Source of the DNA: a virus
Direction: 5' to 3' (one strand)
Virus record (IMG/VR): IMGVR_UViG_3300028610_000244
Span: 33,869 to 97,868 of that record
Length of the DNA stretch: 64,000 bases
Part shown: positions 1 to 64,000 of the stretch, piece after piece
How positions within the stretch are numbered: the stretch's first letter is position 1
How the letters are laid out: the number at the start of each line of letters is the position of its first letter
The notes under the pieces: generated by a model
What the model saw: the letters and a program-made list of their open reading frames with translations, nothing else
Told to the model about the DNA's origin: nothing
The model's database searches: none
Program-made: the position numbers and the translations under genes

Positions 1-11
1 CTTATACTTAA

Positions 12-39
12 AGTATAACACAGAACTCTGAGAATCAAA
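12..39 (-). promoter_or_regulatory. Early-type sigma70 promoter firing leftward out of the window
   Basis: Minus strand TGT-TATACT-TTAAG extended -10, same core as at 3773, 18394 and 19723; weak -35 (TTGATT/TTTGAT). Confidence 0.6.
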
Positions 40-79
40 ATGGGTTCTAAAAATTTTTGCTATTTATTTTCTGGCGTTT

Positions 80-250
80 TCAATTTGGTTCGTATTTCAA
101 CGCAGCCGTAATCAATCCATGCTCGGCGTGAAGCTGTACTTGTATCAATGCTAACGGTGCGTTAATCTGTACGCTGGCAGGCTTGGCCTTGAACCGGCTG
201 TCTGCTTCGATCTCTTTCTTCTTTGCTTCCAAGTATTCTCGAATCGTCAT
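80..250 (-). CDS. Hypothetical protein (MTIREY...)
   Basis: ORF track 80..307; internal ATG at 250 preceded by GGAGAAAG. Confidence 0.6.
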   Translation of the reverse strand: MTIREYLEAKKKEIEADSRFKAKPASVQINAPLALIQVQLHAEHGLITAALKYEPN

Positions 251-314
251 CGTCTTTCTCCACTCTTGACAGATGTCACTCGCCCTCGTCGGGGCCTCCG
301 TGCCCATCTCGCCG

Positions 315-1898
315 TCAGTCGATCAGCTTGGCTGTCCTGCTTGCAGGATCAACCCAATACTTCTGCCCGCAGAAACTGCACTTGATATTCAAGCAGTTCC
401 CGGCCTCTGGTCCCCGGAGAAACCCGCGAGCCGGTGTCCGTTCACATTCAGCACAGTAGTCCGCGTCGATCTGCTCCCACAAACCACGGCCTTCGATCTT
501 ATCGTTCTCGGCCGCTGCTGCTTCGACGTGGCCTCGAATCATCGAACCCACCGCGTCACGAACCCGCTCCCACCAACCCACTTTCTTCACGACTTCCCAA
601 TCCATGACTGTTTCAGTGGTGCCGAGCTTCGCGGTGTAGCCACCGAAGACTCTGACGACAGGTTGGATTGTCACCCTAATGGTATCGACCTCAATGATCT
701 TGGCTAACCCACCGTCTTTCCATGTCACCATGTCTCCGACCTCGAACTCCGAAACAAACTCGTCGGGGTCAATGACGTACTCGTCGTGCAATTCTCTTGT
801 AATCCCTGGACGACTCAGCAACAAAGCGTCAGCCTTGGCGAACTCCTGGGCAGAGAGTAGCCCCTGCATCCACCGCATCTTGGCAGTGAGTTGGTCGTCA
901 GCAATCGCCCAGACGCCGTGCAGCCAAGCCCGTTGCTGTTGCTTGTACCTGTCAGCTTCTTTAAGAATCTCCGCGATCCGCTTCGCACCTTCACCGCCCA
1001 TCGCCTTCTCCAAGACTTCCGCGTTATCGACTGTGTTCACAATAGTCACAGTGACAGGTTCGCCGACACGGTGACATCTGTCCTCAGCCTGTGAGAATGT
1101 CCGCTCGTTTCTTTGTGTGACCTGAGCCATGATCCGCTTTTCCAACTCAGCATAGTCTGTCTTGGTAGGGTGTAAGATTGTCTCGCCAGCGGTCTCGGCA
1201 CCCACAGGACTGTACATCCTCCGTAGCTGCTCCCGCTTCTGGGCCTGCGTCCTGGGCCAAATCTGCACGCCGGTATGGTCGTCAACGATCTTCTTCCAGC
1301 CGAGCCCGTATATCTTTCGGATGTCTATTGTCACACCTGAGCCGTGATAGGTCCGTGCCGCTCGCCCTGTTGGTGACTTGCCGAAATCCTTGTCCGCGAT
1401 GTCGCGGTACTCGTGACGTCGGTGCATGTACATCTTCCTGAAATGATCTGACCCGCCGCTCGGATTACCCATGACGATCATCTTATCAATCATCCGTTTC
1501 TGGTGACTATACAGTCCGGCATATCCATGCACCGGCCCGCCAGTGTGCCCGAAGAAGCTTCCGCCGACGTTGGAGAACGCCTCACTACATAGACGGTGCC
1601 GCAAGCGGAATTCCTTCCAGAACGCGGTCGTTTCTCTCTTGCTGAAATAGGTGCTGGAGAGAGCCCGCTCAAAGGCCATCTTGCAGCCCTCGTAACTGCT
1701 GTCGGTGTCTTGCTTACCAAGGGTAGTGACACCCTTACTCACAAGTGTTGGCCCGCTGGCTTCCGTCAACAAGAAAATCTTGCAGGTCGTGACAGTCTGG
1801 GGCCTGCCCTTGTTCGGACCTTTCTTGAACTTCTTGAACCTGTCTTGCTTGAAGCCCACATGGTAACGGCGTGTTTCTGATTTAATCTCTACGTTCAT
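315..1898 (-). CDS. Mosaic protein: N-terminal domain paralogous to 2443..3147, central string of PolA/helicase/terminase motif fragments, SH3-like segment, C-terminal Zn ribbon
   Basis: 527-aa ORF with GGAG RBS; motifs DYAELEKRIMA, SPTGR, HDEY, QAEDRCHRVG, GNPSG; C-terminal CxxC...GP...CxxC. Confidence 0.8.
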   Translation of the reverse strand: MNVEIKSETRRYHVGFKQDRFKKFKKGPNKGRPQTVTTCKIFLLTEASGPTLVSKGVTTLGKQDTDSSYEGCKMAFERALSSTYFSKRETTAFWKEFRLRHRLCSEAFSNVGGSFFGHTGGPVHGYAGLYSHQKRMIDKMIVMGNPSGGSDHFRKMYMHRRHEYRDIADKDFGKSPTGRAARTYHGSGVTIDIRKIYGLGWKKIVDDHTGVQIWPRTQAQKREQLRRMYSPVGAETAGETILHPTKTDYAELEKRIMAQVTQRNERTFSQAEDRCHRVGEPVTVTIVNTVDNAEVLEKAMGGEGAKRIAEILKEADRYKQQQRAWLHGVWAIADDQLTAKMRWMQGLLSAQEFAKADALLLSRPGITRELHDEYVIDPDEFVSEFEVGDMVTWKDGGLAKIIEVDTIRVTIQPVVRVFGGYTAKLGTTETVMDWEVVKKVGWWERVRDAVGSMIRGHVEAAAAENDKIEGRGLWEQIDADYCAECERTPARGFLRGPEAGNCLNIKCSFCGQKYWVDPASRTAKLID

Positions 1899-1923
1899 AT
1901 CGTTTCTCCAGGTACAATTCGTG

Positions 1924-2103
1924 TCATTTATTCATCACTGCTCTAACACAGGCGGCAATAATGATAGCAGTGGCAACATAGGCCAGCCCGCGTTCGGTTG
2001 GGTCCGAGATGGTTAGGAACTCGTCCTTGATCGGATTCAACTCATCACATCCCGCCAGCAATAAAAGCGGCAGGCACGCCCACATCCACATACGTCTTAA
2101 CAT
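1924..2103 (-). CDS. Small lipoprotein with C-terminal hydrophobic helix
   Basis: MLRRMWMWACLPLLLLAGC lipobox; RBS GAGGAGG before ATG 2103. Confidence 0.7.
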   Translation of the reverse strand: MLRRMWMWACLPLLLLAGCDELNPIKDEFLTISDPTERGLAYVATAIIIAACVRAVMNK

Positions 2104-2381
2104 GTCACTTCCTCCTCGAACGGTTGCTGGCAACCAGGACACCACGTATTATTTTCGAGTCCACGTCGCCCACAGGCTGTGCAAATCTTCGCCTTCTTAT
2201 GCTTCTCACAGGTGTCACCGACGACCAGAAGATTATGCAGCTCCTGCTCATCCATGTCTTCATGCTCATGGTTGAATCGGTCCAGCTCACACCTCACCTG
2301 AAATTGAACAGACAGATGGTAGTCATAGTGCTCAGTCCCGAAGCTGAAATCAAAATATACACAGGTCAAACAGCACTTCAT
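2097..2381 (-). CDS. Cys-rich (zinc-binding) hypothetical protein
   Basis: Several CxxC pairs; AGGAAG RBS. Confidence 0.65.
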   Translation of the reverse strand: MKCCLTCVYFDFSFGTEHYDYHLSVQFQVRCELDRFNHEHEDMDEQELHNLLVVGDTCEKHKKAKICTACGRRGLENNTWCPGCQQPFEEEVTC

Positions 2382-2442
2382 GTCACTTCCTTTTTACTAT
2401 ATCTATATAGTAATATCCACCGAAATTACTACATATATGTTG

Positions 2443-3147
2443 TTATTTGCGGTGCCACCATCGCTTCTTTTTCTTGGTTTCGATCCTGTCAAGTCGCGGC
2501 TCAATAGGCTCCGGGGGGATGTACTCCGGCTCGACCGGGGAGATTGTGTACTGCAACCAAAGGGGGCCTTTCGACCAACCGAGACCGCACAGCACCGGCC
2601 CTGGCTCCGCGTGGCCTGTCACCTTCATCTTAAATGATTTTATCTCTGAGAGGTTCTCGTGAATAACGACGTCAGGGCCAATCTTCTGGGCCTCAGTAAT
2701 AACCTTTCCCACCTCAATGGATGACGCAACGGCCTCCTCCGGCGTTTCGACCTGCATCTCAACCTGGACATCGTCCAGCGTGGGCTCAAAAGGTGGTAAG
2801 AGTATCGGGATGTGTTCAGTCTCAGGCTTCGCAGGTATTGGATAGTCCTCGAAGAACACTTGCCAGAACTCAGTCTTCCCAGGTTTGCCAATCGGTGAAG
2901 ACTTGAGAGCACGAGCCAGTGATGTTTTGCGGCAAGCATGGTCGCAATGCTCATCCTGCCAGCTCTGCCACGTCCAACCGTAGCCTCTAACCTCTTCGCC
3001 GAGATCGTTCAGCTCGATAATCTCGCACACAGTAAACACTCGTGGTTGCCGACGCCTCGGGCCTTTCTTGAACACCAATGTATCTTTGTCCACGGTCCAG
3101 AGCACTTTATATCTGGCGTTGTTTAATGTGGTTCGCAGTATCAACAT
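2443..3147 (-). CDS. Hypothetical protein; N-terminal domain paralogous to that of 315..1898
   Basis: Shared FKKGP...TxC.I...G.T...QD...C+..+.RAL...FW..F pattern; GAGGAG RBS. Confidence 0.75.
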   Translation of the reverse strand: MLILRTTLNNARYKVLWTVDKDTLVFKKGPRRRQPRVFTVCEIIELNDLGEEVRGYGWTWQSWQDEHCDHACRKTSLARALKSSPIGKPGKTEFWQVFFEDYPIPAKPETEHIPILLPPFEPTLDDVQVEMQVETPEEAVASSIEVGKVITEAQKIGPDVVIHENLSEIKSFKMKVTGHAEPGPVLCGLGWSKGPLWLQYTISPVEPEYIPPEPIEPRLDRIETKKKKRWWHRK

Positions 3148-3164
3148 ATCGTCTCCTCAATGTT

Positions 3165-3305
3165 CGGCCGGGAAGCCGGTCCACTTTAACTCCTCAGATT
3201 CGACGGTTAGTAGGCTAAGGCCAACGGCTATAACTTGTTACGTGTCAGTCGGCAGGTGCCGGCCGATGTCACTACGTAGTGACATCGCTCGTCAGTTCCC
3301 GGTCG
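3165..3305 (-). ncRNA. Candidate structured intergenic RNA (multi-stem junction)
   Basis: Closing stem CGACCGGGAA/TTCCCGGCCG, perfect 24-nt palindrome 3264-3287, inner GCCGG/CCGGC stem. Confidence 0.5.
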
Positions 3306-3647
3306 TTATTGCATGTCCCTCAGTATGTCACTACCTAGTGTCAAATCAGCTTCCTGAGCTTCACATAGAATCGCAAGACCCAGGTCCAGATCAGTAATGC
3401 CAGTGGCTGCACCGTGAACACTTGACGCCACAGCTCGGCGGCAGTTCATCGGGACTTCACACTGCAAGCAAAACGGGCGTTCGTCGCCGCCGTGGTGGAT
3501 TGTCAGCTTGCCGCAATCACAGAACCAAGCTGACGGGGCAATCGAAGTCCCGAAAACGTGACCGCAGTGGCTACAATACGGTTCTGATTCGCTTGTGAGT
3601 TTCGGGCTCTGGGGGATTTCTTCGTGGCACCTCTCGCACTTACTCAT
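3306..3647 (-). CDS. Zinc-ribbon hypothetical protein (MSKCERC...)
   Basis: Multiple CxxC pairs; GAGGAG RBS before ATG 3647; the longer ORF-track start overlaps the promoter. Confidence 0.7.
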   Translation of the reverse strand: MSKCERCHEEIPQSPKLTSESEPYCSHCGHVFGTSIAPSAWFCDCGKLTIHHGGDERPFCLQCEVPMNCRRAVASSVHGAATGITDLDLGLAILCEAQEADLTLGSDILRDMQ

Positions 3648-3675
3648 TGTTTGCTCTCCTCGTCTCGTTCCAGTT

Positions 3676-3766
3676 AAAAGAACTGGCCGACTCGGCTTGA
3701 TCCTATTCCGCAGCGATCCGGGCGTCCTGGTCTGCATTGCCGCCGCTACTGGCCGAGTCTGCCAAC
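3676..3766 (-). ncRNA. Candidate small RNA or leader with long terminal stem and U-rich tail
   Basis: TGGC-A-GACTCGGC pairs with GCCGAGTC-G-GCCA, followed by TTCTTTT, directly downstream of promoter 3773-3800. Confidence 0.5.
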
Positions 3767-3772
3767 ACTTAA

Positions 3773-3800
3773 AGTATAACACATTTCTGAGAAGATGCAA
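3773..3800 (-). promoter_or_regulatory. Early-type sigma70 promoter
   Basis: TTGCAT-N16-TATACT with extended -10 TG and AT-rich upstream tract. Confidence 0.75.
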
Positions 3801-3847
3801 ATATTTTGTAAGAAAAAAGTGGTAGTTTTTCTTACAAAATTATCGGA

Positions 3848-4087
3848 CTATCTGGACCGTGTAGGCAGAGCGACTTCATCCATGTTGTCGATTTCCGTTT
3901 CCTTCTCAGCCACGGTCATCTTGTCCGGTCGCTTGTCAGTCTCCCGTGTGATAACGTCGTCCATCCGTCGCCTTGCTTTGTTCGCCACCATGTTGTCAAG
4001 CCAAGCCTGGACACCAGCGGTGTCGATCATCTCGTCTTTCAACACGCGGTCCTGTGCGTCTGATACTGTCACTGTGTATGTTGCCAT
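3848..4087 (-). CDS. Hypothetical protein, last gene of fibre module (possible fibre chaperone)
   Basis: 79-aa ORF with AGGAG RBS, directly after the C1q-like gene. Confidence 0.65.
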   Translation of the reverse strand: MATYTVTVSDAQDRVLKDEMIDTAGVQAWLDNMVANKARRRMDDVITRETDKRPDKMTVAEKETEIDNMDEVALPTRSR

Positions 4088-4107
4088 GTCACTCGCTCCT
4101 TGTTATG

Positions 4108-4575
4108 TTATGCGATTCGTTCAAAAGTACAATAGTCAGTGAGTACGCTAAGTTTAGCACTGGCATTATTATGCCAAAAATAAACTTCGATATAATCACC
4201 GGCAGTCAGACTGAGAGTTGTTGTCTGCATCGCCGGAGCATGATTATCAGAAGAGGCTAAAGCGTGTCCAGCAGGACCACGCTCACTTTGAGAAGCACCA
4301 TTCTTATAGAGCCGAGTAATAGTTCCGAAGCCTGCGGCAGAAGACTGACCCTCAAGAGTTGCCACCGCTGTTATTTTATAGATACCAGTCGCTTCGGCCG
4401 TCCATCGTTTATTTGTCACGGTATCGACTTCATTCAAATTGTCATAGTCTACCGAAGTAAACGGGAGCTTAGTCCACGTAGAGGGGTTAACTGTCGTAGC
4501 CGGCATTCCTGTCTTAGCATACGACTCGAAACCACCACCACCACCACCGCCGCCTTTAATTCCTGATGCAAACAT
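4108..4575 (-). CDS. C1q/TNF-like domain adhesin with MFASGIK-polyG N-terminus
   Basis: WTKLPF...YD......WTA...GIY.I......LSLTAGDYIEVY is a gC1q pattern; start 4575 after GGAG. Confidence 0.75.
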   Translation of the reverse strand: MFASGIKGGGGGGGGFESYAKTGMPATTVNPSTWTKLPFTSVDYDNLNEVDTVTNKRWTAEATGIYKITAVATLEGQSSAAGFGTITRLYKNGASQSERGPAGHALASSDNHAPAMQTTTLSLTAGDYIEVYFWHNNASAKLSVLTDYCTFERIA

Positions 4576-4576
4576 G

Positions 4577-4849
4577 TTATTCTCCTGCGATAAAGTCTTG
4601 AAAAGCTTTCCTTGCGTGCGTTGCAATTTTGGAGGCTGGCAGAAAGACACACCGCTCGACCTCAGCAACCTGTGCAGGGCTCAGCTCAACGGCCTCGCCT
4701 CGGTTGATCTTGATAGCGATCTCCACGAAATCCACAGACGCCGCCTGGGTGTAGAGTACATTCGCCACCGTCTTATGGAACGTGCAGTTCTTGACCGGAG
4801 TCCCATCAATATCTTTGAGCACGATGTCACTAAAATTCAATGTTCTCAT
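4577..4849 (-). CDS. Putative fibre assembly chaperone, paralog of 7690..8025
   Basis: LKDIDG...A.KI.....VELS..+..++ pattern shared with 7690..8025; follows a fibre gene. Confidence 0.6.
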   Translation of the reverse strand: MRTLNFSDIVLKDIDGTPVKNCTFHKTVANVLYTQAASVDFVEIAIKINRGEAVELSPAQVAEVERCVFLPASKIATHARKAFQDFIAGE

Positions 4850-4858
4850 AGTTCTCCT

Positions 4859-6406
4859 CTATGCGTCCGTAATATAGAAAATGTTGAACGTCACTGGACC
4901 CGTGTCTACAAGCGTGGTGAAGTCCTGTGCATTGGCATCTTGGTACATAAACATTCGTATATCATTGGCTACGATATTCAGGTCCACTTGCAGGGTATCA
5001 TCGCCGGAAGCATTGACTCGAATACTAGCTATTCCAGCAACCGCATTTCCAGTTAGATCAGAAGCTTTTATATAGAGTACATCACCGCCCGAAGATAGTT
5101 GAAAACCACCAGTGGTGTCACCTTTTCCAAGATTATCTACTTCTGAAATAATATCACCATTCCAGATGTCTTCTGTTTTGACTTTCAAGGTCGTTGCATT
5201 TGTGCCATCCTGTACAATTAGGCGAAGAAATCTAAGCACTCTACCAGCAGTACCATCCCCAACCAAGTCGGGGGTTATGGTGACATAGTCTCCGTTGTCA
5301 GTATAGGTCAGTCCGGCACCTGTACGCAACGCACCATCACTACTGGCTGCACCAAGATAGTCCGGTGTCGCACCTGAGTCAACCCCTACTTTCCCCATGA
5401 GGGAGTGACTTGAGCCATCAGCGGAAACATGTGTTGCCGCTGCATCCCAACCCGTCAACTTACCTGTCGGCATCAAACCATTCTGGGCGTTAGTAGCGTC
5501 CCGCGTAGCTGCGGTATGCTGTGCCGATGTCATGTGATAGTATTCGTCAGTGGTCCCGCCCTGCAATCCTGCCGTGTTGTTGTGTGTAATTGTTGAGCCA
5601 AACTGAACCCAGGAGGCTCCGTTCCAGACATAGTTTCTGTCCTCGTCTTCGACCCAACAGGCTCCGCCTTCGTCACCAAAAGCGGTGTAGGCCACAAACC
5701 AAACGCTGCCATCGAATTCAACGATATCGTTGACGGCGGCACCGTCCCAGTTGGCATGGGGTCCGCCCCCGGTTGCATCTAACAGGAATCTTTCACCCGT
5801 AACTTCTGACGGAGGAACCGCTGTATTATCCACGATGTCAATGACACTATTCTGCCAATCAAGCCCAATCAGCAAGCCATCGACATAATCTTTTCTGGTC
5901 ACATGCGTTCCGTCCGTTGGGGGGTTTGAAGAAATGATCGTGGCATGTGTCACTGTATCAGCGGTCCCAAGACCTAATTCGGCGGCGGTGACTACATGGG
6001 GATTGCCACTCGTCAGTCCTCGGTGTGTAGCGTTGAGACCGACTATGCTGTGACTCGACCCATCACTTGAGGCATGAGCAGTCCCTGCATCCACGGCCCA
6101 TGTCGTGCCGTCCCATACGTAGTTTGCGTCTACATCTTCGACCCAGCAAGCTCCGCCTTCATCACCTGCTGCGGTGTAGGTGACTGCCCAGGTAGTGCCA
6201 TTGAATTCAACTACATCGTTGACAGCGGCTCCATCCCAGTTGGCATGGACTCCGCCCCCGGTGGGGTCTAACAAGTATCTGTCACCATCAACTTCTGTCG
6301 GAGGGGCAGCGGTGTTATCTGCAATCGCCAGAACACTATTCTGCCAATCAAGGTCTGACAGTGCCAGACCACCACCAGCTCCGCTTTTAATTCCTGATGC
6401 AAACAT
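4859..6406 (-). CDS. Fibre/adhesin protein with two DUF2793-like repeats
   Basis: Two copies of DWQNSV...PP.EV.G.R.LLD.TGGG.HANWDGAAVND.VEF.G..W...GGACWVED; acidic Gly/Thr-rich composition. Confidence 0.75.
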   Translation of the reverse strand: MFASGIKSGAGGGLALSDLDWQNSVLAIADNTAAPPTEVDGDRYLLDPTGGGVHANWDGAAVNDVVEFNGTTWAVTYTAAGDEGGACWVEDVDANYVWDGTTWAVDAGTAHASSDGSSHSIVGLNATHRGLTSGNPHVVTAAELGLGTADTVTHATIISSNPPTDGTHVTRKDYVDGLLIGLDWQNSVIDIVDNTAVPPSEVTGERFLLDATGGGPHANWDGAAVNDIVEFDGSVWFVAYTAFGDEGGACWVEDEDRNYVWNGASWVQFGSTITHNNTAGLQGGTTDEYYHMTSAQHTAATRDATNAQNGLMPTGKLTGWDAAATHVSADGSSHSLMGKVGVDSGATPDYLGAASSDGALRTGAGLTYTDNGDYVTITPDLVGDGTAGRVLRFLRLIVQDGTNATTLKVKTEDIWNGDIISEVDNLGKGDTTGGFQLSSGGDVLYIKASDLTGNAVAGIASIRVNASGDDTLQVDLNIVANDIRMFMYQDANAQDFTTLVDTGPVTFNIFYITDA

Positions 6407-6415
6407 GTCACTCCC

Positions 6416-6769
6416 TTATGCGTAGGCCACGACTAGCTTTTCGCCATCAACAACTACGAGCATTTGTAGCTCGTCCAGATTGTCAACGTTAAATGAAAAG
6501 ACTTCACCAGCCGCTAACGGCCACGAGTTAGTGACTGCCGCAACGTCGCCAGTTCTCACCCACACCTTGCCGGTGTTGTCCGGGTGTCCCATGACGAGAA
6601 GCTCATTGCAGACGGCATCGCTGCCTTGTACTTCATCGTTTGCCCCGCTCCCAGTGAAGTGCAGAACATCTTGCATCACTGTACCTTTGCGGCCGTGAAT
6701 TTCGCGGCCCTTGCTCGTTGCTTTTCCGAGGTATCCGATTATTGATGCTGCTGTGTCGCCTAGTGCCAT
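6416..6769 (-). CDS. Small beta-rich virion protein with GYLGKA..GRE motif; paralog of 12169..12546
   Basis: IIGYLGKATSKGREI; E.LV...PDN...PL.A pattern shared with 12169..12546. Confidence 0.7.
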   Translation of the reverse strand: MALGDTAASIIGYLGKATSKGREIHGRKGTVMQDVLHFTGSGANDEVQGSDAVCNELLVMGHPDNTGKVWVRTGDVAAVTNSWPLAAGEVFSFNVDNLDELQMLVVVDGEKLVVAYA

Positions 6770-6782
6770 TTTGTTCTCCTTG

Positions 6783-7628
6783 TTAGTCTGTTACCACATG
6801 TCCCTGTGCCATCATTCTGAAAGATTCCAATCCGCTGAGATTATCTTGGATCAATACTTCGAGCATTTCACCACCCATAAGCCGTAGCGTCACGCCATGC
6901 TTTGATGGACCCGCGTATGTATTTCTGAATCTGTATCCGAAAGAGCCCGCAGGTGCTTTATCCGTGTAGGCGGCGTCAAAACATAAGAGGCCGATGTCAC
7001 CGTTGCTCTTGATATTCCACACGTTATCAATTACTTCATTGTTTACCCGAAGGACTACGCCGTTGGTTAATGCGGCGAGGTTGCCGAACAAAGCATCATC
7101 CATCGCGGAACCACTCTGAATATATCCTGTGATCCTTGTAATATCTACTTCAAGATCGCGGGGGACACCAACAGGACCAATCTGGAATATTTCAGTCGTG
7201 ACAGAACCGTTCACAGCCAGTTCATCGGTTGCAGTGATAACCGCCGAGAGTGCGGTCGTGAATTTTTTATCAATAGGCGTGTCCAATGTCACTACCTGTC
7301 CAGCCGGAGCCCCGATCTGTTTGCCAAAATAGAAAAACCCTTCACCAGAAAAGATGCCGACCACGTTGCCGGCGTCAAAGCCGGTCGTGTCTGCGATAGT
7401 GATTGTCATGTCTTCCAGTGCAGTTTCTACCGTAAGTGTGGTAGGGACTCCTGCCGCCTGGATGAAGTCAAGGTCCAGTGCCCGCGTGTGCTGATCCTGG
7501 ACGTTGACCGGAATGCCACCGTTGTCCTCACCTGGAACCCAAAGCTCACGGCCCCATTGAGTAGCTTTACCCAGGTAGCCCATTAACCGGGCTGCACCTA
7601 CCTCTTCACCATATTGCTCATGTGCCAT
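6783..7628 (-). CDS. Putative virion protein with GYLGKA..GRE motif
   Basis: LMGYLGKATQWGREL; beta-rich acidic composition; first gene after promoter 7659-7687. Confidence 0.7.
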   Translation of the reverse strand: MAHEQYGEEVGAARLMGYLGKATQWGRELWVPGEDNGGIPVNVQDQHTRALDLDFIQAAGVPTTLTVETALEDMTITIADTTGFDAGNVVGIFSGEGFFYFGKQIGAPAGQVVTLDTPIDKKFTTALSAVITATDELAVNGSVTTEIFQIGPVGVPRDLEVDITRITGYIQSGSAMDDALFGNLAALTNGVVLRVNNEVIDNVWNIKSNGDIGLLCFDAAYTDKAPAGSFGYRFRNTYAGPSKHGVTLRLMGGEMLEVLIQDNLSGLESFRMMAQGHVVTD

Positions 7629-7658
7629 TTAGTATAGTTCCTTTAGCATTATAGGACC

Positions 7659-7687
7659 ATACTACCATAAATGCAGGCTAAATGCAA
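7659..7687 (-). promoter_or_regulatory. sigma70 promoter
   Basis: TTGCAT-N17-TAGTAT with extended TG. Confidence 0.65.
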
Positions 7688-7689
7688 GC

Positions 7690-8025
7690 TTATTCTGTCT
7701 CCAATCCGGTAGGTTTATCCTCGATCATCGCCAACGCCTGCCCGTGCATCAGCGGAAGAAATCCAGGCTGCTTGCCCTCAATGGCCTTCTTGATCTGATT
7801 CAGCTCATCCAGGGTCAGCTCGACCTCGTCCTCGGCCTTGGAGAGCTTCACAGATAGCTCGAACCGCTGCTTCTTATACTCTGAGGCTTCTGGGGCCTCA
7901 TCACCCGCCACCTGCCCGAGTAGCGTATCCAGGAGCACGGTCTTGAGAGTCAGTGGACCCTTATCCTTCACCACCATGTCTACGCGGTCAAGTCCTTTGA
8001 ATGCTTGTGTCAGGTTCAATTTCAT
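7690..8025 (-). CDS. Putative fibre assembly chaperone
   Basis: Follows the large fibre gene; K..RFEL..K+....EVELT..E...IKK pattern; AGGAG RBS. Confidence 0.65.
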   Translation of the reverse strand: MKLNLTQAFKGLDRVDMVVKDKGPLTLKTVLLDTLLGQVAGDEAPEASEYKKQRFELSVKLSKAEDEVELTLDELNQIKKAIEGKQPGFLPLMHGQALAMIEDKPTGLETE

Positions 8026-8044
8026 TTCAGTTCTCCTTGCTTGA

Positions 8045-11000
8045 TTATTTTGTCACCCATGCACCGGCTTCGTAGAAATTGAAGACGGCTGTTGTCGTGT
8101 TATAAATCACCATGCCATTGACCGCAGTCAAGGCGTTACGCTGTGTCGTAGTCATCTGTGCTGTTTCAAGAGCACCGCTCAACTTGGTACTACCGGCAGC
8201 ACGACATCGAAGAATTTCTTTTATTCCCGAAGCGACAGTTTGGACCTGAATCACGAAATCAAAATCAAGATTACCTGATGTCGAATTCGCCTTATGGGCT
8301 CCGATCTCAGCACACAATACCGGAACGTCAGCGGCGTCAGTGTGATGCCCAGTGAATCCCATACCGCCACCTGAGCCTAGTTCCTGTGGTGTTGAGTCGT
8401 GAAAATTTGCTTGCATGTTGTCGGCGGACACGACTTCGAGCGGCAACGTGTATGTAGCAGTTGCTTGAGTTGGGTCGCCTATCACGAGTTGTTCTGTGTG
8501 AATCCTACCCTCAACTCTGATTCCCATATCAAATTCCAGGATACCATCAACGCCAACGTCGTTGTCGGTGACATACATCTTTGTACCGTCAGGACTGAAT
8601 GTTATCGAGTTCGGCACGGTTGCAATCGTTGTCAGGTCCAGCGATCTTGAAAGTATGCCGGTTGTTATGTCCCATGCCGTTGACAGATCGTACTCGTGAA
8701 TGTCATCTTCCGCCGAGCCATCCACTACATACAAACGCCGGCCATCTGGGCTAAATGAGAAGCCCTCAATGTTGTCCATAGAGGCGTCGAACTTCGTCGT
8801 GTATGTTGCGGTAGTGACATCCCAGGCCGTAGTCAGTGTCCAGAGCTGGACTTCATTTAGTGTCCCATCACTGATGAACATCTTGAGACCATCGGGCTTG
8901 AAGCGGATACCTATCGGAGTCGTAGAGCTGGTAGATACGTCCTTTAGGTTCGTCGCGGATGCCGTCGATAACGTCCAAGCAGTTGAGAGCGTATACATGT
9001 TGACTTCATCACCGGCAGAACCGACAATGTACATCTTGGTTCCATCAAGGTTGAAGCAGACACCCATCGGATTGGCTTCCTCGGTGGTCGTGCTCATCGT
9101 AGATGTCCAGGTCATTGAGGACACATCCCACGGAGTTGAGAGAGCAAACTCATTGATCTCATCATCCACATTACAGACGATGAAGACCTTCTTGCCATCA
9201 GGGCTAAACGCCGAATCGTGCGGCCCAGTGCCCCAGGTGGCTAACGCAAACGTCTGCTTATATATTGCTGTCGTGGTGTTCCATAAATTATGATGACTGC
9301 CCTGAGTCTCACCATTAGTGTAGGTGGTGACACCGTCGTTGATAAGCCCAGTGATCTCGACGTCTTGGAGTAGCTGGATGCCGTCAGTGCTGAATCGAGC
9401 CAGTACAGTTGTTTGCTGGTTGATTTCAGTCTCATTATAGCTCTGGACAGTGAGAGGCCCGCTCTGTTCTTTCTTGATGAAGTTGCTTGTGCCACCGACA
9501 AAGACGAACGCTGTTTCTCCAGGTGAATCAAATCCACTTGGACCCTCTACGAGTATATTGTTACGAATATATGTGTAGCCGTCACTGTCTATGGAGGCAA
9601 CCGTGACATCAGCACTGTCTTTGACATAAACTTTCTTGGCTCCGGCAGCATCACCAACCCGGAGAACCACATCCTCTGTAACCGACCTAATCCCCATCTC
9701 TGTCTGGCCCTGCATGTAGAGACCACCGACAGGGCTCCCATGAATGTAGGCTCGTCTGGCGGCGTTGATAAAGAGCCGGATATAGTCGTCGCCTTCGTCG
9801 GCCTTACGATAGATATAGAGCTTTTTGCCATCACTAACATCACTAACATCGGTGTCACCGAAGCAAACAATGTCACCAGTGACATCAGGTTGGACCTTTA
9901 GGTCTCCTGTACTCCATATCTCAGGAGCCCTTACTCCGCCAACCACTTTCAGCCAACCACCATACTCAAACCGAGCCACCTCTGTGCCGCTGTAGCCCAT
10001 AGAGTAGATGGTCGTTACATCATTGCTGGCAATCCGCAACTCATCACCGGCCTCGACCCCGATTGCGAAAGTAGTCAAATACATATTGAGCTTTGGTCCG
10101 GTCTCGTTGGGGAACTGAACCAAGTTCGGCTTGACAGTGCCAACGACCGTGAGAACGCCACCCGCATACGTGAAGTTATTACTGCCCACTAAGCCCGCAC
10201 CCACCGAATTTCCGTAAGCGACTTGGCCTACAGTGAATCCCTGCAAGTCTGCACCGAAGTAAGAATGGTCAGTGACTTGTGCCGTCGTGATCGTGATGCC
10301 CGTACTCTTATCCCATGCAGTGAAAACAGGATCGGTTTCGACCAACAGATAAGCCTGCAAGTCGGTGATCTGTGCCTCAGTGATTGTGATACCTGTACTC
10401 CGGTCCCAAGCCATGAAGACAGGATCGGTCTCATCGCCGGTAACGAAATGATTCAGGTCTGTGATCTGCGACTCGGTGATCGTGATACCAGTCGATCTAT
10501 CCCAAGCCATGAAGACAGGATCGGTTTCATCGGCGGTGACGAAATGATCGAGGTCGCTGATCTGTGACTCGGTAATTACGATGCCGGTGCTTTTGTCCCA
10601 GGCCGAGAAGACAGGATCGGTTTCTGTCACCAATACATCTTGTCCGCCAGACTGCAAGCCAAAGGGTGCATTGACCACCCCGGCTGGAGATATGAAGAGT
10701 CGATAAGAACTGGTGTCAGCGATTGAAAAACCACCTGCGGGAGTAGGTGTCCCGGTGGCCCCTGCTCTCAAGAACCATCGGTCCCCACCTGGAGCCGTGT
10801 TATTGATTTCAATACATGCGTTTTGCCCGCCAACGGACTCGGAGCCCTTCACAACGAGTCTATTATTTATCACCGGGATAGTAGCTGTGCCCGTGACCAC
10901 CAAGTCACCAATCGCTACGTCGTCGCCGGTGACAGTAGGTGACACCGTTGTTCCGACTCGCTTCCAGTGCTCACCATGCAGAACATTAGCACCGAACTCT

Positions 11001-11845
11001 TCCCACTTGTCGGCGTTTGCCGCGAATGTCCCTGTCTGTGCTCCGGTGACATTGCAAACGTAGATCATCCTATTGTCTATAAAGTATTCGCCCTGAGTCC
11101 AAGTTGCTCCGTCAACCCACTCTTGGGTCTGGAGAAGATTGTCCTCGGTTAGCGAAGAGATATCAATTTTGTAATACGGAAACGTTACCGCCGCATTTGT
11201 TTTTAGTGAGAATGTGTTGTCGCTGCTAAACCTGGAGAAGACGGTGGTCCCTTCTTCGTACTCCATGTGCCCGTCCAGGATCAGGGCCGCATCTGAGAGA
11301 GCTGCGAACACATCCGTTGGATAGCTTTGATCGAAGAGTAAAAGTCCGGTGTCGTCGGCTCCCAACCATATCTGGAACCTAACAGGGCTCGAAGCCGCAA
11401 CAGCTCCTGTCTTCATGGTGAGCTTCTGGAGCAACGTGTGTGCAGTCACCGGATTAGAGTATTCGTAAACGGTGCCCGACCACTCACCGGATTGATCCGG
11501 TTGGGCTTCTAAATCCGCCTGGAATGAAAACGCCCGCATGATCTTGGCGTCAGTGACACTTGCTTCTCCATCGAACATGCTGTGGCCCAGGAAGTGAAGC
11601 GTGCCATCGGCTCGCTCTGTGGCGACATGGTTTCCGATAGCAGCAACACCGACACTTTTCCCAAGCCATAACGACCTGGGGCCTGTTTCAAAATCGGCCG
11701 GTTGCCAGACACCATTGATCCTGCTCTGAATTTCGGTGTAGCCGGTGTCACTGTCTACAGTGAATCGCAGACTATTGTCCAGGTCTTCACGACCTGCTAG
11801 GTAGATTGTTTCTTTATCATTTTCTATTGCAGGAGTATACGACAT
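8045..11845 (-). CDS. Large fibre/adhesin (1266 aa) with ETDPVF tandem repeats and a C-terminal beta-propeller
   Basis: 4x ETDPVF.AWD.STGI.ITE.QI.DL; repeated FSPDG.K.Y/L.TAWD blades; C-terminal MTTTQRNAL...GMVIYNTTT. Confidence 0.8.
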   Translation of the reverse strand: MSYTPAIENDKETIYLAGREDLDNSLRFTVDSDTGYTEIQSRINGVWQPADFETGPRSLWLGKSVGVAAIGNHVATERADGTLHFLGHSMFDGEASVTDAKIMRAFSFQADLEAQPDQSGEWSGTVYEYSNPVTAHTLLQKLTMKTGAVAASSPVRFQIWLGADDTGLLLFDQSYPTDVFAALSDAALILDGHMEYEEGTTVFSRFSSDNTFSLKTNAAVTFPYYKIDISSLTEDNLLQTQEWVDGATWTQGEYFIDNRMIYVCNVTGAQTGTFAANADKWEEFGANVLHGEHWKRVGTTVSPTVTGDDVAIGDLVVTGTATIPVINNRLVVKGSESVGGQNACIEINNTAPGGDRWFLRAGATGTPTPAGGFSIADTSSYRLFISPAGVVNAPFGLQSGGQDVLVTETDPVFSAWDKSTGIVITESQISDLDHFVTADETDPVFMAWDRSTGITITESQITDLNHFVTGDETDPVFMAWDRSTGITITEAQITDLQAYLLVETDPVFTAWDKSTGITITTAQVTDHSYFGADLQGFTVGQVAYGNSVGAGLVGSNNFTYAGGVLTVVGTVKPNLVQFPNETGPKLNMYLTTFAIGVEAGDELRIASNDVTTIYSMGYSGTEVARFEYGGWLKVVGGVRAPEIWSTGDLKVQPDVTGDIVCFGDTDVSDVSDGKKLYIYRKADEGDDYIRLFINAARRAYIHGSPVGGLYMQGQTEMGIRSVTEDVVLRVGDAAGAKKVYVKDSADVTVASIDSDGYTYIRNNILVEGPSGFDSPGETAFVFVGGTSNFIKKEQSGPLTVQSYNETEINQQTTVLARFSTDGIQLLQDVEITGLINDGVTTYTNGETQGSHHNLWNTTTAIYKQTFALATWGTGPHDSAFSPDGKKVFIVCNVDDEINEFALSTPWDVSSMTWTSTMSTTTEEANPMGVCFNLDGTKMYIVGSAGDEVNMYTLSTAWTLSTASATNLKDVSTSSTTPIGIRFKPDGLKMFISDGTLNEVQLWTLTTAWDVTTATYTTKFDASMDNIEGFSFSPDGRRLYVVDGSAEDDIHEYDLSTAWDITTGILSRSLDLTTIATVPNSITFSPDGTKMYVTDNDVGVDGILEFDMGIRVEGRIHTEQLVIGDPTQATATYTLPLEVVSADNMQANFHDSTPQELGSGGGMGFTGHHTDAADVPVLCAEIGAHKANSTSGNLDFDFVIQVQTVASGIKEILRCRAAGSTKLSGALETAQMTTTQRNALTAVNGMVIYNTTTAVFNFYEAGAWVTK
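10265..10630 (-). repeat. Four imperfect coding tandem repeats of ~90-96 nt (ETDPVF...)
   Basis: Recurrent acaggatcggt and cccaagccatgaagac in the DNA. Confidence 0.85.
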
Positions 11846-12169
11846 TTATATTACCCACCAATTAAGTCCATCTGATCGGATTGTTTTTGATTCATATAGG
11901 CCAAGTACGATGAGGGCCGCTGAGCCGTCAACGGTGTCAGGAACCGTTGCGATGAAGCCACACTGGTAGGTTGCGTCGATACACTTAATAGTGAAGGTTT
12001 GTTTCTTACAGTACACCACTGGAGGCAATGTCGCCGTTACAGTATTGCTCAATCCATTAAGCAAGATAAGTGATCTTGAACCTGTTGGTCCCTCAAGGAT
12101 GTCACCGTCATTGATGAATGTTGCTACTCTATCGAGCCCAATGTTGGATGGTTTGTACTCAAGAACCAT
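11846..12169 (-). CDS. Small fibre-associated beta domain protein
   Basis: T.TLP....F.IK..D.....TVDG....L..YES.T..SDG.NW.VI, a pattern typical of fibre/baseplate attachment domains. Confidence 0.65.
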   Translation of the reverse strand: MVLEYKPSNIGLDRVATFINDGDILEGPTGSRSLILLNGLSNTVTATLPPVVYCKKQTFTIKCIDATYQCGFIATVPDTVDGSAALIVLGLYESKTIRSDGLNWWVI

Positions 12170-12546
12170 TAGACTATCTCAGCCTCAGACATCGGTCCAT
12201 CGGCGGGAACCTTTATAATGTGGATCGTGTCGCCGGTCGTGATAAACTTGAGATGAATGTCAGAGAATCTGATCCCACCGAGCCGCACAGAATCTTTGGC
12301 GTTGAGTGGTATGAAGTTCGCAGCACCTACTACGTTGTATAGACTGAATTGAATAACATCAACGTTATCCGGTCCCGCTATAACAAGCACCTCAGCCAGC
12401 TCGCCATCATCAGTGCCTTGCCAGACCTCAGCATCGCCGGTAGATGTGTGGACCGTGAACGGATCAGGAGCCACTATGCGAGTAATGACTTCTCGCCCAG
12501 TAGGGCACGCCTTACCTAAATAACCTGCTAAATTTTCACTGGTCAT
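12169..12546 (-). CDS. Small beta-rich virion protein with GYLGKA..GRE motif
   Basis: LAGYLGKACPTGREV; first gene after promoter 12580-12608. Confidence 0.7.
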   Translation of the reverse strand: MTSENLAGYLGKACPTGREVITRIVAPDPFTVHTSTGDAEVWQGTDDGELAEVLVIAGPDNVDVIQFSLYNVVGAANFIPLNAKDSVRLGGIRFSDIHLKFITTGDTIHIIKVPADGPMSEAEIV

Positions 12547-12579
12547 AGTGTTTCCTTCCGCGAAACTTAACCTATGACC

Positions 12580-12608
12580 ATGCTACCACAAACTGAACGT
12601 CTTGTCAA
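12580..12608 (-). promoter_or_regulatory. sigma70 promoter
   Basis: TTGACA-N17-TAGCAT with extended TG. Confidence 0.7.
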
Positions 12609-12835
12609 GCATTTTTTCTGGAGTCTGTTACTCGACTTTCAACCAATTTAATAACTATGACCGTGTGATCTGAGAACTTGGAGTTGACCAACCCCGCTTT
12701 CCTGGCCGTCTTCCACGCTTTCTCGATCCCTTGTGGTGAATTGTAGAGCCACGAACCGCCCTCGCATACTTGCCAGAGTCGGCCCGTGGTCCCGTGTCTT
12801 AACGCATATTGTTTGTCAGTTGGTAGGTCGCTCAT
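12605..12835 (-). CDS. Hypothetical protein
   Basis: 76-aa ORF abutting its neighbours. Confidence 0.6.
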   Translation of the reverse strand: MSDLPTDKQYALRHGTTGRLWQVCEGGSWLYNSPQGIEKAWKTARKAGLVNSKFSDHTVIVIKLVESRVTDSRKNA

Positions 12836-13099
12836 CTATGACATCACTGCGAAGCAGATGTAAGCACCAAGAGCCAGTGCAGTGAACACCGAGCCAATCC
12901 ACACATTGAATGTGATCGCGTGGCCGGTGTGGATGTCACTCCGGGTCTTGAGAGCCCGACTAATTTCTTTGTAGCATGGATCGCAAAGATCACCGAGCTT
13001 GAAGTCACAGGTGCTTCCTCTGTGACCTTTGATCTCGTTGCTTCCATCGGTGTGTTCCTTCCCACACCACTCGCACTTGTATGTAATCGTATAGGTCAT
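12836..13099 (-). CDS. Zinc-finger protein with C-terminal TM helix
   Basis: CEWC...DLCDPC plus a hydrophobic C-terminus. Confidence 0.7.
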   Translation of the reverse strand: MTYTITYKCEWCGKEHTDGSNEIKGHRGSTCDFKLGDLCDPCYKEISRALKTRSDIHTGHAITFNVWIGSVFTALALGAYICFAVMS

Positions 13100-13100
13100 G

Positions 13101-13265
13101 TCACTCTCTTCCCATAGATTCTAAATCCGCCGACAGATCATGGAAGCAGTTCATTGCTTTCTCCCTGTCTGCAAACTCTTCACTCATTTGAGCCAGCTTG
13201 TTCTCGTGCTCCACATACCCTTTCGGGTCTGTCTCAACTATAACGACTTGTACCCTGAACGCCAT
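13101..13265 (-). CDS. Hypothetical protein (MAFRVQ...)
   Basis: ATG 13265 lies just after the stop of the 40-aa ORF; same frame as ORF track 13101..13322. Confidence 0.6.
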   Translation of the reverse strand: MAFRVQVVIVETDPKGYVEHENKLAQMSEEFADREKAMNCFHDLSADLESMGRE

Positions 13266-13266
13266 G

Positions 13267-13389
13267 TCACTCACCGTCCTCTCGGCACCATGTCCGACTC
13301 TTCTCTTTCTTCTTGTCCTCATGGACCCTCGTCCCTGGCGGCATCTGCCTACGCGGAAGTCGCGGTTTCAATTTCTTCTTAGCCGCCAT
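13267..13389 (-). CDS. 40-aa basic peptide MAAKKKLKPRLPRRQMPPGTRVHEDKKKEKSRTWCREDGE (not in ORF track)
   Basis: Translated by hand; GGAGGT RBS; fills the gap between rtcB and the next gene. Confidence 0.65.
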   Translation of the reverse strand: MAAKKKLKPRLPRRQMPPGTRVHEDKKKEKSRTWCREDGE

Positions 13390-13393
13390 GTCA

Positions 13394-14593
13394 CTACCTC
13401 CGCCTTCTTGACTTTGCTTTGATTGAGAGGACCGGCGTCAAGCTGTACTCGACGTTGCAGAGATCAGCCTGATTACGCATGACATCTTCGATATCCTTAT
13501 AGGCTCCAGGTGCCTCATCCAAATCTGTTTTGGATGTTAGGTCATGCAAGACACCGAGATCATCAAGTAGCCGCCTCTGGGCTTCCAGGTCCAGCGTCTT
13601 CTTGGCGGCAGTGCGTGACATCGGTCGGCCGGCACCGTGGGATGTGGATAAGAACGACATCTTCTCGCCAGTGTGCGAGACAATGAACGACCTCGTGCCC
13701 ATGCTTCCAGGGATGATTCCTCTGGCGTCACCGAAGTAAGGACCAGCAGCACCCTTGCGATGCACGAGCACATTCCGGCCGAGGTGGTTCTCCATCTTTG
13801 CGTGGTTGTGACATATATCAACGTGGCTAGTGACACAGGTGCCGGGCCAGATCGCTCGGAACGCTTTCAAAATATTCAGCATCATCTTCGCTCTGCTCTT
13901 CTTGGCGAAGTCGATGCAGTAAGCCATCTCCCGCATGTACTCATCATAGCCCTTATGGCCGCGACGAAAGAACGCCAAATCACTGTCAGGTGTCACCTGT
14001 GAGAAATTCTTTTCATTTTCTTGCTTCGCCCAATTATTATAGAAGTCTGCAACTTGTTTACCGAGGTTCCTGGAACCGCTGTGAATCATCACCCAGATGT
14101 CACCGTGTTGGTCAACCTGGACTTCGATGAAGTGATTGCCGCCGCCAAGTGTACCGAGCTGCTTGAGAGCCCGCTCGTATTGCTTGTTGACCACCTGCCC
14201 CATCAAATCAAGGTCCGGCATTTCGTGAACACCGCACGGCTTGTCGTGCCACTTGTGCCCAACAGGTACGGCCTGCTGGATCAGTGCTCGGAGATTCTCC
14301 TGGTGATCTCGCATCGCACCGATTACCATACCGCCCAACCGGCACGCTATCATCCCGCAGCCGATGTCAACACCTACGGCGTTTGGGACCACGACATCCT
14401 GGGTCGCCAAGATACCACCGATGGGCATACCATAACCGACGTGCATGTCAGGCATAGCTGCAAGGTGATGGACTGCGAACGGCAGACGTCTCAGGTTTCT
14501 GAGCTGCTTCCAGCAGTCTTCACTCAGCGACTTTGGGTTCACCCAGAACTTCACAGGCAGGTGCCCGTCCTCAAGGTTCCATTCAGCTTTCAT
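13394..14593 (-). CDS. rtcB: RtcB RNA ligase (3'-phosphate/5'-OH)
   Basis: MPDMHVGYGMPIGG, VGVDIGCGM, GTLGGGNHFIE, HSGSR, HRKGA, HGAGR, DEAPGAYK; start MKAEW after GGAGG. Confidence 0.95.
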   Translation of the reverse strand: MKAEWNLEDGHLPVKFWVNPKSLSEDCWKQLRNLRRLPFAVHHLAAMPDMHVGYGMPIGGILATQDVVVPNAVGVDIGCGMIACRLGGMVIGAMRDHQENLRALIQQAVPVGHKWHDKPCGVHEMPDLDLMGQVVNKQYERALKQLGTLGGGNHFIEVQVDQHGDIWVMIHSGSRNLGKQVADFYNNWAKQENEKNFSQVTPDSDLAFFRRGHKGYDEYMREMAYCIDFAKKSRAKMMLNILKAFRAIWPGTCVTSHVDICHNHAKMENHLGRNVLVHRKGAAGPYFGDARGIIPGSMGTRSFIVSHTGEKMSFLSTSHGAGRPMSRTAAKKTLDLEAQRRLLDDLGVLHDLTSKTDLDEAPGAYKDIEDVMRNQADLCNVEYSLTPVLSIKAKSRRRR

Positions 14594-15395
14594 TTTGTCC
14601 TCCTGGTATTGTGCTTTGGTATCTGCGAACAGTGCAGTCCGGTTGTCCACAATATTTGCAGCCGTCACCGGCTCCTACACAATTCTTCATCTGACCTGGG
14701 GCCTGCAAGACATACCCTTCGCCTCCGCATCTTGTGCAGTTCGGGTCTGGCTCAGGAAGGATCGACGCCACATCCTCTTTCGGACCCGTGTTGAATTTCG
14801 TATCCAGGCAATCACAGTACGGCGGGTCATCCAGGGCGAGTACACCTTTGGCCCACTCGATGTAATACTCCTGTGCCTCTGGTGACAAGTCTTCCAGTGA
14901 CTCGCCGGTCAATGATCCCAGCTCAGGATTCATGTCCGGGTGTTCCAGGAACAGCTTCCATGCCTTGTCCTTGATCTCGATGCAGTAGCCGTCGTCTTGT
15001 CGCTTGATGTTCTTCGTCAGCTTACTTGAGTACATGCCGCAAACCATCTCCGGTGTCATGCCCAGAGCTTGAGCGAAGCTGATCCAGAAATGCAGCATGT
15101 CAATTATTTCTTTGCGACAAGACTCGATATCTTTGATCTCGTAACGTCTGCCTTCCTGGGCTTCTTGACACCAGTGCTTCCAGTAGGTGCAGTTTCGCAG
15201 CTCTTCCATCTCACTGCTCATTGCCTTAATGAAGTTGTCGATCCAGACGCCGGCGTCAAGCTTGGCTCCCTGGTAATCTCGGAAATCTGTTTGCTGTCCG
15301 GCTACCGAGAACGTCTTGGCAAACCGTGCGGCGTCAAAACCTATACGCTCATTGAACGTCTCTTGCATCTTAAACAGATCGGCTATTGTGAACAT
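14583..15395 (-). CDS. Dimeric (all-alpha) dUTPase with C-terminal extension
   Basis: EMEEL...WKHW...EIIDMLHFWIS...Y..K...N..RQDDGY. Confidence 0.85.
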   Translation of the reverse strand: MFTIADLFKMQETFNERIGFDAARFAKTFSVAGQQTDFRDYQGAKLDAGVWIDNFIKAMSSEMEELRNCTYWKHWCQEAQEGRRYEIKDIESCRKEIIDMLHFWISFAQALGMTPEMVCGMYSSKLTKNIKRQDDGYCIEIKDKAWKLFLEHPDMNPELGSLTGESLEDLSPEAQEYYIEWAKGVLALDDPPYCDCLDTKFNTGPKEDVASILPEPDPNCTRCGGEGYVLQAPGQMKNCVGAGDGCKYCGQPDCTVRRYQSTIPGGQNES

Positions 15396-15687
15396 GTCGC
15401 CTCCACTCTCTTAATTGTTCTGCGTATGTGGGTACACCCGCGTCATTGAACTTGCACTGGCACACCTTGATCGGATCAGCTCCGCCTTCTCGCTCAGCAC
15501 CAAAGTGATACTTGAAGCCAGCGACGTACATACGGTGACATCTGATCCAGCACCAGAAGCTCCGCCGCTTCGGCCAAGGCTCGTAATGGCAGCTACCGTC
15601 GCCGGTGGCACACTCACCAAATGAGCGTAGGTGTTTGCAGTCGGTTTCGGCTCCAGGTTCTGCGTGACATAGATAGGCTTTACTCAT
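15370..15687 (-). CDS. Cys-rich hypothetical protein
   Basis: ORF track 15370..15735; ATGA overlap at 15684-15687. Confidence 0.55.
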   Translation of the reverse strand: MSKAYLCHAEPGAETDCKHLRSFGECATGDGSCHYEPWPKRRSFWCWIRCHRMYVAGFKYHFGAEREGGADPIKVCQCKFNDAGVPTYAEQLREWRRHVHNSRSV

Positions 15688-15878
15688 GGGCTTCTTCGCT
15701 CCACAATAATATTTCTGAACCTCAGCAGCGGACACTTCACCGGGTACGAGAAGTCATGCGTCGGGGTGACGTCCTCCGCAGCCCCGCAATGCGACTCCTG
15801 GGTAAACGGACAGTTCATACACCCTTCATCAATCTGGATGGTGAACGTGTCACCTGATGTAGTTGTGGTCTTAGCCAT
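15684..15878 (-). CDS. Small Cys-rich hypothetical protein
   Basis: CMNCPF...C...CPL; GGAGG RBS. Confidence 0.6.
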   Translation of the reverse strand: MAKTTTTSGDTFTIQIDEGCMNCPFTQESHCGAAEDVTPTHDFSYPVKCPLLRFRNIIVERRSP

Positions 15879-16347
15879 CGTTGTTGATCCTCCCATGCTC
15901 GTAAGGTATGTCACAGCATATCAACTCGGCTTGCAGGTTTGCTAACGCCTCAGTGATCGGCTTGACCAGCTCCATTGCTTCATCGGCAGTCCACTCATAG
16001 GTGTAGGCAGTGACACCGTCTCCCTTCCGCTTGTAGCGTGACGTCAAGTGCTCCAGCTTACGGATCGCCTCCAGGGCTTGCCCTTGTCGCTTCTTGCCGA
16101 TCCTGGCAAACTTCTCTCGTCTGGTCTCAGTCTGTTTCAGGACAGGCACGGTCTTGACAGATTCTTTAGCCGCCGTTGACACATGTACGAGCGGCGACGG
16201 TATCAACTCTACCCCTGGCACTTCCTTTGTCGAACCTGGGACCGTTCGATCCCAGTTAATCGGCGTCCAATCTACACAGGCTTCGTCTCTGCCCGTACAC
16301 TCATCGCGGTAGGTGTCACAAGCTAAGCATCTTTTGTCAACTGCCAT
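15871..16347 (-). CDS. Hypothetical protein, Cys-rich N-terminus plus helical domain
   Basis: RREKF.R+...R...AL..IR.L..L....Y.Y pattern recalled from small phage proteins. Confidence 0.65.
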   Translation of the reverse strand: MAVDKRCLACDTYRDECTGRDEACVDWTPINWDRTVPGSTKEVPGVELIPSPLVHVSTAAKESVKTVPVLKQTETRREKFARIGKKRQGQALEAIRKLEHLTSRYKRKGDGVTAYTYEWTADEAMELVKPITEALANLQAELICCDIPYEHGRINNDG

Positions 16348-16550
16348 TAGACTTCCTCCACGTTCATAATTTCGCCTTCGCCCAGGTCTGTCTCGCTGAT
16401 AAGGTCTTCCAGCTCAAAGGGATCATGGAAAGCACCTGGGACCATGAGCGTAACCCGAACGGTGACATCGGCTGTCACTTCATGGCATTGACCCTTCGCC
16501 ATCGAAACATGGATGTCATGCTCTGCGTCTCTTGCGTCTTCGTCACACAT
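16347..16550 (-). CDS. Acidic hypothetical protein
   Basis: Tightly packed ORF. Confidence 0.6.
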   Translation of the reverse strand: MCDEDARDAEHDIHVSMAKGQCHEVTADVTVRVTLMVPGAFHDPFELEDLISETDLGEGEIMNVEEV

Positions 16551-16677
16551 CTTTCTTCTCCTCGATGTACGGATAGGTCACGTAACGTCCCGGCAGGTTC
16601 GGGTGCTCGACCGCCATCATTCGGCACCTGCAATCATCAATAGGTTCGCCGCAGTTGTGGCAGACGCCGTCACTCAT
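16543..16677 (-). CDS. Small Cys-rich protein (MSDGVCHNC...)
   Basis: ATGA overlap with the upstream gene; GAGGAAG RBS. Confidence 0.5.
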   Translation of the reverse strand: MSDGVCHNCGEPIDDCRCRMMAVEHPNLPGRYVTYPYIEEKKDV

Positions 16678-16904
16678 TTCTTCCTCGTCTGCTTGTGAAT
16701 CTTGATTGAGGCCCAGAACATTGCCTCGACCGAGACGATCACGTACAGGTCTCCAGGCTCTTCGTCCAGCTTCGCCCTGATCCACTCCTCAGCGGCGGCA
16801 GTGTCGTCAAACTGTTCAGGCACGATGTCCGGCTTCCACTCCTCGAAGAAGCTGTTGGACAGCACCATCACTTTTCCTTTTGGTGGACATTCTGGCTGTT
16901 TCAT
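16674..16904 (-). CDS. Hypothetical protein
   Basis: ATGA overlap with the ligase stop. Confidence 0.6.
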   Translation of the reverse strand: MKQPECPPKGKVMVLSNSFFEEWKPDIVPEQFDDTAAAEEWIRAKLDEEPGDLYVIVSVEAMFWASIKIHKQTRKK

Positions 16905-17713
16905 TCGTAGTTCCTCACTGTTTCAGCAATCGGAAATTGTGGCACGCCTGAATCGTAGAAGTCCCAGCAATGGATCGTCAGCATCTGTCCAATGACTTCT
17001 TCACGCTCGGCCCACATCTCGTATCGGTCAGCGTAAGGACCGTCTGGGCTCGCACCAAAGGTCGTCTTGTCGTTGATCGGCTCACCTGGGAAATGCCCAG
17101 GTCGCCACAGCCGGTACACCGGCGTGCCGGCAGCTTTGCCTTTGCCTTCCCAGACCGCCGCAATCATAAACTCAGCGTGCTTGAGGGGCTTGCGTTTCAT
17201 CAATCGGCCAAGAGCAGAGCCCCAACGATACGGTGTGTTGGATCGGAAGATCAGGCCCTCATAACCTTGTTCCAGCCACTGCTCGTAGTAGGCGTCAACT
17301 TCTTCGATACATGTCACTTGCCTCGTGAGACAGTCACCACCTACTATTTCGTAGCGATCCACGAAGTCCATCGCAGGGCTCGCCTTGCAGAGACCATCGA
17401 AGACCGGGAAGATCAAGTCTTTGCTTAATGGCTTCTCTTTCTTCACTGCTCCGTTGGTCCGCTGGATGCTGATGCCCATCTCAATTGGGAAGCAGGCTTC
17501 GCCGTCTCGCGTCCAACCTTGCGGCACCGGACCTAACTGCTCGCGGATCATTCTCTGAATATGAGGCTTGTGTTCGTTGCCTTCTCGTGTCAAGACAGTG
17601 ACACCGTCATCCATGAAACGGATACCGTTGTGTTTCGGCTGCACGAACGCCGGGAAGATAGCTCGCTTCGCTTCCCACACTGTCGCCTTCATATAGATTT
17701 TTGACTTACTCAT
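16901..17713 (-). CDS. Minimal ATP-dependent DNA ligase
   Basis: QPKHNGIR (motif I), DGE, VFD, GYEGL, MKRKP, C-terminal OB fold ending G.PQFP; start MSKSK after GAGGAG. Confidence 0.85.
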   Translation of the reverse strand: MSKSKIYMKATVWEAKRAIFPAFVQPKHNGIRFMDDGVTVLTREGNEHKPHIQRMIREQLGPVPQGWTRDGEACFPIEMGISIQRTNGAVKKEKPLSKDLIFPVFDGLCKASPAMDFVDRYEIVGGDCLTRQVTCIEEVDAYYEQWLEQGYEGLIFRSNTPYRWGSALGRLMKRKPLKHAEFMIAAVWEGKGKAAGTPVYRLWRPGHFPGEPINDKTTFGASPDGPYADRYEMWAEREEVIGQMLTIHCWDFYDSGVPQFPIAETVRNYE

Positions 17714-17733
17714 TTTTCTCTCCTCAGTAGTTA

Positions 17734-17805
17734 AAGCCCTGCTACGAATCGAACGTAAGTTGCCGGGGTCAAATCCCGGTGTAATAGCCACTATACGACA
17801 GGGCC
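17734..17805 (-). tRNA. tRNA-Gln(UUG), CCA not encoded
   Basis: GGCCCTG/CAGGGCT acceptor stem, CCGGG-ATTTGAC-CCCGG anticodon arm, TTACG-TTCGATT-CGTAG T arm. Confidence 0.85.
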
Positions 17806-17816
17806 GGTATAATTGC

Positions 17817-17915
17817 GTGACACAGTCGATGAACGTGGCCTTTGTTCATTCGGCAGGCACCTGCGTCAGGCGTTAGTCCTGTTTCAGTTGCGGGTGTCAC
17901 TTGCCCGCAACGTCA
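17817..17915 (-). ncRNA. Candidate multi-hairpin RNA between the two tRNAs
   Basis: Stems GTTGCGGG/CCCGCAAC, CAGG/CCTG, GCAG/CTGC, ATGAAC/GTTCAT. Confidence 0.45.
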
Positions 17916-17923
17916 GAATATAC

Positions 17924-17997
17924 TGGGAACACCTGGAGTCGAACCAGGAGTCTCTCGGTTATCGGCCGAGTGCTTTAGCCAGTTAAGCTATGCTCCC
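17924..17997 (-). tRNA. tRNA-Ile(GAU), CCA not encoded
   Basis: GGGAGCA/TGTTCCC acceptor, GCTT/AAGC D stem, CTCGG-CCGATAA-CCGAG anticodon arm, CCTGG-TTCGACT-CCAGG T arm. Confidence 0.9.
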
Positions 17998-18123
17998 TTA
18001 TGATAGCGTGCGTAGTACACCGAGTCGTTACCGTCCCGATGCCGGGCACCTACGCTGCGTTTCCTGAGTCGCTCGACGCGGTAGCATAAAGCTTCTCAGT
18101 TCCCCCGTTTGGTATAATAGCGT

Positions 18124-18216
18124 GAGAGCCATACAGGGATCAAACCTGCGTCTCCCGAACCCGACCGTGGATGTACGGTCTACAGCCACCTGTCCAATTG
18201 CTCAGTGTACGGCCTC
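18124..18216 (-). ncRNA. tRNA-like element (acceptor-like stem plus T arm, non-canonical middle)
   Basis: GCCGT/ATGGC terminal pairing, GCAGG-TTTGATC-CCTGT T-like arm, GACCGT/ACGGTC hairpin. Confidence 0.45.
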
Positions 18217-18221
18217 GCAAT

Positions 18222-18356
18222 ATGAGGACTTGGTTCGGACGCATCATCTAAATGCTAATGGCCCATCAGTACAGCCGTTGCAGGGCAGCGGGCAGGGCCA
18301 CGCTTGTGTCCCATCAGTTAGTAAGCACTTGTCCTCACTGCCCTGCAACGGTTGGT
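18222..18356 (-). ncRNA. Candidate small RNA with ~19-bp terminal stem
   Basis: CAACCGTTGCAGGGCAGTG pairs with CGCTGCCCTGCAACGGCTG; downstream of promoter 18394-18421. Confidence 0.6.
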
Positions 18357-18393
18357 ATTTTGTTTTCAAAGAGCTTCGTTCCTCACTGCTTAA

Positions 18394-18421
18394 AGTATAA
18401 CATATAATTGAATATATGCAA
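18394..18421 (-). promoter_or_regulatory. Early-type sigma70 promoter driving the RNA cluster
   Basis: TTGCAT-N16-TATACT-TTAAGCAGTGAGGA with extended TG. Confidence 0.8.
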
Positions 18422-18450
18422 ATGAAAACTTTGAGAATTTGAAGATTCTA

Positions 18451-18996
18451 TTATCGGACTAACTGGACTCCGTTGATCCCAAATTGCCGCCGCAGTTCTT
18501 TTCCGGCCACGACGCCCATGTAGTGTGTCACGGTCTGCAACAGTGCCGAGCAATAGATCGGCCCATGACCTTGACGGTGAGTCGGTACGTGCATCAGCTC
18601 ATGCAGAGCCGTGATGCGGTGGTTCATGCAGCCGTTGCCTGGGAATTTCAGCGTGACATCAAACGCCAGGGTCTGCCCGTACACACTTATCTGCTTACGG
18701 TTACAGACCGCCGTCTGTTTGCGGCGTCTGCTAAACTGCACCTTGAACTTCACCTTACCGAATCGGTCAACGAACCACTTATCCGTAGAGACCTTCCGCA
18801 AGAAACCCAGCATCGCTGGATTGCTCATCCGTTCCTCGGGCAGCACCTTCTTCATCTCCCACTCAGACCTATACTCACGACGCTGCTGACTGTCACGACC
18901 TAGTGCCTTGTACTTGTATGGTTCCCAATGAGGCGTCGATGGATGCTTACCAAAACCATCATTCGACACGGGTGTCATCTCAATAGTCATATCCAT
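18451..18996 (-). CDS. SprT-like HExxH zinc metallopeptidase
   Basis: ALHELMH.....GHGPIY. Confidence 0.75.
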   Translation of the reverse strand: MDMTIEMTPVSNDGFGKHPSTPHWEPYKYKALGRDSQQRREYRSEWEMKKVLPEERMSNPAMLGFLRKVSTDKWFVDRFGKVKFKVQFSRRRKQTAVCNRKQISVYGQTLAFDVTLKFPGNGCMNHRITALHELMHVPTHRQGHGPIYCSALLQTVTHYMGVVAGKELRRQFGINGVQLVR

Positions 18997-18997
18997 A

Positions 18998-19276
18998 TCA
19001 GTCCTCCACCAATGTCACCATGTAGGGAAGGCTTTGGCTCTCGGAGCCATCTTCCCATGCGATCTGTAGACCACAGACCGGACCCACCAGGATGCCGGTA
19101 ACGATGCCGGTCTGCTTCCCGTACTTAGCCTTATGGGCTTTGGTCAGCATCCCCAAGTCGGCGGACTTGACTCTCTTGTTCATGTACTCTGCTTTCAGGT
19201 CTGTCACCTGGGCCAGTTGGCTCTCCGCCTGATCGTGCTGCTCTTGCTGCATCTGATATAGTCTTGTCTGATCCAT
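18998..19276 (-). CDS. Hypothetical protein (MDQTRL...), SH3-like C-terminus
   Basis: AGGAG RBS before ATG 19276. Confidence 0.6.
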   Translation of the reverse strand: MDQTRLYQMQQEQHDQAESQLAQVTDLKAEYMNKRVKSADLGMLTKAHKAKYGKQTGIVTGILVGPVCGLQIAWEDGSESQSLPYMVTLVED

Positions 19277-19331
19277 TGCGTTCTCCTGTTTGTCTATCTT
19301 TACGTGGACTTTTCTCAACTTTTGTCTATGT

Positions 19332-19683
19332 TTATATGGACTTTTGGGGGTAGTAGTGACCCCAATACCATTGGTCAATCGTGTCCAGGGTGCCGTATGC
19401 GTGTCCCTTATGGATGACGCCATAGCCTTTGATCCCAAAGACTTCGCCGGTTGCCTTGACGACCATAAGCTTACCAGAGCCGCCCACGTCGATCTTGTCG
19501 TACTTCTTGCCGAATTTGATCCAGGTTGTGTGGTTGACTCGGTTGGGCTCGCAGTCTACGTTGTCAAGCACGAGCTGTGCCAGTTGATCTGCTTCGAGCT
19601 TCTGGGCAAGAGCCAGGAGCTTGTCGGCGTATTCCTGTTCTGCTATACTTACGAAGTCACGTTTCTCTGCGAATCCAGCCATG
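19332..19683 (-). CDS. Conserved-looking early phage protein
   Basis: GKKY.KI...SG..MV...TGEVF..K.Y pattern; GAGGAG RBS; start approximate (MAGFAE). Confidence 0.65.
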
Positions 19684-19722
19684 TCATTCTCCTCGATACT
19701 CGGTTGCGTCCTCACTGCTTAA

Positions 19723-19751
19723 AGTATACTACACAGATTGATTCTATGCAA
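19723..19751 (-). promoter_or_regulatory. Early-type sigma70 promoter
   Basis: TTGCAT-N17-TATACT-TTAAGCAGTGAGGA with AT-rich UP region. Confidence 0.8.
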
Positions 19752-19816
19752 ATAGAAAATAAAATTTATTTATGTTTTGCATTCCATGAATATTGGCGTA
19801 GACTTTGAAGAGACTA

Positions 19817-19846
19817 TAAAAATAGCCAGGGTCCGAAGACCCCGGC
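19817..19846 (-). terminator. Intrinsic terminator
   Basis: GCCGGGGTC-TTCG-GACCCTGGC followed by TATTTT. Confidence 0.85.
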
Positions 19847-19878
19847 GTACTGGAGGAGAGGAGTGAGAGGTGAAGTGC

Positions 19879-20679
19879 TTATTGAAAGATGCGAATACGT
19901 AGCTCCGCATCAAGTCTGTTGAGTGGCGTGGCAAAGCCCATAGAGGCTGTGCTGTTTAGTCGGGCTATTATGATGCCGGCGACCTTTCCATCTACTATGG
20001 CAGGTCCGCCGCTGCATCCACCCCAAGCAAAACCGTCGTAGACAAATTTATTTTTCCAGTTTTCACTTGACACGCGAGCCCAAGTTATGATAAGCTGGGG
20101 CTCGTCGCCGAATGGCGTGCCTATGCAAATGACCTCAGCACCAAGAACAGGAGACGGACCCATATCCAACCACGGCCCACATCGGCCTTCTATAATGACC
20201 AGGGCTAGATCGTCATTGAAGTCCTCAAGAACCTCTACGGCTCTATACTCTACGCCGTCAGGTCCGGTAACGAAGACGGTCTCATCCGCTATTCGGTCAT
20301 CCACTACGTGCTTCGCAGTAAGCAGCTTATTATCGGACACAAAGACGCCGGTGCCCCGTGTCGGTCCACGGAATACAGTTATCGGACCATTTTGTCTCGG
20401 CTTCTGCATGACCCGGAGAGTGGCCGAGCTTGACCGTAATCGTAGAAGGTCCAACCCACCGTTTGCAGAACCCAACCCACCGTCTGTTAGGTCCAACCCA
20501 CCCTCCGTAGAACCCAACCCACCCTTGAGCTGAGCGATCCTGTTGTGCAGAGAATCCAACCCACCCTCTTGCATGTGGTTCCAATGTCGCAGGCTGACTA
20601 AGTCACTCTCTTGGCGGTTGCACAAGAAGACTGTTAATCCAAGTGTCACGGTAAGCAAGATGTTTGTCAGTGTCTTCAT
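19879..20679 (-). CDS. Membrane-anchored or secreted trypsin-like serine protease
   Basis: N-terminal hydrophobic helix; GTG, LTAKHV (His), DDLA (Asp), GCSGGP (Ser); start MKTLT after GGAG. Confidence 0.85.
   Translation of the reverse strand: MKTLTNILLTVTLGLTVFLCNRQESDLVSLRHWNHMQEGGLDSLHNRIAQLKGGLGSTEGGLDLTDGGLGSANGGLDLLRLRSSSATLRVMQKPRQNGPITVFRGPTRGTGVFVSDNKLLTAKHVVDDRIADETVFVTGPDGVEYRAVEVLEDFNDDLALVIIEGRCGPWLDMGPSPVLGAEVICIGTPFGDEPQLIITWARVSSENWKNKFVYDGFAWGGCSGGPAIVDGKVAGIIIARLNSTASMGFATPLNRLDAELRIRIFQ
20451..20565. repeat. Five copies of CCAACCCACC at 21-bp periodicity
   Basis: Copies start at 20451, 20472, 20493, 20514 and 20556. Confidence 0.9.
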
Positions 20680-20690
20680 AGTTCTCCCTA

Positions 20691-21020
20691 TTAAGCGGAT
20701 GGGTCTTGTGTAAATGTGGGGCATTCCCAAACTGGTGACACTACGCAGTGCCTGACGCAATTCCCATAAATCTGTTGAGCCTTGGGACAATTACCCTGCT
20801 CGCCAGGATGAAATCGCTTGCAGTCAAAACAAAGACAATACTGTCGATGTTTGCCCATGAGATCGGCTCGGACCCACACTCGCTGGCCGTGATGCTCGTA
20901 CTGCGTGAATCGTTTTGCAGGTCTACGGATGCCTCGGACCACGGCTCGGCCAACCCAGACGAAGCAGGCCAGTAAGAAGGCCATCCCTGCCGCCACCATT
21001 GTGCCTACGATATATTCCAT
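20691..21020 (-). CDS. Membrane protein with Cys-rich C-terminal domain
   Basis: N-terminal TM helix; CLCFDC...C...C...ECP. Confidence 0.7.
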   Translation of the reverse strand: MEYIVGTMVAAGMAFLLACFVWVGRAVVRGIRRPAKRFTQYEHHGQRVWVRADLMGKHRQYCLCFDCKRFHPGEQGNCPKAQQIYGNCVRHCVVSPVWECPTFTQDPSA

Positions 21021-21093
21021 TTCGATTCTCCCAAGGAGAGGCCGACCGGGCGATGTCTATAACACCGATCCCGATCTCCTGGCCCCGTTAAGG

Positions 21094-21750
21094 TTAAAGT
21101 AGTGCCAACGCCTGCTTCACCGCTTTGCGGGTTTCAGGTGTTTGGCTGGCTTTCAGGATTGACTTGATGTCCAGACCACCATCGCTTTCCTTTGCCGTGA
21201 CTAACACATTTTTCATAGAGGCGACGAGATTGACAATCGTCCTATCCCGCTCATCGACTTCACCTTTGACACCGCCTAGAGCAAGTTCCATATCTTCGGG
21301 TGTAATGTCCTGGGGACGTTTACGCATTAAGCCCAGGTAGCCGCCACCAGCGATGCCGATAAGTCCGAGACCCATAGCAAGCACGCCGGTCGTCGGATTA
21401 AAGATGAAGTCCTCACGGGCAACTGCGATCTCGACGTCACCGTCTACTGTGCCTTTCAGGATGTCATCATTCAGTTTCTTCTTCTCAATCATGTGCTGCA
21501 ACTCTTGGTCCGTGAGTATAACGGCAGCGTTAAAGTCGGTCTGTAGTCGTAGCACCGATGCCAAGCTCGGATAGCCGAACAAGCCCCTGTAGTCGTCGGG
21601 ATCGCCGACACCGGCCTCTGCATTGTAAGCCTTGACGTCTTTATCAACGCGGCCCGGCGACAGTTCCTGGGACAACGTACCAATACAGCCGCCACCGATC
21701 ACCACTATTGCCAACACAAGGTAAGCAAGTGTTCTCTTAATTCTTCTCAT
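21094..21750 (-). CDS. Putative lipoprotein/membrane protein with an internal TM helix
   Basis: MRRIKR..LVLAIVVIGGGC lipobox-like signal; second TM GVLAMGLGLIGIAGGGYLGL. Confidence 0.7.
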   Translation of the reverse strand: MRRIKRTLAYLVLAIVVIGGGCIGTLSQELSPGRVDKDVKAYNAEAGVGDPDDYRGLFGYPSLASVLRLQTDFNAAVILTDQELQHMIEKKKLNDDILKGTVDGDVEIAVAREDFIFNPTTGVLAMGLGLIGIAGGGYLGLMRKRPQDITPEDMELALGGVKGEVDERDRTIVNLVASMKNVLVTAKESDGGLDIKSILKASQTPETRKAVKQALALL

Positions 21751-22226
21751 TTCTCGTATCTCCTAATAACTCCATCTACTAACGCTTCGACTGCGGAAAT
21801 ATACGATGATTTCCGCTTTAAGAATTCTCTATGCAAATCCACCCTGACGTCCAGGTCCGGGATGTTATTGATGACGAGACTTGCGGCTTTGAATCGCTCA
21901 TCCAACTCAACTTCTTGTTTCATCAATTCCGTGTAGACGAGGATGTGGGTGACGCTACAGTCTGTGATCTCCTCAATGTAGTCGGCCTTCGCTACGTCGG
22001 TCTTCGCTATATGGCAAAGGATGCTGGCCCCACTCCCCAGGGATAGCCGGACTTCTTGAAGCTCAGGCGTCTCCTCAAGGTGGCCGATGTCACTGTATTG
22101 GACGTCCATGATCTCTGGAGGTCTCGTGGTCAAGATCGACTCCTGGAACGCGGCAGGGTTTGTGGAGTAGACTGTGATCGACTCTCTGGATTGGAAGACG
22201 AGGGTTATTGGTGTCATGCCACACAC
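21747..22226 (-). CDS. Hypothetical protein
   Basis: Tightly packed 159-aa ORF. Confidence 0.6.
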   Translation of the reverse strand: MCGMTPITLVFQSRESITVYSTNPAAFQESILTTRPPEIMDVQYSDIGHLEETPELQEVRLSLGSGASILCHIAKTDVAKADYIEEITDCSVTHILVYTELMKQEVELDERFKAASLVINNIPDLDVRVDLHREFLKRKSSYISAVEALVDGVIRRYEK

Positions 22227-22432
22227 TCCTCCAATTCGGGGAACAAGACTTCGACGTCGCCACCATGAATCTCGCTGAACGCTTGTAACAAAGTTTGTCG
22301 GCAGGCGTCCAGTTCTCTTCCGCTATCCTGGTCCTCGGCAGGACACGCTACGAGGCATTCACTCTCGATGGTGGTGAATACAATGCCGTTTATGTATATA
22401 ATTGCAGTCGTAATATTCATTCTGTTCTCCAA
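22214..22432 (-). CDS. Hypothetical protein
   Basis: First ORF after promoter 22445-22473. Confidence 0.55.
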   Translation of the reverse strand: MENRMNITTAIIYINGIVFTTIESECLVACPAEDQDSGRELDACRQTLLQAFSEIHGGDVEVLFPELEECVA

Positions 22433-22444
22433 TCCAATATCACC

Positions 22445-22473
22445 AGTATATCAACATCAAAGCTCTTTGTCAA
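22445..22473 (-). promoter_or_regulatory. sigma70 promoter
   Basis: TTGACA-N17-TATACT with extended TG. Confidence 0.8.
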
Positions 22474-22750
22474 CCATTTTCAGGATTATTTTCATCTTTT
22501 GGTTCGGCAGCTCCTGGACATAGCCCACCCACAATTGGACGCACTCTGGGCACCTACGCAGAATAGCCCCATGCCGGTTGAGTACGATCCCGTACAGTAC
22601 AACCTTATCACGAGCCACGATCACGGGCTTGCCTAACGCACTCTCACACTTCCTACAATATATCTTTGGATACTGCTCTTGTCTCGGTGTTCCCATTAGT
22701 TGCCTTCCTAGAATGGTGGTTGGTCGTCGTTCTCGGGTACGTCTTGCCAT
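22457..22750 (-). CDS. Zinc-ribbon protein
   Basis: YCRKC...RCPEC. Confidence 0.55.
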   Translation of the reverse strand: MARRTRERRPTTILGRQLMGTPRQEQYPKIYCRKCESALGKPVIVARDKVVLYGIVLNRHGAILRRCPECVQLWVGYVQELPNQKMKIILKMVDKEL

Positions 22751-25083
22751 GCTGTTTTGAATCCTGCTACCTTGTTCCAGGAGTCACGGCACTCCTCAAG
22801 TGATGGGATAACATAGCATCTTGGATTGGTGCAGAATGAGAGCCCAGTGGCGTATGAAGCTCCCGGTTGCGGGCTGACCTTCACTGTCCTTATGGCAGGA
22901 TGTCCACTAGGTAGAATGCGTGTAAGGAATTTGGTTAAACGGATCATAGAGCATCGGTTCATGTAGGTGCCGGCGTATTGCTTTACGAAGTTGATGAAGT
23001 CGAGGAGCATCTCTTGTTTTGGTAACGCAGTCACCCAGGTTTCGTGACGTGCAAACACTCGGCCCTCATGTAGCTTATCATACCACCACGATTCCTCGGG
23101 GCTGAGGTTGAGTTGTTTCTGTTCGTTCAGGGCGTCAGTGGCGGGGGCCTCACGGAGATTTACGGCCGTAAGGTCCAATGTCATCAAGTGATGCAGCAAC
23201 GCCTCATAGCCGCCGTTGTCCAGCTCGGCTGCGATCTCACCAAAATATTTTGTATCATTGCGATGATCTTCTGCGGTATCGAGGATGAAAAATCGACGGT
23301 CGTCCATTGCAACAGGTACAACCCACTCACTGTTCGAGGCCATCATAAGGTGAATATAGTTCGGAGAAGCTTCGGAGTCGATACCTTTCTGCTCGACAAC
23401 GATGTGCTCCTCTGTGATGATAGCTTTGAGGGTGCCTTCGGCCTTCTTGTCACCAGCAAAGAACGCTTCGTCAGCGAAGAGCATGACTGTGTCTCGCAGG
23501 TGTGCGTTGAACGAACCCACCAGATGCTTTGATTGTGAGATTTGTAGGAAGTGCTGTCCCCATAGCTTGCCGATGGCTTTGGCAAAGAACGACTTGCCTG
23601 TTCCCTGCTTACCCCTCATCACCACTGCGGTGCCACCGGGGTGATTCGGGTTCTGTACTGCATCCGCCAACCATGTCATCAGATAGGTGTAGTGCCCTTC
23701 ATTGCCGAGACAGATGTTGGTCTTGATGTGCTCAAGGAACTTTTCGCAGCTTCCAGGTATGGCCTCACATGTGAACCCACGCCATAGATTGTAGGCTCCG
23801 GCCACTTCCTGTCCGGGCACGAATACAATTGCATCGAATTGCCTGCGGTTATTGTTCTGTAGCCACCACTTACCCATCGGCATGAACTGGTCAGCACCAT
23901 TTTTATCCTCACCACATTTAACTTTGCGGTGCATGTATCGGTTCGTGAAGTCCGCGAAGGTCTGCATCTCCAGCTTCGGTCTATCAAATGCGTAGTCGTG
24001 CTCCTCGGAAATGACTCGGCACTTGCCGCCGACCGAGGCGATGACTGCGTGACGTGCGTTCAGCTCTTTGAGGGCAGGATCAATAGCCCATTCCTTCGAC
24101 CGTTCGATCTGTCGCAAGGCGTAATACTCAGCACGCGATCCAAGAGAGATCACTGATTCAGAGATGGCGAAGTCTGGGTCTGTGATGATGGAGAAGATCA
24201 CGTCATCGGATATACCCGCACGGTGCAGCTCACAACAAACGCAGAACAGCGTCTCTGATCTGGAGTCAAACCGATTCGGATCGTCTGGGTCTCGCCCCAC
24301 GTTGATGAGTACCTTAACCCACCCCTTGACAACCTTTGTGCCCAGCTTGTCCAGCTCATCGAGATCACCTATCCGGGCAACGTTGGATGTATTGACGTTG
24401 GGAGTCAGCTCTGACTTACCTCCGCTAAACCCAGAAGAGGCGGACGTCTGGACTGCTTGTGCAGCGGTGAAGTCTGCTACCGGATATGATGCCGTGGCGT
24501 CGAAATGAATCAGCTCGGCCATGACCTCCTCACGGCCCTTCTTACGCTTCTTCGCATTCGGCCGGTTCATGGTCCCAGGCAGTCGCATGATCCTGCTGAT
24601 GTCGTGACAGTTGTCACCACCGAGCAATATCTCAAGCTGCATGTTGTACCGCTTGGCATCTTCGGCCTTGGCGACGTCACCATCTATCTGTATCGGTTCT
24701 TCGAGTCGCCAGAAGGCTTGGTAGCCGCCACCCGAGAAGATGACACATGTCGGCACAGGCTTGAACCCACGAATCTTCTCAAGGATTCTCGGCTGTTCGT
24801 CAGAGAGCGGTTCACCGGCACGGGGATCAACATCGACGTGTAAATACTCAACTGTTGCAATGTCTTGGCGTGAAGCTTTCTTGGTGACGGCTGCTGTCGT
24901 GGGATTGACTGAGAAGTAAATGTTATGGCCGGGACCATTCTTGGTGAGCCAAGCGTTAACTTTCTTTTCTGCTTTGGCCTCGAAGGTTACAGTGTTGAGC
25001 TTTCCGCCCTCTACTGGAATCGCCGTCAGCACCCACGGTCCGTTCGGCCTGAATTGTTTCAAGAAGTCAAGAGGTAGTGACAT
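22708..25083 (-). CDS. Primase (RepB/AEP-like) fused to an SF3-type helicase (DUF5906-like)
   Basis: HVDVD, SGGGYQAFW, RIMRLPGT.N; Walker A GKQGTGKS, FADEA, MASN, DDRRF. Confidence 0.9.
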   Translation of the reverse strand: MSLPLDFLKQFRPNGPWVLTAIPVEGGKLNTVTFEAKAEKKVNAWLTKNGPGHNIYFSVNPTTAAVTKKASRQDIATVEYLHVDVDPRAGEPLSDEQPRILEKIRGFKPVPTCVIFSGGGYQAFWRLEEPIQIDGDVAKAEDAKRYNMQLEILLGGDNCHDISRIMRLPGTMNRPNAKKRKKGREEVMAELIHFDATASYPVADFTAAQAVQTSASSGFSGGKSELTPNVNTSNVARIGDLDELDKLGTKVVKGWVKVLINVGRDPDDPNRFDSRSETLFCVCCELHRAGISDDVIFSIITDPDFAISESVISLGSRAEYYALRQIERSKEWAIDPALKELNARHAVIASVGGKCRVISEEHDYAFDRPKLEMQTFADFTNRYMHRKVKCGEDKNGADQFMPMGKWWLQNNNRRQFDAIVFVPGQEVAGAYNLWRGFTCEAIPGSCEKFLEHIKTNICLGNEGHYTYLMTWLADAVQNPNHPGGTAVVMRGKQGTGKSFFAKAIGKLWGQHFLQISQSKHLVGSFNAHLRDTVMLFADEAFFAGDKKAEGTLKAIITEEHIVVEQKGIDSEASPNYIHLMMASNSEWVVPVAMDDRRFFILDTAEDHRNDTKYFGEIAAELDNGGYEALLHHLMTLDLTAVNLREAPATDALNEQKQLNLSPEESWWYDKLHEGRVFARHETWVTALPKQEMLLDFINFVKQYAGTYMNRCSMIRLTKFLTRILPSGHPAIRTVKVSPQPGASYATGLSFCTNPRCYVIPSLEECRDSWNKVAGFKTAWQDVPENDDQPPF

Positions 25084-25495
25084 AGTTGATTATTTCCTGT
25101 AAGTCTTTCGTCGTCAGTAGTGCCCACTCGCGGAGCTTCGCTTGGGTGGCTCCGTCCTTCGCCACTTTGCGTGCTGCGGTCTTGGCGTCGAACAGCAGGT
25201 GCTCTCTGGTCTCAGCTACGTACAGAAGCAGATAGGCGATACCATGATCGGTTCCGCGTTCCCGACACGCCATGTGTCGCCGCATAAGCCAAACCCGCTG
25301 TTGCGGTGAGAAGTGTTTGATCTGGACAGTTGTATCCGCTCGCTTCGGCCACTCTTCCCGGAACTTCAACTCAAGCCAGCCGTCGATGTGCTGGACATCT
25401 GGTGTCCCTGGACAAGCTGGATTCTCGACACTGGTTGCATCGAATCCCAGCTTGTTCATCGCCTTAACAAGAACTTGTCTTTGATTCTGTTCCAT
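25067..25495 (-). CDS. VRR-NUC-like PD-(D/E)xK nuclease / Holliday junction resolvase
   Basis: ME...VEN...PGTPDV.....WLELK...Q..W. Confidence 0.75.
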   Translation of the reverse strand: MEQNQRQVLVKAMNKLGFDATSVENPACPGTPDVQHIDGWLELKFREEWPKRADTTVQIKHFSPQQRVWLMRRHMACRERGTDHGIAYLLLYVAETREHLLFDAKTAARKVAKDGATQAKLREWALLTTKDLQEIINYVTTS

Positions 25496-25498
25496 GAA

Positions 25499-25969
25499 CT
25501 ACTCTAGCTCCGCTGGACGACGTTCTCCATTATCTGCCACCGGCTCGTACATCACCAGTGTCACCAGCTCATGTTGTAGGAAGCCGTCATAGACTCGCCG
25601 CATTGTCGCATGGAGGCCGTGATAGGTCTGACACTTCGGGTCATGCTCCAGCTTGAGCAGCGTGCCGTAGTTCATCAGGTCCGCGAAGGACATGACCTTG
25701 ACGTCGTAGATCGTGGCGAGCTGATCTTCATACAGCGGCGGCATTGAGGCCCCACCTGGAGGCGTCCCATCATTGGTGTAATCGTGCGTGTCAGCCGCAG
25801 TGTCTCGAAGATTGACAGTGTCGCCAACCTTGAGATCGCTCCACTTGAGGCCCTTACGAACAGTCAGGTTGATAGCCCTGGGCTTCTCTTCGCCGGGTAT
25901 CTCAACCTTCTCGGTATTATGCACGTTGACTTTGAATAGTAGTGTTCTCATTACATCGAGTCTCCCCAA
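25499..25969 (-). CDS. ASCH/PUA-like domain protein
   Basis: TVRKG....KVGD.V.L...ATI.DV....F.DL....M..+Y......VT.V.Y. Confidence 0.55.
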   Translation of the reverse strand: MGRLDVMRTLLFKVNVHNTEKVEIPGEEKPRAINLTVRKGLKWSDLKVGDTVNLRDTAADTHDYTNDGTPPGGASMPPLYEDQLATIYDVKVMSFADLMNYGTLLKLEHDPKCQTYHGLHATMRRVYDGFLQHELVTLVMYEPVADNGERRPAELE

Positions 25970-27900
25970 CTCCTGCCGATCTCTATGTCCACTTTGGACG
26001 GTACGACCAGCGGTACACAGTCTGTCATTATTTGAGCCATGTCCTTGGCTGTCTTATCCTCATATACAGTTGTACACAATTCGTCATGTATTTGCAACTG
26101 AATTCTGATATCCGCCTCATCTATAAGCACCATCGCCAGCTTCGTCTGATCGGCGGCACTGCCTTGGATCAGGTTGTTCAGGGCCTTACGCTCCATTCCG
26201 GCACCGGGCGGGTAATGAATATGCCGGCCTAAAATTGTTATAATATATTTTCGATTCCAAGCCACCTTCTCGGCCATGTCCTTGATCTCGCCAAGGAAAG
26301 GCACCTTCGCGTTAAACTCCGCCAAGAACGCTCGGCCTTCTGGACCCGCCACTTCTCGCTCAGCTCCACGGATGTTAACCCACTCTGTAGCGAACCCGCA
26401 GGACTTGCACATCTTGGCCTGTCCCATACCGTAGGTTAGGCCCAGGAATACGGCCTTGGCTCGCTTCCTGAGCTTGTCGAACTTCTCTGGATCATTAGCC
26501 TTAATGATGCCGAACGCCATTTCGGTTGTCATGTCGTGCCAATCAAAGCCCTTAAAGAAGCCGTCTACAGCGGCCTGTGTGCCTGCACAGTCTGCGATAT
26601 GTGCGTAGTGGACGAACAGCCGGGGCTCTTGCTGCGAGTAGTCACAGGAGGCCCAGCGGCCTCCCTCGTCCGGCAGGTAGATCGACCGCCACATCTTACC
26701 GAGGACCGGGTGCCTGCTAGGCTGCTGCTGTAGGTTTGGGGCACTGCTGGATAAACGCCCAGGGCCGGCACCTTTGACGTCGTCGGAGTTGTCCTGCTGC
26801 GTGCGGAGCTGGTTAAACGTCGTGTGAATCCTACCCTTGACCTCGTGTTTGCGGACTGACTTCACGAATGTGTTCCGGACCTTGTTATAGGATCGGGCTT
26901 CAAGGATCGCGTTCACCAGCGGCATGTCTTGGTTCGGTTCCAGGAATTCTTTCTTGACACTCGCTTGACCTTCCGGAAACTTTCCGGACGGCTCTGTGCG
27001 GCCGTAAGGAATTTGCTGGACATCCAGGGCCGCTTGTACGAGCTTAGTCTTGTTGATCTGGTCTACCTTAATCCTGATACCTGACTCAGCGTAGATGATG
27101 TCCAGAAACTCTTGCTCCTTAACAATCGTCAAGGCTTCGACCTTGTCAAGCTGATCGAAATCAATCCTGATTCCGCGTCGTCGCATCTTCAAGAGCACCG
27201 GCAATACTCTACACTCCAGATTGTAGATGCCCCAGATGTCCTGGTCATCAATGATCCGCTCTTGCTTCCTGAGAATCTTTAACGGTAATATTGCATCCTC
27301 GGTGGCGTAAGGTCCGACAAACTTCGCCGGCAACCGCCACATGTTTTTCTTCATGTCTTTGTCGGACCAACCATAGGCGGCGGCAGCGTCGGCAAGTAGT
27401 GTTTCATCTTTGCCGAGGAAGCCATATTTCTTCGCCTGCGTCTCAAGGCCATAGGATAGTTGGTTCTCATCAATCAACGGCTCGGCAATCTGAATGTCCT
27501 TGAACGTGGCGTGACGGAATATGATGCCTCGCTCTGCAAGGTAGTCCAAGTCATACTGTAGGTTGGCACCGCAGATTGCTCCGGTAAAGACCGCCGCCTG
27601 ATCCTTCATGTACTGCTCAACATGCTTCGGGTCAAGGTTGCCGCCGCCCTCGTGACGTGTTGGCAGATAGAACGCCGGCCCATCTTCGATAGCAAAACTG
27701 ATCCCACACGTATACCCATCCCGCCGAACTCCTGGGCCTAACGTCGTTAGTGTGGGATCACACCCTTCTGTATCCAGACCGATCCGCGAGATGCCCTGCC
27801 AGGACGGAAGATCGTTCAAATTGGGTGCTGTCCAATCGCTCTCCGGGGAGAACATCGGTTGCTGACCAACATAGTCTATGTATTTTCCTCTACGAGCCAT
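25951..27900 (-). CDS. polA: Family A DNA polymerase with 3'-5' exonuclease
   Basis: Exo motifs LDTE, NLQYD, YATED; GRLSS..PNLQQ, DYSQQEPR (A), KAVFLGLTYGMG (B), IQGSAAD, IHDE (C). Confidence 0.95.
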   Translation of the reverse strand: MARRGKYIDYVGQQPMFSPESDWTAPNLNDLPSWQGISRIGLDTEGCDPTLTTLGPGVRRDGYTCGISFAIEDGPAFYLPTRHEGGGNLDPKHVEQYMKDQAAVFTGAICGANLQYDLDYLAERGIIFRHATFKDIQIAEPLIDENQLSYGLETQAKKYGFLGKDETLLADAAAAYGWSDKDMKKNMWRLPAKFVGPYATEDAILPLKILRKQERIIDDQDIWGIYNLECRVLPVLLKMRRRGIRIDFDQLDKVEALTIVKEQEFLDIIYAESGIRIKVDQINKTKLVQAALDVQQIPYGRTEPSGKFPEGQASVKKEFLEPNQDMPLVNAILEARSYNKVRNTFVKSVRKHEVKGRIHTTFNQLRTQQDNSDDVKGAGPGRLSSSAPNLQQQPSRHPVLGKMWRSIYLPDEGGRWASCDYSQQEPRLFVHYAHIADCAGTQAAVDGFFKGFDWHDMTTEMAFGIIKANDPEKFDKLRKRAKAVFLGLTYGMGQAKMCKSCGFATEWVNIRGAEREVAGPEGRAFLAEFNAKVPFLGEIKDMAEKVAWNRKYIITILGRHIHYPPGAGMERKALNNLIQGSAADQTKLAMVLIDEADIRIQLQIHDELCTTVYEDKTAKDMAQIMTDCVPLVVPSKVDIEIGRSWGDSM

Positions 27901-28342
27901 ACTTGTCAAGGTTCCTTTGTTTGACACCCGTGACGTAGCCAAACCTATCTGCACGCTTGGCAATCCGTCCGACTATGGTGGCCCAGCCTTTATCTGCTCC
28001 GTGGAACTCAACGCCCAGAGCGTGCATTATGTCAAGCACACCAGCGAACGCGGACATCAGCGGATCAAATGTGAAGCACTCCGGCATCTGCGTCGGCATC
28101 CGCTTGCCGAGGATTAGTTCATTCTCATCGTCCAGGTTACAGCTTATTACACCATAATCCGTTTCCTGGTAGAAGCAGCACTGGCGGCAAGTGAACAGCA
28201 CTTGCTTATTCTGCCAGCGGATCGCATCCCGGATCATCTTTCGGAGCGTGTGTTTCAGCTCCGGCCCGGACATCGGCTCGAAGTCCTGATCCTCGTCATC
28301 AACCTCTCTAATTGAAACCTCAACTTTCTTCTTCCGTGTCAT
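27890..28342 (-). CDS. Hypothetical protein with Cys cluster
   Basis: ATGA-coupled ORF; CRQC...C...C. Confidence 0.6.
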   Translation of the reverse strand: MTRKKKVEVSIREVDDEDQDFEPMSGPELKHTLRKMIRDAIRWQNKQVLFTCRQCCFYQETDYGVISCNLDDENELILGKRMPTQMPECFTFDPLMSAFAGVLDIMHALGVEFHGADKGWATIVGRIAKRADRFGYVTGVKQRNLDKYGS

Positions 28343-28731
28343 CTGATCTCCATGACGCTAATTACTCTTACCTTGAATTCTTCTGACTTGAACCCCACAG
28401 ACCCCAATGTCCCAATCTTCTTGGTAGGATCGACACCCGCCGTCCGCTCGATCTGGAGAATGTCACCTACGTCGGGCACGAGACTAACATCCTCGGTACT
28501 CCAACTGATCTCACGTAGAGATGCTTCCCACAACTTCCGCTGTGAGTCACCAAGGTAGATCGCTTGGAGACCGAATGGTATCTCCTGGCATGTCACTCGG
28601 TAGTGTGTGTTGGCCTCTTTCGGTTCCGGTTTGGGAGTCGCCGCATGGCGAATCAGTCCGGTGCCTAGACCTATTCCCGCACCTGTTGCCACGACAGCCG
28701 ATCTGAATAGAAAGTTTCTTCTCGTTATCAT
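28339..28731 (-). CDS. Protein with twin-arginine (Tat) signal-like N-terminus
   Basis: MITRRNFL followed by a Gly/Ala-rich hydrophobic stretch; ATGA overlap with the helicase stop. Confidence 0.65.
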   Translation of the reverse strand: MITRRNFLFRSAVVATGAGIGLGTGLIRHAATPKPEPKEANTHYRVTCQEIPFGLQAIYLGDSQRKLWEASLREISWSTEDVSLVPDVGDILQIERTAGVDPTKKIGTLGSVGFKSEEFKVRVISVMEIR

Positions 28732-29894
28732 CGTGTCACCACCTTTACTTCTTTGGCCGCTCGTGTCACCGCTGTGTACAGCCACTTGTTTCCGTCTGTG
28801 CCGAAGGCTGCTGATTCATCGAAGATCAGCACCTTGTCCCACTCCGAACCCTGGCTCTTATGTACGGTCAACGCATAACCGTAATCAAACTCCTGGGCTT
28901 CCTTCCTGATCCAGAAAGGTATCTGCGTTGGCTCATCTGACATGAAGTGGTGCCGGTGAGCCTCGACGGCTGTATAGTTTGCCTTGCAGTCTGGGTCAAA
29001 GATTATTAGGTCCAGGAACTCATCACCGTCAAAACAAGATTCTGTTTCCCAGATCGCTCCGTTGAGAAGCCCGACTTCGTGATCGTTTCGCAGACACACC
29101 AGCCGGTCGCCCTCTTCGGGTGTCGGTGACTTTCTGCCCAGTAAGGTTCTGATCTTTCGGTTCGTGGCTTTGCGAGTAGCGTTGCGGCCCACGAGTATTT
29201 GGTCGAAGCCCATGACGTCGTCAGGTGTCACTGAACCCCACTCCACAACCATGTCACCGTCCGGCCTGATCCACTCACCCTGCCTGATTCGGGTAGCGAG
29301 CTGGATGATCGGATTGCCTTGAGCCTGTCGGTGAATCTCATCGAGCATAAAGTCGGGCTCTGCTTGGATGAACCATCCGGCTCCGAACACTGGTGGCAAC
29401 TGAGCAGGATCGCCCAGCACGAGTATCTTGGTGCCGAAGCTCATCAAGTCCATTGCCATCTGCTCGTTAACCATAGAACATTCATCGACAATGATTAGGT
29501 CCGCCGTCTTGACAGGTGAATCTTCGTTCAGGACAAAGTTCGGTGAGTTGAGCTTCTTGGTCTCGAACGCGATCTTTTGCTCCAGGTCTGCGATCACCAC
29601 CGGGTCGTCGGTGTTGGCTAACGAAACCTCCAGGTCTTTCAGCTTCTTTTGGCTGCGGTCTTTGGGGCAGTAGATGAGCTGATGAATCGTAAAGGCTTCG
29701 CAACCTTTCTGTCTCAAGACGTAGGCTGCTTTACCAGTGAACGCACAGAACAACGTGGCTCCCGAGGCGGCATACTTGGCAATGGTTGTCTTGCCCGAGC
29801 CTGCAAAGCCGAAGAGGCGGAACACCTGTTGGTCCGAGTGCATCCATCGGCCGATGGCGTCTATTGCCTGCTGTTGTTGTCCCGATAACTTCAT
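28728..29894 (-). CDS. RecD/Dda-like SF1B helicase
   Basis: GFAGSGKT, AFTGKAA, DECSM, GDPAQLPPV, HRQ, YALTVHKSQGSE, YTAVTRA. Confidence 0.92.
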   Translation of the reverse strand: MKLSGQQQQAIDAIGRWMHSDQQVFRLFGFAGSGKTTIAKYAASGATLFCAFTGKAAYVLRQKGCEAFTIHQLIYCPKDRSQKKLKDLEVSLANTDDPVVIADLEQKIAFETKKLNSPNFVLNEDSPVKTADLIIVDECSMVNEQMAMDLMSFGTKILVLGDPAQLPPVFGAGWFIQAEPDFMLDEIHRQAQGNPIIQLATRIRQGEWIRPDGDMVVEWGSVTPDDVMGFDQILVGRNATRKATNRKIRTLLGRKSPTPEEGDRLVCLRNDHEVGLLNGAIWETESCFDGDEFLDLIIFDPDCKANYTAVEAHRHHFMSDEPTQIPFWIRKEAQEFDYGYALTVHKSQGSEWDKVLIFDESAAFGTDGNKWLYTAVTRAAKEVKVVTR

Positions 29895-30037
29895 GCCGGC
29901 CTCTCTACAACAAGTAAATCATAAGGATCGACTAGACCACAGTTACAGCAGATAAAGTGCAGCTCATCATCACTTATGATATTCCTGCCTATTTCTCCGC
30001 AGTTTGGACACTGAGTTGTTAGTTCACGATCTTCCAT
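29891..30037 (-). CDS. 48-aa zinc-ribbon peptide (not in ORF track)
   Basis: Translated by hand: MEDRELTTQCPNCGEIGRNIISDDELHFICCNCGLVDPYDLLVVERPA; ATGA overlap with the helicase start. Confidence 0.65.
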   Translation of the reverse strand: MEDRELTTQCPNCGEIGRNIISDDELHFICCNCGLVDPYDLLVVERPA

Positions 30038-30041
30038 TTCT

Positions 30042-30659
30042 TCACCATGAAAACACAAGGTCTATGATGTACCCATCACCTAGTCCCGCTGCAATGAGAG
30101 CGGCGTCAATGACTTTTCGTTTCTCCTCACCAATCCAGCTTTCCACGACGCTATCGTCACTGGACTCACCAATCGTATATGACCAATGCTCGCCGTTATG
30201 TAGGCCGGCCTTTGTCACGTATTCCCTGTATGCTTCTTTTGCCTCTTCGGGCAGATCACCTACATCCACCCAATAACTTTTGTTGACTATTTCCGGCTCG
30301 TTCCCTCGGCGAGCCACGAGAATGTCCCACCACTGCTCACGATATGCTTCCGTCTTGCCATTGGCGAACTCGTAACCTGCCTCTTCTATAGAGCCTTCAT
30401 CGTAAGGCCACAAGAAATCTGCCCTGTCCTTGGCCCTCTCTGCTGCATCTGCTGCTTTCTTGACGCAGCCGAACGGTTTCTCAACTATCGCAGAGATTGT
30501 CTGGCAAGTCGTGCATGGCCGCTTACTGAAAGAGTGGCCGTCACTGTTTAGAAGGTTTAGTACAGTTTGGCCGAGGATTTCTTTTGTGACCCGCTCTGCT
30601 ATCCCTTCAACCTGCGTCTTAATTTGTTCTGATTGTTCTTTGTTCTTGCACATAATCAA
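30042..30659 (-). CDS. Hypothetical protein (possible two-domain fusion)
   Basis: 205-aa ORF; H.FS.RPC.TC...FGC segment followed by an acidic domain. Confidence 0.6.
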   Translation of the reverse strand: MIMCKNKEQSEQIKTQVEGIAERVTKEILGQTVLNLLNSDGHSFSKRPCTTCQTISAIVEKPFGCVKKAADAAERAKDRADFLWPYDEGSIEEAGYEFANGKTEAYREQWWDILVARRGNEPEIVNKSYWVDVGDLPEEAKEAYREYVTKAGLHNGEHWSYTIGESSDDSVVESWIGEEKRKVIDAALIAAGLGDGYIIDLVFSW

Positions 30660-30667
30660 TACCCCGC

Positions 30668-30712
30668 CACGGAGTCGAACCGCGTATTATCCATACTCAG
30701 GAATCGAACCTG
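30668..30712 (-). other. Two tandem tRNA T-arm-like hairpins
   Basis: CAGG-TTCGATT-CCTG and CGCGG-TTCGACT-CCGTG. Confidence 0.6.
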
Positions 30713-30765
30713 CCGATGCAATTAAGCATAGCGTCCAGCTTGCAGGACCGTCAACCGTCTCCGTG

Positions 30766-30795
30766 AAACGATTGGGCGGGACCGAAGTCCCGCCC
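30766..30795 (-). terminator. Strong UUCG hairpin after the SSB-like gene (terminator or stabiliser)
   Basis: GGGCGGGAC-TTCG-GTCCCGCCC with a weak U tract. Confidence 0.6.
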
Positions 30796-30820
30796 GCACG
30801 CCGGAGGAGAGGGAGGTGTT

Positions 30821-31648
30821 CTAAAATGGTGCGTCTTTGGGATCGCCTGCTTCGCCGCCACCCGCAGTGCTCTTGCTGTGATCGACCTTGGCCTTGCCAC
30901 TGGCGACCTGTTCCTTGAAGGCTTTGCCAGCCGCGAACAAGTCCGTGGTGGGATCAATGAGGCTGTCAACGGGGCTACCGTTGGCCGGCACGATCTTGAA
31001 GTTGTGATAGTCACCCTTCGTGTTCTTCTCAGCGACCGTAGTGATTGTGAGCTTGAACGCATACAGCGGCGGACGACCTTTGACCTGACGCAACGGCGTC
31101 ATAATGCTCTTATATGACTTGATCTTTGTGGAGCTGCACGAGATCATGCAGGGGCCGACGATGTCGCCGTCAGCGTCCAGAAGGATCGCGTAGAACACAA
31201 AGGTCTCGACCAGATCGTGATCGACGCCATCGGCAACCGGCACGTAATATTTGCCGAACTCAGTGGATGCAGCCTGAGCAGCCGCCACGACAGGAGAGTC
31301 GAGGTTATGGGTGCCAACGAACCCACCGCCGTCTTTCTGCTTGTTCTTCCACTCGATGAAGATGTGCTCGGTGTAGCACGGCACGATCTGCACGCCTTTG
31401 TCACCGTCGAAGATTTCGCCGGACGCTGTGTTGTACAGCATACCTTCTTCGGCACCGTCGATATACTCGGCACCCTTTTTCTTGACCTGCGGGCTACCAC
31501 TCTGGAGGATAGCCAGGAACGGAATCGCAAAGTCTTCCGAGCTGGTGCCCTCAAAACCACCGCCGGTATCGTCACCGTACTCGAACGGGAGTGCCAGTGC
31601 TCCGGCTGCTGCTGTCTTTGCTAACGCTTTCTTTTCTTCTGTCGCCAT
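30821..31648 (-). CDS. Putative ssDNA-binding/annealing protein
   Basis: GFE...ED..IPFL.ILQ..SPQ pattern; acidic tail ending DAPF; replication-module position. Confidence 0.65.
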   Translation of the reverse strand: MATEEKKALAKTAAAGALALPFEYGDDTGGGFEGTSSEDFAIPFLAILQSGSPQVKKKGAEYIDGAEEGMLYNTASGEIFDGDKGVQIVPCYTEHIFIEWKNKQKDGGGFVGTHNLDSPVVAAAQAASTEFGKYYVPVADGVDHDLVETFVFYAILLDADGDIVGPCMISCSSTKIKSYKSIMTPLRQVKGRPPLYAFKLTITTVAEKNTKGDYHNFKIVPANGSPVDSLIDPTTDLFAAGKAFKEQVASGKAKVDHSKSTAGGGEAGDPKDAPF

Positions 31649-31670
31649 ACTTGTGTCTCCTCAATATGAA

Positions 31671-32255
31671 CTATTTTTTCGAGCTTGTAATCTCAACGGC
31701 ATCCACACAATGAATGCCGAACACGTCGAAAGGAATCTTCTTACCTTCTTTGAGTTGCCGGACCACAAAGGCTTTCACTGTAGCGGAATGGACGTCCAGC
31801 TCGGTCCGGTTGTTTTTCCAACTTCGTCCAATCAGTCTCAGCAACGCCTCAACCTTGTCGCCCTGGGTCTTATCGAAGTCGATGATAACAGAACGCTTGA
31901 CCATGCCGCCTTGACCGTTCGCATCCAACCACGCAATCGCGGCGGGCTTGCGGGCCTTCGAGATGTTGGTGCGGACTTTGTTCTTGAGTTTCAGCGGCAA
32001 CCCACTGCGGGTCTTTAGCTCAGACATGCCGACCTGCTCAAACAATTCAGGCAACTGCTCCTCAGCGATCTGGCGGTGCTGCTCTACGAGCTGCTTAACT
32101 TTCAGCTCGGCCTTGGCTCTCTCTTTGTCAAGATCGTGCATCTTGTCGGCGAGCACAGAGATTCTACCCAGGATGTCAGACTCGTTCGCGGCTGGGCCGT
32201 CATCGTGTCCGGTATAGTCAAAGGGTAATTCTGCTACTGCTGTTTTCTTAGCCAT
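31671..32255 (-). CDS. Conserved replication-module protein usually paired with the SSB-like gene
   Basis: LP.L....G...A..WL...G.G..VK...VH..T+KAFV...L..G..IP...FG. Confidence 0.65.
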   Translation of the reverse strand: MAKKTAVAELPFDYTGHDDGPAANESDILGRISVLADKMHDLDKERAKAELKVKQLVEQHRQIAEEQLPELFEQVGMSELKTRSGLPLKLKNKVRTNISKARKPAAIAWLDANGQGGMVKRSVIIDFDKTQGDKVEALLRLIGRSWKNNRTELDVHSATVKAFVVRQLKEGKKIPFDVFGIHCVDAVEITSSKK

Positions 32256-32285
32256 CGTCGTCTCCAGTGCTCTCAACTCTCAACT

Positions 32286-33764
32286 CTATGCTGCAAGTAT
32301 ATCAGTTTCAGAATCGTATGTCAACAACCAATCTCGAATTCTTCCATCAATTACTACTGAGGCATTGTCGAACTTCTTCCGAAGCGAGCCTATGATGTCA
32401 ACATCCTTGGTATTATCGGCAACAATGTCGATATAATTTACGTGATTTTTCTGACCGGCACGATGATTTCTATCCTCACTCTGGTGGCGTTCCTTCATCT
32501 TAAAGCTGTTCGAGTAGTAGATTGTCGTCAAGGCTTCGTTCAGCGTATGACCTTCGCCCATGCTATCAGGTGTCGCCACAATGTATTGGACCTCATCTAC
32601 TGGACACGTCTTGAATCGGAACTTGTTCTCTTCACGTTTGTCTTCATTGACGGTCCCATCCCACCGTACAGCCTTGTCACCCAGCAGGTCACAGATCAGG
32701 TCAATGTCTTGGATGAACCGAGCCCAGATGATTGCTTTATGCGGCAAGTCTTGTGTGATCTCGTTCAGCATCTTGAGCCGGGGATTCTTGTCCTCGATCA
32801 TGTGCATCTCATTCTCGTCACCAGACGGTAGGTAGCCATTGGCAACTTGTTGCAGACGGAGCAGCCGAGTAATCGCCAGCGGTGTGAAGATCATGTCACC
32901 ATTGATCTCAGTCATAAACTCATCTTCTAATTCCTTGTACAGCTTCCACTGCTTCGCCGTCATCTCGAAACCAGCGTATGAGTAGAGCTTATCTGGCAGA
33001 TCAAGCACATCCTCTTTCAGGACGCGGGACGACATCTCTTTCACCAGCTCGGACAGAATCTCCAGGTTCTTGAACCCGACGCACTGATCGAACTCGCGGT
33101 CAGCCTTGGCGTTGTAGCCTTTGATCCAGACACCGAAGAACGTCTTGAAGCATTGGAAGCTGCCGAGGCCGTAAGGTGTGTTGGCCCAGAAGTTCTTGTC
33201 TAAGAATCGGAACTGAGTATAGATGTCGAACGGTGTATTGGTGATAGGTGTCCCGCAGAGTGTCCGTTTGAATACGGCGTAGTCGGACGCCGCCATCACG
33301 GTTCTGGTGATCTTCGCGGACGGTGTCTTGATTCGGTTACTCTCATCACAGACGAACAGGCAGCGGTGCTTCTTGAGAAACGCCTTCGCCAGCTTCTTAC
33401 CTGCTGCCGTCTTAATCCCTGGGTAACTCATTGCCAGGATCGGAAAGCTTCCGGCGTCATTGTTGAGGATCGAATTGCAGGCCATCATGTGTTTCTTCGT
33501 CTTGGCCTTCTTGGTCTGGAACGCAATCATCGAGTGGTCTATGCCCAGGTGATCGGGTATCTCGTACAGTATCCAGTTGGTGTGAAGCCCAGGAGGTGCG
33601 AGGATGAACAGTGCGTCGATGCTGCCTGCGGCGAATAACTTCTCAGCGGTGCTGAGTGCCAGCCACGTCTTGCCGGTTCCTTGTTCCCAGTGGATCGCTC
33701 GGACTTCATCGAGTCCGTGTGTTTTCAGCTCTTCTGCCTGATGATCGAATGGGTCAGTTTTCAT
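32286..33764 (-). CDS. SNF2-family (SF2) helicase
   Basis: PFDHQ, EQGTGKT, DES..IK, GTP, LLRLQQ, G.G.TL, QSEDRNHRAGQ. Confidence 0.92.
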   Translation of the reverse strand: MKTDPFDHQAEELKTHGLDEVRAIHWEQGTGKTWLALSTAEKLFAAGSIDALFILAPPGLHTNWILYEIPDHLGIDHSMIAFQTKKAKTKKHMMACNSILNNDAGSFPILAMSYPGIKTAAGKKLAKAFLKKHRCLFVCDESNRIKTPSAKITRTVMAASDYAVFKRTLCGTPITNTPFDIYTQFRFLDKNFWANTPYGLGSFQCFKTFFGVWIKGYNAKADREFDQCVGFKNLEILSELVKEMSSRVLKEDVLDLPDKLYSYAGFEMTAKQWKLYKELEDEFMTEINGDMIFTPLAITRLLRLQQVANGYLPSGDENEMHMIEDKNPRLKMLNEITQDLPHKAIIWARFIQDIDLICDLLGDKAVRWDGTVNEDKREENKFRFKTCPVDEVQYIVATPDSMGEGHTLNEALTTIYYSNSFKMKERHQSEDRNHRAGQKNHVNYIDIVADNTKDVDIIGSLRKKFDNASVVIDGRIRDWLLTYDSETDILAA

Positions 33765-33772
33765 AGCAGCTC

Positions 33773-33991
33773 CTAATACTTTGAGTGACAGCGATGATTG
33801 CAAGTCTTAAACCATCGAACGCACTTCCCTTTCCAGGTGAGGTCAGGACATAACTCTACGTAGTTGAGGGCTCCGCAAATAGAGCATACCTTAAAACCTC
33901 CACTGGTTTCGCGTGGCTTCTTAAAGAAGCTTCGGCAGTCCGGGGCACCACATTTATATCCACCCACCTTGGCTCGATGTTCGCTTGTCAT
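33773..33991 (-). CDS. Small zinc-ribbon protein
   Basis: YKC...C...CSICG. Confidence 0.55.
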   Translation of the reverse strand: MTSEHRAKVGGYKCGAPDCRSFFKKPRETSGGFKVCSICGALNYVELCPDLTWKGKCVRWFKTCNHRCHSKY

Positions 33992-34308
33992 AGCACGCTC
34001 CGGTAATATTCACGCCACATCTCGGTCCAGTATTCCTCATTGGCTTCCATGCAGGTGTCGCACAGGAACACCCAGTTCTTCTTCTCGTCCACGTAGGCTG
34101 TATTTTGCACCCTACGGTGGCCTCTACAGAAACACGGGCCGTAGAGGCCGTCACAGAGCGGCAAAGCTGTGTGGGATCGTATCCAGCGGTGAAGCCACAG
34201 TTTGATGTTGTATCTCTTTCGCAGGAGCATAAGTCTAACCTTGAGACCGCTCGCACGTCTGAGCCGCAAGCGTACACCTTTGAACTCAACCTCGACAGAT
34301 TTCGTCAT
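33988..34308 (-). CDS. Hypothetical Cys-containing protein
   Basis: R.NTAY.D...NW..LC..C......YW..MW.EYY pattern; ATGA-coupled. Confidence 0.65.
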   Translation of the reverse strand: MTKSVEVEFKGVRLRLRRASGLKVRLMLLRKRYNIKLWLHRWIRSHTALPLCDGLYGPCFCRGHRRVQNTAYVDEKKNWVFLCDTCMEANEEYWTEMWREYYRSVL

Positions 34309-34571
34309 ACGTACACCTTTGCGTTCAACACGGTTTGCACTACGCCGTCCTCTTCGACAACGAAGATGTAGTTGCCCAGTTCCTTGAACTCAAAGTCTAG
34401 GGCAAACACACCAGCCTCTAACTTGTACAGTTTTAATTTAGTTATGTCATTACTACGAGGCCGATGGCTGGGGCCGTAGACACGAACCGCCACAACAGAG
34501 GCGTTCTTGTCCACGGCACCGTAAGCCAGCCGGTCTTTACCGGGTCGATATGTATCCCTGAGAAACTTCAT
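34305..34571 (-). CDS. Small Ig-like beta-sandwich protein
   Basis: V.VYGP......L.....G.F...F.F...G.Y..VV. Confidence 0.55.
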   Translation of the reverse strand: MKFLRDTYRPGKDRLAYGAVDKNASVVAVRVYGPSHRPRSNDITKLKLYKLEAGVFALDFEFKELGNYIFVVEEDGVVQTVLNAKVYV

Positions 34572-34574
34572 AGC

Positions 34575-34976
34575 TTATCCGAAGTGCCCGCCTCCCGCAG
34601 TGTTAGCGAGGATTTCCTGCAAAACTAAATCTTGAGCCACGATCTTTGCATCCACGGCTGCTACGTCGTTTACTACGACTGCGATGCCGCTACCCACCTG
34701 CTCGATGGAAGTGTTTCTGACGGCGAATTGCTTGACGACATCCATGCCGGCGTCATCGACAATGCTGACGGACCACTCACCAACTTCATCAGGCACGAAA
34801 GAGCCCACTACGATCTTTGTTCCAGGCACCTGAGTCAACCCACTGCCGATGGTCAGAGCTGTGCCGAACACTGCGTCAGCCTCATCGTAGACCTGAGCTG
34901 TTGGATTGTCTGACGCCGGATCGCCGTTACACCGGGCTCGGAACGCAATTGTGTCACCTACATTATACGTCTTCAT
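34575..34976 (-). CDS. Ig-like acidic protein with C-terminal helix (virion-protein-like)
   Basis: Y.VGD.I.F...G.F.PD..GEW.V.I; GAGGA RBS. Confidence 0.6.
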   Translation of the reverse strand: MKTYNVGDTIAFRARCNGDPASDNPTAQVYDEADAVFGTALTIGSGLTQVPGTKIVVGSFVPDEVGEWSVSIVDDAGMDVVKQFAVRNTSIEQVGSGIAVVVNDVAAVDAKIVAQDLVLQEILANTAGGGHFG

Positions 34977-35015
34977 TACTTGTCCTCTCTATTAAACTCA
35001 AATAGTTATCCGCCG

Positions 35016-35288
35016 CTACGCCGCAGCGGTCAATGTGTAGTAGATGAGCAGAGCCAGCCAAACAGTGTTGGTGGCCGTGACACCTATCGAAGCATAAAAT
35101 GAAAACTTCTGCTGGATTGCTTTGTAGTAGTAGAGGTTCCAGTAACCCCAGCCAGCGAAGAAGCCGACATGGTAAAGGCTCACGCCGGCAACTGACTTGT
35201 CTAACCAAACTTGGATGACGCTCAGTAGGATGAAGAACCCACCGGCCAGCTCGAACACACCGTTGATCTTATCATTGTTGATTTTCAT
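35016..35288 (-). CDS. PQ-loop/SemiSWEET-like three-helix membrane protein
   Basis: Three TM segments with K.V.GVS after TM1, W..Y in TM2 and N in TM3; start MKINN after GAGG. Confidence 0.65.
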   Translation of the reverse strand: MKINNDKINGVFELAGGFFILLSVIQVWLDKSVAGVSLYHVGFFAGWGYWNLYYYKAIQQKFSFYASIGVTATNTVWLALLIYYTLTAAA

Positions 35289-35426
35289 GCAGTTTCCTCT
35301 TTCGTCTGTAGTATGTGCTTCGGCTGATCTGCTCACAAGCCAGCTCGTAGTTCAACTCCCACATCTGGCGGGTTATGAAGCGGGGCCGCGTTGCCCCGCC
35401 CTTTCCATTTGCGGTCTGTCCTCGCA

Positions 35427-37037
35427 TTATGCTCTGTACTTTCCTTTCCAGACGGTAATAATAGTACGCTTGCCGTTAGGGTATGTCACGATATGTGAAT
35501 GCGACCAACTTGATGGGCCTCTGGTGTACCAGACGTCGGACTTAATGTCACAGGATACACCTGCCACATAAATACCATCCTGGATTCCTGCTTTGTGCAA
35601 GTGACCAATGTTGGCTTTGCGTCCCATCCTGCTTAGGTTGGCTGCATTACCACGGGCTCCGTTAGGCCCAAGGGAGCCGTGCATACCGCACTCAATGTTG
35701 GCGTCCGTAATCAGTATACTTTCATCTTCACGCATGAAGTGTGCGATCCGATCTTCCAGGCCGAGCATCCGGCAGGCATGTTCCAAGACATGAAACGTTC
35801 GGCCAAAGGGATCAGCTTCCATAGCTTCATACACGGCAGCATTAAGCTTTAGCCAGATCACGGCATTCTTAGGATCGTCCAGACCTTCACGGCTGTCCAG
35901 CCAGCGTTCAATCCAGGGACGATCATGGTTGGCGTCCACGACATAGGTCTGGCAGAAGTCACGATGTAGGTCACGGAGATGGTCGTTACACGCCACGAAT
36001 TCCTTACGGAGATCATTCCATGCACCGGAACGGACGAAGTTTTGGAACCGTTTATGCAGCGACTTCTTTGACCAATGGTTTGTCACGGACCCAGCCATGA
36101 GATCGTGGACGAATTGAGACTTGGGGCGTAGCTCATCCAGCATGTGCTGAGAACAACGATTGACGCTTTCGTCTAACAGCATCAAGGCGTGAGCGTCACC
36201 CCATGTAATCGCCTCGACATGTTTATTCTCACGCACGACACCTTTCTTAACCACGACATCAAGATCGTAGATTGTGCCGTCGTCTGTAGCGTTCAACTGA
36301 CGTAGCCACCAGTTGCCGTCGCTGTCCACTTCGACAATCACGGCACCGTAGCAGTGATGGAACTCAGCCTTGAGCCCTTCACGCTTCTGGATATAGTTAC
36401 GCTGAGTGACAGTGCCGGTCGTGTAGTTGAACTTGGTGTTCTCTTTCCGTCCGGTTGCAATGGACTCCATCGCAAACTTCACTTGTGGAAAGATTGCACT
36501 GTCCCGGCCCGTGTAAGAATCGAAACCAGTCAAAGGACGAACCGCTGTAGGAAGAATGTTCATCTCACCGCACCAACATAGGTGGTTAGCAATAAGGTGA
36601 CGCTTATCCACAATATAAGGCACAACCTTTTGATCGTACCAAAGCTCTTTCTCCCGGCTTTTGACTTTGCCACGCTTGACAGATAGCCTGCCGAAAGCGT
36701 TTTGGTTGTAGGTGAATGTTCCCACCATCATCTGAGCATCATAGTGCTTTGCCAAAGCCAATAAACTATTCCACACAGGGGTATGAACATGAGTGTTGTT
36801 CTGGGCTGAGGTCAGAATATATCGCTTGACCACGCCACTTTTGGGTAAAGGACATCTTACCGCTTCAATCCCTCGGACACTTCCATCAACGATCTTCTTG
36901 GTCCGATCAATCCCGGCTTTCTTTAGATGATAGTAAATGCAGGCTCTACCAACATCTAAGCTCTTGGCAGCAGCTTGAATGTTGCCTCCATGCTCTTGAT
37001 AAGCACTGACTACTTGCTCCGTTGTTACTTTTGGCAT
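35427..37037 (-). CDS. HTH plus calcineurin-like metallophosphoesterase, resembling T5 A1 nuclease
   Basis: N-terminal HTH; TSAQNNT, TTGTVTQRNYIQK..G.KAEFHH; GDAH, HD, ANHD, MHG, GHLH metal ligands; the A1 match is from recall. Confidence 0.7.
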   Translation of the reverse strand: MPKVTTEQVVSAYQEHGGNIQAAAKSLDVGRACIYYHLKKAGIDRTKKIVDGSVRGIEAVRCPLPKSGVVKRYILTSAQNNTHVHTPVWNSLLALAKHYDAQMMVGTFTYNQNAFGRLSVKRGKVKSREKELWYDQKVVPYIVDKRHLIANHLCWCGEMNILPTAVRPLTGFDSYTGRDSAIFPQVKFAMESIATGRKENTKFNYTTGTVTQRNYIQKREGLKAEFHHCYGAVIVEVDSDGNWWLRQLNATDDGTIYDLDVVVKKGVVRENKHVEAITWGDAHALMLLDESVNRCSQHMLDELRPKSQFVHDLMAGSVTNHWSKKSLHKRFQNFVRSGAWNDLRKEFVACNDHLRDLHRDFCQTYVVDANHDRPWIERWLDSREGLDDPKNAVIWLKLNAAVYEAMEADPFGRTFHVLEHACRMLGLEDRIAHFMREDESILITDANIECGMHGSLGPNGARGNAANLSRMGRKANIGHLHKAGIQDGIYVAGVSCDIKSDVWYTRGPSSWSHSHIVTYPNGKRTIITVWKGKYRA

Positions 37038-37654
37038 TCTTGCTTTCCTTTCCTAAACTTTGCGGGATGATCGACAATGTCGATCCACTTATCCATTTTC
37101 TCTGCGACGTAACTCACGGTGTCACCCGCGTAATACATCTTATCCAATTGATTCCACGGCCGGGGCACCAGGATACCAGCACCACCTGCCCTGATGAACC
37201 TCTCGACATTCTCCTGACTGTCGTCAACAAGCAAGCAGTTGAAGTTGAAGGCGAACTCAGACTTCTCAACCCAGGTTGGCACCATCCGCTTATGCAGCTC
37301 TGGAATCTCTCTGCGAACCCACCGTGCCTTGCCGGTGAAGGAGTCATCATGCTCCATCGGCTTAGTCAGCAACATCGTCTCATTGGGCCTGAACCGAGCC
37401 CACACCTCTGCCAGGATTTCTTTGCCGTCTTCTGTCCACGGCAGATTCTCCCAGAATTTGATGGTGCAGTGCTTGTTCGCCTCATCTCGTGTTGATCCCG
37501 CCAAAGGAAATACATTGTAGTCACTACCGAACGGCCAGTTCCGATCTACCTTATGTGGAAAGCCCAGGGCGGTGAAGATGCCTGTGACGAAATCAGAGAA
37601 CACCTGATCGCAATCGAGATATACTATGTGGTTAGCTTGCATAAGTCTCCTCAA
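37025..37654 (-). CDS. HAD-family 5'(3')-deoxyribonucleotidase
   Basis: YLDCDQVFSDF (DxD), FWENLP, LT.P, K..WV, LVDD...NV, PRPWN. Confidence 0.8.
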   Translation of the reverse strand: MRRLMQANHIVYLDCDQVFSDFVTGIFTALGFPHKVDRNWPFGSDYNVFPLAGSTRDEANKHCTIKFWENLPWTEDGKEILAEVWARFRPNETMLLTKPMEHDDSFTGKARWVRREIPELHKRMVPTWVEKSEFAFNFNCLLVDDSQENVERFIRAGGAGILVPRPWNQLDKMYYAGDTVSYVAEKMDKWIDIVDHPAKFRKGKQECQK

Positions 37655-38400
37655 ATTCTTAACGGTCTGTCGTCAACCCAGTTGCCCTTGACCATGCTGT
37701 CAAGCAACACCTGGGAACTGGAGAGAGCCTTCGACAGATGAGAAAGGCTGCTCTCGTGATCTAGCGGTTTGCCGGCATACCAATCGGCAAGGTGACGCAT
37801 GGTGGCGTCGTAGTAGACGCTGGCTCTGACGCCAACGGATCGGTAATTGTGCTTGCCGTATTTGATCCCACCTTCCATCATACCCAAAGCCATCTCGAAA
37901 ACGACTCGCAAGGGCAGCACATGAAAGGGTGTCTTGGTTGTGATCGGCACCGTGACCTTAAAGCCCAGGGTGCCTTCCTTGAGGTGCGTGAATGGTGCCA
38001 CGCTGGGCGGCAGCTTCTCTATGACTATGCCAGCGGCAACGTTGAGGGCGGCGACATGTATGCCTTTGCTGTCTTTGTTGAGGCGGTCGTCGTTGAGGGT
38101 GTCTTCCAGCTCGGCGTTGCGAATGGCTGCGATCCTCGCCATTGCTCGTGAGAGGTGTGGAATTCTCCAGGTGTCGTCTTGGCCCTCCCAGAACATCATC
38201 AGGTGAGCGACGGCCGCGTTGAATTGCTCATCCGCGTAGACATCAATGGCGTCCACGGGTCGAACCTTTTCGGCGGACATGGATTCGGCAAGCAACACCA
38301 CGGCCTGCGAAGACAGGCAGCTCATCGGAACCTTCTTGACACCGATTGCATCCTTTGGATTACAGGCTTTCTTCACGGCTTGCTTCTTAGACTTCGGCAT
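37651..38400 (-). CDS. dATP/dGTP diphosphohydrolase (DUF5664), two tandem domains
   Basis: NPKDAIG.KK.P; second copy G..KYG.HNYR..GV..SVYYDA..RHL..W..G...D.ES.L.HL...DDRP; degenerate first copy ends DDRL. Confidence 0.8.
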   Translation of the reverse strand: MPKSKKQAVKKACNPKDAIGVKKVPMSCLSSQAVVLLAESMSAEKVRPVDAIDVYADEQFNAAVAHLMMFWEGQDDTWRIPHLSRAMARIAAIRNAELEDTLNDDRLNKDSKGIHVAALNVAAGIVIEKLPPSVAPFTHLKEGTLGFKVTVPITTKTPFHVLPLRVVFEMALGMMEGGIKYGKHNYRSVGVRASVYYDATMRHLADWYAGKPLDHESSLSHLSKALSSSQVLLDSMVKGNWVDDRPLRI

Positions 38401-38463
38401 ACAGCTCTCCTCTATGTATAGACATTCTTCGCAACATTCGGTACTGCGGCATCTCCTCGCCGT

Positions 38464-38718
38464 TTACGAACTAATCGCTTTTGCTATTGCTTTGCCAGCC
38501 GCAACAAATGCTCCACCAACTGCGGCGACTGTTGCTACTCCAATCAAGCACATGACTGCTCTTGTTCCTGCCTTGCCTGTGATGGTTCGAGCCGATCTCA
38601 AAAAGTGCTGATCCGCCTGACAGGCAATTGGGTCCGATACATCAAATCCCATCCTTGTTAGTGTAGATTCCACTGTCTTGTCAATCACTCGTTCCATCTC
38701 GTGTTCAGTCATAGTCAT
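38464..38718 (-). CDS. Small membrane protein (possible holin)
   Basis: G.D..DP...QAD..FLR..R plus a C-terminal TM helix; directly after the tail tip gene. Confidence 0.55.
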   Translation of the reverse strand: MTMTEHEMERVIDKTVESTLTRMGFDVSDPIACQADQHFLRSARTITGKAGTRAVMCLIGVATVAAVGGAFVAAGKAIAKAISS

Positions 38719-38753
38719 GTTACTTTCATTAAGCCTTAATTCAATACTCTATC

Positions 38754-38782
38754 ATTGTATCAAGTCTTATTCCAATTGTCAA
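38754..38782 (-). promoter_or_regulatory. sigma70 promoter
   Basis: TTGACA-N17-TACAAT with extended TG. Confidence 0.8.
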
Positions 38783-41526
38783 GCGAAAACTATAACACCG
38801 AGAGCGTTAACTGAGCTGGTTGGGCTATCAATCGTTATAAACTCTTCATCCGACGAAGCCGCATCAAGATGTCTGAACTCGATGGTGTCTCCGGCAGTTA
38901 CGCCAACAAGGGTTCCACCCGTGCCGCCCGACGTGATGACCACTCCCCAGCCGCCGCCGTTGATCCTGGCCTCAACATCACCAGCAATGGAAGCGACCAG
39001 CGTGAATGTGTATGTGCCCGTGTCGGGAACCGATGTCCAAGCATTGCTGGCTGTCGAAGGACTCACGACGCCGAGCCAGAAGTCGTTATCGTAGGCCGAG
39101 GCCGTGACATCACATTCATGCACGACATCATAGCGAGCCACGTAGTCCACGGCACTGAATGTATGCCGTGTATCAACTGACAGTTTCAACGTAGCCGGAA
39201 GGCCGTCCAGGTAGCGGAGAATCTTCACGAATTCCATCGTGTAGGTTGCGGCACCGGCCGCGTTCCAGGGTGCCGTGTAAACCACTGAGGCACCGTCGTA
39301 CAGCTTCAACCTGTATCGGGTGTCGTTGTTCGCAGGGAAGCTCGCGTCGATTGTCTCGGCGTCTGTGTGGTTCTGCGACTCCTCATTAAGTATCCGGTAA
39401 TCACGACGGTTGTAATCCACGACGACGTCGCCAGTGATATCAACTGTCGTCGGATACTGAACTGTATTCCAATCAATGAATGTCGGTGGATAAGGTCTGC
39501 GGTCTCTGTAGTCCATGTCAACTTGGAGAACTGTCAGGCCGGCATCCACATCGGACACCTTATTACCTACTGCATCATAAGGCAATAGTTTCAGATCAAC
39601 ATTGTAGTCCGGATCAAAGACAGTGATAGTCAACCCGCCGCCATTATGCAGGAACCACGCCTTATCAGTGTCGGCATGGACTGCTTGTGCGGTGTCACAG
39701 AAGCCACGAAGACATCCGGTCAACCGCAACCCACCAGTGATCTCCGAAACATCTGTGCAAGCAATCATCTCGTCACCGATCATAAACATGTTCACTAGAT
39801 ACTCACCCACCTCGAACGCCGTGGTTGTGATGATCTCACTGAGATTCATATCTGTAAGGATGTCAATGGTCGTGTCATCCTGGTCGATGTTGCCACTGAG
39901 TGCTCCAGTGTACGTGAACCCGCCCACCGTGCCCGCACTATAGTAGTTTCCTGCTGGAGCACCGGCAGCGTTTCGCTGTCTGATCTCGTAACCAGTTTCG
40001 TCGCGGCCTTGCGATTCGCCGATACACCATATCTTACCCTCGGTGTAGGCGTCGTCTCGCCTACCGATTGCATACGGAGCCTCAAAGGCGAGCTGTTCCG
40101 CTGCCGGAAACGGAATAAGATTCTTATCCGGAGCAACCCACTTAGTTGTATCCTGATCCGCGAATGACGCTGCCCTCCAAGAGAATACATCTTGGACCGC
40201 GTCAATCAGCATTTCCGGCTTCTCGTGGTTGCCGGCATCTATCCGGGTAATTCGGAAAGGTATGTCCGTTACAACGAAATCCTCGAACGTCCAGGAAAAG
40301 AGAAAGACCTCTCCGACGTATGAATCCCAGAAGTCCCGGTTGGTCTTCATGCGAAGCTTCGCAAACGGATAACTGTTGGCTCTTATTTCTCGCCATGCAA
40401 GTTTATTGGCAAGGATGTCATCTCGTAGTGCCGGGTAGCTGAAAATCGCAGGCACTCTTCGACCTTGAATCTTCATGTTTGCCGAGTCGTGAGCCTGGGC
40501 GTAGCCGTCAGCGTAATTATTATCTCGCCGCTTGTAGAAGATGCGAACTACGTTTGTGGTCCCCTCCCAACCGGCTCGGGAGTATTCAACGACTTCATTT
40601 ACGTTCGAGGTATCCGCCGCCTTGAGCCCGATGAGCGAATAACCATCCCGCACAAGTACACACTTCCACTTGCCTGTTGCCGGGTCAATTCGGAAGTGAC
40701 AATCAGCTTGCTTCTCAATTTCTCTTATGATGTCTGTAGCATTTCTCTGAGCCGACAAGATGAGTGACATTCCGTTGCCTTCGGTCTTCAATGTGTCCGC
40801 CTGGGTCTGCCAATCAGTTATGTCGATATCACTGTCCGGATAGCCATAGCCCCAGCCTTCGTCCGTGAATATCTCGTGAGCCATGTGCATCGGATTGCAG
40901 TCAGCACCGTTCACGACTTCGTCACCGCCGCCAAGCCCAGTAGGGATACGTTCGATCTCGAAACTCCATGCCTTGACACTTGTTGTTTCACCGACGAAGC
41001 CGCCTTCCCAAACGCCGTGGCATAGGCCACGATATGCGGGACATGGATTCTGATGCAGCTCAAGGTAGGGACTCTTGGCCTGCGTCTTGGAGCCAGTGAA
41101 GAATGAGAATGTTCCCTTGAGGTTCTTGGCATCAATACTTATCGAACCATCAGTGCTTTGCGTGCCGGACCATACCAGCTCATCACCGACGTAGATTGCT
41201 TTGAGAGTCGCGGGTCCGTGGCAGATTCCCATTTGGAAACCGACGTAGTATTGGTGGCCCACGGTGATCCTTTTGGTGTTGAATAAACTTGTTGAGATTC
41301 TCTCGCGGATCGGAACAGTCTTGAGATCACCATACCAAATCACGTTAGGGCCTTTCACCAGATCAGTGCCCCAATGCAGCGGAATGATCCTGCCCTCAGT
41401 TGCAGTCGGGAAGTTGAAATCATTCAGATTCCTCGGCCGAGCATCTTCAACCTCCGGCTTTGGTGTCAGCATTTGACTAAGAGCAAACGTGACCGCCCAT
41501 AGAATAAGTGTGAGAAAGAAAGCCAT
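38779..41526 (-). CDS. Tail tip / central tail protein
   Basis: FPTATEGR.IP..WGT, PAYRG, NP.H...E..T...WG.G; start MAFFL at 41526. Confidence 0.85.
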   Translation of the reverse strand: MAFFLTLILWAVTFALSQMLTPKPEVEDARPRNLNDFNFPTATEGRIIPLHWGTDLVKGPNVIWYGDLKTVPIRERISTSLFNTKRITVGHQYYVGFQMGICHGPATLKAIYVGDELVWSGTQSTDGSISIDAKNLKGTFSFFTGSKTQAKSPYLELHQNPCPAYRGLCHGVWEGGFVGETTSVKAWSFEIERIPTGLGGGDEVVNGADCNPMHMAHEIFTDEGWGYGYPDSDIDITDWQTQADTLKTEGNGMSLILSAQRNATDIIREIEKQADCHFRIDPATGKWKCVLVRDGYSLIGLKAADTSNVNEVVEYSRAGWEGTTNVVRIFYKRRDNNYADGYAQAHDSANMKIQGRRVPAIFSYPALRDDILANKLAWREIRANSYPFAKLRMKTNRDFWDSYVGEVFLFSWTFEDFVVTDIPFRITRIDAGNHEKPEMLIDAVQDVFSWRAASFADQDTTKWVAPDKNLIPFPAAEQLAFEAPYAIGRRDDAYTEGKIWCIGESQGRDETGYEIRQRNAAGAPAGNYYSAGTVGGFTYTGALSGNIDQDDTTIDILTDMNLSEIITTTAFEVGEYLVNMFMIGDEMIACTDVSEITGGLRLTGCLRGFCDTAQAVHADTDKAWFLHNGGGLTITVFDPDYNVDLKLLPYDAVGNKVSDVDAGLTVLQVDMDYRDRRPYPPTFIDWNTVQYPTTVDITGDVVVDYNRRDYRILNEESQNHTDAETIDASFPANNDTRYRLKLYDGASVVYTAPWNAAGAATYTMEFVKILRYLDGLPATLKLSVDTRHTFSAVDYVARYDVVHECDVTASAYDNDFWLGVVSPSTASNAWTSVPDTGTYTFTLVASIAGDVEARINGGGWGVVITSGGTGGTLVGVTAGDTIEFRHLDAASSDEEFITIDSPTSSVNALGVIVFA

Positions 41527-41528
41527 TA

Positions 41529-42326
41529 TTAGAGCCCTGTAATAAAGATATTTTTTGTCGGCACAAACGGACAGCCGCCGAAGTTGATTTCGTTGGCGAA
41601 CTTTGCCAGACAGGTAGCTATGCTGTGATCGCAACCCGCGAACACCGAGACGTCCTCCGTCAATACCGATTCATGGAATGGCAGCACCAAAGTCAGGTCA
41701 TCTCCAGCTTGGTCAAGGATGAGCCTGTAGTCCAGCACGCCGAAAGAGACATACCCACCTGTAGACCAGCCGGTGCCCTTAGCCGTTTCTAGGCCAGTGA
41801 TTGTCACCACATTATCCACGATAGCCGAGACCGGGCCTATGTATGTGAACAGTCCGGCAGAAACTTTGCAGTCCGGATCGAAGAGCACGTTGTTACATGC
41901 AGCCTGAAATGTTCGCTCCGGTATCTCTTTGTCAAATGCGTCATTGATTGGAACAAGTGATAGGGCTGACATCGAGGCGTTCTGCGTGAACGCTACTGAT
42001 CGAACCACACCTTTATAGATCACACGGACGTCGGATGGTTCGAGCCGCTGGTAACTCTGGATCGTCAGGGACGCAGTCTGGCCTGGAGCGATTGTTGCAA
42101 ACTTTAGCGTGAATGGATGCGACCCAGGTAATTTAATCTCCAGATACTCCTGTCCGGTTGAGATGGAGCCCCTGGAGATTGAGGTACGGTCGTACTCATC
42201 ACCTAGATAAGTGACAAAGGGTTCAACCGAGTCGTGCATCCGATAGATGGTGGAGCCCATCGCCAACGTATATATCTCAATTGTGCTACCAGCTTCTTGT
42301 GAAGTTTCATGGTCTTCAAACGCCAT
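41529..42326 (-). CDS. BR0599/DUF2163-like tail (hub-associated) protein
   Basis: C...LFD..C and GCDH....C..KF.N..NFGG.PFVP. Confidence 0.85.
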   Translation of the reverse strand: MAFEDHETSQEAGSTIEIYTLAMGSTIYRMHDSVEPFVTYLGDEYDRTSISRGSISTGQEYLEIKLPGSHPFTLKFATIAPGQTASLTIQSYQRLEPSDVRVIYKGVVRSVAFTQNASMSALSLVPINDAFDKEIPERTFQAACNNVLFDPDCKVSAGLFTYIGPVSAIVDNVVTITGLETAKGTGWSTGGYVSFGVLDYRLILDQAGDDLTLVLPFHESVLTEDVSVFAGCDHSIATCLAKFANEINFGGCPFVPTKNIFITGL

Positions 42327-44249
42327 CTAATTATCGACCTCCTTAGTAGGCACAATACACTCTGATTGTCCAAGTGCATTATAATGTATAATGACGATGT
42401 CGTCAACATCTAATCTGATTTTTTCCAAATATTCTATCCGCTCGATATCCTCGGGCTCGTACTCGGCAGGCCACGCCAAGTCCAACGTGAGCTGTTCCTG
42501 GGTCTCGCTGACCTCAGCACTGTTCTGAATCTCTCTAACCAGGATCGACCCATCCGTGAAGTGGATTCGGATGAACTGCTTCGGCCACCGCTGATACGCA
42601 TTGACCGTGTAGCCAATGTTATCCATGTTCAGGACGAAGGTGCCGGACAGCATTGTATCCGTGACGACAATGTCCTTCCAGAACGTCGGGATGTAGAAGC
42701 TGACCTGCTTACCCTTGAGGAAGTGGAGAAGCTGCCTGAGTTCCCACAGCTCTTGTCTGGTATTCGTCTTCCAGCCTTTCTTACTGTATCGTTTGTTATG
42801 GTCCCAGGCCGACGTTGGGGTCCGAAGCCCAGTAAGGTTGTCGATGACGAAGACTTTGGTCTTGAGTGCCTCTGCAAGCTGTCCGCCTGCGATCATGTTG
42901 GGTCCATCCATGAACGGCTTGCCATCGTATGCGTTCCAGGCTGAGTCATCAGCTATGTCATTGACTTCCGGATCGACATGGATTCGCAGATTGAAATATT
43001 CCTGGTTGACAGTATACTTGAGAGCCGCAGACGAAGCCTCGATGTGTGCCGTAAGCAGTGGCATCACCTGCACGTTATTCGCGTAGTTGTAAGTCAAACC
43101 AGAATCGAATGTGAGTGACGTCGAAGTCATTGATTCGATCTTTAGTGCATCGAAAAAGTTTTCATCCTGCAATACAACCGCATAGCCACCAACGTAGAAA
43201 TTCGCGTAGTCAGTTGTGTTGACGTTAACAGTCACGGCATCTATTACATGAGCCCCGTCCAAGTATGCCGGCTCATGCCATGCCGGGTACGCTACGATCT
43301 TGGCTTGGCGGTCAAACAGAATCATCTCTATCTTTTTCTGACCGGCCTTATATGTGGCCTCGAACATTCCGCGAGGATACTGGCGGTTTGCGATCCGCTG
43401 CTCGGAGCCGTCCACGGCCTCGATGACTTTTGTGTCAAAGATCAAGTGCTCGCGGAGCGGCGACTCCGGTCGAATCGGGAACATAACAATTCTTGATCCA
43501 GTGAAGTATAAGGTGTAGACCTCGCCGGTCGATAGCGTCAATGTGTATGTTCCATTGATTGTCAAGTCGCCAGTACGCCTTATCAGAACAGAGAAGATAA
43601 GGCCGTCTTGCGAGGCAATGTTAAACGGTGCGGCCGGGACACCGGATACTTCGATGCCGCTGCCAAGATTGTCAACGATTGATGCAACAGTAATGCTGTT
43701 CTCTCTATCCGCGTTGTATAGTTCACATGTCACTGTCTGGTCAGAAACGATATTACCCAAGTCCTGCACCAGCCGAGGTAATAGGTGGGCTATCTCGTGC
43801 CAAGGTATTTCGTGGCTGTTAATCTTCCCGGCTCCGGCGTGTAGGTTCGCATCGACAGCCGAGGCTTCGAGCTGCTCAAAGACCCCAACGCCCAGGGGCG
43901 GCAACATTATAGCGGGGGCGACCTCATTCCAGTTACCAGCCGAGCCTTGATCGCTGCCAGGGTCTTGTCCTGGGACGATGAACGTCAGCGGCAGCGTAAT
44001 GATATTAGCCAAATTGAATGCGTTGGTGGAGGAGGGAGTGACATCCAATGAACCCGCACCTTCAATTGTGGGCTCTGTGTTCTGTTGGATCGTCAAGTCC
44101 GAGACATCCACTGAGCCCGCACCGGCGATGACAATATCCGTGGCCTCAAACGACGGCGGGTCAGTCTGGCTGGCTCCCATGTTGTGCCGGTAGAGGGTGT
44201 CGGGGGCATCACTCTGAAAGGCCCCCATGTTTTGTTTGTAGTCAGCCAT
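42327..44249 (-). CDS. Tail structural protein (distal-tail-like)
   Basis: E.L.F.T.V....DGSEQR...R..PR; G+...FY.PT; tail-module position. Confidence 0.75.
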   Translation of the reverse strand: MADYKQNMGAFQSDAPDTLYRHNMGASQTDPPSFEATDIVIAGAGSVDVSDLTIQQNTEPTIEGAGSLDVTPSSTNAFNLANIITLPLTFIVPGQDPGSDQGSAGNWNEVAPAIMLPPLGVGVFEQLEASAVDANLHAGAGKINSHEIPWHEIAHLLPRLVQDLGNIVSDQTVTCELYNADRENSITVASIVDNLGSGIEVSGVPAAPFNIASQDGLIFSVLIRRTGDLTINGTYTLTLSTGEVYTLYFTGSRIVMFPIRPESPLREHLIFDTKVIEAVDGSEQRIANRQYPRGMFEATYKAGQKKIEMILFDRQAKIVAYPAWHEPAYLDGAHVIDAVTVNVNTTDYANFYVGGYAVVLQDENFFDALKIESMTSTSLTFDSGLTYNYANNVQVMPLLTAHIEASSAALKYTVNQEYFNLRIHVDPEVNDIADDSAWNAYDGKPFMDGPNMIAGGQLAEALKTKVFVIDNLTGLRTPTSAWDHNKRYSKKGWKTNTRQELWELRQLLHFLKGKQVSFYIPTFWKDIVVTDTMLSGTFVLNMDNIGYTVNAYQRWPKQFIRIHFTDGSILVREIQNSAEVSETQEQLTLDLAWPAEYEPEDIERIEYLEKIRLDVDDIVIIHYNALGQSECIVPTKEVDN

Positions 44250-45506
44250 TTACGGGAGTCCCACTTCTGCACCTAATTTAATCCCTGTGTTGAACGCCGG
44301 GCTACTTGCATCCAGTGTAAAATCCTGATTGGCTGGATCAACAAGTAACGGATTCGAGCTGATGTCACTATCACCGGCCACAACACCACCAGTTCGGTCG
44401 CCGGTGTTATTGTAGAGACAGTTATTGTCGCTGTACACTTGCTCATTGCCGTTAATGCCTGTCGTGCATGTGTGGATGATTGAGTTCACTACAGAACAGT
44501 AGAACGTACCCAGGAGAATCCCGGTCCCACAATTATAAACCGTAGTGTTCGCAACTCGTCCACCGATATAGACTGAAATACCTTGGGTGGTGCAGGTATC
44601 AATGATGCAGTTCTCAATTATCAAGCAGTCTGCGTTGGAGCTTGTGTAGACAATCCCGTATTTGGAATCATGGACATAACACCACTCTGCCATACAGCCC
44701 TCTTTCGATATCTGTAGGCCGTATCCATCTGTGGCTTCGTACTCGCATTGAAACGCTCGGCCGTGATTGCCCTGCATCCTGTGAGCATAAGCATTGGTGA
44801 AGCCAGACCTTTGAACCTTGCAGTTACGTATCACAAAGAACACACCTGTGTTTGCCAGCGTATTGATGGAGCTGCTGGAATAAGTGCTGTCCATCCGCAG
44901 ATGTTCCATCTGACCATAGCTTCCGCTCCAGTTGATATAGGAGACGTTGTTGCCTGTCTGGAGGTATGGTCTGTTGGTTCCTGTCGGCCGGTCCCCGCGA
45001 GTGGTGTTGTAGCCCTTCATCCTCTGATAGGCGGCGGAGATGGTGTTGGCACCACTTGTTCCAAAGGCCGTATAGGTGCCAGCCTCAACGTGGGTGATGT
45101 CATAGCTACCCTTGTTGGTTGTGTTGAAGAACGTGCCTATCTTCGTTGAATCAAATTTCCAGGCTCCGCCTACGTTGCCTGTTCCACCTGAGCCAGATAC
45201 TCCAGCGTTCCTATCAACAGTAATATTGTTGGTGTCGGTGTAGCCGGTTATCTGGTAGTAGCCTTCCGTGATGCCTGAGCCGCCGCCGAGATAAATGACG
45301 TTGCCCTCCATCGCAGCCGTGAACCCACCTGTAACGGAACTCACAGCACCAGCAGCAGCCGTCACTATGTCAGTCAATGCCAACTGTGCAGAAGCCTGCT
45401 GGCTATAATCAACTGACGTGCCTGGGTTAAGGTCTTTGAACCCACCGCCATTGGTGCCTGAGCCGGTGGTTCTGATTTCCCAATCTGTATTTGCTGAAAT
45501 AGCCAT
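44250..45506 (-). CDS. Right-handed beta-helix (pectin-lyase-like) virion protein
   Basis: Repeated N/C-rich coils (IENCIID, NTTVYNC, NSIIH); P..VDP...DFTL...SP. Confidence 0.75.
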   Translation of the reverse strand: MAISANTDWEIRTTGSGTNGGGFKDLNPGTSVDYSQQASAQLALTDIVTAAAGAVSSVTGGFTAAMEGNVIYLGGGSGITEGYYQITGYTDTNNITVDRNAGVSGSGGTGNVGGAWKFDSTKIGTFFNTTNKGSYDITHVEAGTYTAFGTSGANTISAAYQRMKGYNTTRGDRPTGTNRPYLQTGNNVSYINWSGSYGQMEHLRMDSTYSSSSINTLANTGVFFVIRNCKVQRSGFTNAYAHRMQGNHGRAFQCEYEATDGYGLQISKEGCMAEWCYVHDSKYGIVYTSSNADCLIIENCIIDTCTTQGISVYIGGRVANTTVYNCGTGILLGTFYCSVVNSIIHTCTTGINGNEQVYSDNNCLYNNTGDRTGGVVAGDSDISSNPLLVDPANQDFTLDASSPAFNTGIKLGAEVGLP

Positions 45507-45518
45507 GTTCGCTTCCCA

Positions 45519-45905
45519 TCAGTCGAGTCTAACAATACATTTATCAATCGCAATGATAATTTGCGTGCCGTTGATAACTGAGATATCGTCAAGGCCCAGA
45601 GATGCTAGTGTCACGTAGCCGAGGAAGTTGCCGGCCGTCAGGGCGTCGAAGAGTCCTATCACTGCACAGGTGCCTTGTGCTCCCGTAGACTGTGGGAACG
45701 TAATGGCGACATCATTTTTGACTTCCTGCACATCGACGCCAACCGAGGTCAACGTATACGCACCGTAAGCCTTGCGGGCATAGCCGAAACCTGACAGCTC
45801 AGTCATGCTGGCTTCAACAGCCGATGAGCCGTAGCCGACATACACAGTGTAAGTGGAGAACAAGTGAGCCAGCAACGCATTTTCAGAAAAATTAGAAAAA
45901 CTCAT
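45519..45905 (-). CDS. Small tail-associated protein
   Basis: MSFSN..ENALL.HLF...E.SG.GYAR...ITFP...LFDALT.GN.L. Confidence 0.75.
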   Translation of the reverse strand: MSFSNFSENALLAHLFSTYTVYVGYGSSAVEASMTELSGFGYARKAYGAYTLTSVGVDVQEVKNDVAITFPQSTGAQGTCAVIGLFDALTAGNFLGYVTLASLGLDDISVINGTQIIIAIDKCIVRLD

Positions 45906-46942
45906 TAAACCACCTTCTTGTAAATTAAGCCACTGTTTTCGCTTTCCTGGTTGATCCCACCGATGTTGGATTTACGCACGGTCGGAAACGCTATCCAAGT
46001 ATCGGCCCCAACCGTCAGCTCCTGAGCAGGATCAATTCCGTGTAAATGAATGTGGCCGATATTGTGCATTCGACCGAGATAGTACCAGCCGTCATCCCCG
46101 CCATCGGCATCCATGTAGAATACCTCGTGAGGGATGATTGGGATGAAACCATTTGACAAGTCGGGAAGAAAGGCTCCGAACTGTGCAAGTGCAGCACCCT
46201 TACGGCAACCGCCGCCGATGCGAATTCGATCAGTGCTTCCACGATCTTGCCCCACATCCGCATCATCCGTTTGGTAGTCTACGCTATGTCCCCACCTACC
46301 ACCTGCCGGTTGGTTGGGTAGGCCCTCACAATGAAGTGTTCCACCTGAGTCAGTGTTGTAGGTTCCATAGTATGTGGTGCCGGGAACCAGGGCTCCATCC
46401 ATCAGAACCGTATGGCCGTTATGACTTGGGAGAGGATAGGCTCCGAACGCAGTAAAGCCTGCCCAGTTCCAGAGGTGTCCGGCACACCATGCTCCACCTG
46501 TCCACGTTCCTTCCTTGTCGATCTTTCCGAACCCGAAGTGTCGGTAAAGCCCAGGAGAGAACTCAAGCACGACAAAGATGTTGTGTGGGTTCGTGTAGGC
46601 GAAGAAGTGATACGCCGTGTACGATCCGGCCCCGATCCTGGAAACCTGTCGGCCTCGGTCCGGAAAGGCATCGAAATCGCTATTCCCGTTACCGCTGTCG
46701 TCTGCCTGATTCCACGGCTCTTCGTCATTGGCTCCCGAGTAGCCCAACGCCTGAAACATTCCGATCTGATCGACACCGTCCCACATGAATGAGACATAGA
46801 CGTTATCCGCTGATCGACTCAGTGACAGATGTTTGTTGGCTCCGCTGTAGTAATCCTCAACGTAGCCATTCGCCTGAGCAAATGTAGAGAGCTTGCTCAG
46901 TAAATCTGTCTGGTCACTTGCTGTGCCTGTCTGATAGGCCAT
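45905..46942 (-). CDS. Virion structural protein (tail module)
   Basis: MAYQTGTA.....LL..L..FA start; YRH..FG; start at 46942. Confidence 0.75.
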   Translation of the reverse strand: MAYQTGTASDQTDLLSKLSTFAQANGYVEDYYSGANKHLSLSRSADNVYVSFMWDGVDQIGMFQALGYSGANDEEPWNQADDSGNGNSDFDAFPDRGRQVSRIGAGSYTAYHFFAYTNPHNIFVVLEFSPGLYRHFGFGKIDKEGTWTGGAWCAGHLWNWAGFTAFGAYPLPSHNGHTVLMDGALVPGTTYYGTYNTDSGGTLHCEGLPNQPAGGRWGHSVDYQTDDADVGQDRGSTDRIRIGGGCRKGAALAQFGAFLPDLSNGFIPIIPHEVFYMDADGGDDGWYYLGRMHNIGHIHLHGIDPAQELTVGADTWIAFPTVRKSNIGGINQESENSGLIYKKVV

Positions 46943-46944
46943 GC

Positions 46945-48717
46945 TTAATTCTCCTTGAGGGCGAAGAAATAATTTCTGTTCGATTGACCGCAATTCTGGA
47001 AGCACTTATACACGTCGGTTCCAATATAGATTCGGTCCTCAGAGTTGATGGTTCCGTCTGGATTAAAACAGAAGACCCCACGCATACTGCCGAAAAGTCT
47101 TCGCTCACCGACATCGGATACTATCGTACACGGAACCAACATGAACTCGTCACTAACTCTTTTCAATTCATCCTGACCTGCTGGGATAATAGTCTTTACA
47201 TTGAACAGCTCACCCCAGTTATGGGTATCGACATACCAGGAGTTCGGTGCTGCCGGAGGATTATAATCTGTCCCCGCACATGGGGTGATCTGCACAACGT
47301 CATCAATATTAAGCAGGCTTGGGTTTCCACTAACTATTTCCCAATTGGCTACTTGTGTGAAGGTGCCGTCCGGCTTTCTTAACCAGCCGGGTCCACCATA
47401 GGTCGAAGACTCTGCCGTCCACACACCGGGATTATTCATCCCAGCAAAGTCGTTTCCGCCATAGGTGTATGGTGACTTCCTCGCTATGCAGCCAAGAATC
47501 AATTGAGGATATCCCCACTCATTTGCTGTTAAAAATCTATCCGGTGCTCCCAAATACATGTTGGGATAGACCGAGGCGACTTTGAACACAGCCGTGATTC
47601 TTTCATCATCTATACTCATCCAATAGTTGATGGTTGCCGGTGTACCTCCACCAGACAACGGGACATAGTTATCCTCCCGGTCGCTGTCAGCACTCACGGC
47701 TCCAGGCTGCTGATCCCACGGAGTCGAGACTGAGTTGAATCCTGAGAAACCATTGCACTGCAAGACATACGCTGTTTCCGGGCTCGTCTCTTTCACCGAC
47801 TTCCAGCCGATGTATTGGTCAGTGGTTGTATTGTGGATCATCAGGTATTTGTGTTCGAGCACAGTAGTGGCATACGTCATCGTCAACGTGAGGCCCGAGC
47901 CTGTGCCACCAGACGAGCTGGCCGGATTGCCGGGTGTCGTGATATACTCGCCACCTGTGTTGACTGTGACTGCACTCGGTACTCCACCAGATTCCGCTGT
48001 GATCTTGACCGTAGCTGCTTCCGTGAACGATCCACCGACGACTGTCACTATGTCGTTCAGCGTGTAGCCGGTGCCGGCCACTGCGATAGCTGCCACTGTA
48101 GCTTCCTCGGCCTCGTGGTCAACCTTCGCCTCCCAAGCCGTATCCACGTATGTCACCTCGAACTTGGCACCAGTGCCTGATCCACTTGACGTATTCTGGA
48201 GCACGGGATTACTCGCCTGTGACGTATAGACACCTGCGTCGGAAATATGGCTGGCAGTTATGATGCCGCTGCCCGCCGTGAATGTAAAGTCGATTGTACA
48301 GCCTGTCCCTGCTCCGTCTGACGTCGTCGCTACTGGGTTTGTCGGCTGAGCCGAAGCAACGCCTGGGTTTAGTATGAGGATCGTCGCCACGGCCGAACCT
48401 GAGAGCGTCAGCACCTCCAGGACCGGAGCCACATCATAGGTGCCTGTAGTGGGAACCAATGAGTCACCGATAACGTAGCCGGTGCCGCCAGCGTTCACGG
48501 CAGCAACCGTGATGTAGTCACCGGACGTAACACCTCGGACTTCAATTTCTGGCTCATGGTATTTGGTTCCACCTGCCAGCACGATTGTGTCACCGACAGC
48601 ATAATCAATACCACCATCATAGATGTCTGCGACAGAAATGTGGTCGTCCTTCGCCAGATTCTTTATGATATCCATCATGTCTTGATAGTCAGTTGCTGTT
48701 CCCTTAAACCAAGCCAT
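46945..48717 (-). CDS. Virion structural protein with inserted G.GY..GD repeats
   Basis: MAW..GTA; three I...G.GY...D repeats; Y..MYLG......EW.YP..I.G. Confidence 0.75.
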   Translation of the reverse strand: MAWFKGTATDYQDMMDIIKNLAKDDHISVADIYDGGIDYAVGDTIVLAGGTKYHEPEIEVRGVTSGDYITVAAVNAGGTGYVIGDSLVPTTGTYDVAPVLEVLTLSGSAVATILILNPGVASAQPTNPVATTSDGAGTGCTIDFTFTAGSGIITASHISDAGVYTSQASNPVLQNTSSGSGTGAKFEVTYVDTAWEAKVDHEAEEATVAAIAVAGTGYTLNDIVTVVGGSFTEAATVKITAESGGVPSAVTVNTGGEYITTPGNPASSSGGTGSGLTLTMTYATTVLEHKYLMIHNTTTDQYIGWKSVKETSPETAYVLQCNGFSGFNSVSTPWDQQPGAVSADSDREDNYVPLSGGGTPATINYWMSIDDERITAVFKVASVYPNMYLGAPDRFLTANEWGYPQLILGCIARKSPYTYGGNDFAGMNNPGVWTAESSTYGGPGWLRKPDGTFTQVANWEIVSGNPSLLNIDDVVQITPCAGTDYNPPAAPNSWYVDTHNWGELFNVKTIIPAGQDELKRVSDEFMLVPCTIVSDVGERRLFGSMRGVFCFNPDGTINSEDRIYIGTDVYKCFQNCGQSNRNYFFALKEN

Positions 48718-51218
48718 TATGCACTCCCGCTACTATTATAGGTTCTGATTTCGTTTCTGATGATTCGCTTACCCTCAGCACTGCCCATCGCGGAGAGTGC
48801 TTCATCTTCGCTTGACACGTTGATGATTGTCACTGCACCTTCCTGTGCAGGCTCTTGAGCTGTCGGGTCCGGTATAATACGTCCAGGTTGGGCGGGCTGG
48901 AATATCTCGGGTCCGCGTTCACCAACAAGGAACGGACTACCTGGAGAGACGGGACCACCGAGGGCTCTTCCGGCTGGCCCTGCACCTCCTCCGAATGAAG
49001 AAGTTGGTACTCCACCACCACCAGCACTGCCAGCACTGCCGCCGAGGACACCAAAGGCACCAGCTATCTGACCACCCATCCCACCACCACCGGCCATACT
49101 GCTGAGCAGGCCCATAAGAGCTTGTCGGGCCAGGAGCCGAGTAAGGTCAGCAAGCATCCCATCAACGAGACTCTTAAAGTTGACCTTGCCGGTCGTGACA
49201 AAGGACACCAGGGCGTCCTCCATGCCTTTGAATGCGTTGACAATTGTCCTCTCAGCCATGCTCGCAAAGTCACTGATCTCAAGACCGAGCTTCATAAAGC
49301 CACGTTGGAAGCCCGACAACACGTCGGTGTTGACCTCCATCGACTTTATTTTAAGCTCCGTCATCTTGCGGTTCACTTGATCCAGTGTGGCCTCCATACC
49401 CTCAGTGCCGGGCTGCTGTGTGTTGATCGCTGTCCACAACTCCTGGAGCTGGAGCATCTGATTGTTCACTTTACCGACGTCGCCGATCATGTCCTTTAGT
49501 AATTGAAGTTGAACCGGAGTCGGAGAGAATATACCTTCCCCGGCTTCGCCAGGACCACCAGTGTCGCCAGTACCTGCCTTCGTCCTGGCAAACAAATCCT
49601 CTACGCCTTCACTGATGAAATCAGACATCTCGAAGCCGCGACCGAATGCGTCACCGAGTGACTCGCCGGCCTGCTCTGCGGAGAACTTAGCACCGGCCAA
49701 TGAATCTTCGCTTGTAGCTTCCACGAGCTTCTCACTGAATATGGTAGTGAAGTCAGTGAACCCACCTGTAGCCGCTTTCTTGAGAGACTCCGCTGCATCG
49801 GCGGCGTGCTTCCTGGCCTGTGAGAAATTACGTGACATCAGTGAATCGGCTGCGGCCGCTATCGAGTTAAAACCGCTAGAGACGTTCGCACCGAAATTGC
49901 TGATTATTTGTCCGAGGGTCGCAAACCCAGCCATGATAGCGTCGATAACAAATTCAACACCTGTAAGAATTCCATTCCACGCAAGCTCAGCGTATCCCGG
50001 AATGTTTTTGAAGATTGTCTTGATGACCTCACCAGCTCCAACAAAGAAGCCGAGGAATGCGTCGATGAACGCTGCAACATCCGTCAGGATCGTCTCGAAT
50101 GTTATCGTAGTCTCCCTCTGAATATCAACGCCTTCAAACAAGCCTGTCATTCCGTCACGCATAATTCCGTATGTGACCTTGGCGTTCTCTCCAAGCTCTG
50201 TCATAAAATCAGCAAGCGTGGCTGTTGAGTCATTGGCTATTTTGATTTTGTCGGCGAAGACTACTAACGCAGCTCCCGCCAAAAGAATAGCAGTCGCCAG
50301 CGGATTAACTTTGAGTATCGCAAGACTGAACAGTTTCATCTGGGCGACAATCCCTATCAGATTCTTGAGCAAGATTCCACCAAGGAGTGCTCCCACAATC
50401 CCCACGGCTTTTCCGAAGACGTCCATGTTGTCTGAGACCCAGAGGATAACTTGGGCCAAGCCGGCTGTACCTTGGATGCTCTGATCTAAATCACCAACGA
50501 ACTTCTGGAGAGAATTGTGAAGAACGGTCACGGCCTGATCCACTGTCGGAATACGTCTGCCGAATCTTTCGGCCAAACTCTTCTCTGCGTCATTGAAGGC
50601 GTCGATGATTACCTGGGTAGTGACACGTCCTTCAAACGCCCACTTCCTTAGTTCACCTCGACCGATGCCTAAGAATCTGGTAAGTGTCTGAGTCACAATC
50701 GGCAACTGTTCCATGACCGAACGAAGCTCATCACCACGCAACGCACCAGCAGCCAAGCCCTGAGAGAACTGAACCATACCCCACTGAGCTTCACGGGCGG
50801 TGACACCTGAGAGGATGATGGCGTGGTTCAACTGCGTAGCGAACCGCACAACGTCCTTCATCTCCAAACCCATCTGCTTTGTGTTGATCGCAATACGGGA
50901 ATACATGTCGATGTTCGCTTCCAGAGACGTTCTGGTCTGACGACTCATCTTGAACACAGCGTCCATTGCCGCGTGCAGTGCCCAGGTGCCGTCCGTGACA
51001 ACACGGAGCTTATTAAGCATGTTGGCATAGCTGTCAGCAAGTAGGATGGTGTCCTTAATCACCTTCGCAGAGACGAGTCCGGCGAGGACCGTCTTCAACT
51101 TATCCATCTGACCTGTAGTCCTATCACCTGCCTCACCAACTTCTGAAATATTACGCTTGACGACTCGGGCACCGTCTTCGCGGATTTCAATTAGCAGTAG
51201 TTCTTTTTTACTAGCCAC
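48717..51218 (-). CDS. Tape measure protein
   Basis: Q.SQ.LA.G.LRGDEL.SVMEQ tape-measure domain; C-terminal RA.GGPV......VGE.GPE.F.P. Confidence 0.92.
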   Translation of the reverse strand: MASKKELLLIEIREDGARVVKRNISEVGEAGDRTTGQMDKLKTVLAGLVSAKVIKDTILLADSYANMLNKLRVVTDGTWALHAAMDAVFKMSRQTRTSLEANIDMYSRIAINTKQMGLEMKDVVRFATQLNHAIILSGVTAREAQWGMVQFSQGLAAGALRGDELRSVMEQLPIVTQTLTRFLGIGRGELRKWAFEGRVTTQVIIDAFNDAEKSLAERFGRRIPTVDQAVTVLHNSLQKFVGDLDQSIQGTAGLAQVILWVSDNMDVFGKAVGIVGALLGGILLKNLIGIVAQMKLFSLAILKVNPLATAILLAGAALVVFADKIKIANDSTATLADFMTELGENAKVTYGIMRDGMTGLFEGVDIQRETTITFETILTDVAAFIDAFLGFFVGAGEVIKTIFKNIPGYAELAWNGILTGVEFVIDAIMAGFATLGQIISNFGANVSSGFNSIAAAADSLMSRNFSQARKHAADAAESLKKAATGGFTDFTTIFSEKLVEATSEDSLAGAKFSAEQAGESLGDAFGRGFEMSDFISEGVEDLFARTKAGTGDTGGPGEAGEGIFSPTPVQLQLLKDMIGDVGKVNNQMLQLQELWTAINTQQPGTEGMEATLDQVNRKMTELKIKSMEVNTDVLSGFQRGFMKLGLEISDFASMAERTIVNAFKGMEDALVSFVTTGKVNFKSLVDGMLADLTRLLARQALMGLLSSMAGGGGMGGQIAGAFGVLGGSAGSAGGGGVPTSSFGGGAGPAGRALGGPVSPGSPFLVGERGPEIFQPAQPGRIIPDPTAQEPAQEGAVTIINVSSEDEALSAMGSAEGKRIIRNEIRTYNSSGSA

Positions 51219-51639
51219 GGAGTAGCCTACCTTTTCTCAAGACAGCTTGTGCGGCGGCAATGGCAAACGTAGTCATGCCGGCACGAGCCTGTGCGGATTT
51301 TCCTTTATCCAAATCATCAATGTATCCCACCGAATTAGCAATGAAAATGTTGCCGCCGCCAACCTTCCATCCTTTAACTGCATTGGACGCATCAATCAGT
51401 GCCTTAGCACTTGCGACCTGCCGATTCGTATCAACATTGGGTGTGTTTGGGCCTTCCACCACGCCCGTCTTCGGCCTCTTTGCCGACAACTTCCAACTGA
51501 TCCTGGCGTGACCTGTCTTTACCGGAGTGCGTAGAACGGCTTCCCTCGTTGCGGCCACAGCGGCGTCACGAATTGTCTTGGAGACGTTGACTAGAAGTGC
51601 GTCACCAATCTTACTCATTCTACGTCCGAAATTTCCCAT
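51211..51639 (-). CDS. Neck / tail-completion protein (HK97 gp10-like)
   Basis: TPV.TG.AR..W; I.IAN...YI..L..G.S.QA..G. Confidence 0.8.
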   Translation of the reverse strand: MGNFGRRMSKIGDALLVNVSKTIRDAAVAATREAVLRTPVKTGHARISWKLSAKRPKTGVVEGPNTPNVDTNRQVASAKALIDASNAVKGWKVGGGNIFIANSVGYIDDLDKGKSAQARAGMTTFAIAAAQAVLRKGRLLRG

Positions 51640-51647
51640 ATAGGATC

Positions 51648-51676
51648 ATTATACACGATATTATCGGCGAAATCAA
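51648..51676 (-). promoter_or_regulatory. sigma70 promoter, near-leaderless transcript
   Basis: TTGATT-N17-TATAAT, 8 nt before ATG 51639. Confidence 0.75.
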
Positions 51677-52014
51677 GACTTATCTTTATTTTTTCGAGCC
51701 ACATGGGCCAAGAATGCCTGATCCATCATTCGTATATGATAGTGCAAGTCCTCTTCCTCTTCCTCGGTTAGCTCCAACCTTTCCGCGTACTCAGCAATAC
51801 ACCAGGATGGTATCGGCCCAGCCGACCAGCCTGTGTTTCGATTGGTATTCAGCTCAACGAATGCTTGGAAGTATAGCTCCAGACCCATGAAGAGGTTTGG
51901 AGCATTTTGTATGCGTTCAGGCAATGCCTTCTTACGGGCATAGCACTCTCGGATCATTCTCTGTTCTACCTGCCCCATCTCCATGTAGTAGAGCAGGCAG
52001 TCAATCAGTTTCCC
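51673..52014 (-). CDS. Tail assembly chaperone, frameshift extension (gpT-like)
   Basis: The -1 frame after GGGAAAC reads GKLIDCLLYYMEMGQ..., continuous with ORF 51673..51984. Confidence 0.8.
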   Translation of the reverse strand, partial: GKLIDCLLYYMEMGQVEQRMIRECYARKKALPERIQNAPNLFMGLELYFQAFVELNTNRNTGWSAGPIPSWCIAEYAERLELTEEEEEDLHYHIRMMDQAFLAHVARKNKDKS

Positions 52015-52445
52015 GAGTCGGCTTCGTTGATCTCAGCACGGAAATACGAGATGGTGTCCGATGCCTTCTGGATGTCGGCAAACAGGTTGGGCTGAGCCCG
52101 GAGGACGGCTTCGACGTTGTCCTTGTTGAAGTCCAGCATCTGTTCGGCGTCATCGTCGTCTTTGGTGATAAGGTCTTTGGTGAAGCCCTTCCAATCAACG
52201 ATGATCGCCTGAGCGTATGCCTTGATGAAGAGGTCTCTCAGGATTTCATCATCCACGGATTCGGTCTGGATCGCTCTGCGGTGAGGTTTGGCGAGACGCT
52301 GCATCGTCTTGGCGAAATGCTTGTTGCTGCCGCCAGCACGGGCAATTCTTACTTCGACGCCGGGGGCGTAGACGATCCAGATACCGTCACGTTCCACCGC
52401 CGTGTCTGTCTCGAACATTCTACGTAGGGCATTCTTGTTACTCAT
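52005..52445 (-). CDS. Tail assembly chaperone (gpG-like)
   Basis: Between tail tube and tape measure; F.TD...E..G.W...IARAGG.N; ends G-N at the slippery site. Confidence 0.85.
   Translation of the reverse strand: MSNKNALRRMFETDTAVERDGIWIVYAPGVEVRIARAGGSNKHFAKTMQRLAKPHRRAIQTESVDDEILRDLFIKAYAQAIIVDWKGFTKDLITKDDDDAEQMLDFNKDNVEAVLRAQPNLFADIQKASDTISYFRAEINEADSGN
52008..52014 (-). promoter_or_regulatory. -1 programmed ribosomal frameshift site G GGA AAC
   Basis: X XXY YYZ heptamer immediately before the TGA stop, in the correct phase. Confidence 0.85.
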
Positions 52446-52506
52446 AGTCAGGTCTCCAATACAAAGTTTGGGTCCGGGGGACGTCCCGGACCCGTTGGTT
52501 GTTCGC

Positions 52507-54045
52507 TTATGCTTCTGCCGCGTCGGGGAGGTAATCCCAGAAGCACATCAGCAATGTGTGGTCGAAGCCCGAGATGGCTCCGGTGCCGATGGCTGCTTCC
52601 TGGCTCAGCGGAATTCTGATCGCTTCATTCTGGGCAACATCCAATCTTCCATCACCCAGGGACATCAGCGGAATGTCAACTGTGATGCCTGCGTTTTCTT
52701 TCACCAAGTGCATGTCCAGCGTGACATCAGAGTTATCCCTGATCGCCGCAATGGAGGGGACATCCACAAAGTAGGCTGTCAGGGAGCCGGTGACAACAAA
52801 GTTGCCGTGACTCGCATCGAACCCACCAAGTACGCCGATTGCCTTGTCCGGCGAGACGTTGTTGTTGACTGTGATAGTCATCTCCTCGGCGAATGCGAAC
52901 AGCGGCGTCGGATTCTCATCTGTGTCCGAGACGATTGCGAGGTTAATCAGCGGGACGTTAGACGACGTGTTGAACGCCGACTCTTCGGTCGCGGTGATTC
53001 TCGTACCTGATTTCACGCCGACGACACCAGTTCTGGTTTCGTGATCCATTGCAACGAATGCCAGATCAAGCATCGCTTTGTCGGCGGTGGGAATATTCAG
53101 GCTCAACTCATTCGGCACAGCACCGATGAGGTACTCGCTCTGAATCTCTGACGGCTGGCCGCTATCCGGAGCACCGAGCTGACGCTCGATGTTGTAGGTG
53201 CGTCTCACGATGCTGGTGCCGACTTCGTTCTTCAAGACGCGAGGCACGAAGACTCGGATCGTCTTGGTAGCACCGTCGTCTGTCACCATATCGGCCTGAG
53301 ACTTGTCGATGACGATTGCATTCGTGTCAATCGAGCGAACACGCATGAAGCCCATCCCGCTTGTGGCGAACTGCTCTGCGGCAATGTCACCGCCGACGTA
53401 GATGAACTCGCCTGGAACCAAGCCCAGCTCGTCCAGGTCTTTTGTGGTCGTGGTCAACTGCGGCAGGGAGCCGGTCATATCGACTTCGAGATCACCTGCT
53501 GCGAACTGGAAGCCAACCGCTACGAGTGTGGCAGTTGCCGGAGGAGTCTCGGCAACCAGTGTCTCAGAGACGGTCAACACGGTCGCGGTGGCAACAGTGA
53601 CTTCCTTGAGACCGTTATTGGCTGCGTTGGTGAAACCGGCAGCGAAGACAAGATCGCCAACCTCGTAGACGTCAAGCCCAGATGCGGCCGTGTAGGTCTC
53701 GGGGCCGGTCGTGACGCCGGTGATCTCGCTGGCACCACCGAACTCGGCTTTGACGCGAAGGTCCGCGAAGAAGAAACCCTGCAATAGGTCTTGCAGACCT
53801 GCCTGCACGAGATCGTGATTGACCGAACCCGCCGCGTCCAGGTCAGTTGTCTGGCCCTTACGGTTCTGTCGGTCAGTTCGGAACGGCATTCTTGAGACCT
53901 TGGAGATCGAGCCACCGAAGTCTGAAAAGCTGTTCACATCCAGAGGACGCCAAATAGGAGTACCCGGCAGTGTCTTGATGGACAGCTCCTCAGCGTATGC
54001 TGTCTCCACCACATTAGAGTTAATTTTATTCTGGTCTACTGCCAT
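52507..54045 (-). CDS. Major tail tube protein
   Basis: 512-aa acidic protein; RQ..KG..TDLDA.G, G.LTAYF; position before the chaperones. Confidence 0.85.
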   Translation of the reverse strand: MAVDQNKINSNVVETAYAEELSIKTLPGTPIWRPLDVNSFSDFGGSISKVSRMPFRTDRQNRKGQTTDLDAAGSVNHDLVQAGLQDLLQGFFFADLRVKAEFGGASEITGVTTGPETYTAASGLDVYEVGDLVFAAGFTNAANNGLKEVTVATATVLTVSETLVAETPPATATLVAVGFQFAAGDLEVDMTGSLPQLTTTTKDLDELGLVPGEFIYVGGDIAAEQFATSGMGFMRVRSIDTNAIVIDKSQADMVTDDGATKTIRVFVPRVLKNEVGTSIVRRTYNIERQLGAPDSGQPSEIQSEYLIGAVPNELSLNIPTADKAMLDLAFVAMDHETRTGVVGVKSGTRITATEESAFNTSSNVPLINLAIVSDTDENPTPLFAFAEEMTITVNNNVSPDKAIGVLGGFDASHGNFVVTGSLTAYFVDVPSIAAIRDNSDVTLDMHLVKENAGITVDIPLMSLGDGRLDVAQNEAIRIPLSQEAAIGTGAISGFDHTLLMCFWDYLPDAAEA

Positions 54046-54062
54046 TATATTGCTCCTTAATT

Positions 54063-54482
54063 TTAACGGATTAAATCATATTGAAACTCGGCTATCGCAT
54101 CCGAGCGAAACCAGCTACCATCTTCACCCACCTCAACTTCTGAGACATCCCCGATCCAGATGTCACCATCTGAAAATTTTCTCAAGGAATCTGCGAACGC
54201 CGCAGAAAGAACGTCACTATTCTGTAACCCATCATCTCTAGGTGTGTAAATTTCAATGAACACGAAACCACTCTGAGTGTGTTTACTCTTGGTGTCGGCA
54301 CGGCCGAGCGAGGCTCTTGTTCCATTCGCGTGCTTGACCGAGATACGAACCCACTTGACGCTCACGTCGTCCGGCACCTCTTTGGCAGTGTCGTCGTAGA
54401 TTGCATAGAGGGACTGTGCATCAACGACCGTTTTCAGCGGCGTCAGCATCCTGTCTCGAAAGTCTGTTCTTGATGCAATCAT
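54063..54482 (-). CDS. Tail terminator protein
   Basis: W.R.S..H.....SLG.......G.V.I.IYTP; W+......F.YD. Confidence 0.75.
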   Translation of the reverse strand: MIASRTDFRDRMLTPLKTVVDAQSLYAIYDDTAKEVPDDVSVKWVRISVKHANGTRASLGRADTKSKHTQSGFVFIEIYTPRDDGLQNSDVLSAAFADSLRKFSDGDIWIGDVSEVEVGEDGSWFRSDAIAEFQYDLIR

Positions 54483-54490
54483 TATCTCAC

Positions 54491-54519
54491 AGTGTACAAC
54501 ATTTTCGGACGTTTGTCAA
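54491..54519 (-). promoter_or_regulatory. sigma70 promoter, near-leaderless transcript
   Basis: TTGACA-N17-TACACT, 8 nt before ATG 54482. Confidence 0.7.
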
Positions 54520-54523
54520 GGGA

Positions 54524-54883
54524 TTATTGCCGCACTTGCAAAATGTAAAGGATAATATCGGACTTATGGCTAATTTTTTGAACATCGACAACATTCCAGG
54601 ACGAGGTGTCCAGTGAGTCCACGATCTTGGTGCCGGCCTCAATATCTATGACCTCATCCGGAATCACACATATTCGCTGATCGCCACGCTTGACATGATC
54701 GCCATCAATCTCATTGGCTTTGTAGAAAAAGAACACACCCATAGCGTTCGTCGGTGTGCCAGCCGCGTTCCCACGCCACGGCTTATTTGCATCGGACACG
54801 GCTCCAGGGACGGCGATGGTAAATGCCCGTCCCTCGTCCGCAATCAGTTCTTCAACCCACGCCCATTCTTCGGGAAGTGCCAT
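54524..54883 (-). CDS. Head closure / head-tail joining protein
   Basis: LI...GR...D..KPW.G...IDG..V..GD...Y.LQVR; start MALPE coupled to the upstream stop. Confidence 0.75.
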   Translation of the reverse strand: MALPEEWAWVEELIADEGRAFTIAVPGAVSDANKPWRGNAAGTPTNAMGVFFFYKANEIDGDHVKRGDQRICVIPDEVIDIEAGTKIVDSLDTSSWNVVDVQKISHKSDIILYILQVRQ

Positions 54884-55410
54884 TAGCCCCTCCCAAGTGT
54901 TCGCCGTGTTGACGCGAGCAACCTTGTTTTCTTCATCTTCCCATCGGCCACAGGATAGCCCAGCCATGCGTTTGAATTGGAGCCACCCTGGAAATACTCG
55001 GTTTCCTTTTCCAGCACAGCAACTTTCTTCCGGCTCATCTTGACTTTCAGTCCAGAGGTGTCAAGGTTGGGTGCTGCATAGAGTGAGCTTGCCAGGGCGG
55101 ACATCGCGTACTCAGCACAAGCCTCTTCCAGCTCGGCCGGGAATGGGTCCACTGTGAATCCAGTGCGGGGGTCATAGACCCCAGATCGCGGGCACTCGGT
55201 AGACTGATCTACGTCTTCCCGATCACCCGCGAACGTCCATCTGGAGTCCATGTAATCCGTTGCCCTGACTATCGCCTCCTCAATCTCCGTATCAGAGGAG
55301 GATGAATAACTACCGCCCCGGTCGTCGTGGTAGGCTTTGAAAACAACCACGCTTATGTAGGCGTTCGCCGTTGATAGCGGTGCGTCTGGGTCTTGTACTA
55401 CGAAAGCCAT
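54883..55410 (-). CDS. Head-tail adaptor
   Basis: AN.YISV...AY...RG......E.A+.RATDY.D...G......Q....PR...P..L..A..E.A. Confidence 0.8.
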   Translation of the reverse strand: MAFVVQDPDAPLSTANAYISVVVFKAYHDDRGGSYSSSSDTEIEEAIVRATDYMDSRWTFAGDREDVDQSTECPRSGVYDPRTGFTVDPFPAELEEACAEYAMSALASSLYAAPNLDTSGLKVKMSRKKVAVLEKETEYFQGGSNSNAWLGYPVADGKMKKTRLLASTRRTLGRG

Positions 55411-55907
55411 GTCACAATAACCTCAACGATTTCGGCCTTGGTGATTGTCGGATCGTCTGTCAGCGTCTGAATATCTTTGACTTTGGGTCTCGGAGTCTTC
55501 GAGTGCTGATCGACCCACTTCTCTTTTTCAATGCAGTTTACGGCCGCGATGATCTCAGCCTGTCTTGCATTCGGCACAGGAGGATCGGTCGCCTGCTCTT
55601 CCAGCTCTGCAACCTGTTCGGGGGTGCCGAGGTCATCTTCGCTGTCAGTGTTCTCCCGCGTCTGTTCGGGCTTCTCTGCTTCGACTGCTTCTTTCGCGGC
55701 CTCGGCTTCGGCTTTCAGAGTCTTGGCCGTGACCTCTTTGACGTCAACAGCATAACTCTTGGTGAAGTATTTGGTGACGCCCTCGACTTCGAGAGCAGAG
55801 CCGGTGAAGAGATGAACACCGTTAATGAATTGAATCTTGTTCAGCTTTTTTGTTTTGCCTTTGAGGCAACCTGTCAGGGTCATTCGGATTGTAATAGGTG
55901 CGGACAT
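55398..55907 (-). CDS. Hypothetical head-module protein
   Basis: LTG...GKT..L....F..G N-terminus; GGAG RBS. Confidence 0.65.
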   Translation of the reverse strand: MSAPITIRMTLTGCLKGKTKKLNKIQFINGVHLFTGSALEVEGVTKYFTKSYAVDVKEVTAKTLKAEAEAAKEAVEAEKPEQTRENTDSEDDLGTPEQVAELEEQATDPPVPNARQAEIIAAVNCIEKEKWVDQHSKTPRPKVKDIQTLTDDPTITKAEIVEVIVTWLS

Positions 55908-55926
55908 TGCATCTTCTCCAAAGAAT

Positions 55927-55960
55927 AAAAGAAAGAAGAGCCCAGGGACGTCCTGGGCTC
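55927..55960 (-). terminator. Intrinsic terminator
   Basis: GAGCCCAGG-ACGTC-CCTGGGCTC followed by TTCTTTCTTTT. Confidence 0.85.
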
Positions 55961-55971
55961 AAGGTTTCAGT

Positions 55972-56541
55972 TTAGTGGCCGCTGCCGATTTCGTACACGA
56001 CTTGCGGCGTCACGACGTCGTTCAGGTTCACCGACAAGGCGGCTCCACCAGCACCCTCATGGACGAGGGTATCATAGAACGCCGGGAAGTCAACCGTGGG
56101 ATCATCCCAGCCCGTGATCGGGGGCAAGAACTCAACCGTGACGGTGTGATCGCCCAGGGTGTCCGTGGTTTCCGCAATGGTCAACGCAGGCGTTGCGTAG
56201 GCAGCACCAGCAATCGAGCTGGTCGCATTCAATGCCGTGACCAGATCGCCACCGATGTCATCGAAGTCATCACCGGAGACGGCGGTGACAGTCACTGACT
56301 CGACCAGAGCACCAACCGTGTCGCTGATGGTAATCTTGGCACGCCAGCCAATGAGATCGACGCCTTCGGTTATAGCGGTGACGGTTGATCCCGCCCAAGC
56401 TTCGTCGCTGGGAAGGCCCAGATGAGCCTTCATCGTCAGCTTAGCTTCGGCTGCGGACTCTGCAACAACGATGCCGCCGTCCTTACCCTCTTTCAGGTAA
56501 GTCTTGGCGTTTTCGGACAAAGTAACATGAAAAAGTCCCAT
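55972..56541 (-). CDS. Virion structural protein (capsid decoration-like), paralog of 56605..57153
   Basis: Acidic and Ala/Thr-rich; shared L.IA...D..GD..VT and V.EG..GA.L.V segments. Confidence 0.7.
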   Translation of the reverse strand: MGLFHVTLSENAKTYLKEGKDGGIVVAESAAEAKLTMKAHLGLPSDEAWAGSTVTAITEGVDLIGWRAKITISDTVGALVESVTVTAVSGDDFDDIGGDLVTALNATSSIAGAAYATPALTIAETTDTLGDHTVTVEFLPPITGWDDPTVDFPAFYDTLVHEGAGGAALSVNLNDVVTPQVVYEIGSGH

Positions 56542-56604
56542 TCAAATTTCCTTTCTGTGCCACAATTATCAAGTTGGCACAACTCAGTTTCAGTTTTCGG
56601 TTTC

Positions 56605-57153
56605 TTACTTGTACGAGCCCAGGACTCGCGGGGTCGGACAGTCTGCCAGGATGTCAACCGTAAGGATGGCACCTGCGATACCTTCGTCCACGATGTTTGC
56701 GAAGAACAAAGCCGTCAGCACTTCGGCGTTGGGGCCGATAGCTGTAGCAGTGACAGCCATGTCACCTTTATTGTCCGCAATATCCGCGATCTCAAGTGTA
56801 CCCACCTTGCCGTGCGTGGCTTCGGGAGTCCAGGTCGAAGTGTTGTCCACCTCGCAAAGGATTTCCAACGCGGTTCCTACATCAGCCCAGGTGTCGCCAG
56901 CGAGGCCGGTGTGTGCGTAGACTTCGGGTGTTCCGCCAGGATCGACAGTGACCGTGAAGACAACGCCTTCCAGGTCTTGAAGCTGCTCGGTGATCGTAGC
57001 CTGATCCCAGACAGAATCCATGTCCTTAGTGGACACTGCCTTGACGGCAACCAATGCTTCGGCCGAAGAAGCTGCTTCAACCAGATGCTCAACTATACCA
57101 TCATGCACAATCGACTTGGCTGTGGCAGGTAGAGCGATTCTGTAAATACTCAT
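56605..57153 (-). CDS. Virion structural protein (capsid decoration-like)
   Basis: Follows the major capsid gene; paralog of 55972..56541. Confidence 0.7.
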   Translation of the reverse strand: MSIYRIALPATAKSIVHDGIVEHLVEAASSAEALVAVKAVSTKDMDSVWDQATITEQLQDLEGVVFTVTVDPGGTPEVYAHTGLAGDTWADVGTALEILCEVDNTSTWTPEATHGKVGTLEIADIADNKGDMAVTATAIGPNAEVLTALFFANIVDEGIAGAILTVDILADCPTPRVLGSYK

Positions 57154-57175
57154 TGATTCTCCTTCCAGAAGGAAG

Positions 57176-57208
57176 CAAAAAGAAGCGGGGGCCGGTTAAG
57201 GCCCCCGC
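57176..57208 (-). terminator. Intrinsic terminator after the major capsid gene
   Basis: GCGGGGGCC-TTAACC-GGCCCCCGC followed by TTCTTTTT. Confidence 0.9.
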
Positions 57209-57220
57209 ATCGGTTGCGGT

Positions 57221-58141
57221 TTAATTCAGGATGCCTTCGGCACCAGCCAAGCCAAGCTCACTGAACAAGGCCAAGCCACAGTACCACTTGACACGCCAGA
57301 TGTGCTCGTCCTTGGTCTCGCTCTCACCAACATCTACGACCTGGAGGCCGAAGGCGTTGGAGGCGGTCAGGCCCATCAGACCTGTCTTCATGTCGCCGTC
57401 ATCAAAAACGCCGGCGAAGATCGAGGTGCAGACGGCACCGGAGCCACCCTTGACCTGATCGGTCGGGAGCCAATCGTTCCTCAGAATCGGAACGCTGGAG
57501 TAGGCCGGCACGTTCTTGCCGCTGGGAAGCTCGTAAACTTCCTGCATGGTGACGCCACCCAAAGCACGGAGCAAGGTCTTGTAGGACCGGATCGTGCGGG
57601 CGTGCATGACGATGTAATCGACTTCGCCGTCTTTCGCTGTCACGAGGTCAAGCATCTCGTCCATGATCTCGAAGCTCAGGTTCGAGCCGCTGGCACCCGT
57701 GGTGGCGGTCTGACTTGCAGCCAACAGGTTGATGAGACCATTGAACTCATCAGAGGCACCCGTACCATTGACGAGCTGGTTCTGATAATTTCGGCCAGCA
57801 CTCTTGGCTTTGGACGCGATCTGGACGCCGGTCTGATCGTTGTCGCTGGAGCGAGTAGCCTGGATAAGGCCATCGACCTCGGCGTCACCGATGATCTTGG
57901 TCAGATTGCTTGTGACCTGGGTGAACGTTGCAGCCGCCTTCGCGGTGATAGTTCCACCAACGCCAATACTCTCGACGTCACCAAGGGCGTTCTCGCGGTT
58001 GTACGCCAGAGCGTTACCATTGATGCCCTCGAAAGGCAGCAACTGGAACATGTGATTGACGGTGATGACGGACTCAATGAGGCCGGCGATGAGGGTGTCC
58101 TGTGCCAGTTTTGCGGATTCAGCAAGTGTAACAGATGCCAT
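57221..58141 (-). CDS. Major capsid protein
   Basis: MASVTLAESAKL.Q..L..G.IE...LPF..I.GN...YNRE; EF.GL; RVKWYCGLA. Confidence 0.92.
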   Translation of the reverse strand: MASVTLAESAKLAQDTLIAGLIESVITVNHMFQLLPFEGINGNALAYNRENALGDVESIGVGGTITAKAAATFTQVTSNLTKIIGDAEVDGLIQATRSSDNDQTGVQIASKAKSAGRNYQNQLVNGTGASDEFNGLINLLAASQTATTGASGSNLSFEIMDEMLDLVTAKDGEVDYIVMHARTIRSYKTLLRALGGVTMQEVYELPSGKNVPAYSSVPILRNDWLPTDQVKGGSGAVCTSIFAGVFDDGDMKTGLMGLTASNAFGLQVVDVGESETKDEHIWRVKWYCGLALFSELGLAGAEGILN

Positions 58142-58254
58142 TTTTATTCTCCTTGACTATTCGGTTCGGTTCACGTTATCTTCGTAGCACGTCGAAGACC
58201 ATCGCGGTCCCGGCCAAGGCTCGCCCTTATGCCAAGTGCCATACTTACATTCGT

Positions 58255-58283
58255 ATTATAACATTATCGGACCCAGGAGTCAA
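58255..58283 (-). promoter_or_regulatory. Strong sigma70 promoter for the capsid gene
   Basis: TTGACT-N17-TATAAT with extended TG. Confidence 0.85.
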
Positions 58284-58324
58284 GCGGAAAATAAAATAAT
58301 TTGCTTGACTCCTGAGTCCCGATA

Positions 58325-59149
58325 CTATTTCCTCTGACTCTTGAGGCCCTCGCTGATCTTCTGAGCCGCGTTCATGTTCTTTGTTTTGTCGCCTCGACGT
58401 ACACTGGCGGGTCCGCTTGGAGCGGCTCCACCACCTTGTGCCGCTTGGTCTGACGGGAAGATTTGGCGAAGAGCTTTGTCCTTGGACATCTCCTCGAACA
58501 GCTCGTCCGTGTTCATCAACTCGCCGGCACGTTCGGGGCTTGTGGAATAGCGAGCCTCACCGGCCGCGTCAACCACTACGACACTGGGCTTCTCGTCCAC
58601 AAGAAGAACCTTCATCTGCTGGCGGGCAAACGGAGAGACCAGTTTGGGATTGAGGCCCTGCCAACCGGCACCGGCGTGCATGATTGAGGTTTCGATCATG
58701 TAGTTCTCAAGCTGACCCTGTCGGGTAGCGATCTCGCCGTCTTTGGTGGCTGTGAGTGCGGCCATCGCCTCGCTGTGATCTTTCTTGACGGCGGCGACAC
58801 GAATTGCGATGTCACTCTCGTTGCCGGATGCGTTCGCGGTCAGCTCTTCGACCTTGGTGTTGACACCGGCGACGATCTCGTCAATCGTTTGACCGTAATC
58901 AGACAACCCCGTCAGGTCTACTGCCTTGGAGTCCTTGGCGTCCTTGACTTCCTGTCTGACAGCTACCAGGGCTTTGTTCTGTCCCGTGATAACAGCAACG
59001 GCTGCGATGGTCTGAGCATCGCCTCTGAGGTTGTAGGTGACGGCACCGTCGTCGCCATCGGGTTCGATCTTCTCATAGAAGGCTCGGCAATTTTCCGGCA
59101 CCACGGTCAGCTCTTCAACGGTTCTGTTCTTTGTAAAATCAAATTTCAT
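58325..59149 (-). CDS. Capsid scaffolding protein
   Basis: Between portal and MCP; coiled-coil; F......GGG...; M...QKI..GL C-terminus. Confidence 0.75.
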   Translation of the reverse strand: MKFDFTKNRTVEELTVVPENCRAFYEKIEPDGDDGAVTYNLRGDAQTIAAVAVITGQNKALVAVRQEVKDAKDSKAVDLTGLSDYGQTIDEIVAGVNTKVEELTANASGNESDIAIRVAAVKKDHSEAMAALTATKDGEIATRQGQLENYMIETSIMHAGAGWQGLNPKLVSPFARQQMKVLLVDEKPSVVVVDAAGEARYSTSPERAGELMNTDELFEEMSKDKALRQIFPSDQAAQGGGAAPSGPASVRRGDKTKNMNAAQKISEGLKSQRK

Positions 59150-60575
59150 CAGTGTTCCTTTCAGGTTCTTTACTCTTGTCAGGGGTTCGGTTCGGCTTCT
59201 TGAAATTCACATTCTCTTCGTCTAACACGCCGCGACGTTGCAGCTCTTTCAGATATTCTTCTGTCGTCAGTCCTCCTTCTTTCCATGTTTCTAACAATGT
59301 TTGCAGCTCACTTGCTTCCGGTGACGTAAACTCTGTCGGAATGCGGGCCTTACCTGTGTGGTCCTTATTCATCCAGGCCGACATTATTTTCAGTGCAAAG
59401 TTTAAGGCATCATTGAAGCGAAACGCTACGTCTTGAAGAGGCGACGTCGCCTCGATTGAATCAAGTGCTCTTGCGGATGCGGCCTCACGATCAGGACGAT
59501 CTTTGGTGAACTCAGCACCATACGACTGCATCCGCTTTTCGAGATCATCCAAATCTGCCTTACCCGCAGAGATGGCGGCACCTTTGTGCTCGACATAGTA
59601 GAACCGGGCAGCGGGATCAGGTGTGTACAGCCACTCTTTAGGCCCAATGACCAGCTTACCTTCCTCGTCGTCGCCGCCCGAGACCGCGAGCATCGGGAAT
59701 CTGGCTACGGTGAGGATCGAAATCTGATCTGACATAGACTGCCAGTGGCGTATGTTCAGGTCCGCAAGATCATCAAGCGGGGACCGGCCCTGCATGAAGC
59801 CTGTGCGATCCGAGTAGAATGTCACGAGCGGAATGAAGTCGATGTCCATCCACCATGTTTCCACTACGCCCCAGTTCTGTTTTTCATCCTGCTGATAGAT
59901 ATCAACGCGAACCTTTGTAACAAAGTTAGGCTCTTCATCAGTTCCTATGTTGATTGCGTCAAGCTCAAGAACGCGAATCTGCGGAGTAACTACTTCCTCC
60001 CATTCATCCATGTGGGTGACTTGCTCCTCGATTCGGATATGCGTCAAGACTTCTCTGCCCTCGATCCTGGTGGCTAACGCGAAGATGACCTGCTCCGGAT
60101 GAATATGGACAAAGTAGGGCCTGATGTTCATTCGGTCATCATCCGCCAGCGTCCTGCCCATTGTTGGCACTTCCATGTGGGGGAACTCAACAAGTACGTG
60201 GCTGAATGCTTTGGCTACACCATCGCGGAACCAACGACGACTAAACACATCAAGATTATTGCCATCAAGATCGACGTCGTCCATCAGCGGCACAAGATGC
60301 TCGGAGAAATCTTCGGTGAATTGAATCTGGTTTGCGAACGGACGACCCACCCACATACGAAGAGTCAGGTCAACCATGTTGAACAGCACGTTACCCATGA
60401 TACGCTCATCGTAGTTTGTCACGGACTCATGCTCATGTTTTGGGGCCATGTCCTCGCCAGCTTCTCGCATAGGCTCGGTTCCACCGAGCAGTGTGCCCAT
60501 CTTCCACCAACGATTAGTCATCGCTTCATACGCTAAGCTCGGAGTCGCTACTGTTGCCTTTTCTTTTGCGGCCAT
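59139..60575 (-). CDS. Portal protein (DUF4055-like)
   Basis: LLGGT..MR.AG...P....ES...Y..R; RPY; PL.DLA.LN..HWQ..SD. Confidence 0.88.
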   Translation of the reverse strand: MAAKEKATVATPSLAYEAMTNRWWKMGTLLGGTEPMREAGEDMAPKHEHESVTNYDERIMGNVLFNMVDLTLRMWVGRPFANQIQFTEDFSEHLVPLMDDVDLDGNNLDVFSRRWFRDGVAKAFSHVLVEFPHMEVPTMGRTLADDDRMNIRPYFVHIHPEQVIFALATRIEGREVLTHIRIEEQVTHMDEWEEVVTPQIRVLELDAINIGTDEEPNFVTKVRVDIYQQDEKQNWGVVETWWMDIDFIPLVTFYSDRTGFMQGRSPLDDLADLNIRHWQSMSDQISILTVARFPMLAVSGGDDEEGKLVIGPKEWLYTPDPAARFYYVEHKGAAISAGKADLDDLEKRMQSYGAEFTKDRPDREAASARALDSIEATSPLQDVAFRFNDALNFALKIMSAWMNKDHTGKARIPTEFTSPEASELQTLLETWKEGGLTTEEYLKELQRRGVLDEENVNFKKPNRTPDKSKEPERNTDEI

Positions 60576-60576
60576 A

Positions 60577-62079
60577 TTACCACTTCCTTTGTGTGATTGT
60601 CTTCCTAGTCCATCTTAACCTGTATCGAGTCATGTCACCTGCGTGATCCTCGGTTTCGGTATTAACATCATCCAACTTCTTATCATCGCGTGACAGGTTC
60701 GGAACCGTCCTACGCCAATCTATGCAACGCTCACATATAAAAATGCCTTTATCTTCTCTGAGTCCATCATGCGGTATGGCTCCGGACAATAATGTTCTGA
60801 TCTGCTGCCAACCCTGCTCACGCGAGCCTGGAGATTTATCCACTGTATCCCAGTAGACACCTTCCTTCTTCATATCACCTGCATGAGTTTTCTTGCCATC
60901 ATACTTCGAGAAGATGGCGGTGTCGGCCGGACCTCTTTTGATCCTACCCCGGAGTCCCATGTCCTTCTCTTGCTCTCTAATCTGCCGAGCGATGTCTCGT
61001 GCCGGCATATTCAGGCCCTTATTATCATCACTGGTGCTGCCGTAGTATTCATTGAATAGGAAAAGATCGCCTCTGACCTCGCCGTATGGTTTGCCGAACA
61101 TTGTAATCGGATTGCCATTACTCTCAGCCCACCAACCCACCGAGAACGGTTTCGATAGGCCGTGATCGTAGGCACGATTCAGGAACCAGCCCGCTTTCCT
61201 AAGTAGGATATATGGGATATTTGGGATAATGTGTTTGCTCTCATCCCAAATGTCATCGAACATACCACCAGATGTAATGTCCCAGGAGCCGTCGATCCAT
61301 GCAGCAAGCTCGGCCTTGTTCCGGGCAGCGGCCCGCAGCGTCTGGACATAGTTGGGCTGAGCCAACAGCATGATCTTGTTCTCGTACAGACTGCTTCGGA
61401 TAGCGACTCGCGGACGTTCCTTTTCGTCTTCGGGCACGTCACGCAAGTCTTTGATGACCTTGCCGATCAGCATCCCATCAACCATCGGCAACTGGAACCG
61501 TTTCTTTACCCAGTTATGCCCAGGTCCGTATGGGTTCGTGGTGGCTCGGATGCGACAAAGCTTCGCCACGGCCGGATGACTTGACCGGCTCAGCGAAAAG
61601 AGCGGTGTGTAGCAATCTGAGTTCGGCCACGTAGTCAATTCTTCAAATCCAATCCACGGATAACTGTGCCCGTGATAGTTCCAATATTCGTTCGGCCGCA
61701 TGATGTGCCGAAACTTTAACGTCTCGCCGTCTGGGAATACCCAGGTCTTCGCTTGTTTGTTGTAGTCCGCCTTCGGCCATATTTTCTTGAACCACTTCAC
61801 TGACTTATTTATAATATCATCAAGTTCCGGGAATGTTCTCCGGAACAGAATTCCTTTCCACTCTTCACCGTAGCCTTTGCCGACGTTTTGTGCATAGTCC
61901 ATCAACAGCGTGTCTGTCTTGCCGCCGCCTCGGTTGCCTGCGAGCAGTGTCTCAAAGATCGGACACCGCAGCAAAGCCTCTTGGCTTCCAGGTTGCGGAG
62001 CCCAGACGACCGGCGTACCGTCGATGTACGCGGTCAGCATCCCCGTCTCGTTCAGTCTCCATTCAACTTTTTCAGCCAT
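60577..62079 (-). CDS. terL: Terminase large subunit
   Basis: PQPGSQ, GNRGGGKT, FEELT, TTNPYGPGH.WVK; nuclease YDHG, ADTAIF, EDHAGD..RY. Confidence 0.95.
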   Translation of the reverse strand: MAEKVEWRLNETGMLTAYIDGTPVVWAPQPGSQEALLRCPIFETLLAGNRGGGKTDTLLMDYAQNVGKGYGEEWKGILFRRTFPELDDIINKSVKWFKKIWPKADYNKQAKTWVFPDGETLKFRHIMRPNEYWNYHGHSYPWIGFEELTTWPNSDCYTPLFSLSRSSHPAVAKLCRIRATTNPYGPGHNWVKKRFQLPMVDGMLIGKVIKDLRDVPEDEKERPRVAIRSSLYENKIMLLAQPNYVQTLRAAARNKAELAAWIDGSWDITSGGMFDDIWDESKHIIPNIPYILLRKAGWFLNRAYDHGLSKPFSVGWWAESNGNPITMFGKPYGEVRGDLFLFNEYYGSTSDDNKGLNMPARDIARQIREQEKDMGLRGRIKRGPADTAIFSKYDGKKTHAGDMKKEGVYWDTVDKSPGSREQGWQQIRTLLSGAIPHDGLREDKGIFICERCIDWRRTVPNLSRDDKKLDDVNTETEDHAGDMTRYRLRWTRKTITQRKW

Positions 62080-62420
62080 TAAGCTTCCACAACGAAAAGG
62101 TGCCTGAACTCTGCACAGGTGTCACTGTCACTTGTGTCCTGACACTGCATCGTACAGTGCCGTGACTTCGGCTTCCTGTATCCGCAACTTCGGCAGTTGA
62201 GATCAACGCCTGAGTTGAAAAACTGTTTGAGCCCGCCGAGGCACGCACTTACAGGCACGCTATCGCCGAATCTCTCGTTCACTTTCTCGACCAAGGCACC
62301 AACTGCTACAACCGCAGCCTGCTTCTCGAAGCCACACTCAGCCATCATTTTTGACTGTGGACGCAACCGACTTCTTACGTACAGGCTCAGTCCCGCCTTT
62401 GTTAGTTCGCACTCCAACAT
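62079..62420 (-). CDS. Cys-rich hypothetical protein between terS and terL
   Basis: TAATG coupling to terL; start probably MLECEL; overlaps the terS 3' end. Confidence 0.5.
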   Translation of the reverse strand: MLECELTKAGLSLYVRSRLRPQSKMMAECGFEKQAAVVAVGALVEKVNERFGDSVPVSACLGGLKQFFNSGVDLNCRSCGYRKPKSRHCTMQCQDTSDSDTCAEFRHLFVVEA

Positions 62421-62874
62421 ATTCTTTCTCCCAATCGTCAGGGTCAAGGGAAGCTTGCACAACGAGAACGCCGGCAGTGACATTCGCGTCAACAGATAGG
62501 TGATCGCGGTACTTCGGGCTGTTCGCCTTCGCCAACGCGATCAGCAAGGAATCGGAATAGTGACGTTCTGTCCCGCACACCTTGCCTTTGAAATATACAT
62601 TCTTGGTGACACCGTTGATGGCACGATCATGGACGGCGGCGTCGATCAGCTCGCAGTATCCTTGCATTGCGGCCGTCTCGCGGCTCTTCAATTCTTTTTC
62701 TTTGGTCATGCAGTAGACCATCCGGCCAGGATCGACGCCTGCCATGATCGCAGAATACCGCTTGCGGCCGGATACTTCGAGGTATGCGAAGTACAGGTCA
62801 AGCTCAGTGCTTGTGATGTCCGACAACGCCGGCAAGCCCTTTTCGGTGTCAATTTTTACTGGTACATGACTCAT
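62338..62874 (-). CDS. terS: Terminase small subunit
   Basis: RA..GV...VY.KG...G....YSD.LL..L.KA..P.KYRD. Confidence 0.8.
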   Translation of the reverse strand: MSHVPVKIDTEKGLPALSDITSTELDLYFAYLEVSGRKRYSAIMAGVDPGRMVYCMTKEKELKSRETAAMQGYCELIDAAVHDRAINGVTKNVYFKGKVCGTERHYSDSLLIALAKANSPKYRDHLSVDANVTAGVLVVQASLDPDDWEKEYVGVRTNKGGTEPVRKKSVASTVKNDG

Positions 62875-62883
62875 ATACGGGCT

Positions 62884-62912
62884 ATTATAGGACATTCCCG
62901 TCAAGATGTCAA
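62884..62912 (-). promoter_or_regulatory. Consensus sigma70 promoter, near-leaderless terS transcript
   Basis: TTGACA-N17-TATAAT, 9 nt before ATG 62874. Confidence 0.85.
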
Positions 62913-63128
62913 GGGAATTCCGCGAATTTCGACTTTTCCCCGCACAGTTGCGGTCTCAAGCCTGTCACCACCTTTTGCTATCTCGCCGGTGAAGAATGTG
63001 GCGAAACCTTCCTCCTCGTCGGCGGTCACGCAGCGGTCAACTAATGCACCGTCGCAGAATACCTCGACATCGTGGTCCCAGACATCTTCTCGCCAGCCTG
63101 GATCGGTCTTGTTTGCTGATAGCCGCAT
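62901..63128 (-). CDS. Small beta protein, paralog of the C-terminal domain of 63128..63697
   Basis: +.CDG..V....TAD...G...+......R+.T.TV.GK+EI.G shared. Confidence 0.7.
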   Translation of the reverse strand: MRLSANKTDPGWREDVWDHDVEVFCDGALVDRCVTADEEEGFATFFTGEIAKGGDRLETATVRGKVEIRGIPLTS

Positions 63129-63697
63129 CAGTCCAGCCCCGTAATTTCGATTTTTCCGTGAACAGTGAGGGTCTTGATTCGTCCCTGCTCGTTCTTCTTG
63201 TAGTATTTGGCGACACCCGCGATGGTGTCAGCCGTGTGGGCGTTCTCGACTTGGACGCCGTCACAGAGAATCTTGAGTGCTGTGTTCTCATGGATTTCAG
63301 GATCGTAGCCGGGCTCTCCTTCCCTCACCGAGACATGCGTGACCTTGCCGTTCTCGTCACGGATTATACCGGGCTCTGGCTGCATCTCGGCAGCTATCTT
63401 GACTGCTTCGACTGCCGGTGCGGTCTCTGCCTGCTTCTCTATCGCAACCTCGGCCAGCGTCTTGTGCGTCAGCACTGGCTCTTTGGTTTCCACCATTGGT
63501 AGGTCTTTCAGAATATCGTTCGGCCGCATCTGCCGATTTATCCTGGCGGAGATAGACTCACCCCTCAACCCCTCCATCGCGTCGATGCGTTCACCTATCT
63601 CATTTAGGTACAGCCGGGCCATCTTGAAGTAGCCTTCCTTCGCAAACATTTCCGCGAATGTCCCCAGGTCTCTGATACTGTGTTCTGACATATCCAT
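63128..63697 (-). CDS. Hypothetical protein
   Basis: TAATG and TGATG coupling at its two ends. Confidence 0.7.
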   Translation of the reverse strand: MDMSEHSIRDLGTFAEMFAKEGYFKMARLYLNEIGERIDAMEGLRGESISARINRQMRPNDILKDLPMVETKEPVLTHKTLAEVAIEKQAETAPAVEAVKIAAEMQPEPGIIRDENGKVTHVSVREGEPGYDPEIHENTALKILCDGVQVENAHTADTIAGVAKYYKKNEQGRIKTLTVHGKIEITGLD

Positions 63698-63993
63698 TAC
63701 CATAGCTCCAATTGAACTTGTTTCGATCTCGGTTTCGATCCTGTCGCTTTATCACGCCGCTCCGTCAATTCTTTTTCTTGTTGCCGCACTACGCCCAGAA
63801 GGGTGGTCTTCTTGTCTTCGGGTATCTCCGGGCCGTGCGAGTAGTTCATCTTGGTTCCCATGAACTCTGCATCAGTGCAGCCCATCCACTTCCACGGGAA
63901 GATGTGCGGGATCACCTTTATCGTCGTGGCCCTGAAATGGGCCGCAATGAACTTCGTGTCGATAAAATTGAATTTCTTCGACATGACTCTCAT
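63697..63993 (-). CDS. Hypothetical protein
   Basis: 98-aa ORF at the window edge, coupled to the downstream gene. Confidence 0.55.
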   Translation of the reverse strand: MRVMSKKFNFIDTKFIAAHFRATTIKVIPHIFPWKWMGCTDAEFMGTKMNYSHGPEIPEDKKTTLLGVVRQQEKELTERRDKATGSKPRSKQVQLELW

Positions 63994-64000
63994 TACTTCT

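Follow-up and report, generated by a model that had tools for sequence, protein, structure and literature searches.

A selected GTGACA word, dispersed on both strands and linked to start codons, in a lineage of uncultured phages

Gene content of the window

The sequence analyzed here, referred to as the window, is a stretch of 64,000 nt (positions 33,869 to 97,868 of IMG/VR record IMGVR_UViG_3300028610_000244) from an uncultured phage genome of 97.9 kb. Genes were delineated by simple open reading frame (ORF) and codon-usage calls made for this analysis; 147 of the 151 called genes lie on the minus strand, which is the coding strand of the window. Besides a structural module, the window encodes an RtcB protein, helicases of the SF1 and SNF2 families, a homolog of the T5 protein A1, and many small accessory genes. 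Compared with its relatives of 60–64 kb, the genome has some 35 kb of additional accessory DNA.

Abundance of GTGACA on both strands

No hexamer is as over-represented as GTGACA/TGTCAC, either in the window or across all 97.9 kb of the genome. The window contains 84 TGTCAC and 51 GTGACA, 135 copies in total, where a random hexamer counted on two strands should occur about 31 times. The word, in its extended form (A/G)GTGACA(T), is dispersed over positions 1..64000 on both strands (84 copies coding, minus; 51 plus), at a density of about 3.5 per kb in positions 1–20000 and about 1.5 per kb further on. An earlier note on this DNA had estimated by eye 25 to 30 copies in the first ~7 kb against about 4 expected; the count is 25 against about 3.4. 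The same note held that the word runs through all modules in both orientations, and indeed every gene module shows a 2.3- to 3.3-fold enrichment on each strand. Across the whole genome, copies of GTGACA number 156 on the coding strand vs 63 on the opposite one. An order-2 Markov model predicts 48.1 and 23.3 copies, respectively (z = 15.5 and 8.2), and the excess persists on both strands under the maximal-order model (104.7 and 39.7 expected). The word is about threefold over-abundant on both strands in this phage and its closest relatives.

The enrichment survives synonymous-codon shuffling, in which the protein sequence is kept: in the interiors of genes of at least 150 aa, there are 62 GTGACA against 21.2 expected (z = 10.4) and 44 TGTCAC against 17.8 (z = 6.5). 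In synonymous shuffles of gene interiors, the heptamer GTGACAT is about fourfold enriched on both strands, with 16 copies of the antisense form ATGTCAC against 4.2 expected. Reading frames 0 and 1 are used almost equally (58 and 52 copies), whereas frame 2 is barred because the word would place a TGA in frame. Three of the checks that the earlier note had proposed, namely Markov z-scores, shuffles preserving codons and amino acids, and the reading-frame distribution, thus all came out in favor of a genuine excess that is not confined to one frame. A codon-usage or amino-acid artifact is ruled out by the z-scores after shuffling and by the use of two frames. GTGACA is therefore a selected nucleotide word and not a product of chance, codon usage, or amino-acid content. 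Among its variants, GTGACG is the second most enriched, mildly so.

The codon pair GTG-ACA occurs three to five times more often than expected, and the proteins themselves contain 157 Val-Thr dipeptides against 115 expected. A Val-Thr excess is found in all six trait-carrying genomes (the smallest being 71 against 64), but the word-free sister genome G003 shows none (65 against 64).

A start-linked form of the word

The octamer GTGAC-ATG, in which the word overlaps the start codon, has 47 coding-strand copies in the genome as a whole but just two on the opposite strand, with 3.2 expected, and GTGACATG accounts for 47 of the 78 NTGANATG words. About 28% of the starts (about a quarter of the genes) carry the word, against some 0.1% expected, an enrichment of more than 100-fold at this position compared with only 2- to 4-fold in other non-coding DNA. 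The motif abuts the ATG and has the Shine-Dalgarno sequence on its other side: the latter is followed by 1 to 3 nt and then by G-TGA-C-ATG, which places the ATG 7–8 nt past the Shine-Dalgarno sequence. In 41 cases, GTGAC-ATG opens an ORF of at least 30 aa, and 35 of these have a Shine-Dalgarno sequence. The opposite orientation is found at none of 147 starts. In 19 cases (about half), the word also terminates the upstream ORF through its TGA, and 4 more are TAG-TGA tandem stops. More generally, an upstream stop lies within 15 nt of 29 of 35 motif starts vs 45 of 118 other starts.

All eight starts for which the earlier note reported this arrangement (positions 2103, 2381, 4087, 6406, 13099, 13265, 13389, and 55410, all on the minus strand) do read GTGAC-ATG; that note missed the start-linked copies as a separate and far stronger effect. 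The first three junctions precede short ORFs of 59 aa (2101..2108, with GAGGAGG ahead), 94 aa (2379..2386, AAGGA), and 79 aa (4085..4092, AAGGAG). The junction at 6404..6411 opens a 515-aa DUF2793 fiber-like gene and has an upstream TAA 12 nt before the ATG. At 13097..13104 and 13263..13270, which start ORFs of 87 and 54 aa, respectively, the upstream ORF ends on the TGA of the word, and at 13387..13394 a 40-aa ORF right after rtcB combines a TAG-TGA tandem stop with a GGAGG Shine-Dalgarno sequence. The eighth junction (55408..55415), in front of a 175-aa gene, is the single clear start-linked copy in the structural module, the others being located in regions of small accessory genes, and it shows no conservation at the orthologous starts of six relatives. 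Two further copies of GTGACATG on the minus strand lie inside genes, each with an in-frame ATG: the one in the 388-aa SF1 helicase gene (29250..29257) would yield a 174-aa C-terminal product and the one in the 492-aa SNF2 helicase gene (32892..32899) a 202-aa product. Both are possibly internal starts or chance occurrences.

The genes that carry the start motif are mostly small, tightly packed, and non-core, and number about 40; they lie downstream of sigma-70-type promoters, and the promoter-proximal genes themselves have no start motif. For these accessory genes, the junction of Shine-Dalgarno sequence, word, and ATG is the standard. No paralogy was found among the motif ORFs, and the motif is not conserved at orthologous starts; the relatives of 60–64 kb have 4–11 such junctions vs 47 here. 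Given the strict orientation of the start copies and their association with tight stop-start junctions, they appear to act in translation or at the junctions between genes, resembling the start-associated sequences discussed below.

Dispersed copies are not paired

The three inverted pairs named in the earlier note (at 3267, 9871, and 16462) all exist, one of them, at 3267..3290 and without strand, consisting of ATGTCAC and GTGACAT around a TACGTA spacer; their frequency is near chance, and they carry no signal. Within 40 nt of each other, 28 pairs were counted against about 19.5 expected from site density. A search for a preferred spacing among the close pairs found none, all spacings being different, and in five relatives the number of inverted pairs was at or below expectation. 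The near-chance pairing and varied spacings speak against the operator of a dimeric regulator, which would comprise paired half-sites at a fixed spacing that cluster in intergenic DNA. The dispersed copies would then be single, non-palindromic sites.

Distribution and conservation among relatives

All sampled loci with a portal identity of at least 73% or an A1-like protein identity of at least 82% are enriched for the word, 2.2- to 4.4-fold, and this clade spans GC contents of about 42–57%. Relatives with portal identities of 71%, 60%, and lower are not enriched. The sister genome G003 has as many genes in common, at equal amino-acid identity, and the same purge of GCGC and CTAG, yet is word-free; in these genomes, GCGC is absent, CTAG is depleted or absent, and CCWGG-type words are enriched. 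The enrichment is thus a trait of one phage lineage with a sharp boundary.

Within the lineage, word sites are conserved above other aligned hexamers in most genome pairs, often about twofold; pooled over pairs that are not independent, 380 sites are conserved against 195 expected. Most sites are nonetheless not shared by position between relatives, whereas copy numbers are held. Selection hence maintains the word at about 2 copies per kb, on either strand, over synonymous codon choice and through site turnover. The "selected DNA word" of the earlier note is borne out as far as selection goes, by the shuffles, conservation, and clade specificity; the functions that it listed (binding by a coating or protective protein, a modification target, or a Chi/HIP1-like host signal) are candidates.

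Candidate readers of the word

No methyltransferase was detected among about 50 scanned proteins, and the trait has no clean correlate among methyltransferases, nickases, or obvious DNA-binding proteins with sequence specificity. Of the proteins with a link to nucleic acids, the A1-like HTH-phosphoesterase (35427..37037, minus) is the sole candidate. This homolog of the "DNA transfer protein" A1 of T5 carries a Fis-type HTH at its N terminus; no other protein is as well conserved within the clade (82–89% identity), and the word-free sister genome lacks it. Two adjacent small genes of 133 and 88 aa (34305..34976, minus) have the same distribution, and the 133-aa gene occupies the position of A2 in T5. 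Only these three genes occur in each of the four word-bearing genomes of sufficient completeness but not in the complete sister without the word, the word-free side of this argument consisting of two complete genomes (G003 and G008). A1 homologs at 41–56% identity occur in word-free contigs, and no comparable word was found in the first 50 kb of T5.

It is speculative that the A1-like protein reads GTGACA. A more specific version, which we regard as highly improbable, is that the word is a "self" mark for a T5-A1-like module (the HTH-metallophosphoesterase and its small partners), which would spare or bind its own genome during the destruction of host DNA, the start copies tying accessory-gene expression to that factor. 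The presence pattern of the A1-like gene and its two neighbors speaks for such a mark; the word-free contigs with A1 homologs and the lack of the word in the T5 region speak against it. How the unmodified T5 genome escapes A1-driven degradation is an open question (bioRxiv 10.64898/2026.04.02.716235), to which the "self" mark, if real, would offer an answer.

Possible functions of the word

Tentatively, we favor the possibility that (A/G)GTGACA(T) is kept by selection as a recognition word and is used in two ways, one dispersed and exerted at the DNA level and the other linked to starts and exerted in mRNA. The dispersed copies would be sites for a DNA-acting factor that could bind, nick, mark, or protect, and this factor would belong to the phage lineage, being more likely encoded by the phage than by the host. 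The start copies would work in mRNA by coupling termination to re-initiation or, alternatively, one factor might control the whole class of accessory genes. Because a DNA reader needs no exact ATG register, the two layers may differ in cause. An RNA-only role fails on the antisense copies, and a DNA-only role fails on the 47:2 orientation at starts.

Dispersed single sites on both strands, turnover at a held density, and site-level conservation would also fit a signal read by the host, such as a Chi-like site of RecBCD or AddAB that the phage uses to tame the nuclease or to recruit host recombination, in the manner of Chi-rich lambdoid phages, the starts being the cheapest place for it. Chi enrichment is documented in phages without a recombination module of their own (PMC3784561, PMC12315714), and neither a recombinase nor a RecBCD inhibitor was noticed among the scanned proteins. 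However, sister phages with equal GCGC/CTAG avoidance, and probably similar hosts, lack the word, and a host signal is for this reason somewhat disfavored; overall, we consider it unlikely. "Cheapest place" cannot account for the start class either, given the 2- to 4-fold enrichment in non-coding DNA vs the more than 100-fold enrichment at starts, and known Chi sequences are G-rich. Capsid relatives were found in metagenome-assembled genomes of many phyla, and scans of genome contigs returned nothing, or just mis-binned phage contigs in such assemblies.

If the word acted in mRNA alone, as a spacer for tuning initiation or the coupling of stop and start, the exact ATG register, strict orientation, Shine-Dalgarno association, and tight junctions would be explained, in analogy to start-associated sequences (PMC3203893), and the excess in genes would be a by-product, for instance of cryptic internal starts. 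The antisense strand is equally enriched (44 vs 17.8; ATGTCAC, 16 vs 4.2) and cannot act in mRNA, structural genes are enriched though they almost never use the start form, and no enrichment is seen for GTGAT-type words, which would pair with the 16S rRNA tail; we judge this explanation very unlikely. Alternatively, the Shine-Dalgarno sequence followed by GTGACATG could be a gene-junction cassette, that is, a micro-homology for swapping small accessory genes, with the in-gene copies separate or secondary. The junction does flank unrelated, non-core small ORFs, is not conserved at orthologous core-gene starts, and is most numerous in the genome with the extra accessory DNA (47 vs 4–11 in relatives). 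Nevertheless, 8–15 nt is very short for recombination, and the selected copies within conserved structural genes on both strands would go unexplained, making a cassette quite unlikely. A mutational or repair bias, in which very-short-patch-like repair or another directed process turns neighboring words into GTGACA, would be in keeping with the other composition extremes (enriched CCWGG-type words, depleted or absent CTAG, absent GCGC). The transition neighbors GTGATA, GTAACA, ATGACA, GCGACA, and GTGGCA are, however, not specifically depleted, unlike CTAG/CTAGG relative to CCAGG in the same genomes, which speaks against a very-short-patch repair by-product, and GTGACG is mildly enriched. Sites conserved above the baseline, proteins shifted to Val-Thr, and the start-codon register likewise disagree with a bias, which is already disfavored and has only a minimal probability.

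Comparison with known systems

The closest parallel to the start form is the start-associated sequence (SAS) of Cluster K mycobacteriophages (Pope et al. 2011, PMC3203893), the 13-bp GGGATAGGAGCCC that includes the Shine-Dalgarno core, is present in 11–19 copies, is essentially absent elsewhere in the genome, and has extended sites conserved at orthologous genes. Both are short asymmetric repeats a few nucleotides from the start codon, strongly linked to ATG in one orientation, concentrated in non-structural genes of unrelated families, sometimes holding the upstream stop codon, and clade-specific. Unlike SAS, GTGACA comprises 5–7 nt, has a separate GGAG(G) upstream, overlaps the ATG, and is not conserved at orthologous starts, and the 47 start-linked copies are accompanied by about 170 further copies in genes on both strands. 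The start form thus shares with SAS the ATG linkage and the restriction to non-structural genes but not the confinement to starts, and by this comparison it appears to be a second, independent example of a SAS-type sequence.

Chi-rich phages (Bobay et al. 2013, PMC3784561; Zheng et al. 2025, PMC12315714) resemble the dispersed form in that a short asymmetric word is kept dense by selection, also within genes, and its density, not its position, matters. Chi, however, is set by the host RecBCD/AddAB and equally enriched in the host, whereas GTGACA is not G-rich and adds a form locked to start codons. The matS site bound by a MatP dimer in enterobacterial Ter domains is the 13-bp palindrome GTGAC-R-N-Y-GTCAC (PMC3116907), the half-site of which, GTGAC(A/G), equals the phage word, including its second most enriched variant. 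A search of the phage for the perfect matS, GTGACRNYGTCAC, found none and a few copies with one mismatch; the lack of a perfect palindrome and of an excess of inverted pairs speaks against identity with matS/MatP.

In T4-type phages, promoter-early stem-loop cassettes, which are longer units of promoter and hairpin, flank shuffled small early genes. These are likewise repeated regulatory motifs at the borders of hypervariable small early genes, but the GTGACA junction joins stop and start within 8 nt and has no hairpin. HIP1 of cyanobacteria and DNA uptake sequences are host words of 8–12 nt that are, like GTGACA, over-represented in coding DNA on both strands. A simple host imprint is argued against by the sister phage lineage, which has the same restriction-avoidance profile without the word.

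Implications

The function of SAS has been open since 2011, and the presence of GTGACA on DNA away from starts may separate RNA-level from DNA-level models. The sharp boundary, with sister genomes that have the same gene set and no word, makes it realistic to find the reader by comparative genomics or pull-down. Dense selected words in virus genomes usually mark interactions that decide infection, such as those of Chi with RecBCD, uptake sequences, and restriction sites. In this case, a single word has left its imprint on synonymous positions throughout a clade of uncultured phages and, it seems, on pairs of amino acids as well.

The phage and its gene content

The window covers bases 33869-97868 of an IMG/VR virus record of 97,868 bp. 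The phage is of siphovirus type, with 147 of its 151 genes called on the minus strand of the window (the coding strand hereafter) by a combined ORF and codon-usage caller. It encodes a portal, terminase, tape measure and tail proteins, DNA polymerase A, a primase and two helicases, as well as RtcB, a ligase, a dUTPase-like protein, an NT5C nucleotidase, a dATP/dGTP diphosphohydrolase-like protein and a homolog of A1, the “DNA transfer protein” of T5; a clamp-loader subunit, a dCMP deaminase, an AAA ATPase and a radical SAM protein are encoded outside the window. A megablast comparison of the first 20 kb with named phages gave no matches, and the best named portal matches (~47% identity) are from Bordetella phages FP1/CN1 and Pseudomonas phages such as MP1412. 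The “direct terminal repeat” of the record is just 144 bp long; instead of a long repeat in the style of T5, it may reflect overlapping assembly ends in a genome that is circularly permuted. The genes for the RtcB RNA ligase, the dUTPase-like protein and an ATP-dependent ligase-like protein cluster with two tRNA genes (window 13394-18000; Gln-UUG at 17734-17805 and Ile-GAU at 17924-17997), an arrangement consistent with an RNA-repair or counter-defense unit. A 1266-aa protein with a C-terminal beta-propeller (window 8045-11845; weak PD40/SGL/lactonase-type matches, no PHROG match) is encoded in a block of genes found in this genome alone.

GTGACA is enriched on both strands and inside genes

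GTGACA and its reverse complement TGTCAC constitute the top hexamer of the window (135 copies against ~31 expected), with 25 copies in the first 7 kb, where the earlier note had estimated roughly 25-30 by eye. In the whole genome, the coding strand carries 156 copies of GTGACA and the other strand 63, compared to order-2 Markov expectations of 48.1 and 23.3, respectively (z = 15.5 and 8.2), and the excess is still present with a maximal-order Markov model. Synonymous codons were shuffled in the interiors of genes of at least 150 aa, with the first 2 and the last 12 codons removed because neighboring start regions are thereby excluded; in these interiors, GTGACA was observed 62 times versus 21.2 expected and TGTCAC 44 times versus 17.8, and synonymous shuffles showed ~4-fold enrichment for each of the 7-mers GTGACAT and ATGTCAC. 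Copies fall in both of the reading frames open to the word, the third being barred by its TGA. The proposal that GTGACA is a selected DNA word is thus supported, with chance, base composition, codon usage and an amino acid artifact ruled out by the Markov models and the codon and synonymous shuffles. Neither outcome that the earlier note had named as refuting it, a loss of enrichment under such shuffles or a restriction to a single frame, was observed.

The enrichment amounts to 2.3- to 3.3-fold in every gene module and on both strands, structural genes included, and flank effects are small (T avoided at -1, T favored at +6, G avoided at +7). The codon pair GTG-ACA is 3- to 5-fold more frequent than the product of the codon frequencies, and in each of the six word-bearing genomes Val-Thr dipeptides are more numerous than amino acid content predicts (157 versus 115 here; 71 versus 64 for the smallest excess); the word-free sister genome G003 shows no such excess (65 versus 64). 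The sites are single, with close pairs about as numerous as density predicts. The three inverted pairs pointed out earlier do exist, but neither an excess of pairs over density nor a preferred spacing was found, and a dimeric or palindromic operator or a hairpin was rejected accordingly.

A start-linked form of the word

The octamer GTGACATG is present in 47 copies on the coding strand and 2 on the other strand (3.2 expected), and all eight gene starts singled out in the earlier note indeed read GTGAC-ATG. Forty-one of the 47 copies open an ORF of at least 30 aa and 35 have a Shine-Dalgarno-like sequence, giving the junction consensus GGAG(G)-N1-3-(A)GTGAC-ATG. In 19 junctions the upstream ORF terminates at the TGA of the word, and in four this TGA backs up a TAG; seven junctions show an ATGA overlap. 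An upstream stop lies within 15 nt of 29 of 35 motif starts, compared to 45 of 118 other starts, and none of the 147 called starts carries the word in the opposite orientation. Among the sixteen NTGANATG words, enrichment is limited to GTGACATG (47 of 78), so that the geometry of stop and start does not by itself account for it. Nor are starts merely a cheap place for the word: about 28% of genes carry it at the start position, compared to roughly 0.1% by chance, whereas in non-coding DNA away from starts GTGACA is enriched only ~2- to 4-fold, so that the start use is a distinct effect.

The ORFs opened by the motif are mostly 40-160 aa long, mutually unrelated and missing from relatives; the small ORFs are not paralogs, which rules out duplicated genes bringing their own start regions. 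Core genes do not retain the start-linked form at their orthologous starts, and the 60- to 64-kb relatives are much poorer in it (4-11 copies). In-frame copies within the genes for the SF1 helicase (window 29250-29257) and the SNF2 helicase (window 32892-32899) could yield shorter C-terminal products of 174 and 202 aa, respectively.

The early half of the genome contains 12 near-identical sigma-70-like promoters, all pointing in the coding direction, with the layout A/T-rich tract-ATTTGCAT-N17-TATACTTTAAG (window 15, 3776, 18397, 19726 and 21101, coding-strand positions; the others are upstream of the window). The genes immediately following these promoters have an ordinary A-rich spacer instead of the GTGAC-ATG junction. 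An island of ~6 kb upstream of the window (genome 8,700-15,500; locus L053) has zero coding-strand copies of GTGACA. This island carries a radical SAM gene and is flanked on both sides by arrays of a TTATCGGAC/GTCCGATAA box, which occurs in 24 copies genome-wide and looks like a sigma-28 -10 element.

The word is restricted to a lineage and its sites turn over

Relatives were gathered from IMG/VR and metagenome-assembled genomes by portal, A1-like and capsid searches. All loci with a portal at least 73% or an A1-like protein at least 82% identical are 2.2- to 4.4-fold enriched in the word, across a GC range of 42-57%, and in five larger relatives GTGACA ranks first to fifth among coding-strand hexamers, with the other strand enriched too. 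Enrichment is absent at portal identities of 71% (G003 and G004), 60% and 42-48%, and in capsid relatives at or below 70%. The complete genome of G003 has as many genes in common with this phage as the word-bearing relative G002, at the same amino acid identity.

In orthologous genes, only 18-40% of the sites occupy the same position, against a hexamer baseline of 9-12%, and totals are similar, which indicates that sites turn over while density is maintained. In nucleotide alignments of closer relatives, GTGACA sites are kept above other aligned hexamers in most pairs (for example, 20 of 33 sites versus a hexamer rate of 0.30, 12 of 20 versus 0.32, and 32 of 64 versus 0.38); pooled over genome pairs, which are non-independent, 380 sites are conserved versus 195 expected.

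A second compositional feature reaches further. GCGC has 0 copies in 97.9 kb, compared to roughly 440 expected from base composition, an extreme palindrome avoidance, and all close relatives have few copies or none, among them G003 and L026, another word-free relative. According to the annotation of the T5 record, GCGC is part of the T5 nick consensus. CTAG, read together with GCGC in relatives L009-L026 and L055-L062, is purged in most close relatives (0 copies in five) and has 46 copies here. Because the GCGC-avoiding group extends beyond the GTGACA-bearing one, a similar host pressure combined with a lineage-specific determinant of the word is suggested by these comparisons.

The A1-like block

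Only a few genes of this phage are present in G002, G001 and G005, all word-bearing, but not in G003, namely those for the A1-like protein and its 133-aa and 88-aa neighbors. They belong to a mid-genome block of T5 pre-early type (window 34305-38400) that encodes the dATP/dGTP diphosphohydrolase-like protein, the NT5C nucleotidase, an A1-like HTH-phosphoesterase, a small membrane protein and the 133-aa and 88-aa proteins; G003 retains the flanking genes and lacks those for the A1-like, 133-aa and 88-aa proteins. The A1-like protein (536 aa; phrog_1745, E = 1e-159) has an N-terminal Fis-type HTH domain and is the most conserved protein of the clade (82-89% identity). The genes for the A1-like protein, the small membrane protein and the 133-aa protein are arranged as A1, T5.005 and A2 are in T5. 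Despite this synteny, the 133-aa protein (window 34578-34976) was rejected as an A2 homolog, the similarity being marginal (E = 0.037); it consists of a beta-rich domain, a helix and a C-terminal GGGGHFG tail that is invariant in the protein and its seven orthologs.

For T5, how the unmodified phage genome is spared by A1-driven degradation is described as an unresolved question (bioRxiv 10.64898/2026.04.02.716235). In our estimation, it is very improbable that the word labels the phage genome as self for an A1-like module that destroys host DNA. Contigs with A1 homologs of 54-56% or 41% identity lack the word, which counts against an A1 link, and T5 offers no precedent, with no comparable hexamer in its first 50 kb (top z ~5 versus 17 here). 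A scan of ~50 proteins revealed neither a methyltransferase nor a dedicated nickase.

Alternative explanations

Several other explanations were rejected. A matS-type palindrome is not present. A longer pairing with the 16S rRNA 3' tail would favor GTGAT-type words, which are not enriched, and 1-3 nt separate the word from GGAGG. Recognition by the primase or polymerase was rejected given that the primase, polymerase and helicases are equally conserved in word-free G003 and word-bearing relatives. No non-coding candidate bearing CAUGUCAC was found that could represent a phage anti-motif small RNA. An IMG/VR scan for GGAGGNAGTGACATG gave, among the matches listed, only single ones in unrelated contigs. 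Conversion by a very-short-patch-like repair system would deplete the transition neighbors of the word; these are undepleted, unlike CTAG versus CCAGG in the same genomes. Other strongly enriched words are GGTGGGTT, with 27 copies here and 20 in G003, as well as CCTGGG/CCCAGG/CCWGGA, and CTAG is depleted; this pattern, here and in G003, resembles the signature of very-short-patch repair in Dcm-type hosts. A Chi-like signal of the host stays a live rival because Chi-enriched phages are documented (PMC3784561, PMC12315714).

We read GTGACA as one word with two uses. Each dispersed copy would be a stand-alone site on double-stranded DNA, recognized by a reader specific to the lineage, and we lean slightly toward a reader encoded by the phage. 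The start-locked form would serve as a standard stop-start junction and, by analogy, can be read as behaving like the start-associated sequences (SAS) of Cluster K mycobacteriophages (PMC3203893). It is not a strict member of the SAS family: the GTGACA word differs from SAS in its smaller length, its place downstream of the Shine-Dalgarno sequence, its lack of conservation at orthologous starts and its occurrence away from starts as well.

Follow-up and report, generated by a model that had tools for sequence, protein, structure and literature searches.

The window analysed here is a 64,000-nucleotide stretch of DNA from an uncultured phage of 98 kb, in which a gene cassette lies on the minus strand directly behind tail genes (Table 1). 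From its promoter, the cassette runs mem84, DUF5664, HAD, A1 homolog, s51 and TM3, and this synteny is shared by approximately 12 related uncultured phages. The promoter matches the consensus at 11 of 12 positions and carries a TG-extended −10 element; the exact pattern TTGACA-N16-18-TAYAAT occurs twice in the 64-kb window (0.02 expected). No prominent terminator-like site was found on the minus strand within the cassette. An initial annotation, made from the sequence by a model, had described one promoter ahead of a membrane open reading frame and enzyme genes, all of which were located as described.

Table 1. Features of the cassette (positions within the 64,000-nucleotide window)
Feature	Position	Strand	Description
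Sigma-70-type promoter	38754..38782	-	TTGACA, 17 nt, TG-n-TACAAT; immediately past tail-gene stop
mem84	38464..38718	-	84 aa, one C-terminal TM helix; phrog_6420, E 6e-17
DUF5664-domain protein	37651..38400	-	249 aa; PF18909 E 4.5e-28; phrog_801, phrog_2252
NT5C-type HAD	37025..37642	-	PF06941 27.0 bits (cut-off 24.8); phrog_2643 E 2e-14
A1 homolog	35427..37037	-	N-terminal HTH + metallophosphoesterase; phrog_1745 E 1e-159
s51	35272..35427	-	Conserved basic 51-aa protein, GKGG.TRP...DLNY...; between A1 and TM3 genes
TM3	35016..35288	-	90 aa, three TM, SemiSWEET-like triple-helix bundle

Identities of the cassette genes are established by homology, from which we infer every enzymatic activity in this phage. 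The DUF5664 assignment was upheld by Pfam, and the protein is predicted to be a dNTP pyrophosphohydrolase (dNTP to dNMP and PPi); a DUF5664 protein of Arthrobacter phage Wayne has been shown to act on dATP, dGTP, and dUTP (PMC12884076). Assignment of the HAD as a 5′(3′)-deoxynucleotidase likewise agreed with its NT5C match over the Pfam cut-off and its phrog_2643 match; motifs DCDQV, T of LLTKP, K, and VDDS were read in the sequence, and the enzyme would convert dNMPs to deoxynucleosides and Pi. Its more likely start is ATG 37642, preceded by GGAG and 8 nt past the DUF5664 stop, so the DUF5664 and HAD genes are probably packed without overlapping. Of the overlaps originally reported among the three enzyme genes, that between HAD and A1 stood (11 nt; A1 ATG at 37037, HAD stop TAA 37027-37025) and that between DUF5664 and HAD did not.

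The A1 assignment, originally a motif recall, proved to be true homology: the protein shares 37% identity with T5 A1 across residues 71-536 (E 3e-89) and has all of the metallophosphoesterase motifs, with GD281xH283, HD312, NHD372, GxH453, and GH479xH481 invariant in the A1 proteins of T5, Pan1, Mwe-JY26, and relatives. Its N-terminal domain matched HTH_8 (E 2e-4). T5 A1 is necessary and sufficient to degrade host DNA, the products of which T5 excretes (bioRxiv 10.64898/2026.04.02.716235), and the homolog is predicted to be a host-DNA-degrading nuclease. Close relatives carry a different HTH-metallophosphoesterase in the place of A1 and retain HAD, DUF5664, s51, and TM3; an s51 homolog occupies the same spot in all related loci, with either nuclease-type gene upstream. 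The gene list of the initial annotation lacked s51.

At the promoter-proximal end, mem84 is kept at the same position across the related lineage, and in Pseudanabaena phage Pan1 it is the gene immediately before A1. It may be holin-like, since in Pseudomonas phage KPP23 the mem84 homolog is followed by a gene for an M15/VanY-like peptidase. A part for this membrane protein in a nucleotide pathway was not supported, and mem84 does not clearly belong to it.

The most likely start of TM3 is ATG 35288, preceded by AGAGGAA and giving 90 aa, and not GTG 35336. TM3 belongs to an unannotated, for the most part viral family of at least 2,240 sequence clusters, in which W47, G48, Y49, W50, N51, Y54, N74, and W77 are invariant (signature WGYWNLYYYP) and the helices average 55% column identity across widely differing phages. 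A Pfam search with 32 family members gave no match at E ≤ 10 to any family, including PQ-loop and MtN3; the PQ position of the family alignment is not conserved and the PQ hinge motif is absent, and at the sequence level nothing connected TM3 with SemiSWEETs, PQ-loop proteins, or PnuC. Lysine and arginine concentrate in loop 1 (mean K+R 3.1) and the C-tail (3.2) and are nearly absent from the N-tail (0.14) and loop 2 (0.03), which places the C-terminus in the cytoplasm. On this charge distribution, the topology is N-out/C-in, and hydrolase domains fused to TM3 would therefore sit in the cytoplasm.

The AlphaFold2 (AF2) model of TM3 reached pLDDT 94.4. All of its top 10 Foldseek matches were SemiSWEETs (probability 0.95-1.0; TM 0.66-0.86; rmsd 1.6-3.4 Å across 80-86 columns), with weak E-values (≥0.02). 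Monomer VIA gave Z 10.9 to 4qnc and 10.4 to 4qnd, and a designed bundle was not far below (9.6); three-helix bundles are a common arrangement, which weighs against reading the fold match strongly. The earlier description of a three-TM "PQ-loop" protein thus holds for the SemiSWEET-like fold and fails for PQ-loop membership by sequence. Homodimer prediction gave ipSAE 0.60 versus 0.00 for the best control (in calibration of the tool, 20 of 30 homodimers and 1 of 23 monomers of solved structure reached the mark for a dimer), with at least 95% contact agreement and pLDDT of at least 82 across runs. The modelled interface is symmetric, formed by TM1, loop 1, and TM2, and contains W47, W50, and Y54. 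The structure model may have drawn on SemiSWEET dimers already solved, which could account for this pass; TM3 is predicted to be a homodimeric facilitator.

Tandem proteins in which two TM3 units flank a linker TM (3+1+3) form five clusters at 50% identity. The tandem model (pLDDT 87) best matched eukaryotic SWEETs, the KDEL receptor, and cystinosin (Foldseek probability 1.0 across ~219 columns; VIA Z 11.2, 9.9, and 9.5) versus Z of at most 6.7 for unrelated chains, which points to a SWEET/KDEL-receptor fold for these forms. PnuC was not among the fold matches listed for the TM3 and tandem models.

In unrelated phages, the TM3 family is linked to nucleotide hydrolases by both adjacency and fusion. 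Natural fusions join TM3 to YfbR-like HD 5′-deoxynucleotidases (P0136, PF12917 E 8.5e-6; P0129, the L087 open reading frame, with H..HD..D) and to NUDIX domains (P0148, E 6e-11; P0237, E 1.4e-13). Partner genes (A1, other HTH-metallophosphoesterase, HD, HAD, or DUF5664) lie within 1 kb of TM3 at 46 of 110 non-redundant loci, a raw tally with no genome-wide background, and at 28 of the 52 loci flanked on both sides by 1.5 kb or more; the best family match listed per locus was always on the same strand as TM3. In Microcystis phage Mwe-JY26, TM3 (39% identity) is immediately ahead of an A1 homolog (38% identity), and the gene order is thus reversed relative to the cassette. Over half of TM3 loci have none of the five enzyme families close by, and further neighbours include DnaB, integrase, glycosyltransferase, and GNAT proteins, so the linkage may partly reflect residence in an early/replication module. 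The initial annotation had called for a gene-neighbourhood analysis and held that missing A1 homology or missing co-occurrence would count against its proposal; A1 homology is present, and co-occurrence was found in the syntenic relatives and, by adjacency and fusion, in unrelated phages.

We give about even odds to reading the cassette as a module for disposal of host nucleic acid in the style of T5, with its own strong promoter and ending in nucleoside efflux through TM3. Host DNA would be degraded by the A1 homolog, dNTPs would be converted to dNMPs by the DUF5664 enzyme, and dNMPs would be dephosphorylated to deoxynucleosides in the cytoplasm by the HAD. TM3 would dimerise in parallel, form a SemiSWEET-like pore, and act as a passive facilitator through which uncharged nucleosides (or bases) leave the cell down their gradient, rendering breakdown irreversible. 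Fusion to nucleotide-hydrolysing enzymes in other phages suggests that TM3 most likely passes nucleosides out; transport as such, the (deoxy)nucleoside substrate, and net outward flux are what we infer, and the genes would work as a single pathway. For the originally proposed route from DNA or dNTP through dNMP and nucleoside to export, the gene assignments and the hydrolase linkage of TM3 were borne out, and export itself is presumptive. The further suggestion that nucleotide immune signals may be removed gained no support, for cyclic nucleotides in particular. An exporter is not required for disposal, since T5 excretes its products with no TM3 homolog. No published description of SemiSWEET-fold phage proteins beside deoxynucleoside enzymes was found in the literature.

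SemiSWEET-type proteins are bidirectional facilitators, so TM3 could also mediate uptake as a salvage channel for nucleosides, nucleobases, or a related metabolite such as a vitamin-type riboside, with the enzymes acting as described. The phage PnuC of NARP3 takes up nicotinamide riboside (PMC13464706), and the NUDIX fusions could indicate NAD or ADP-ribose-type chemistry. We regard import as unlikely: facilitator uptake is normally kinase-trapped (PnuC with NadR), whereas the partners of TM3 are phosphatases, pyrophosphatases, and nucleases that generate membrane-permeant-type products within the cell, and no deoxynucleoside kinase was seen among ~50 TM3 neighbours or fused forms scanned. Quite unlikely, in our estimate, is that the genes are mere neighbours in an early/accessory module and TM3 a SemiSWEET-like carrier of sugars or other solutes, or an unrelated auxiliary gene. 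The minority of loci with a partner enzyme and the diversity of other neighbours fit such a reading, as does the transport of sugars by SemiSWEETs characterised so far (PMC5972207). It is opposed by independent fusions with two different nucleotide-hydrolase folds, by an adjacency that survives gene-order change and non-orthologous nuclease replacement, and by the lack of carbohydrate-metabolism genes adjoining TM3 apart from one GT2.

A non-transporting TM3 that anchors or scaffolds the nuclease and nucleotidase at the inner membrane, for example at the DNA entry site, would produce similar-looking fusions to soluble hydrolases, and T5 has a small two-TM gene immediately upstream of A1. Invariant polar and aromatic TM residues (W47, W50, N51, Y54, N74, and W77) would be unusual for an anchor, however, and duplication into forms with a SWEET/KDEL-receptor fold and a predicted symmetric dimer with conserved Trp and Tyr at its interface make this role distinctly improbable. 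Class I holins are small and have three TM helices, as does TM3, and Pfam located no endolysin in the genome that would place the lysis cassette. A holin, pinholin-like permeabiliser, or superinfection-exclusion protein is nonetheless very improbable: no lysis enzyme adjoins TM3 in any locus examined, mem84 is the better candidate, and extreme conservation within the helices, the SemiSWEET fold, the 3+1+3 forms, and the hydrolase fusions all argue against it.

Read as a disposal module, the cassette resembles the pre-early host-DNA disposal genes of T5 (the A1 nuclease and the 5′-deoxynucleotidase Dmp) in its A1 homolog with retained catalytic motifs, in an operon that A1 shares with small membrane proteins and a phosphatase acting on dNMPs, and in its expected deoxynucleoside products, which T5 is known to excrete. 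Unlike in T5, the phosphatase is NT5C-type, a functional analogue with no detectable relation to Dmp; the N-terminal domain of A1 is a Fis-type HTH; no A2 homolog was found for this phage; the cassette lies behind tail genes and not at a defined first-step-transfer end; and two components that T5 lacks are present, the DUF5664 dNTP pyrophosphohydrolase and the membrane protein of SemiSWEET fold. The YfbR-like HD 5′-deoxynucleotidases and NUDIX proteins fused or adjacent to TM3 homologs elsewhere would do the same job as HAD and DUF5664, which are separate genes with other folds. TM3 shares with SemiSWEETs and SWEETs (MtN3_slv PF03083; structures 4RNG, 4QNC, 4QND, 4X5M/N, 5CTG, and 5XPD) a triple-helix bundle of three TM segments, Trp and Asn residues conserved in the second and third helices, a homodimer predicted to be parallel and to form via TM1 and TM2, and, with SWEETs, fused 3+1+3 forms; it differs in its own signature in place of sequence similarity or a PQ motif, in its nucleotide hydrolase partners instead of sugar enzymes, and in its largely viral family. 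With PnuC (NARP3 importer Bas30_87, PMC13464706), TM3 would have in common a phage-encoded small-molecule carrier within the wider SWEET/PnuC 3+1+3 architecture, a nucleoside-like compound, and functional coupling to a phosphate-adding or phosphate-removing enzyme in the cytoplasm. PnuC is a 7-8-TM importer with trapping by the NadR kinase, whereas TM3 is a 3-TM unit whose partners are phosphatases and pyrophosphatases, a pairing suggestive of transport in the opposite direction.

The window takes up bases 33869-97868 of a 97,868-bp IMG/VR virus record whose ends form a terminal (assembly) repeat; the source is an uncultured siphovirus-like phage, several proteins of which resemble those of cyanophages Pan1 and Pam3. 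The minus strand carries nearly all genes of the window, and the cassette described here (68.9-72.7 kb of the 97.9-kb record) sits between tail genes, one of which encodes a 951-aa protein (phrog_1101), and replication genes accompanied by an SNF2 helicase. Across the 64 kb there are two sites of the class of its promoter, where 0.02 would be expected; the sole other perfect site, TTGACA-N17-TATAAT, lies at 62884-62912 (minus strand) near head and packaging genes. No convincing minus-strand terminator was found among the six genes downstream of the promoter, and cultured phages gave no match when searched with the cassette DNA at near-identity.

Features of the cassette (window coordinates)
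Feature	Position	Strand	Remarks
TM3, 90-aa three-TM protein	35016-35288	-	Most likely start, ATG at 35288 behind AGAGGAA (junction reading)
s51, basic 51-aa ORF	35272-35427	-	GKGG.TRP..., DLNY...; between nuclease and TM3
A1 homolog, 536-aa HTH-metallophosphoesterase	35427-37037	-	phrog_1745, E 1e-159
DUF5664 protein	37651-38400	-	PF18909 (dGTP_diPhyd_N), E 4.5e-28, 97.6 bits, residues 154-245
mem84, 84-aa one-TM protein	38464-38718	-	First gene after the promoter
Promoter	38782-38754	-	TTGACA-17-TACAAT, TG extended -10; immediately after the tail-gene stop

The initial annotation had assigned the predicted nuclease to A1 from its motifs, and sequence comparison now identifies it as a genuine A1 homolog. 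BLASTP aligned it with T5 A1 at 37% identity over 483 columns (residues 71-536, E 3e-89), it has relatives in 1118 phage records over at least 80% of its length, and the metallophosphoesterase motifs GDxH, HD, NHD, GxH, and GHxH do not vary across six aligned sequences, those of T5, Pan1, and Microcystis phage Mwe-JY26 among them. A profile of the family had no match among PDB sequences, and no homolog of A2, encoded with A1 on the first-step-transfer DNA of T5, was detected by BLASTP among the 12 ORFs spanning 32286 to 41634. Of the A1 family, the T5 protein is the one shown to cause host DNA degradation, being necessary and sufficient for loss of the host chromosome; T5 excretes the breakdown products, and Dmp, the dNMP phosphatase of A1's operon, raises virulence (bioRxiv 10.64898/2026.04.02.716235).

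In some close relatives (L003, L006-8, and L082), the exact A1 slot is occupied by c9, a second HTH-metallophosphoesterase family of 380 to 436 aa (PF00149 in L003) encoded upstream of TM3 (L003:4684-5850, L006:4652-5821, and L082), with DUF5664, HAD, s51, and TM3 retained. That c9 might be a divergent A1 was considered and rejected: hhalign, run on shallow alignments, found similarity in the HTH only, and c9 is therefore treated as a non-orthologous replacement. Such displacement favors a nuclease role at this position, and c9 looks like a candidate second family of phage host-DNA nucleases.

Two putative nucleotide hydrolases are encoded between mem84 and the nuclease. Pyrophosphohydrolase activity of DUF5664 proteins has been shown for phages Wayne and SH-Ab 15497, whose proteins convert dATP and dGTP (and dUTP) to dNMPs (PMC12884076). 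The best PHROG of the window's DUF5664 protein, phrog_2252, bears the label "endolysin; inhibits RNA polymerase," which we regard as a carried-over annotation; the region also matches PF18909 and phrog_801. The HAD protein, with its likely start shifted to the ATG at 37642 behind GGAG (junction reading), matched PF06941 (NT5C; 27.0 bits, cut-off 24.8) and phrog_2643 ("5'-3' deoxyribonucleotidase"; E 2e-14), and motifs I to IV (DxDxV, T/S, K, and DD) are all present, read from the translation as YLDCDQV, LLTKP, GKARW, and LLVDDS. It is of the NT5C type and gave no BLASTP match to T5 Dmp at E≤10, the two being analogues within the HAD superfamily only. Neither the HAD nor the DUF5664 protein matched PDB sequences. 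The predicted chemistry, from DNA or dNTP to dNMP and on to deoxynucleoside, is well founded by homology. In Flavobacterium phage elemoA, a gene for a MazG-type "phosphoribosyl-ATP pyrophosphohydrolase" and an A1-like gene overlap (L165:4422-4805), a further pairing of A1 with an NTP pyrophosphatase, here without TM3.

By sequence, TM3 had no match in Pfam, PHROG, or PDB (including a profile search against PDB sequences). It had been called a PQ-loop protein, a membership that did not hold: 32 family members gave no match to the Pfam PQ-loop/MtN3 families (PF03083 and PF04193) at E≤10, and the PQ dipeptide is not conserved, the position reading IQ in the window protein and the column varying among Q, R, K, T, and S; TM1 has no conserved Pro. 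Its description as SemiSWEET-like is borne out for the fold, though not for the sequence family. AlphaFold, given a 32-sequence alignment, produced a confident three-helix model (pLDDT 94.4), for which the best 10 Foldseek matches were all SemiSWEET structures (probability 0.95 to 1.0, TM 0.66 to 0.86, rmsd 1.6 to 3.4 Å), with cystinosin, the mitochondrial pyruvate carrier, and SWEET next in rank. VIA-align ranked 4qnc_A first (Z 10.9, rmsd 1.6, 81 aligned) and also matched 4qnd (Z 10.4), with generic bundles close behind. As modeled, TM3 would be a three-TM triple-helix bundle like SemiSWEET, the match being at the level of fold only. Look-alikes in the ESM Atlas were viral clusters, a minority of whose members carry PQ-loop or MtN3 (a lead only).

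A symmetric, parallel TM3 homodimer was predicted through TM1, loop 1, and TM2 (ipSAE 0.60, against 0.00 for the best control), with 95% or more of the contacts shared between runs and pLDDT no lower than 82. In calibration, 20 of the 30 solved homodimers reached the ipSAE mark, as did 1 of the 23 solved monomers; the score of the TM3 dimer may be drawn in part from solved SemiSWEET dimers.

At 90% identity the TM3 family falls into at least 2240 clusters, all lacking a Pfam domain; 863 representatives remain at the 50% level. Its helices are strikingly conserved (WGYWNLYYYP in TM2, NTxW in the TM3 helix), and among cultured phages only two, Burkholderia phage FLC9 and Microcystis phage Mwe-JY26, have a detectable member. 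Five 50%-identity clusters (P0121, P0122, P0154, P0155, and P0157) consist of tandem proteins in which two TM3 units are joined by a linker TM (3+1+3), the same semi-to-full duplication as that of SemiSWEET and SWEET. A model of the tandem form (pLDDT 87) best matched eukaryotic SWEETs and the KDEL receptor (5ctg, 5xpd, and 8apy) and cystinosin, with a Foldseek probability of 1.0 over about 219 columns and VIA Z scores of 11.2, 9.9, and 9.5, against at most 6.7 for unrelated chains. PnuC was absent among the Foldseek and VIA matches listed for the TM3 and tandem models. Repeat 1 of the tandem forms (W..WN.FYY) is more diverged than repeat 2 (WG.WNLYYY), as in asymmetric SWEETs.

Other family members are fused to hydrolases. 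P0136 joins TM3 to a YfbR-like HD 5'-deoxynucleotidase (PF12917, E 8.5e-6), P0129 is a further TM3-HD fusion found on a separate contig too (an ORF of L087), and P0148 and P0237, from different 50% clusters, are TM3-NUDIX fusions. The positive-inside rule places the C terminus of TM3 in the cytoplasm, and hence the fused hydrolase would be cytoplasmic too. P0132 and P0144 are fusions as well: in one, TM3 carries a tail rich in Cys and resembling a zinc ribbon, and in the other, a domain that matches Peptidase_C39 weakly (E 0.0016).

For the gene neighborhood, 127 TM3 loci from viral, genome, and metagenome contigs were reduced to 110 non-redundant ones, and the neighbor tally drew on ORFs called for this analysis, BLAST clusters, and HMMs made from these loci. 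Five families were searched with these HMMs: A1, c9, c13 (an HD family; PF12917 in L022), HAD, and DUF5664. At least one of them lies within 1 kb of TM3 in 46 of the 110 loci, a raw frequency without a genome-wide background, and in 28 of the 52 loci that have 1.5 kb or more of sequence on each side; the best family match listed per locus is always on the strand of TM3. Single-linkage grouping of TM3 at 60% identity merged nearly all loci and was useless as a measure of independence, and grouping by shared context genes over-merged too. Co-occurrence, for which the initial annotation had proposed a check, was seen both in about 14 loci of the window's own lineage, which keep the whole cassette order, and more widely. 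In Mwe-JY26, TM3 is followed by A1, in reversed order and at 38 to 39% identity; TM3 adjoins c9 in four unrelated contigs (L014, L020, L021, and L147). Outside the window lineage, it adjoins HD in L017, L018, L029, and L030, HAD abuts it in L035, L056, L105, and L114, and DUF5664 is nearby in L016, L115, L128, and L142. Because the neighbor frequencies have no genome-wide background, the fusions are the stronger evidence. Tandem forms, hydrolase fusions, and neighborhood together speak for a SWEET-superfold transporter handling a product of nucleotide hydrolysis.

Two small ORFs complete the cassette. The genes originally described were all found; s51 had been overlooked, and its protein is conserved throughout the related loci, those with A1 and those with c9 alike, which marks it as a real gene. 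A strong 7-bp GC hairpin (35380-35399) was rejected as a terminator, as it sits within the part of s51 that encodes the conserved GGATRP, and no T-tail goes with it on the coding strand. A relative of mem84 in Pseudomonas phage KPP23 (ORF010, L170:3486-3743) precedes an M15/VanY-like peptidase, which is a holin-like position, and another in cyanophage Pan1 (Pan1_24, L002:5715-5978) lies directly upstream of A1; for mem84, a holin-like function and a partnership with A1 are both conceivable, and it may stand outside the pathway.

No lysis enzyme adjoins TM3 in the loci scanned; the Pfam inventory of the whole 98-kb genome holds no recognizable endolysin, and that of this phage was not located. 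The genomic context of TM3 gave no hint of sugar metabolism. Its other neighbors include 3'-5' exonucleases, Tet/JBP, DUF7768, DnaB, integrase, GT2, and GNAT proteins. A Tet/JBP dioxygenase or a DUF7768 protein directly precedes TM3 in two distant contigs (L033:5005-5958 and L014:5138-5992), a hint that part of the family may travel with genes for DNA-base modification. For the phage described here, the inventory of the whole genome includes dUTPase_2 and a Cdd-type cytidine deaminase, and G000:C1:1-34500 (L163 and L164) together with window positions 1-32000 also encodes AAA_33 kinase-like, SLOG/YpsA-like, radical SAM, RtcB, PolA, and clamp loader proteins. PurZ, thymidylate synthase (ThyA), and ribonucleotide reductase were not detected by Pfam across the 98 kb, and a role of the cassette in keeping out a canonical base in favor of a modified one therefore finds no support here.

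The most economical reading is a disposal line from A1 or c9 through DUF5664 and HAD to efflux by TM3. A1 (c9 in some relatives) would degrade DNA, DUF5664 (NUDIX elsewhere) would convert dNTPs to dNMPs, HAD (HD elsewhere) would strip the last phosphate in the cytoplasm, and TM3, as a dimeric SemiSWEET-fold facilitator, would let the uncharged nucleoside run out. Transport by TM3, its substrate, and its direction are what we infer; net efflux is proposed because TM3 is coupled to phosphatases and not kinases. PnuC transporters, among them the phage NARP3 importer (PMC13464706), show the converse coupling, to NadR. A possible pay-off of such a line is irreversible host shut-off, as in T5.

Taken whole, a wider proposal is doubtful and is offered tentatively: TM3 would be the founding member of a branch of the SWEET/PQ-loop superfold, large, undescribed, and carried mostly by phages, that handles (deoxy)nucleosides, phages that destroy host DNA would carry an efflux pore, and nuclease, pyrophosphatase, nucleotidase, and pore would form one disposal line. 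If true, this would explain how T5-type "scorched-earth" phages dispose of breakdown products. Fast clearing of dNMPs could also blunt defenses that sense mononucleotides from degraded host DNA: genome degradation driven by phages releases m6dAMP, which bacteria sense (Metis and PUA-Cal-HAD), and a HAD phosphatase inactivates the signal (bioRxiv 10.1101/2025.11.05.686725 and 10.64898/2026.01.15.699771). A rapid dephosphorylate-and-export route is plausible as a counter-measure to dNMP sensing; that this cassette clears dNMPs against m6dAMP-type sensing is speculative. A nucleoside role would widen the substrates of the superfold beyond sugars and amino acids, and since the TM3 family is entirely without annotation, one assay would name thousands of proteins. 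Our literature search on SemiSWEET/MtN3 with phage and nucleosides found nothing relevant.

That T5 degrades host DNA to nucleosides and excretes them has been known for fifty years, and we know of no export step identified for this excretion. TM3, which natural fusions join to 5'-deoxynucleotidase and NUDIX domains, provides a concrete candidate for an export step of phages other than T5; T5 itself excretes its products without TM3. The elements are known, T5-type DNA disposal on the one hand and the SWEET-superfold transporter on the other, and the finding is a variant of both.
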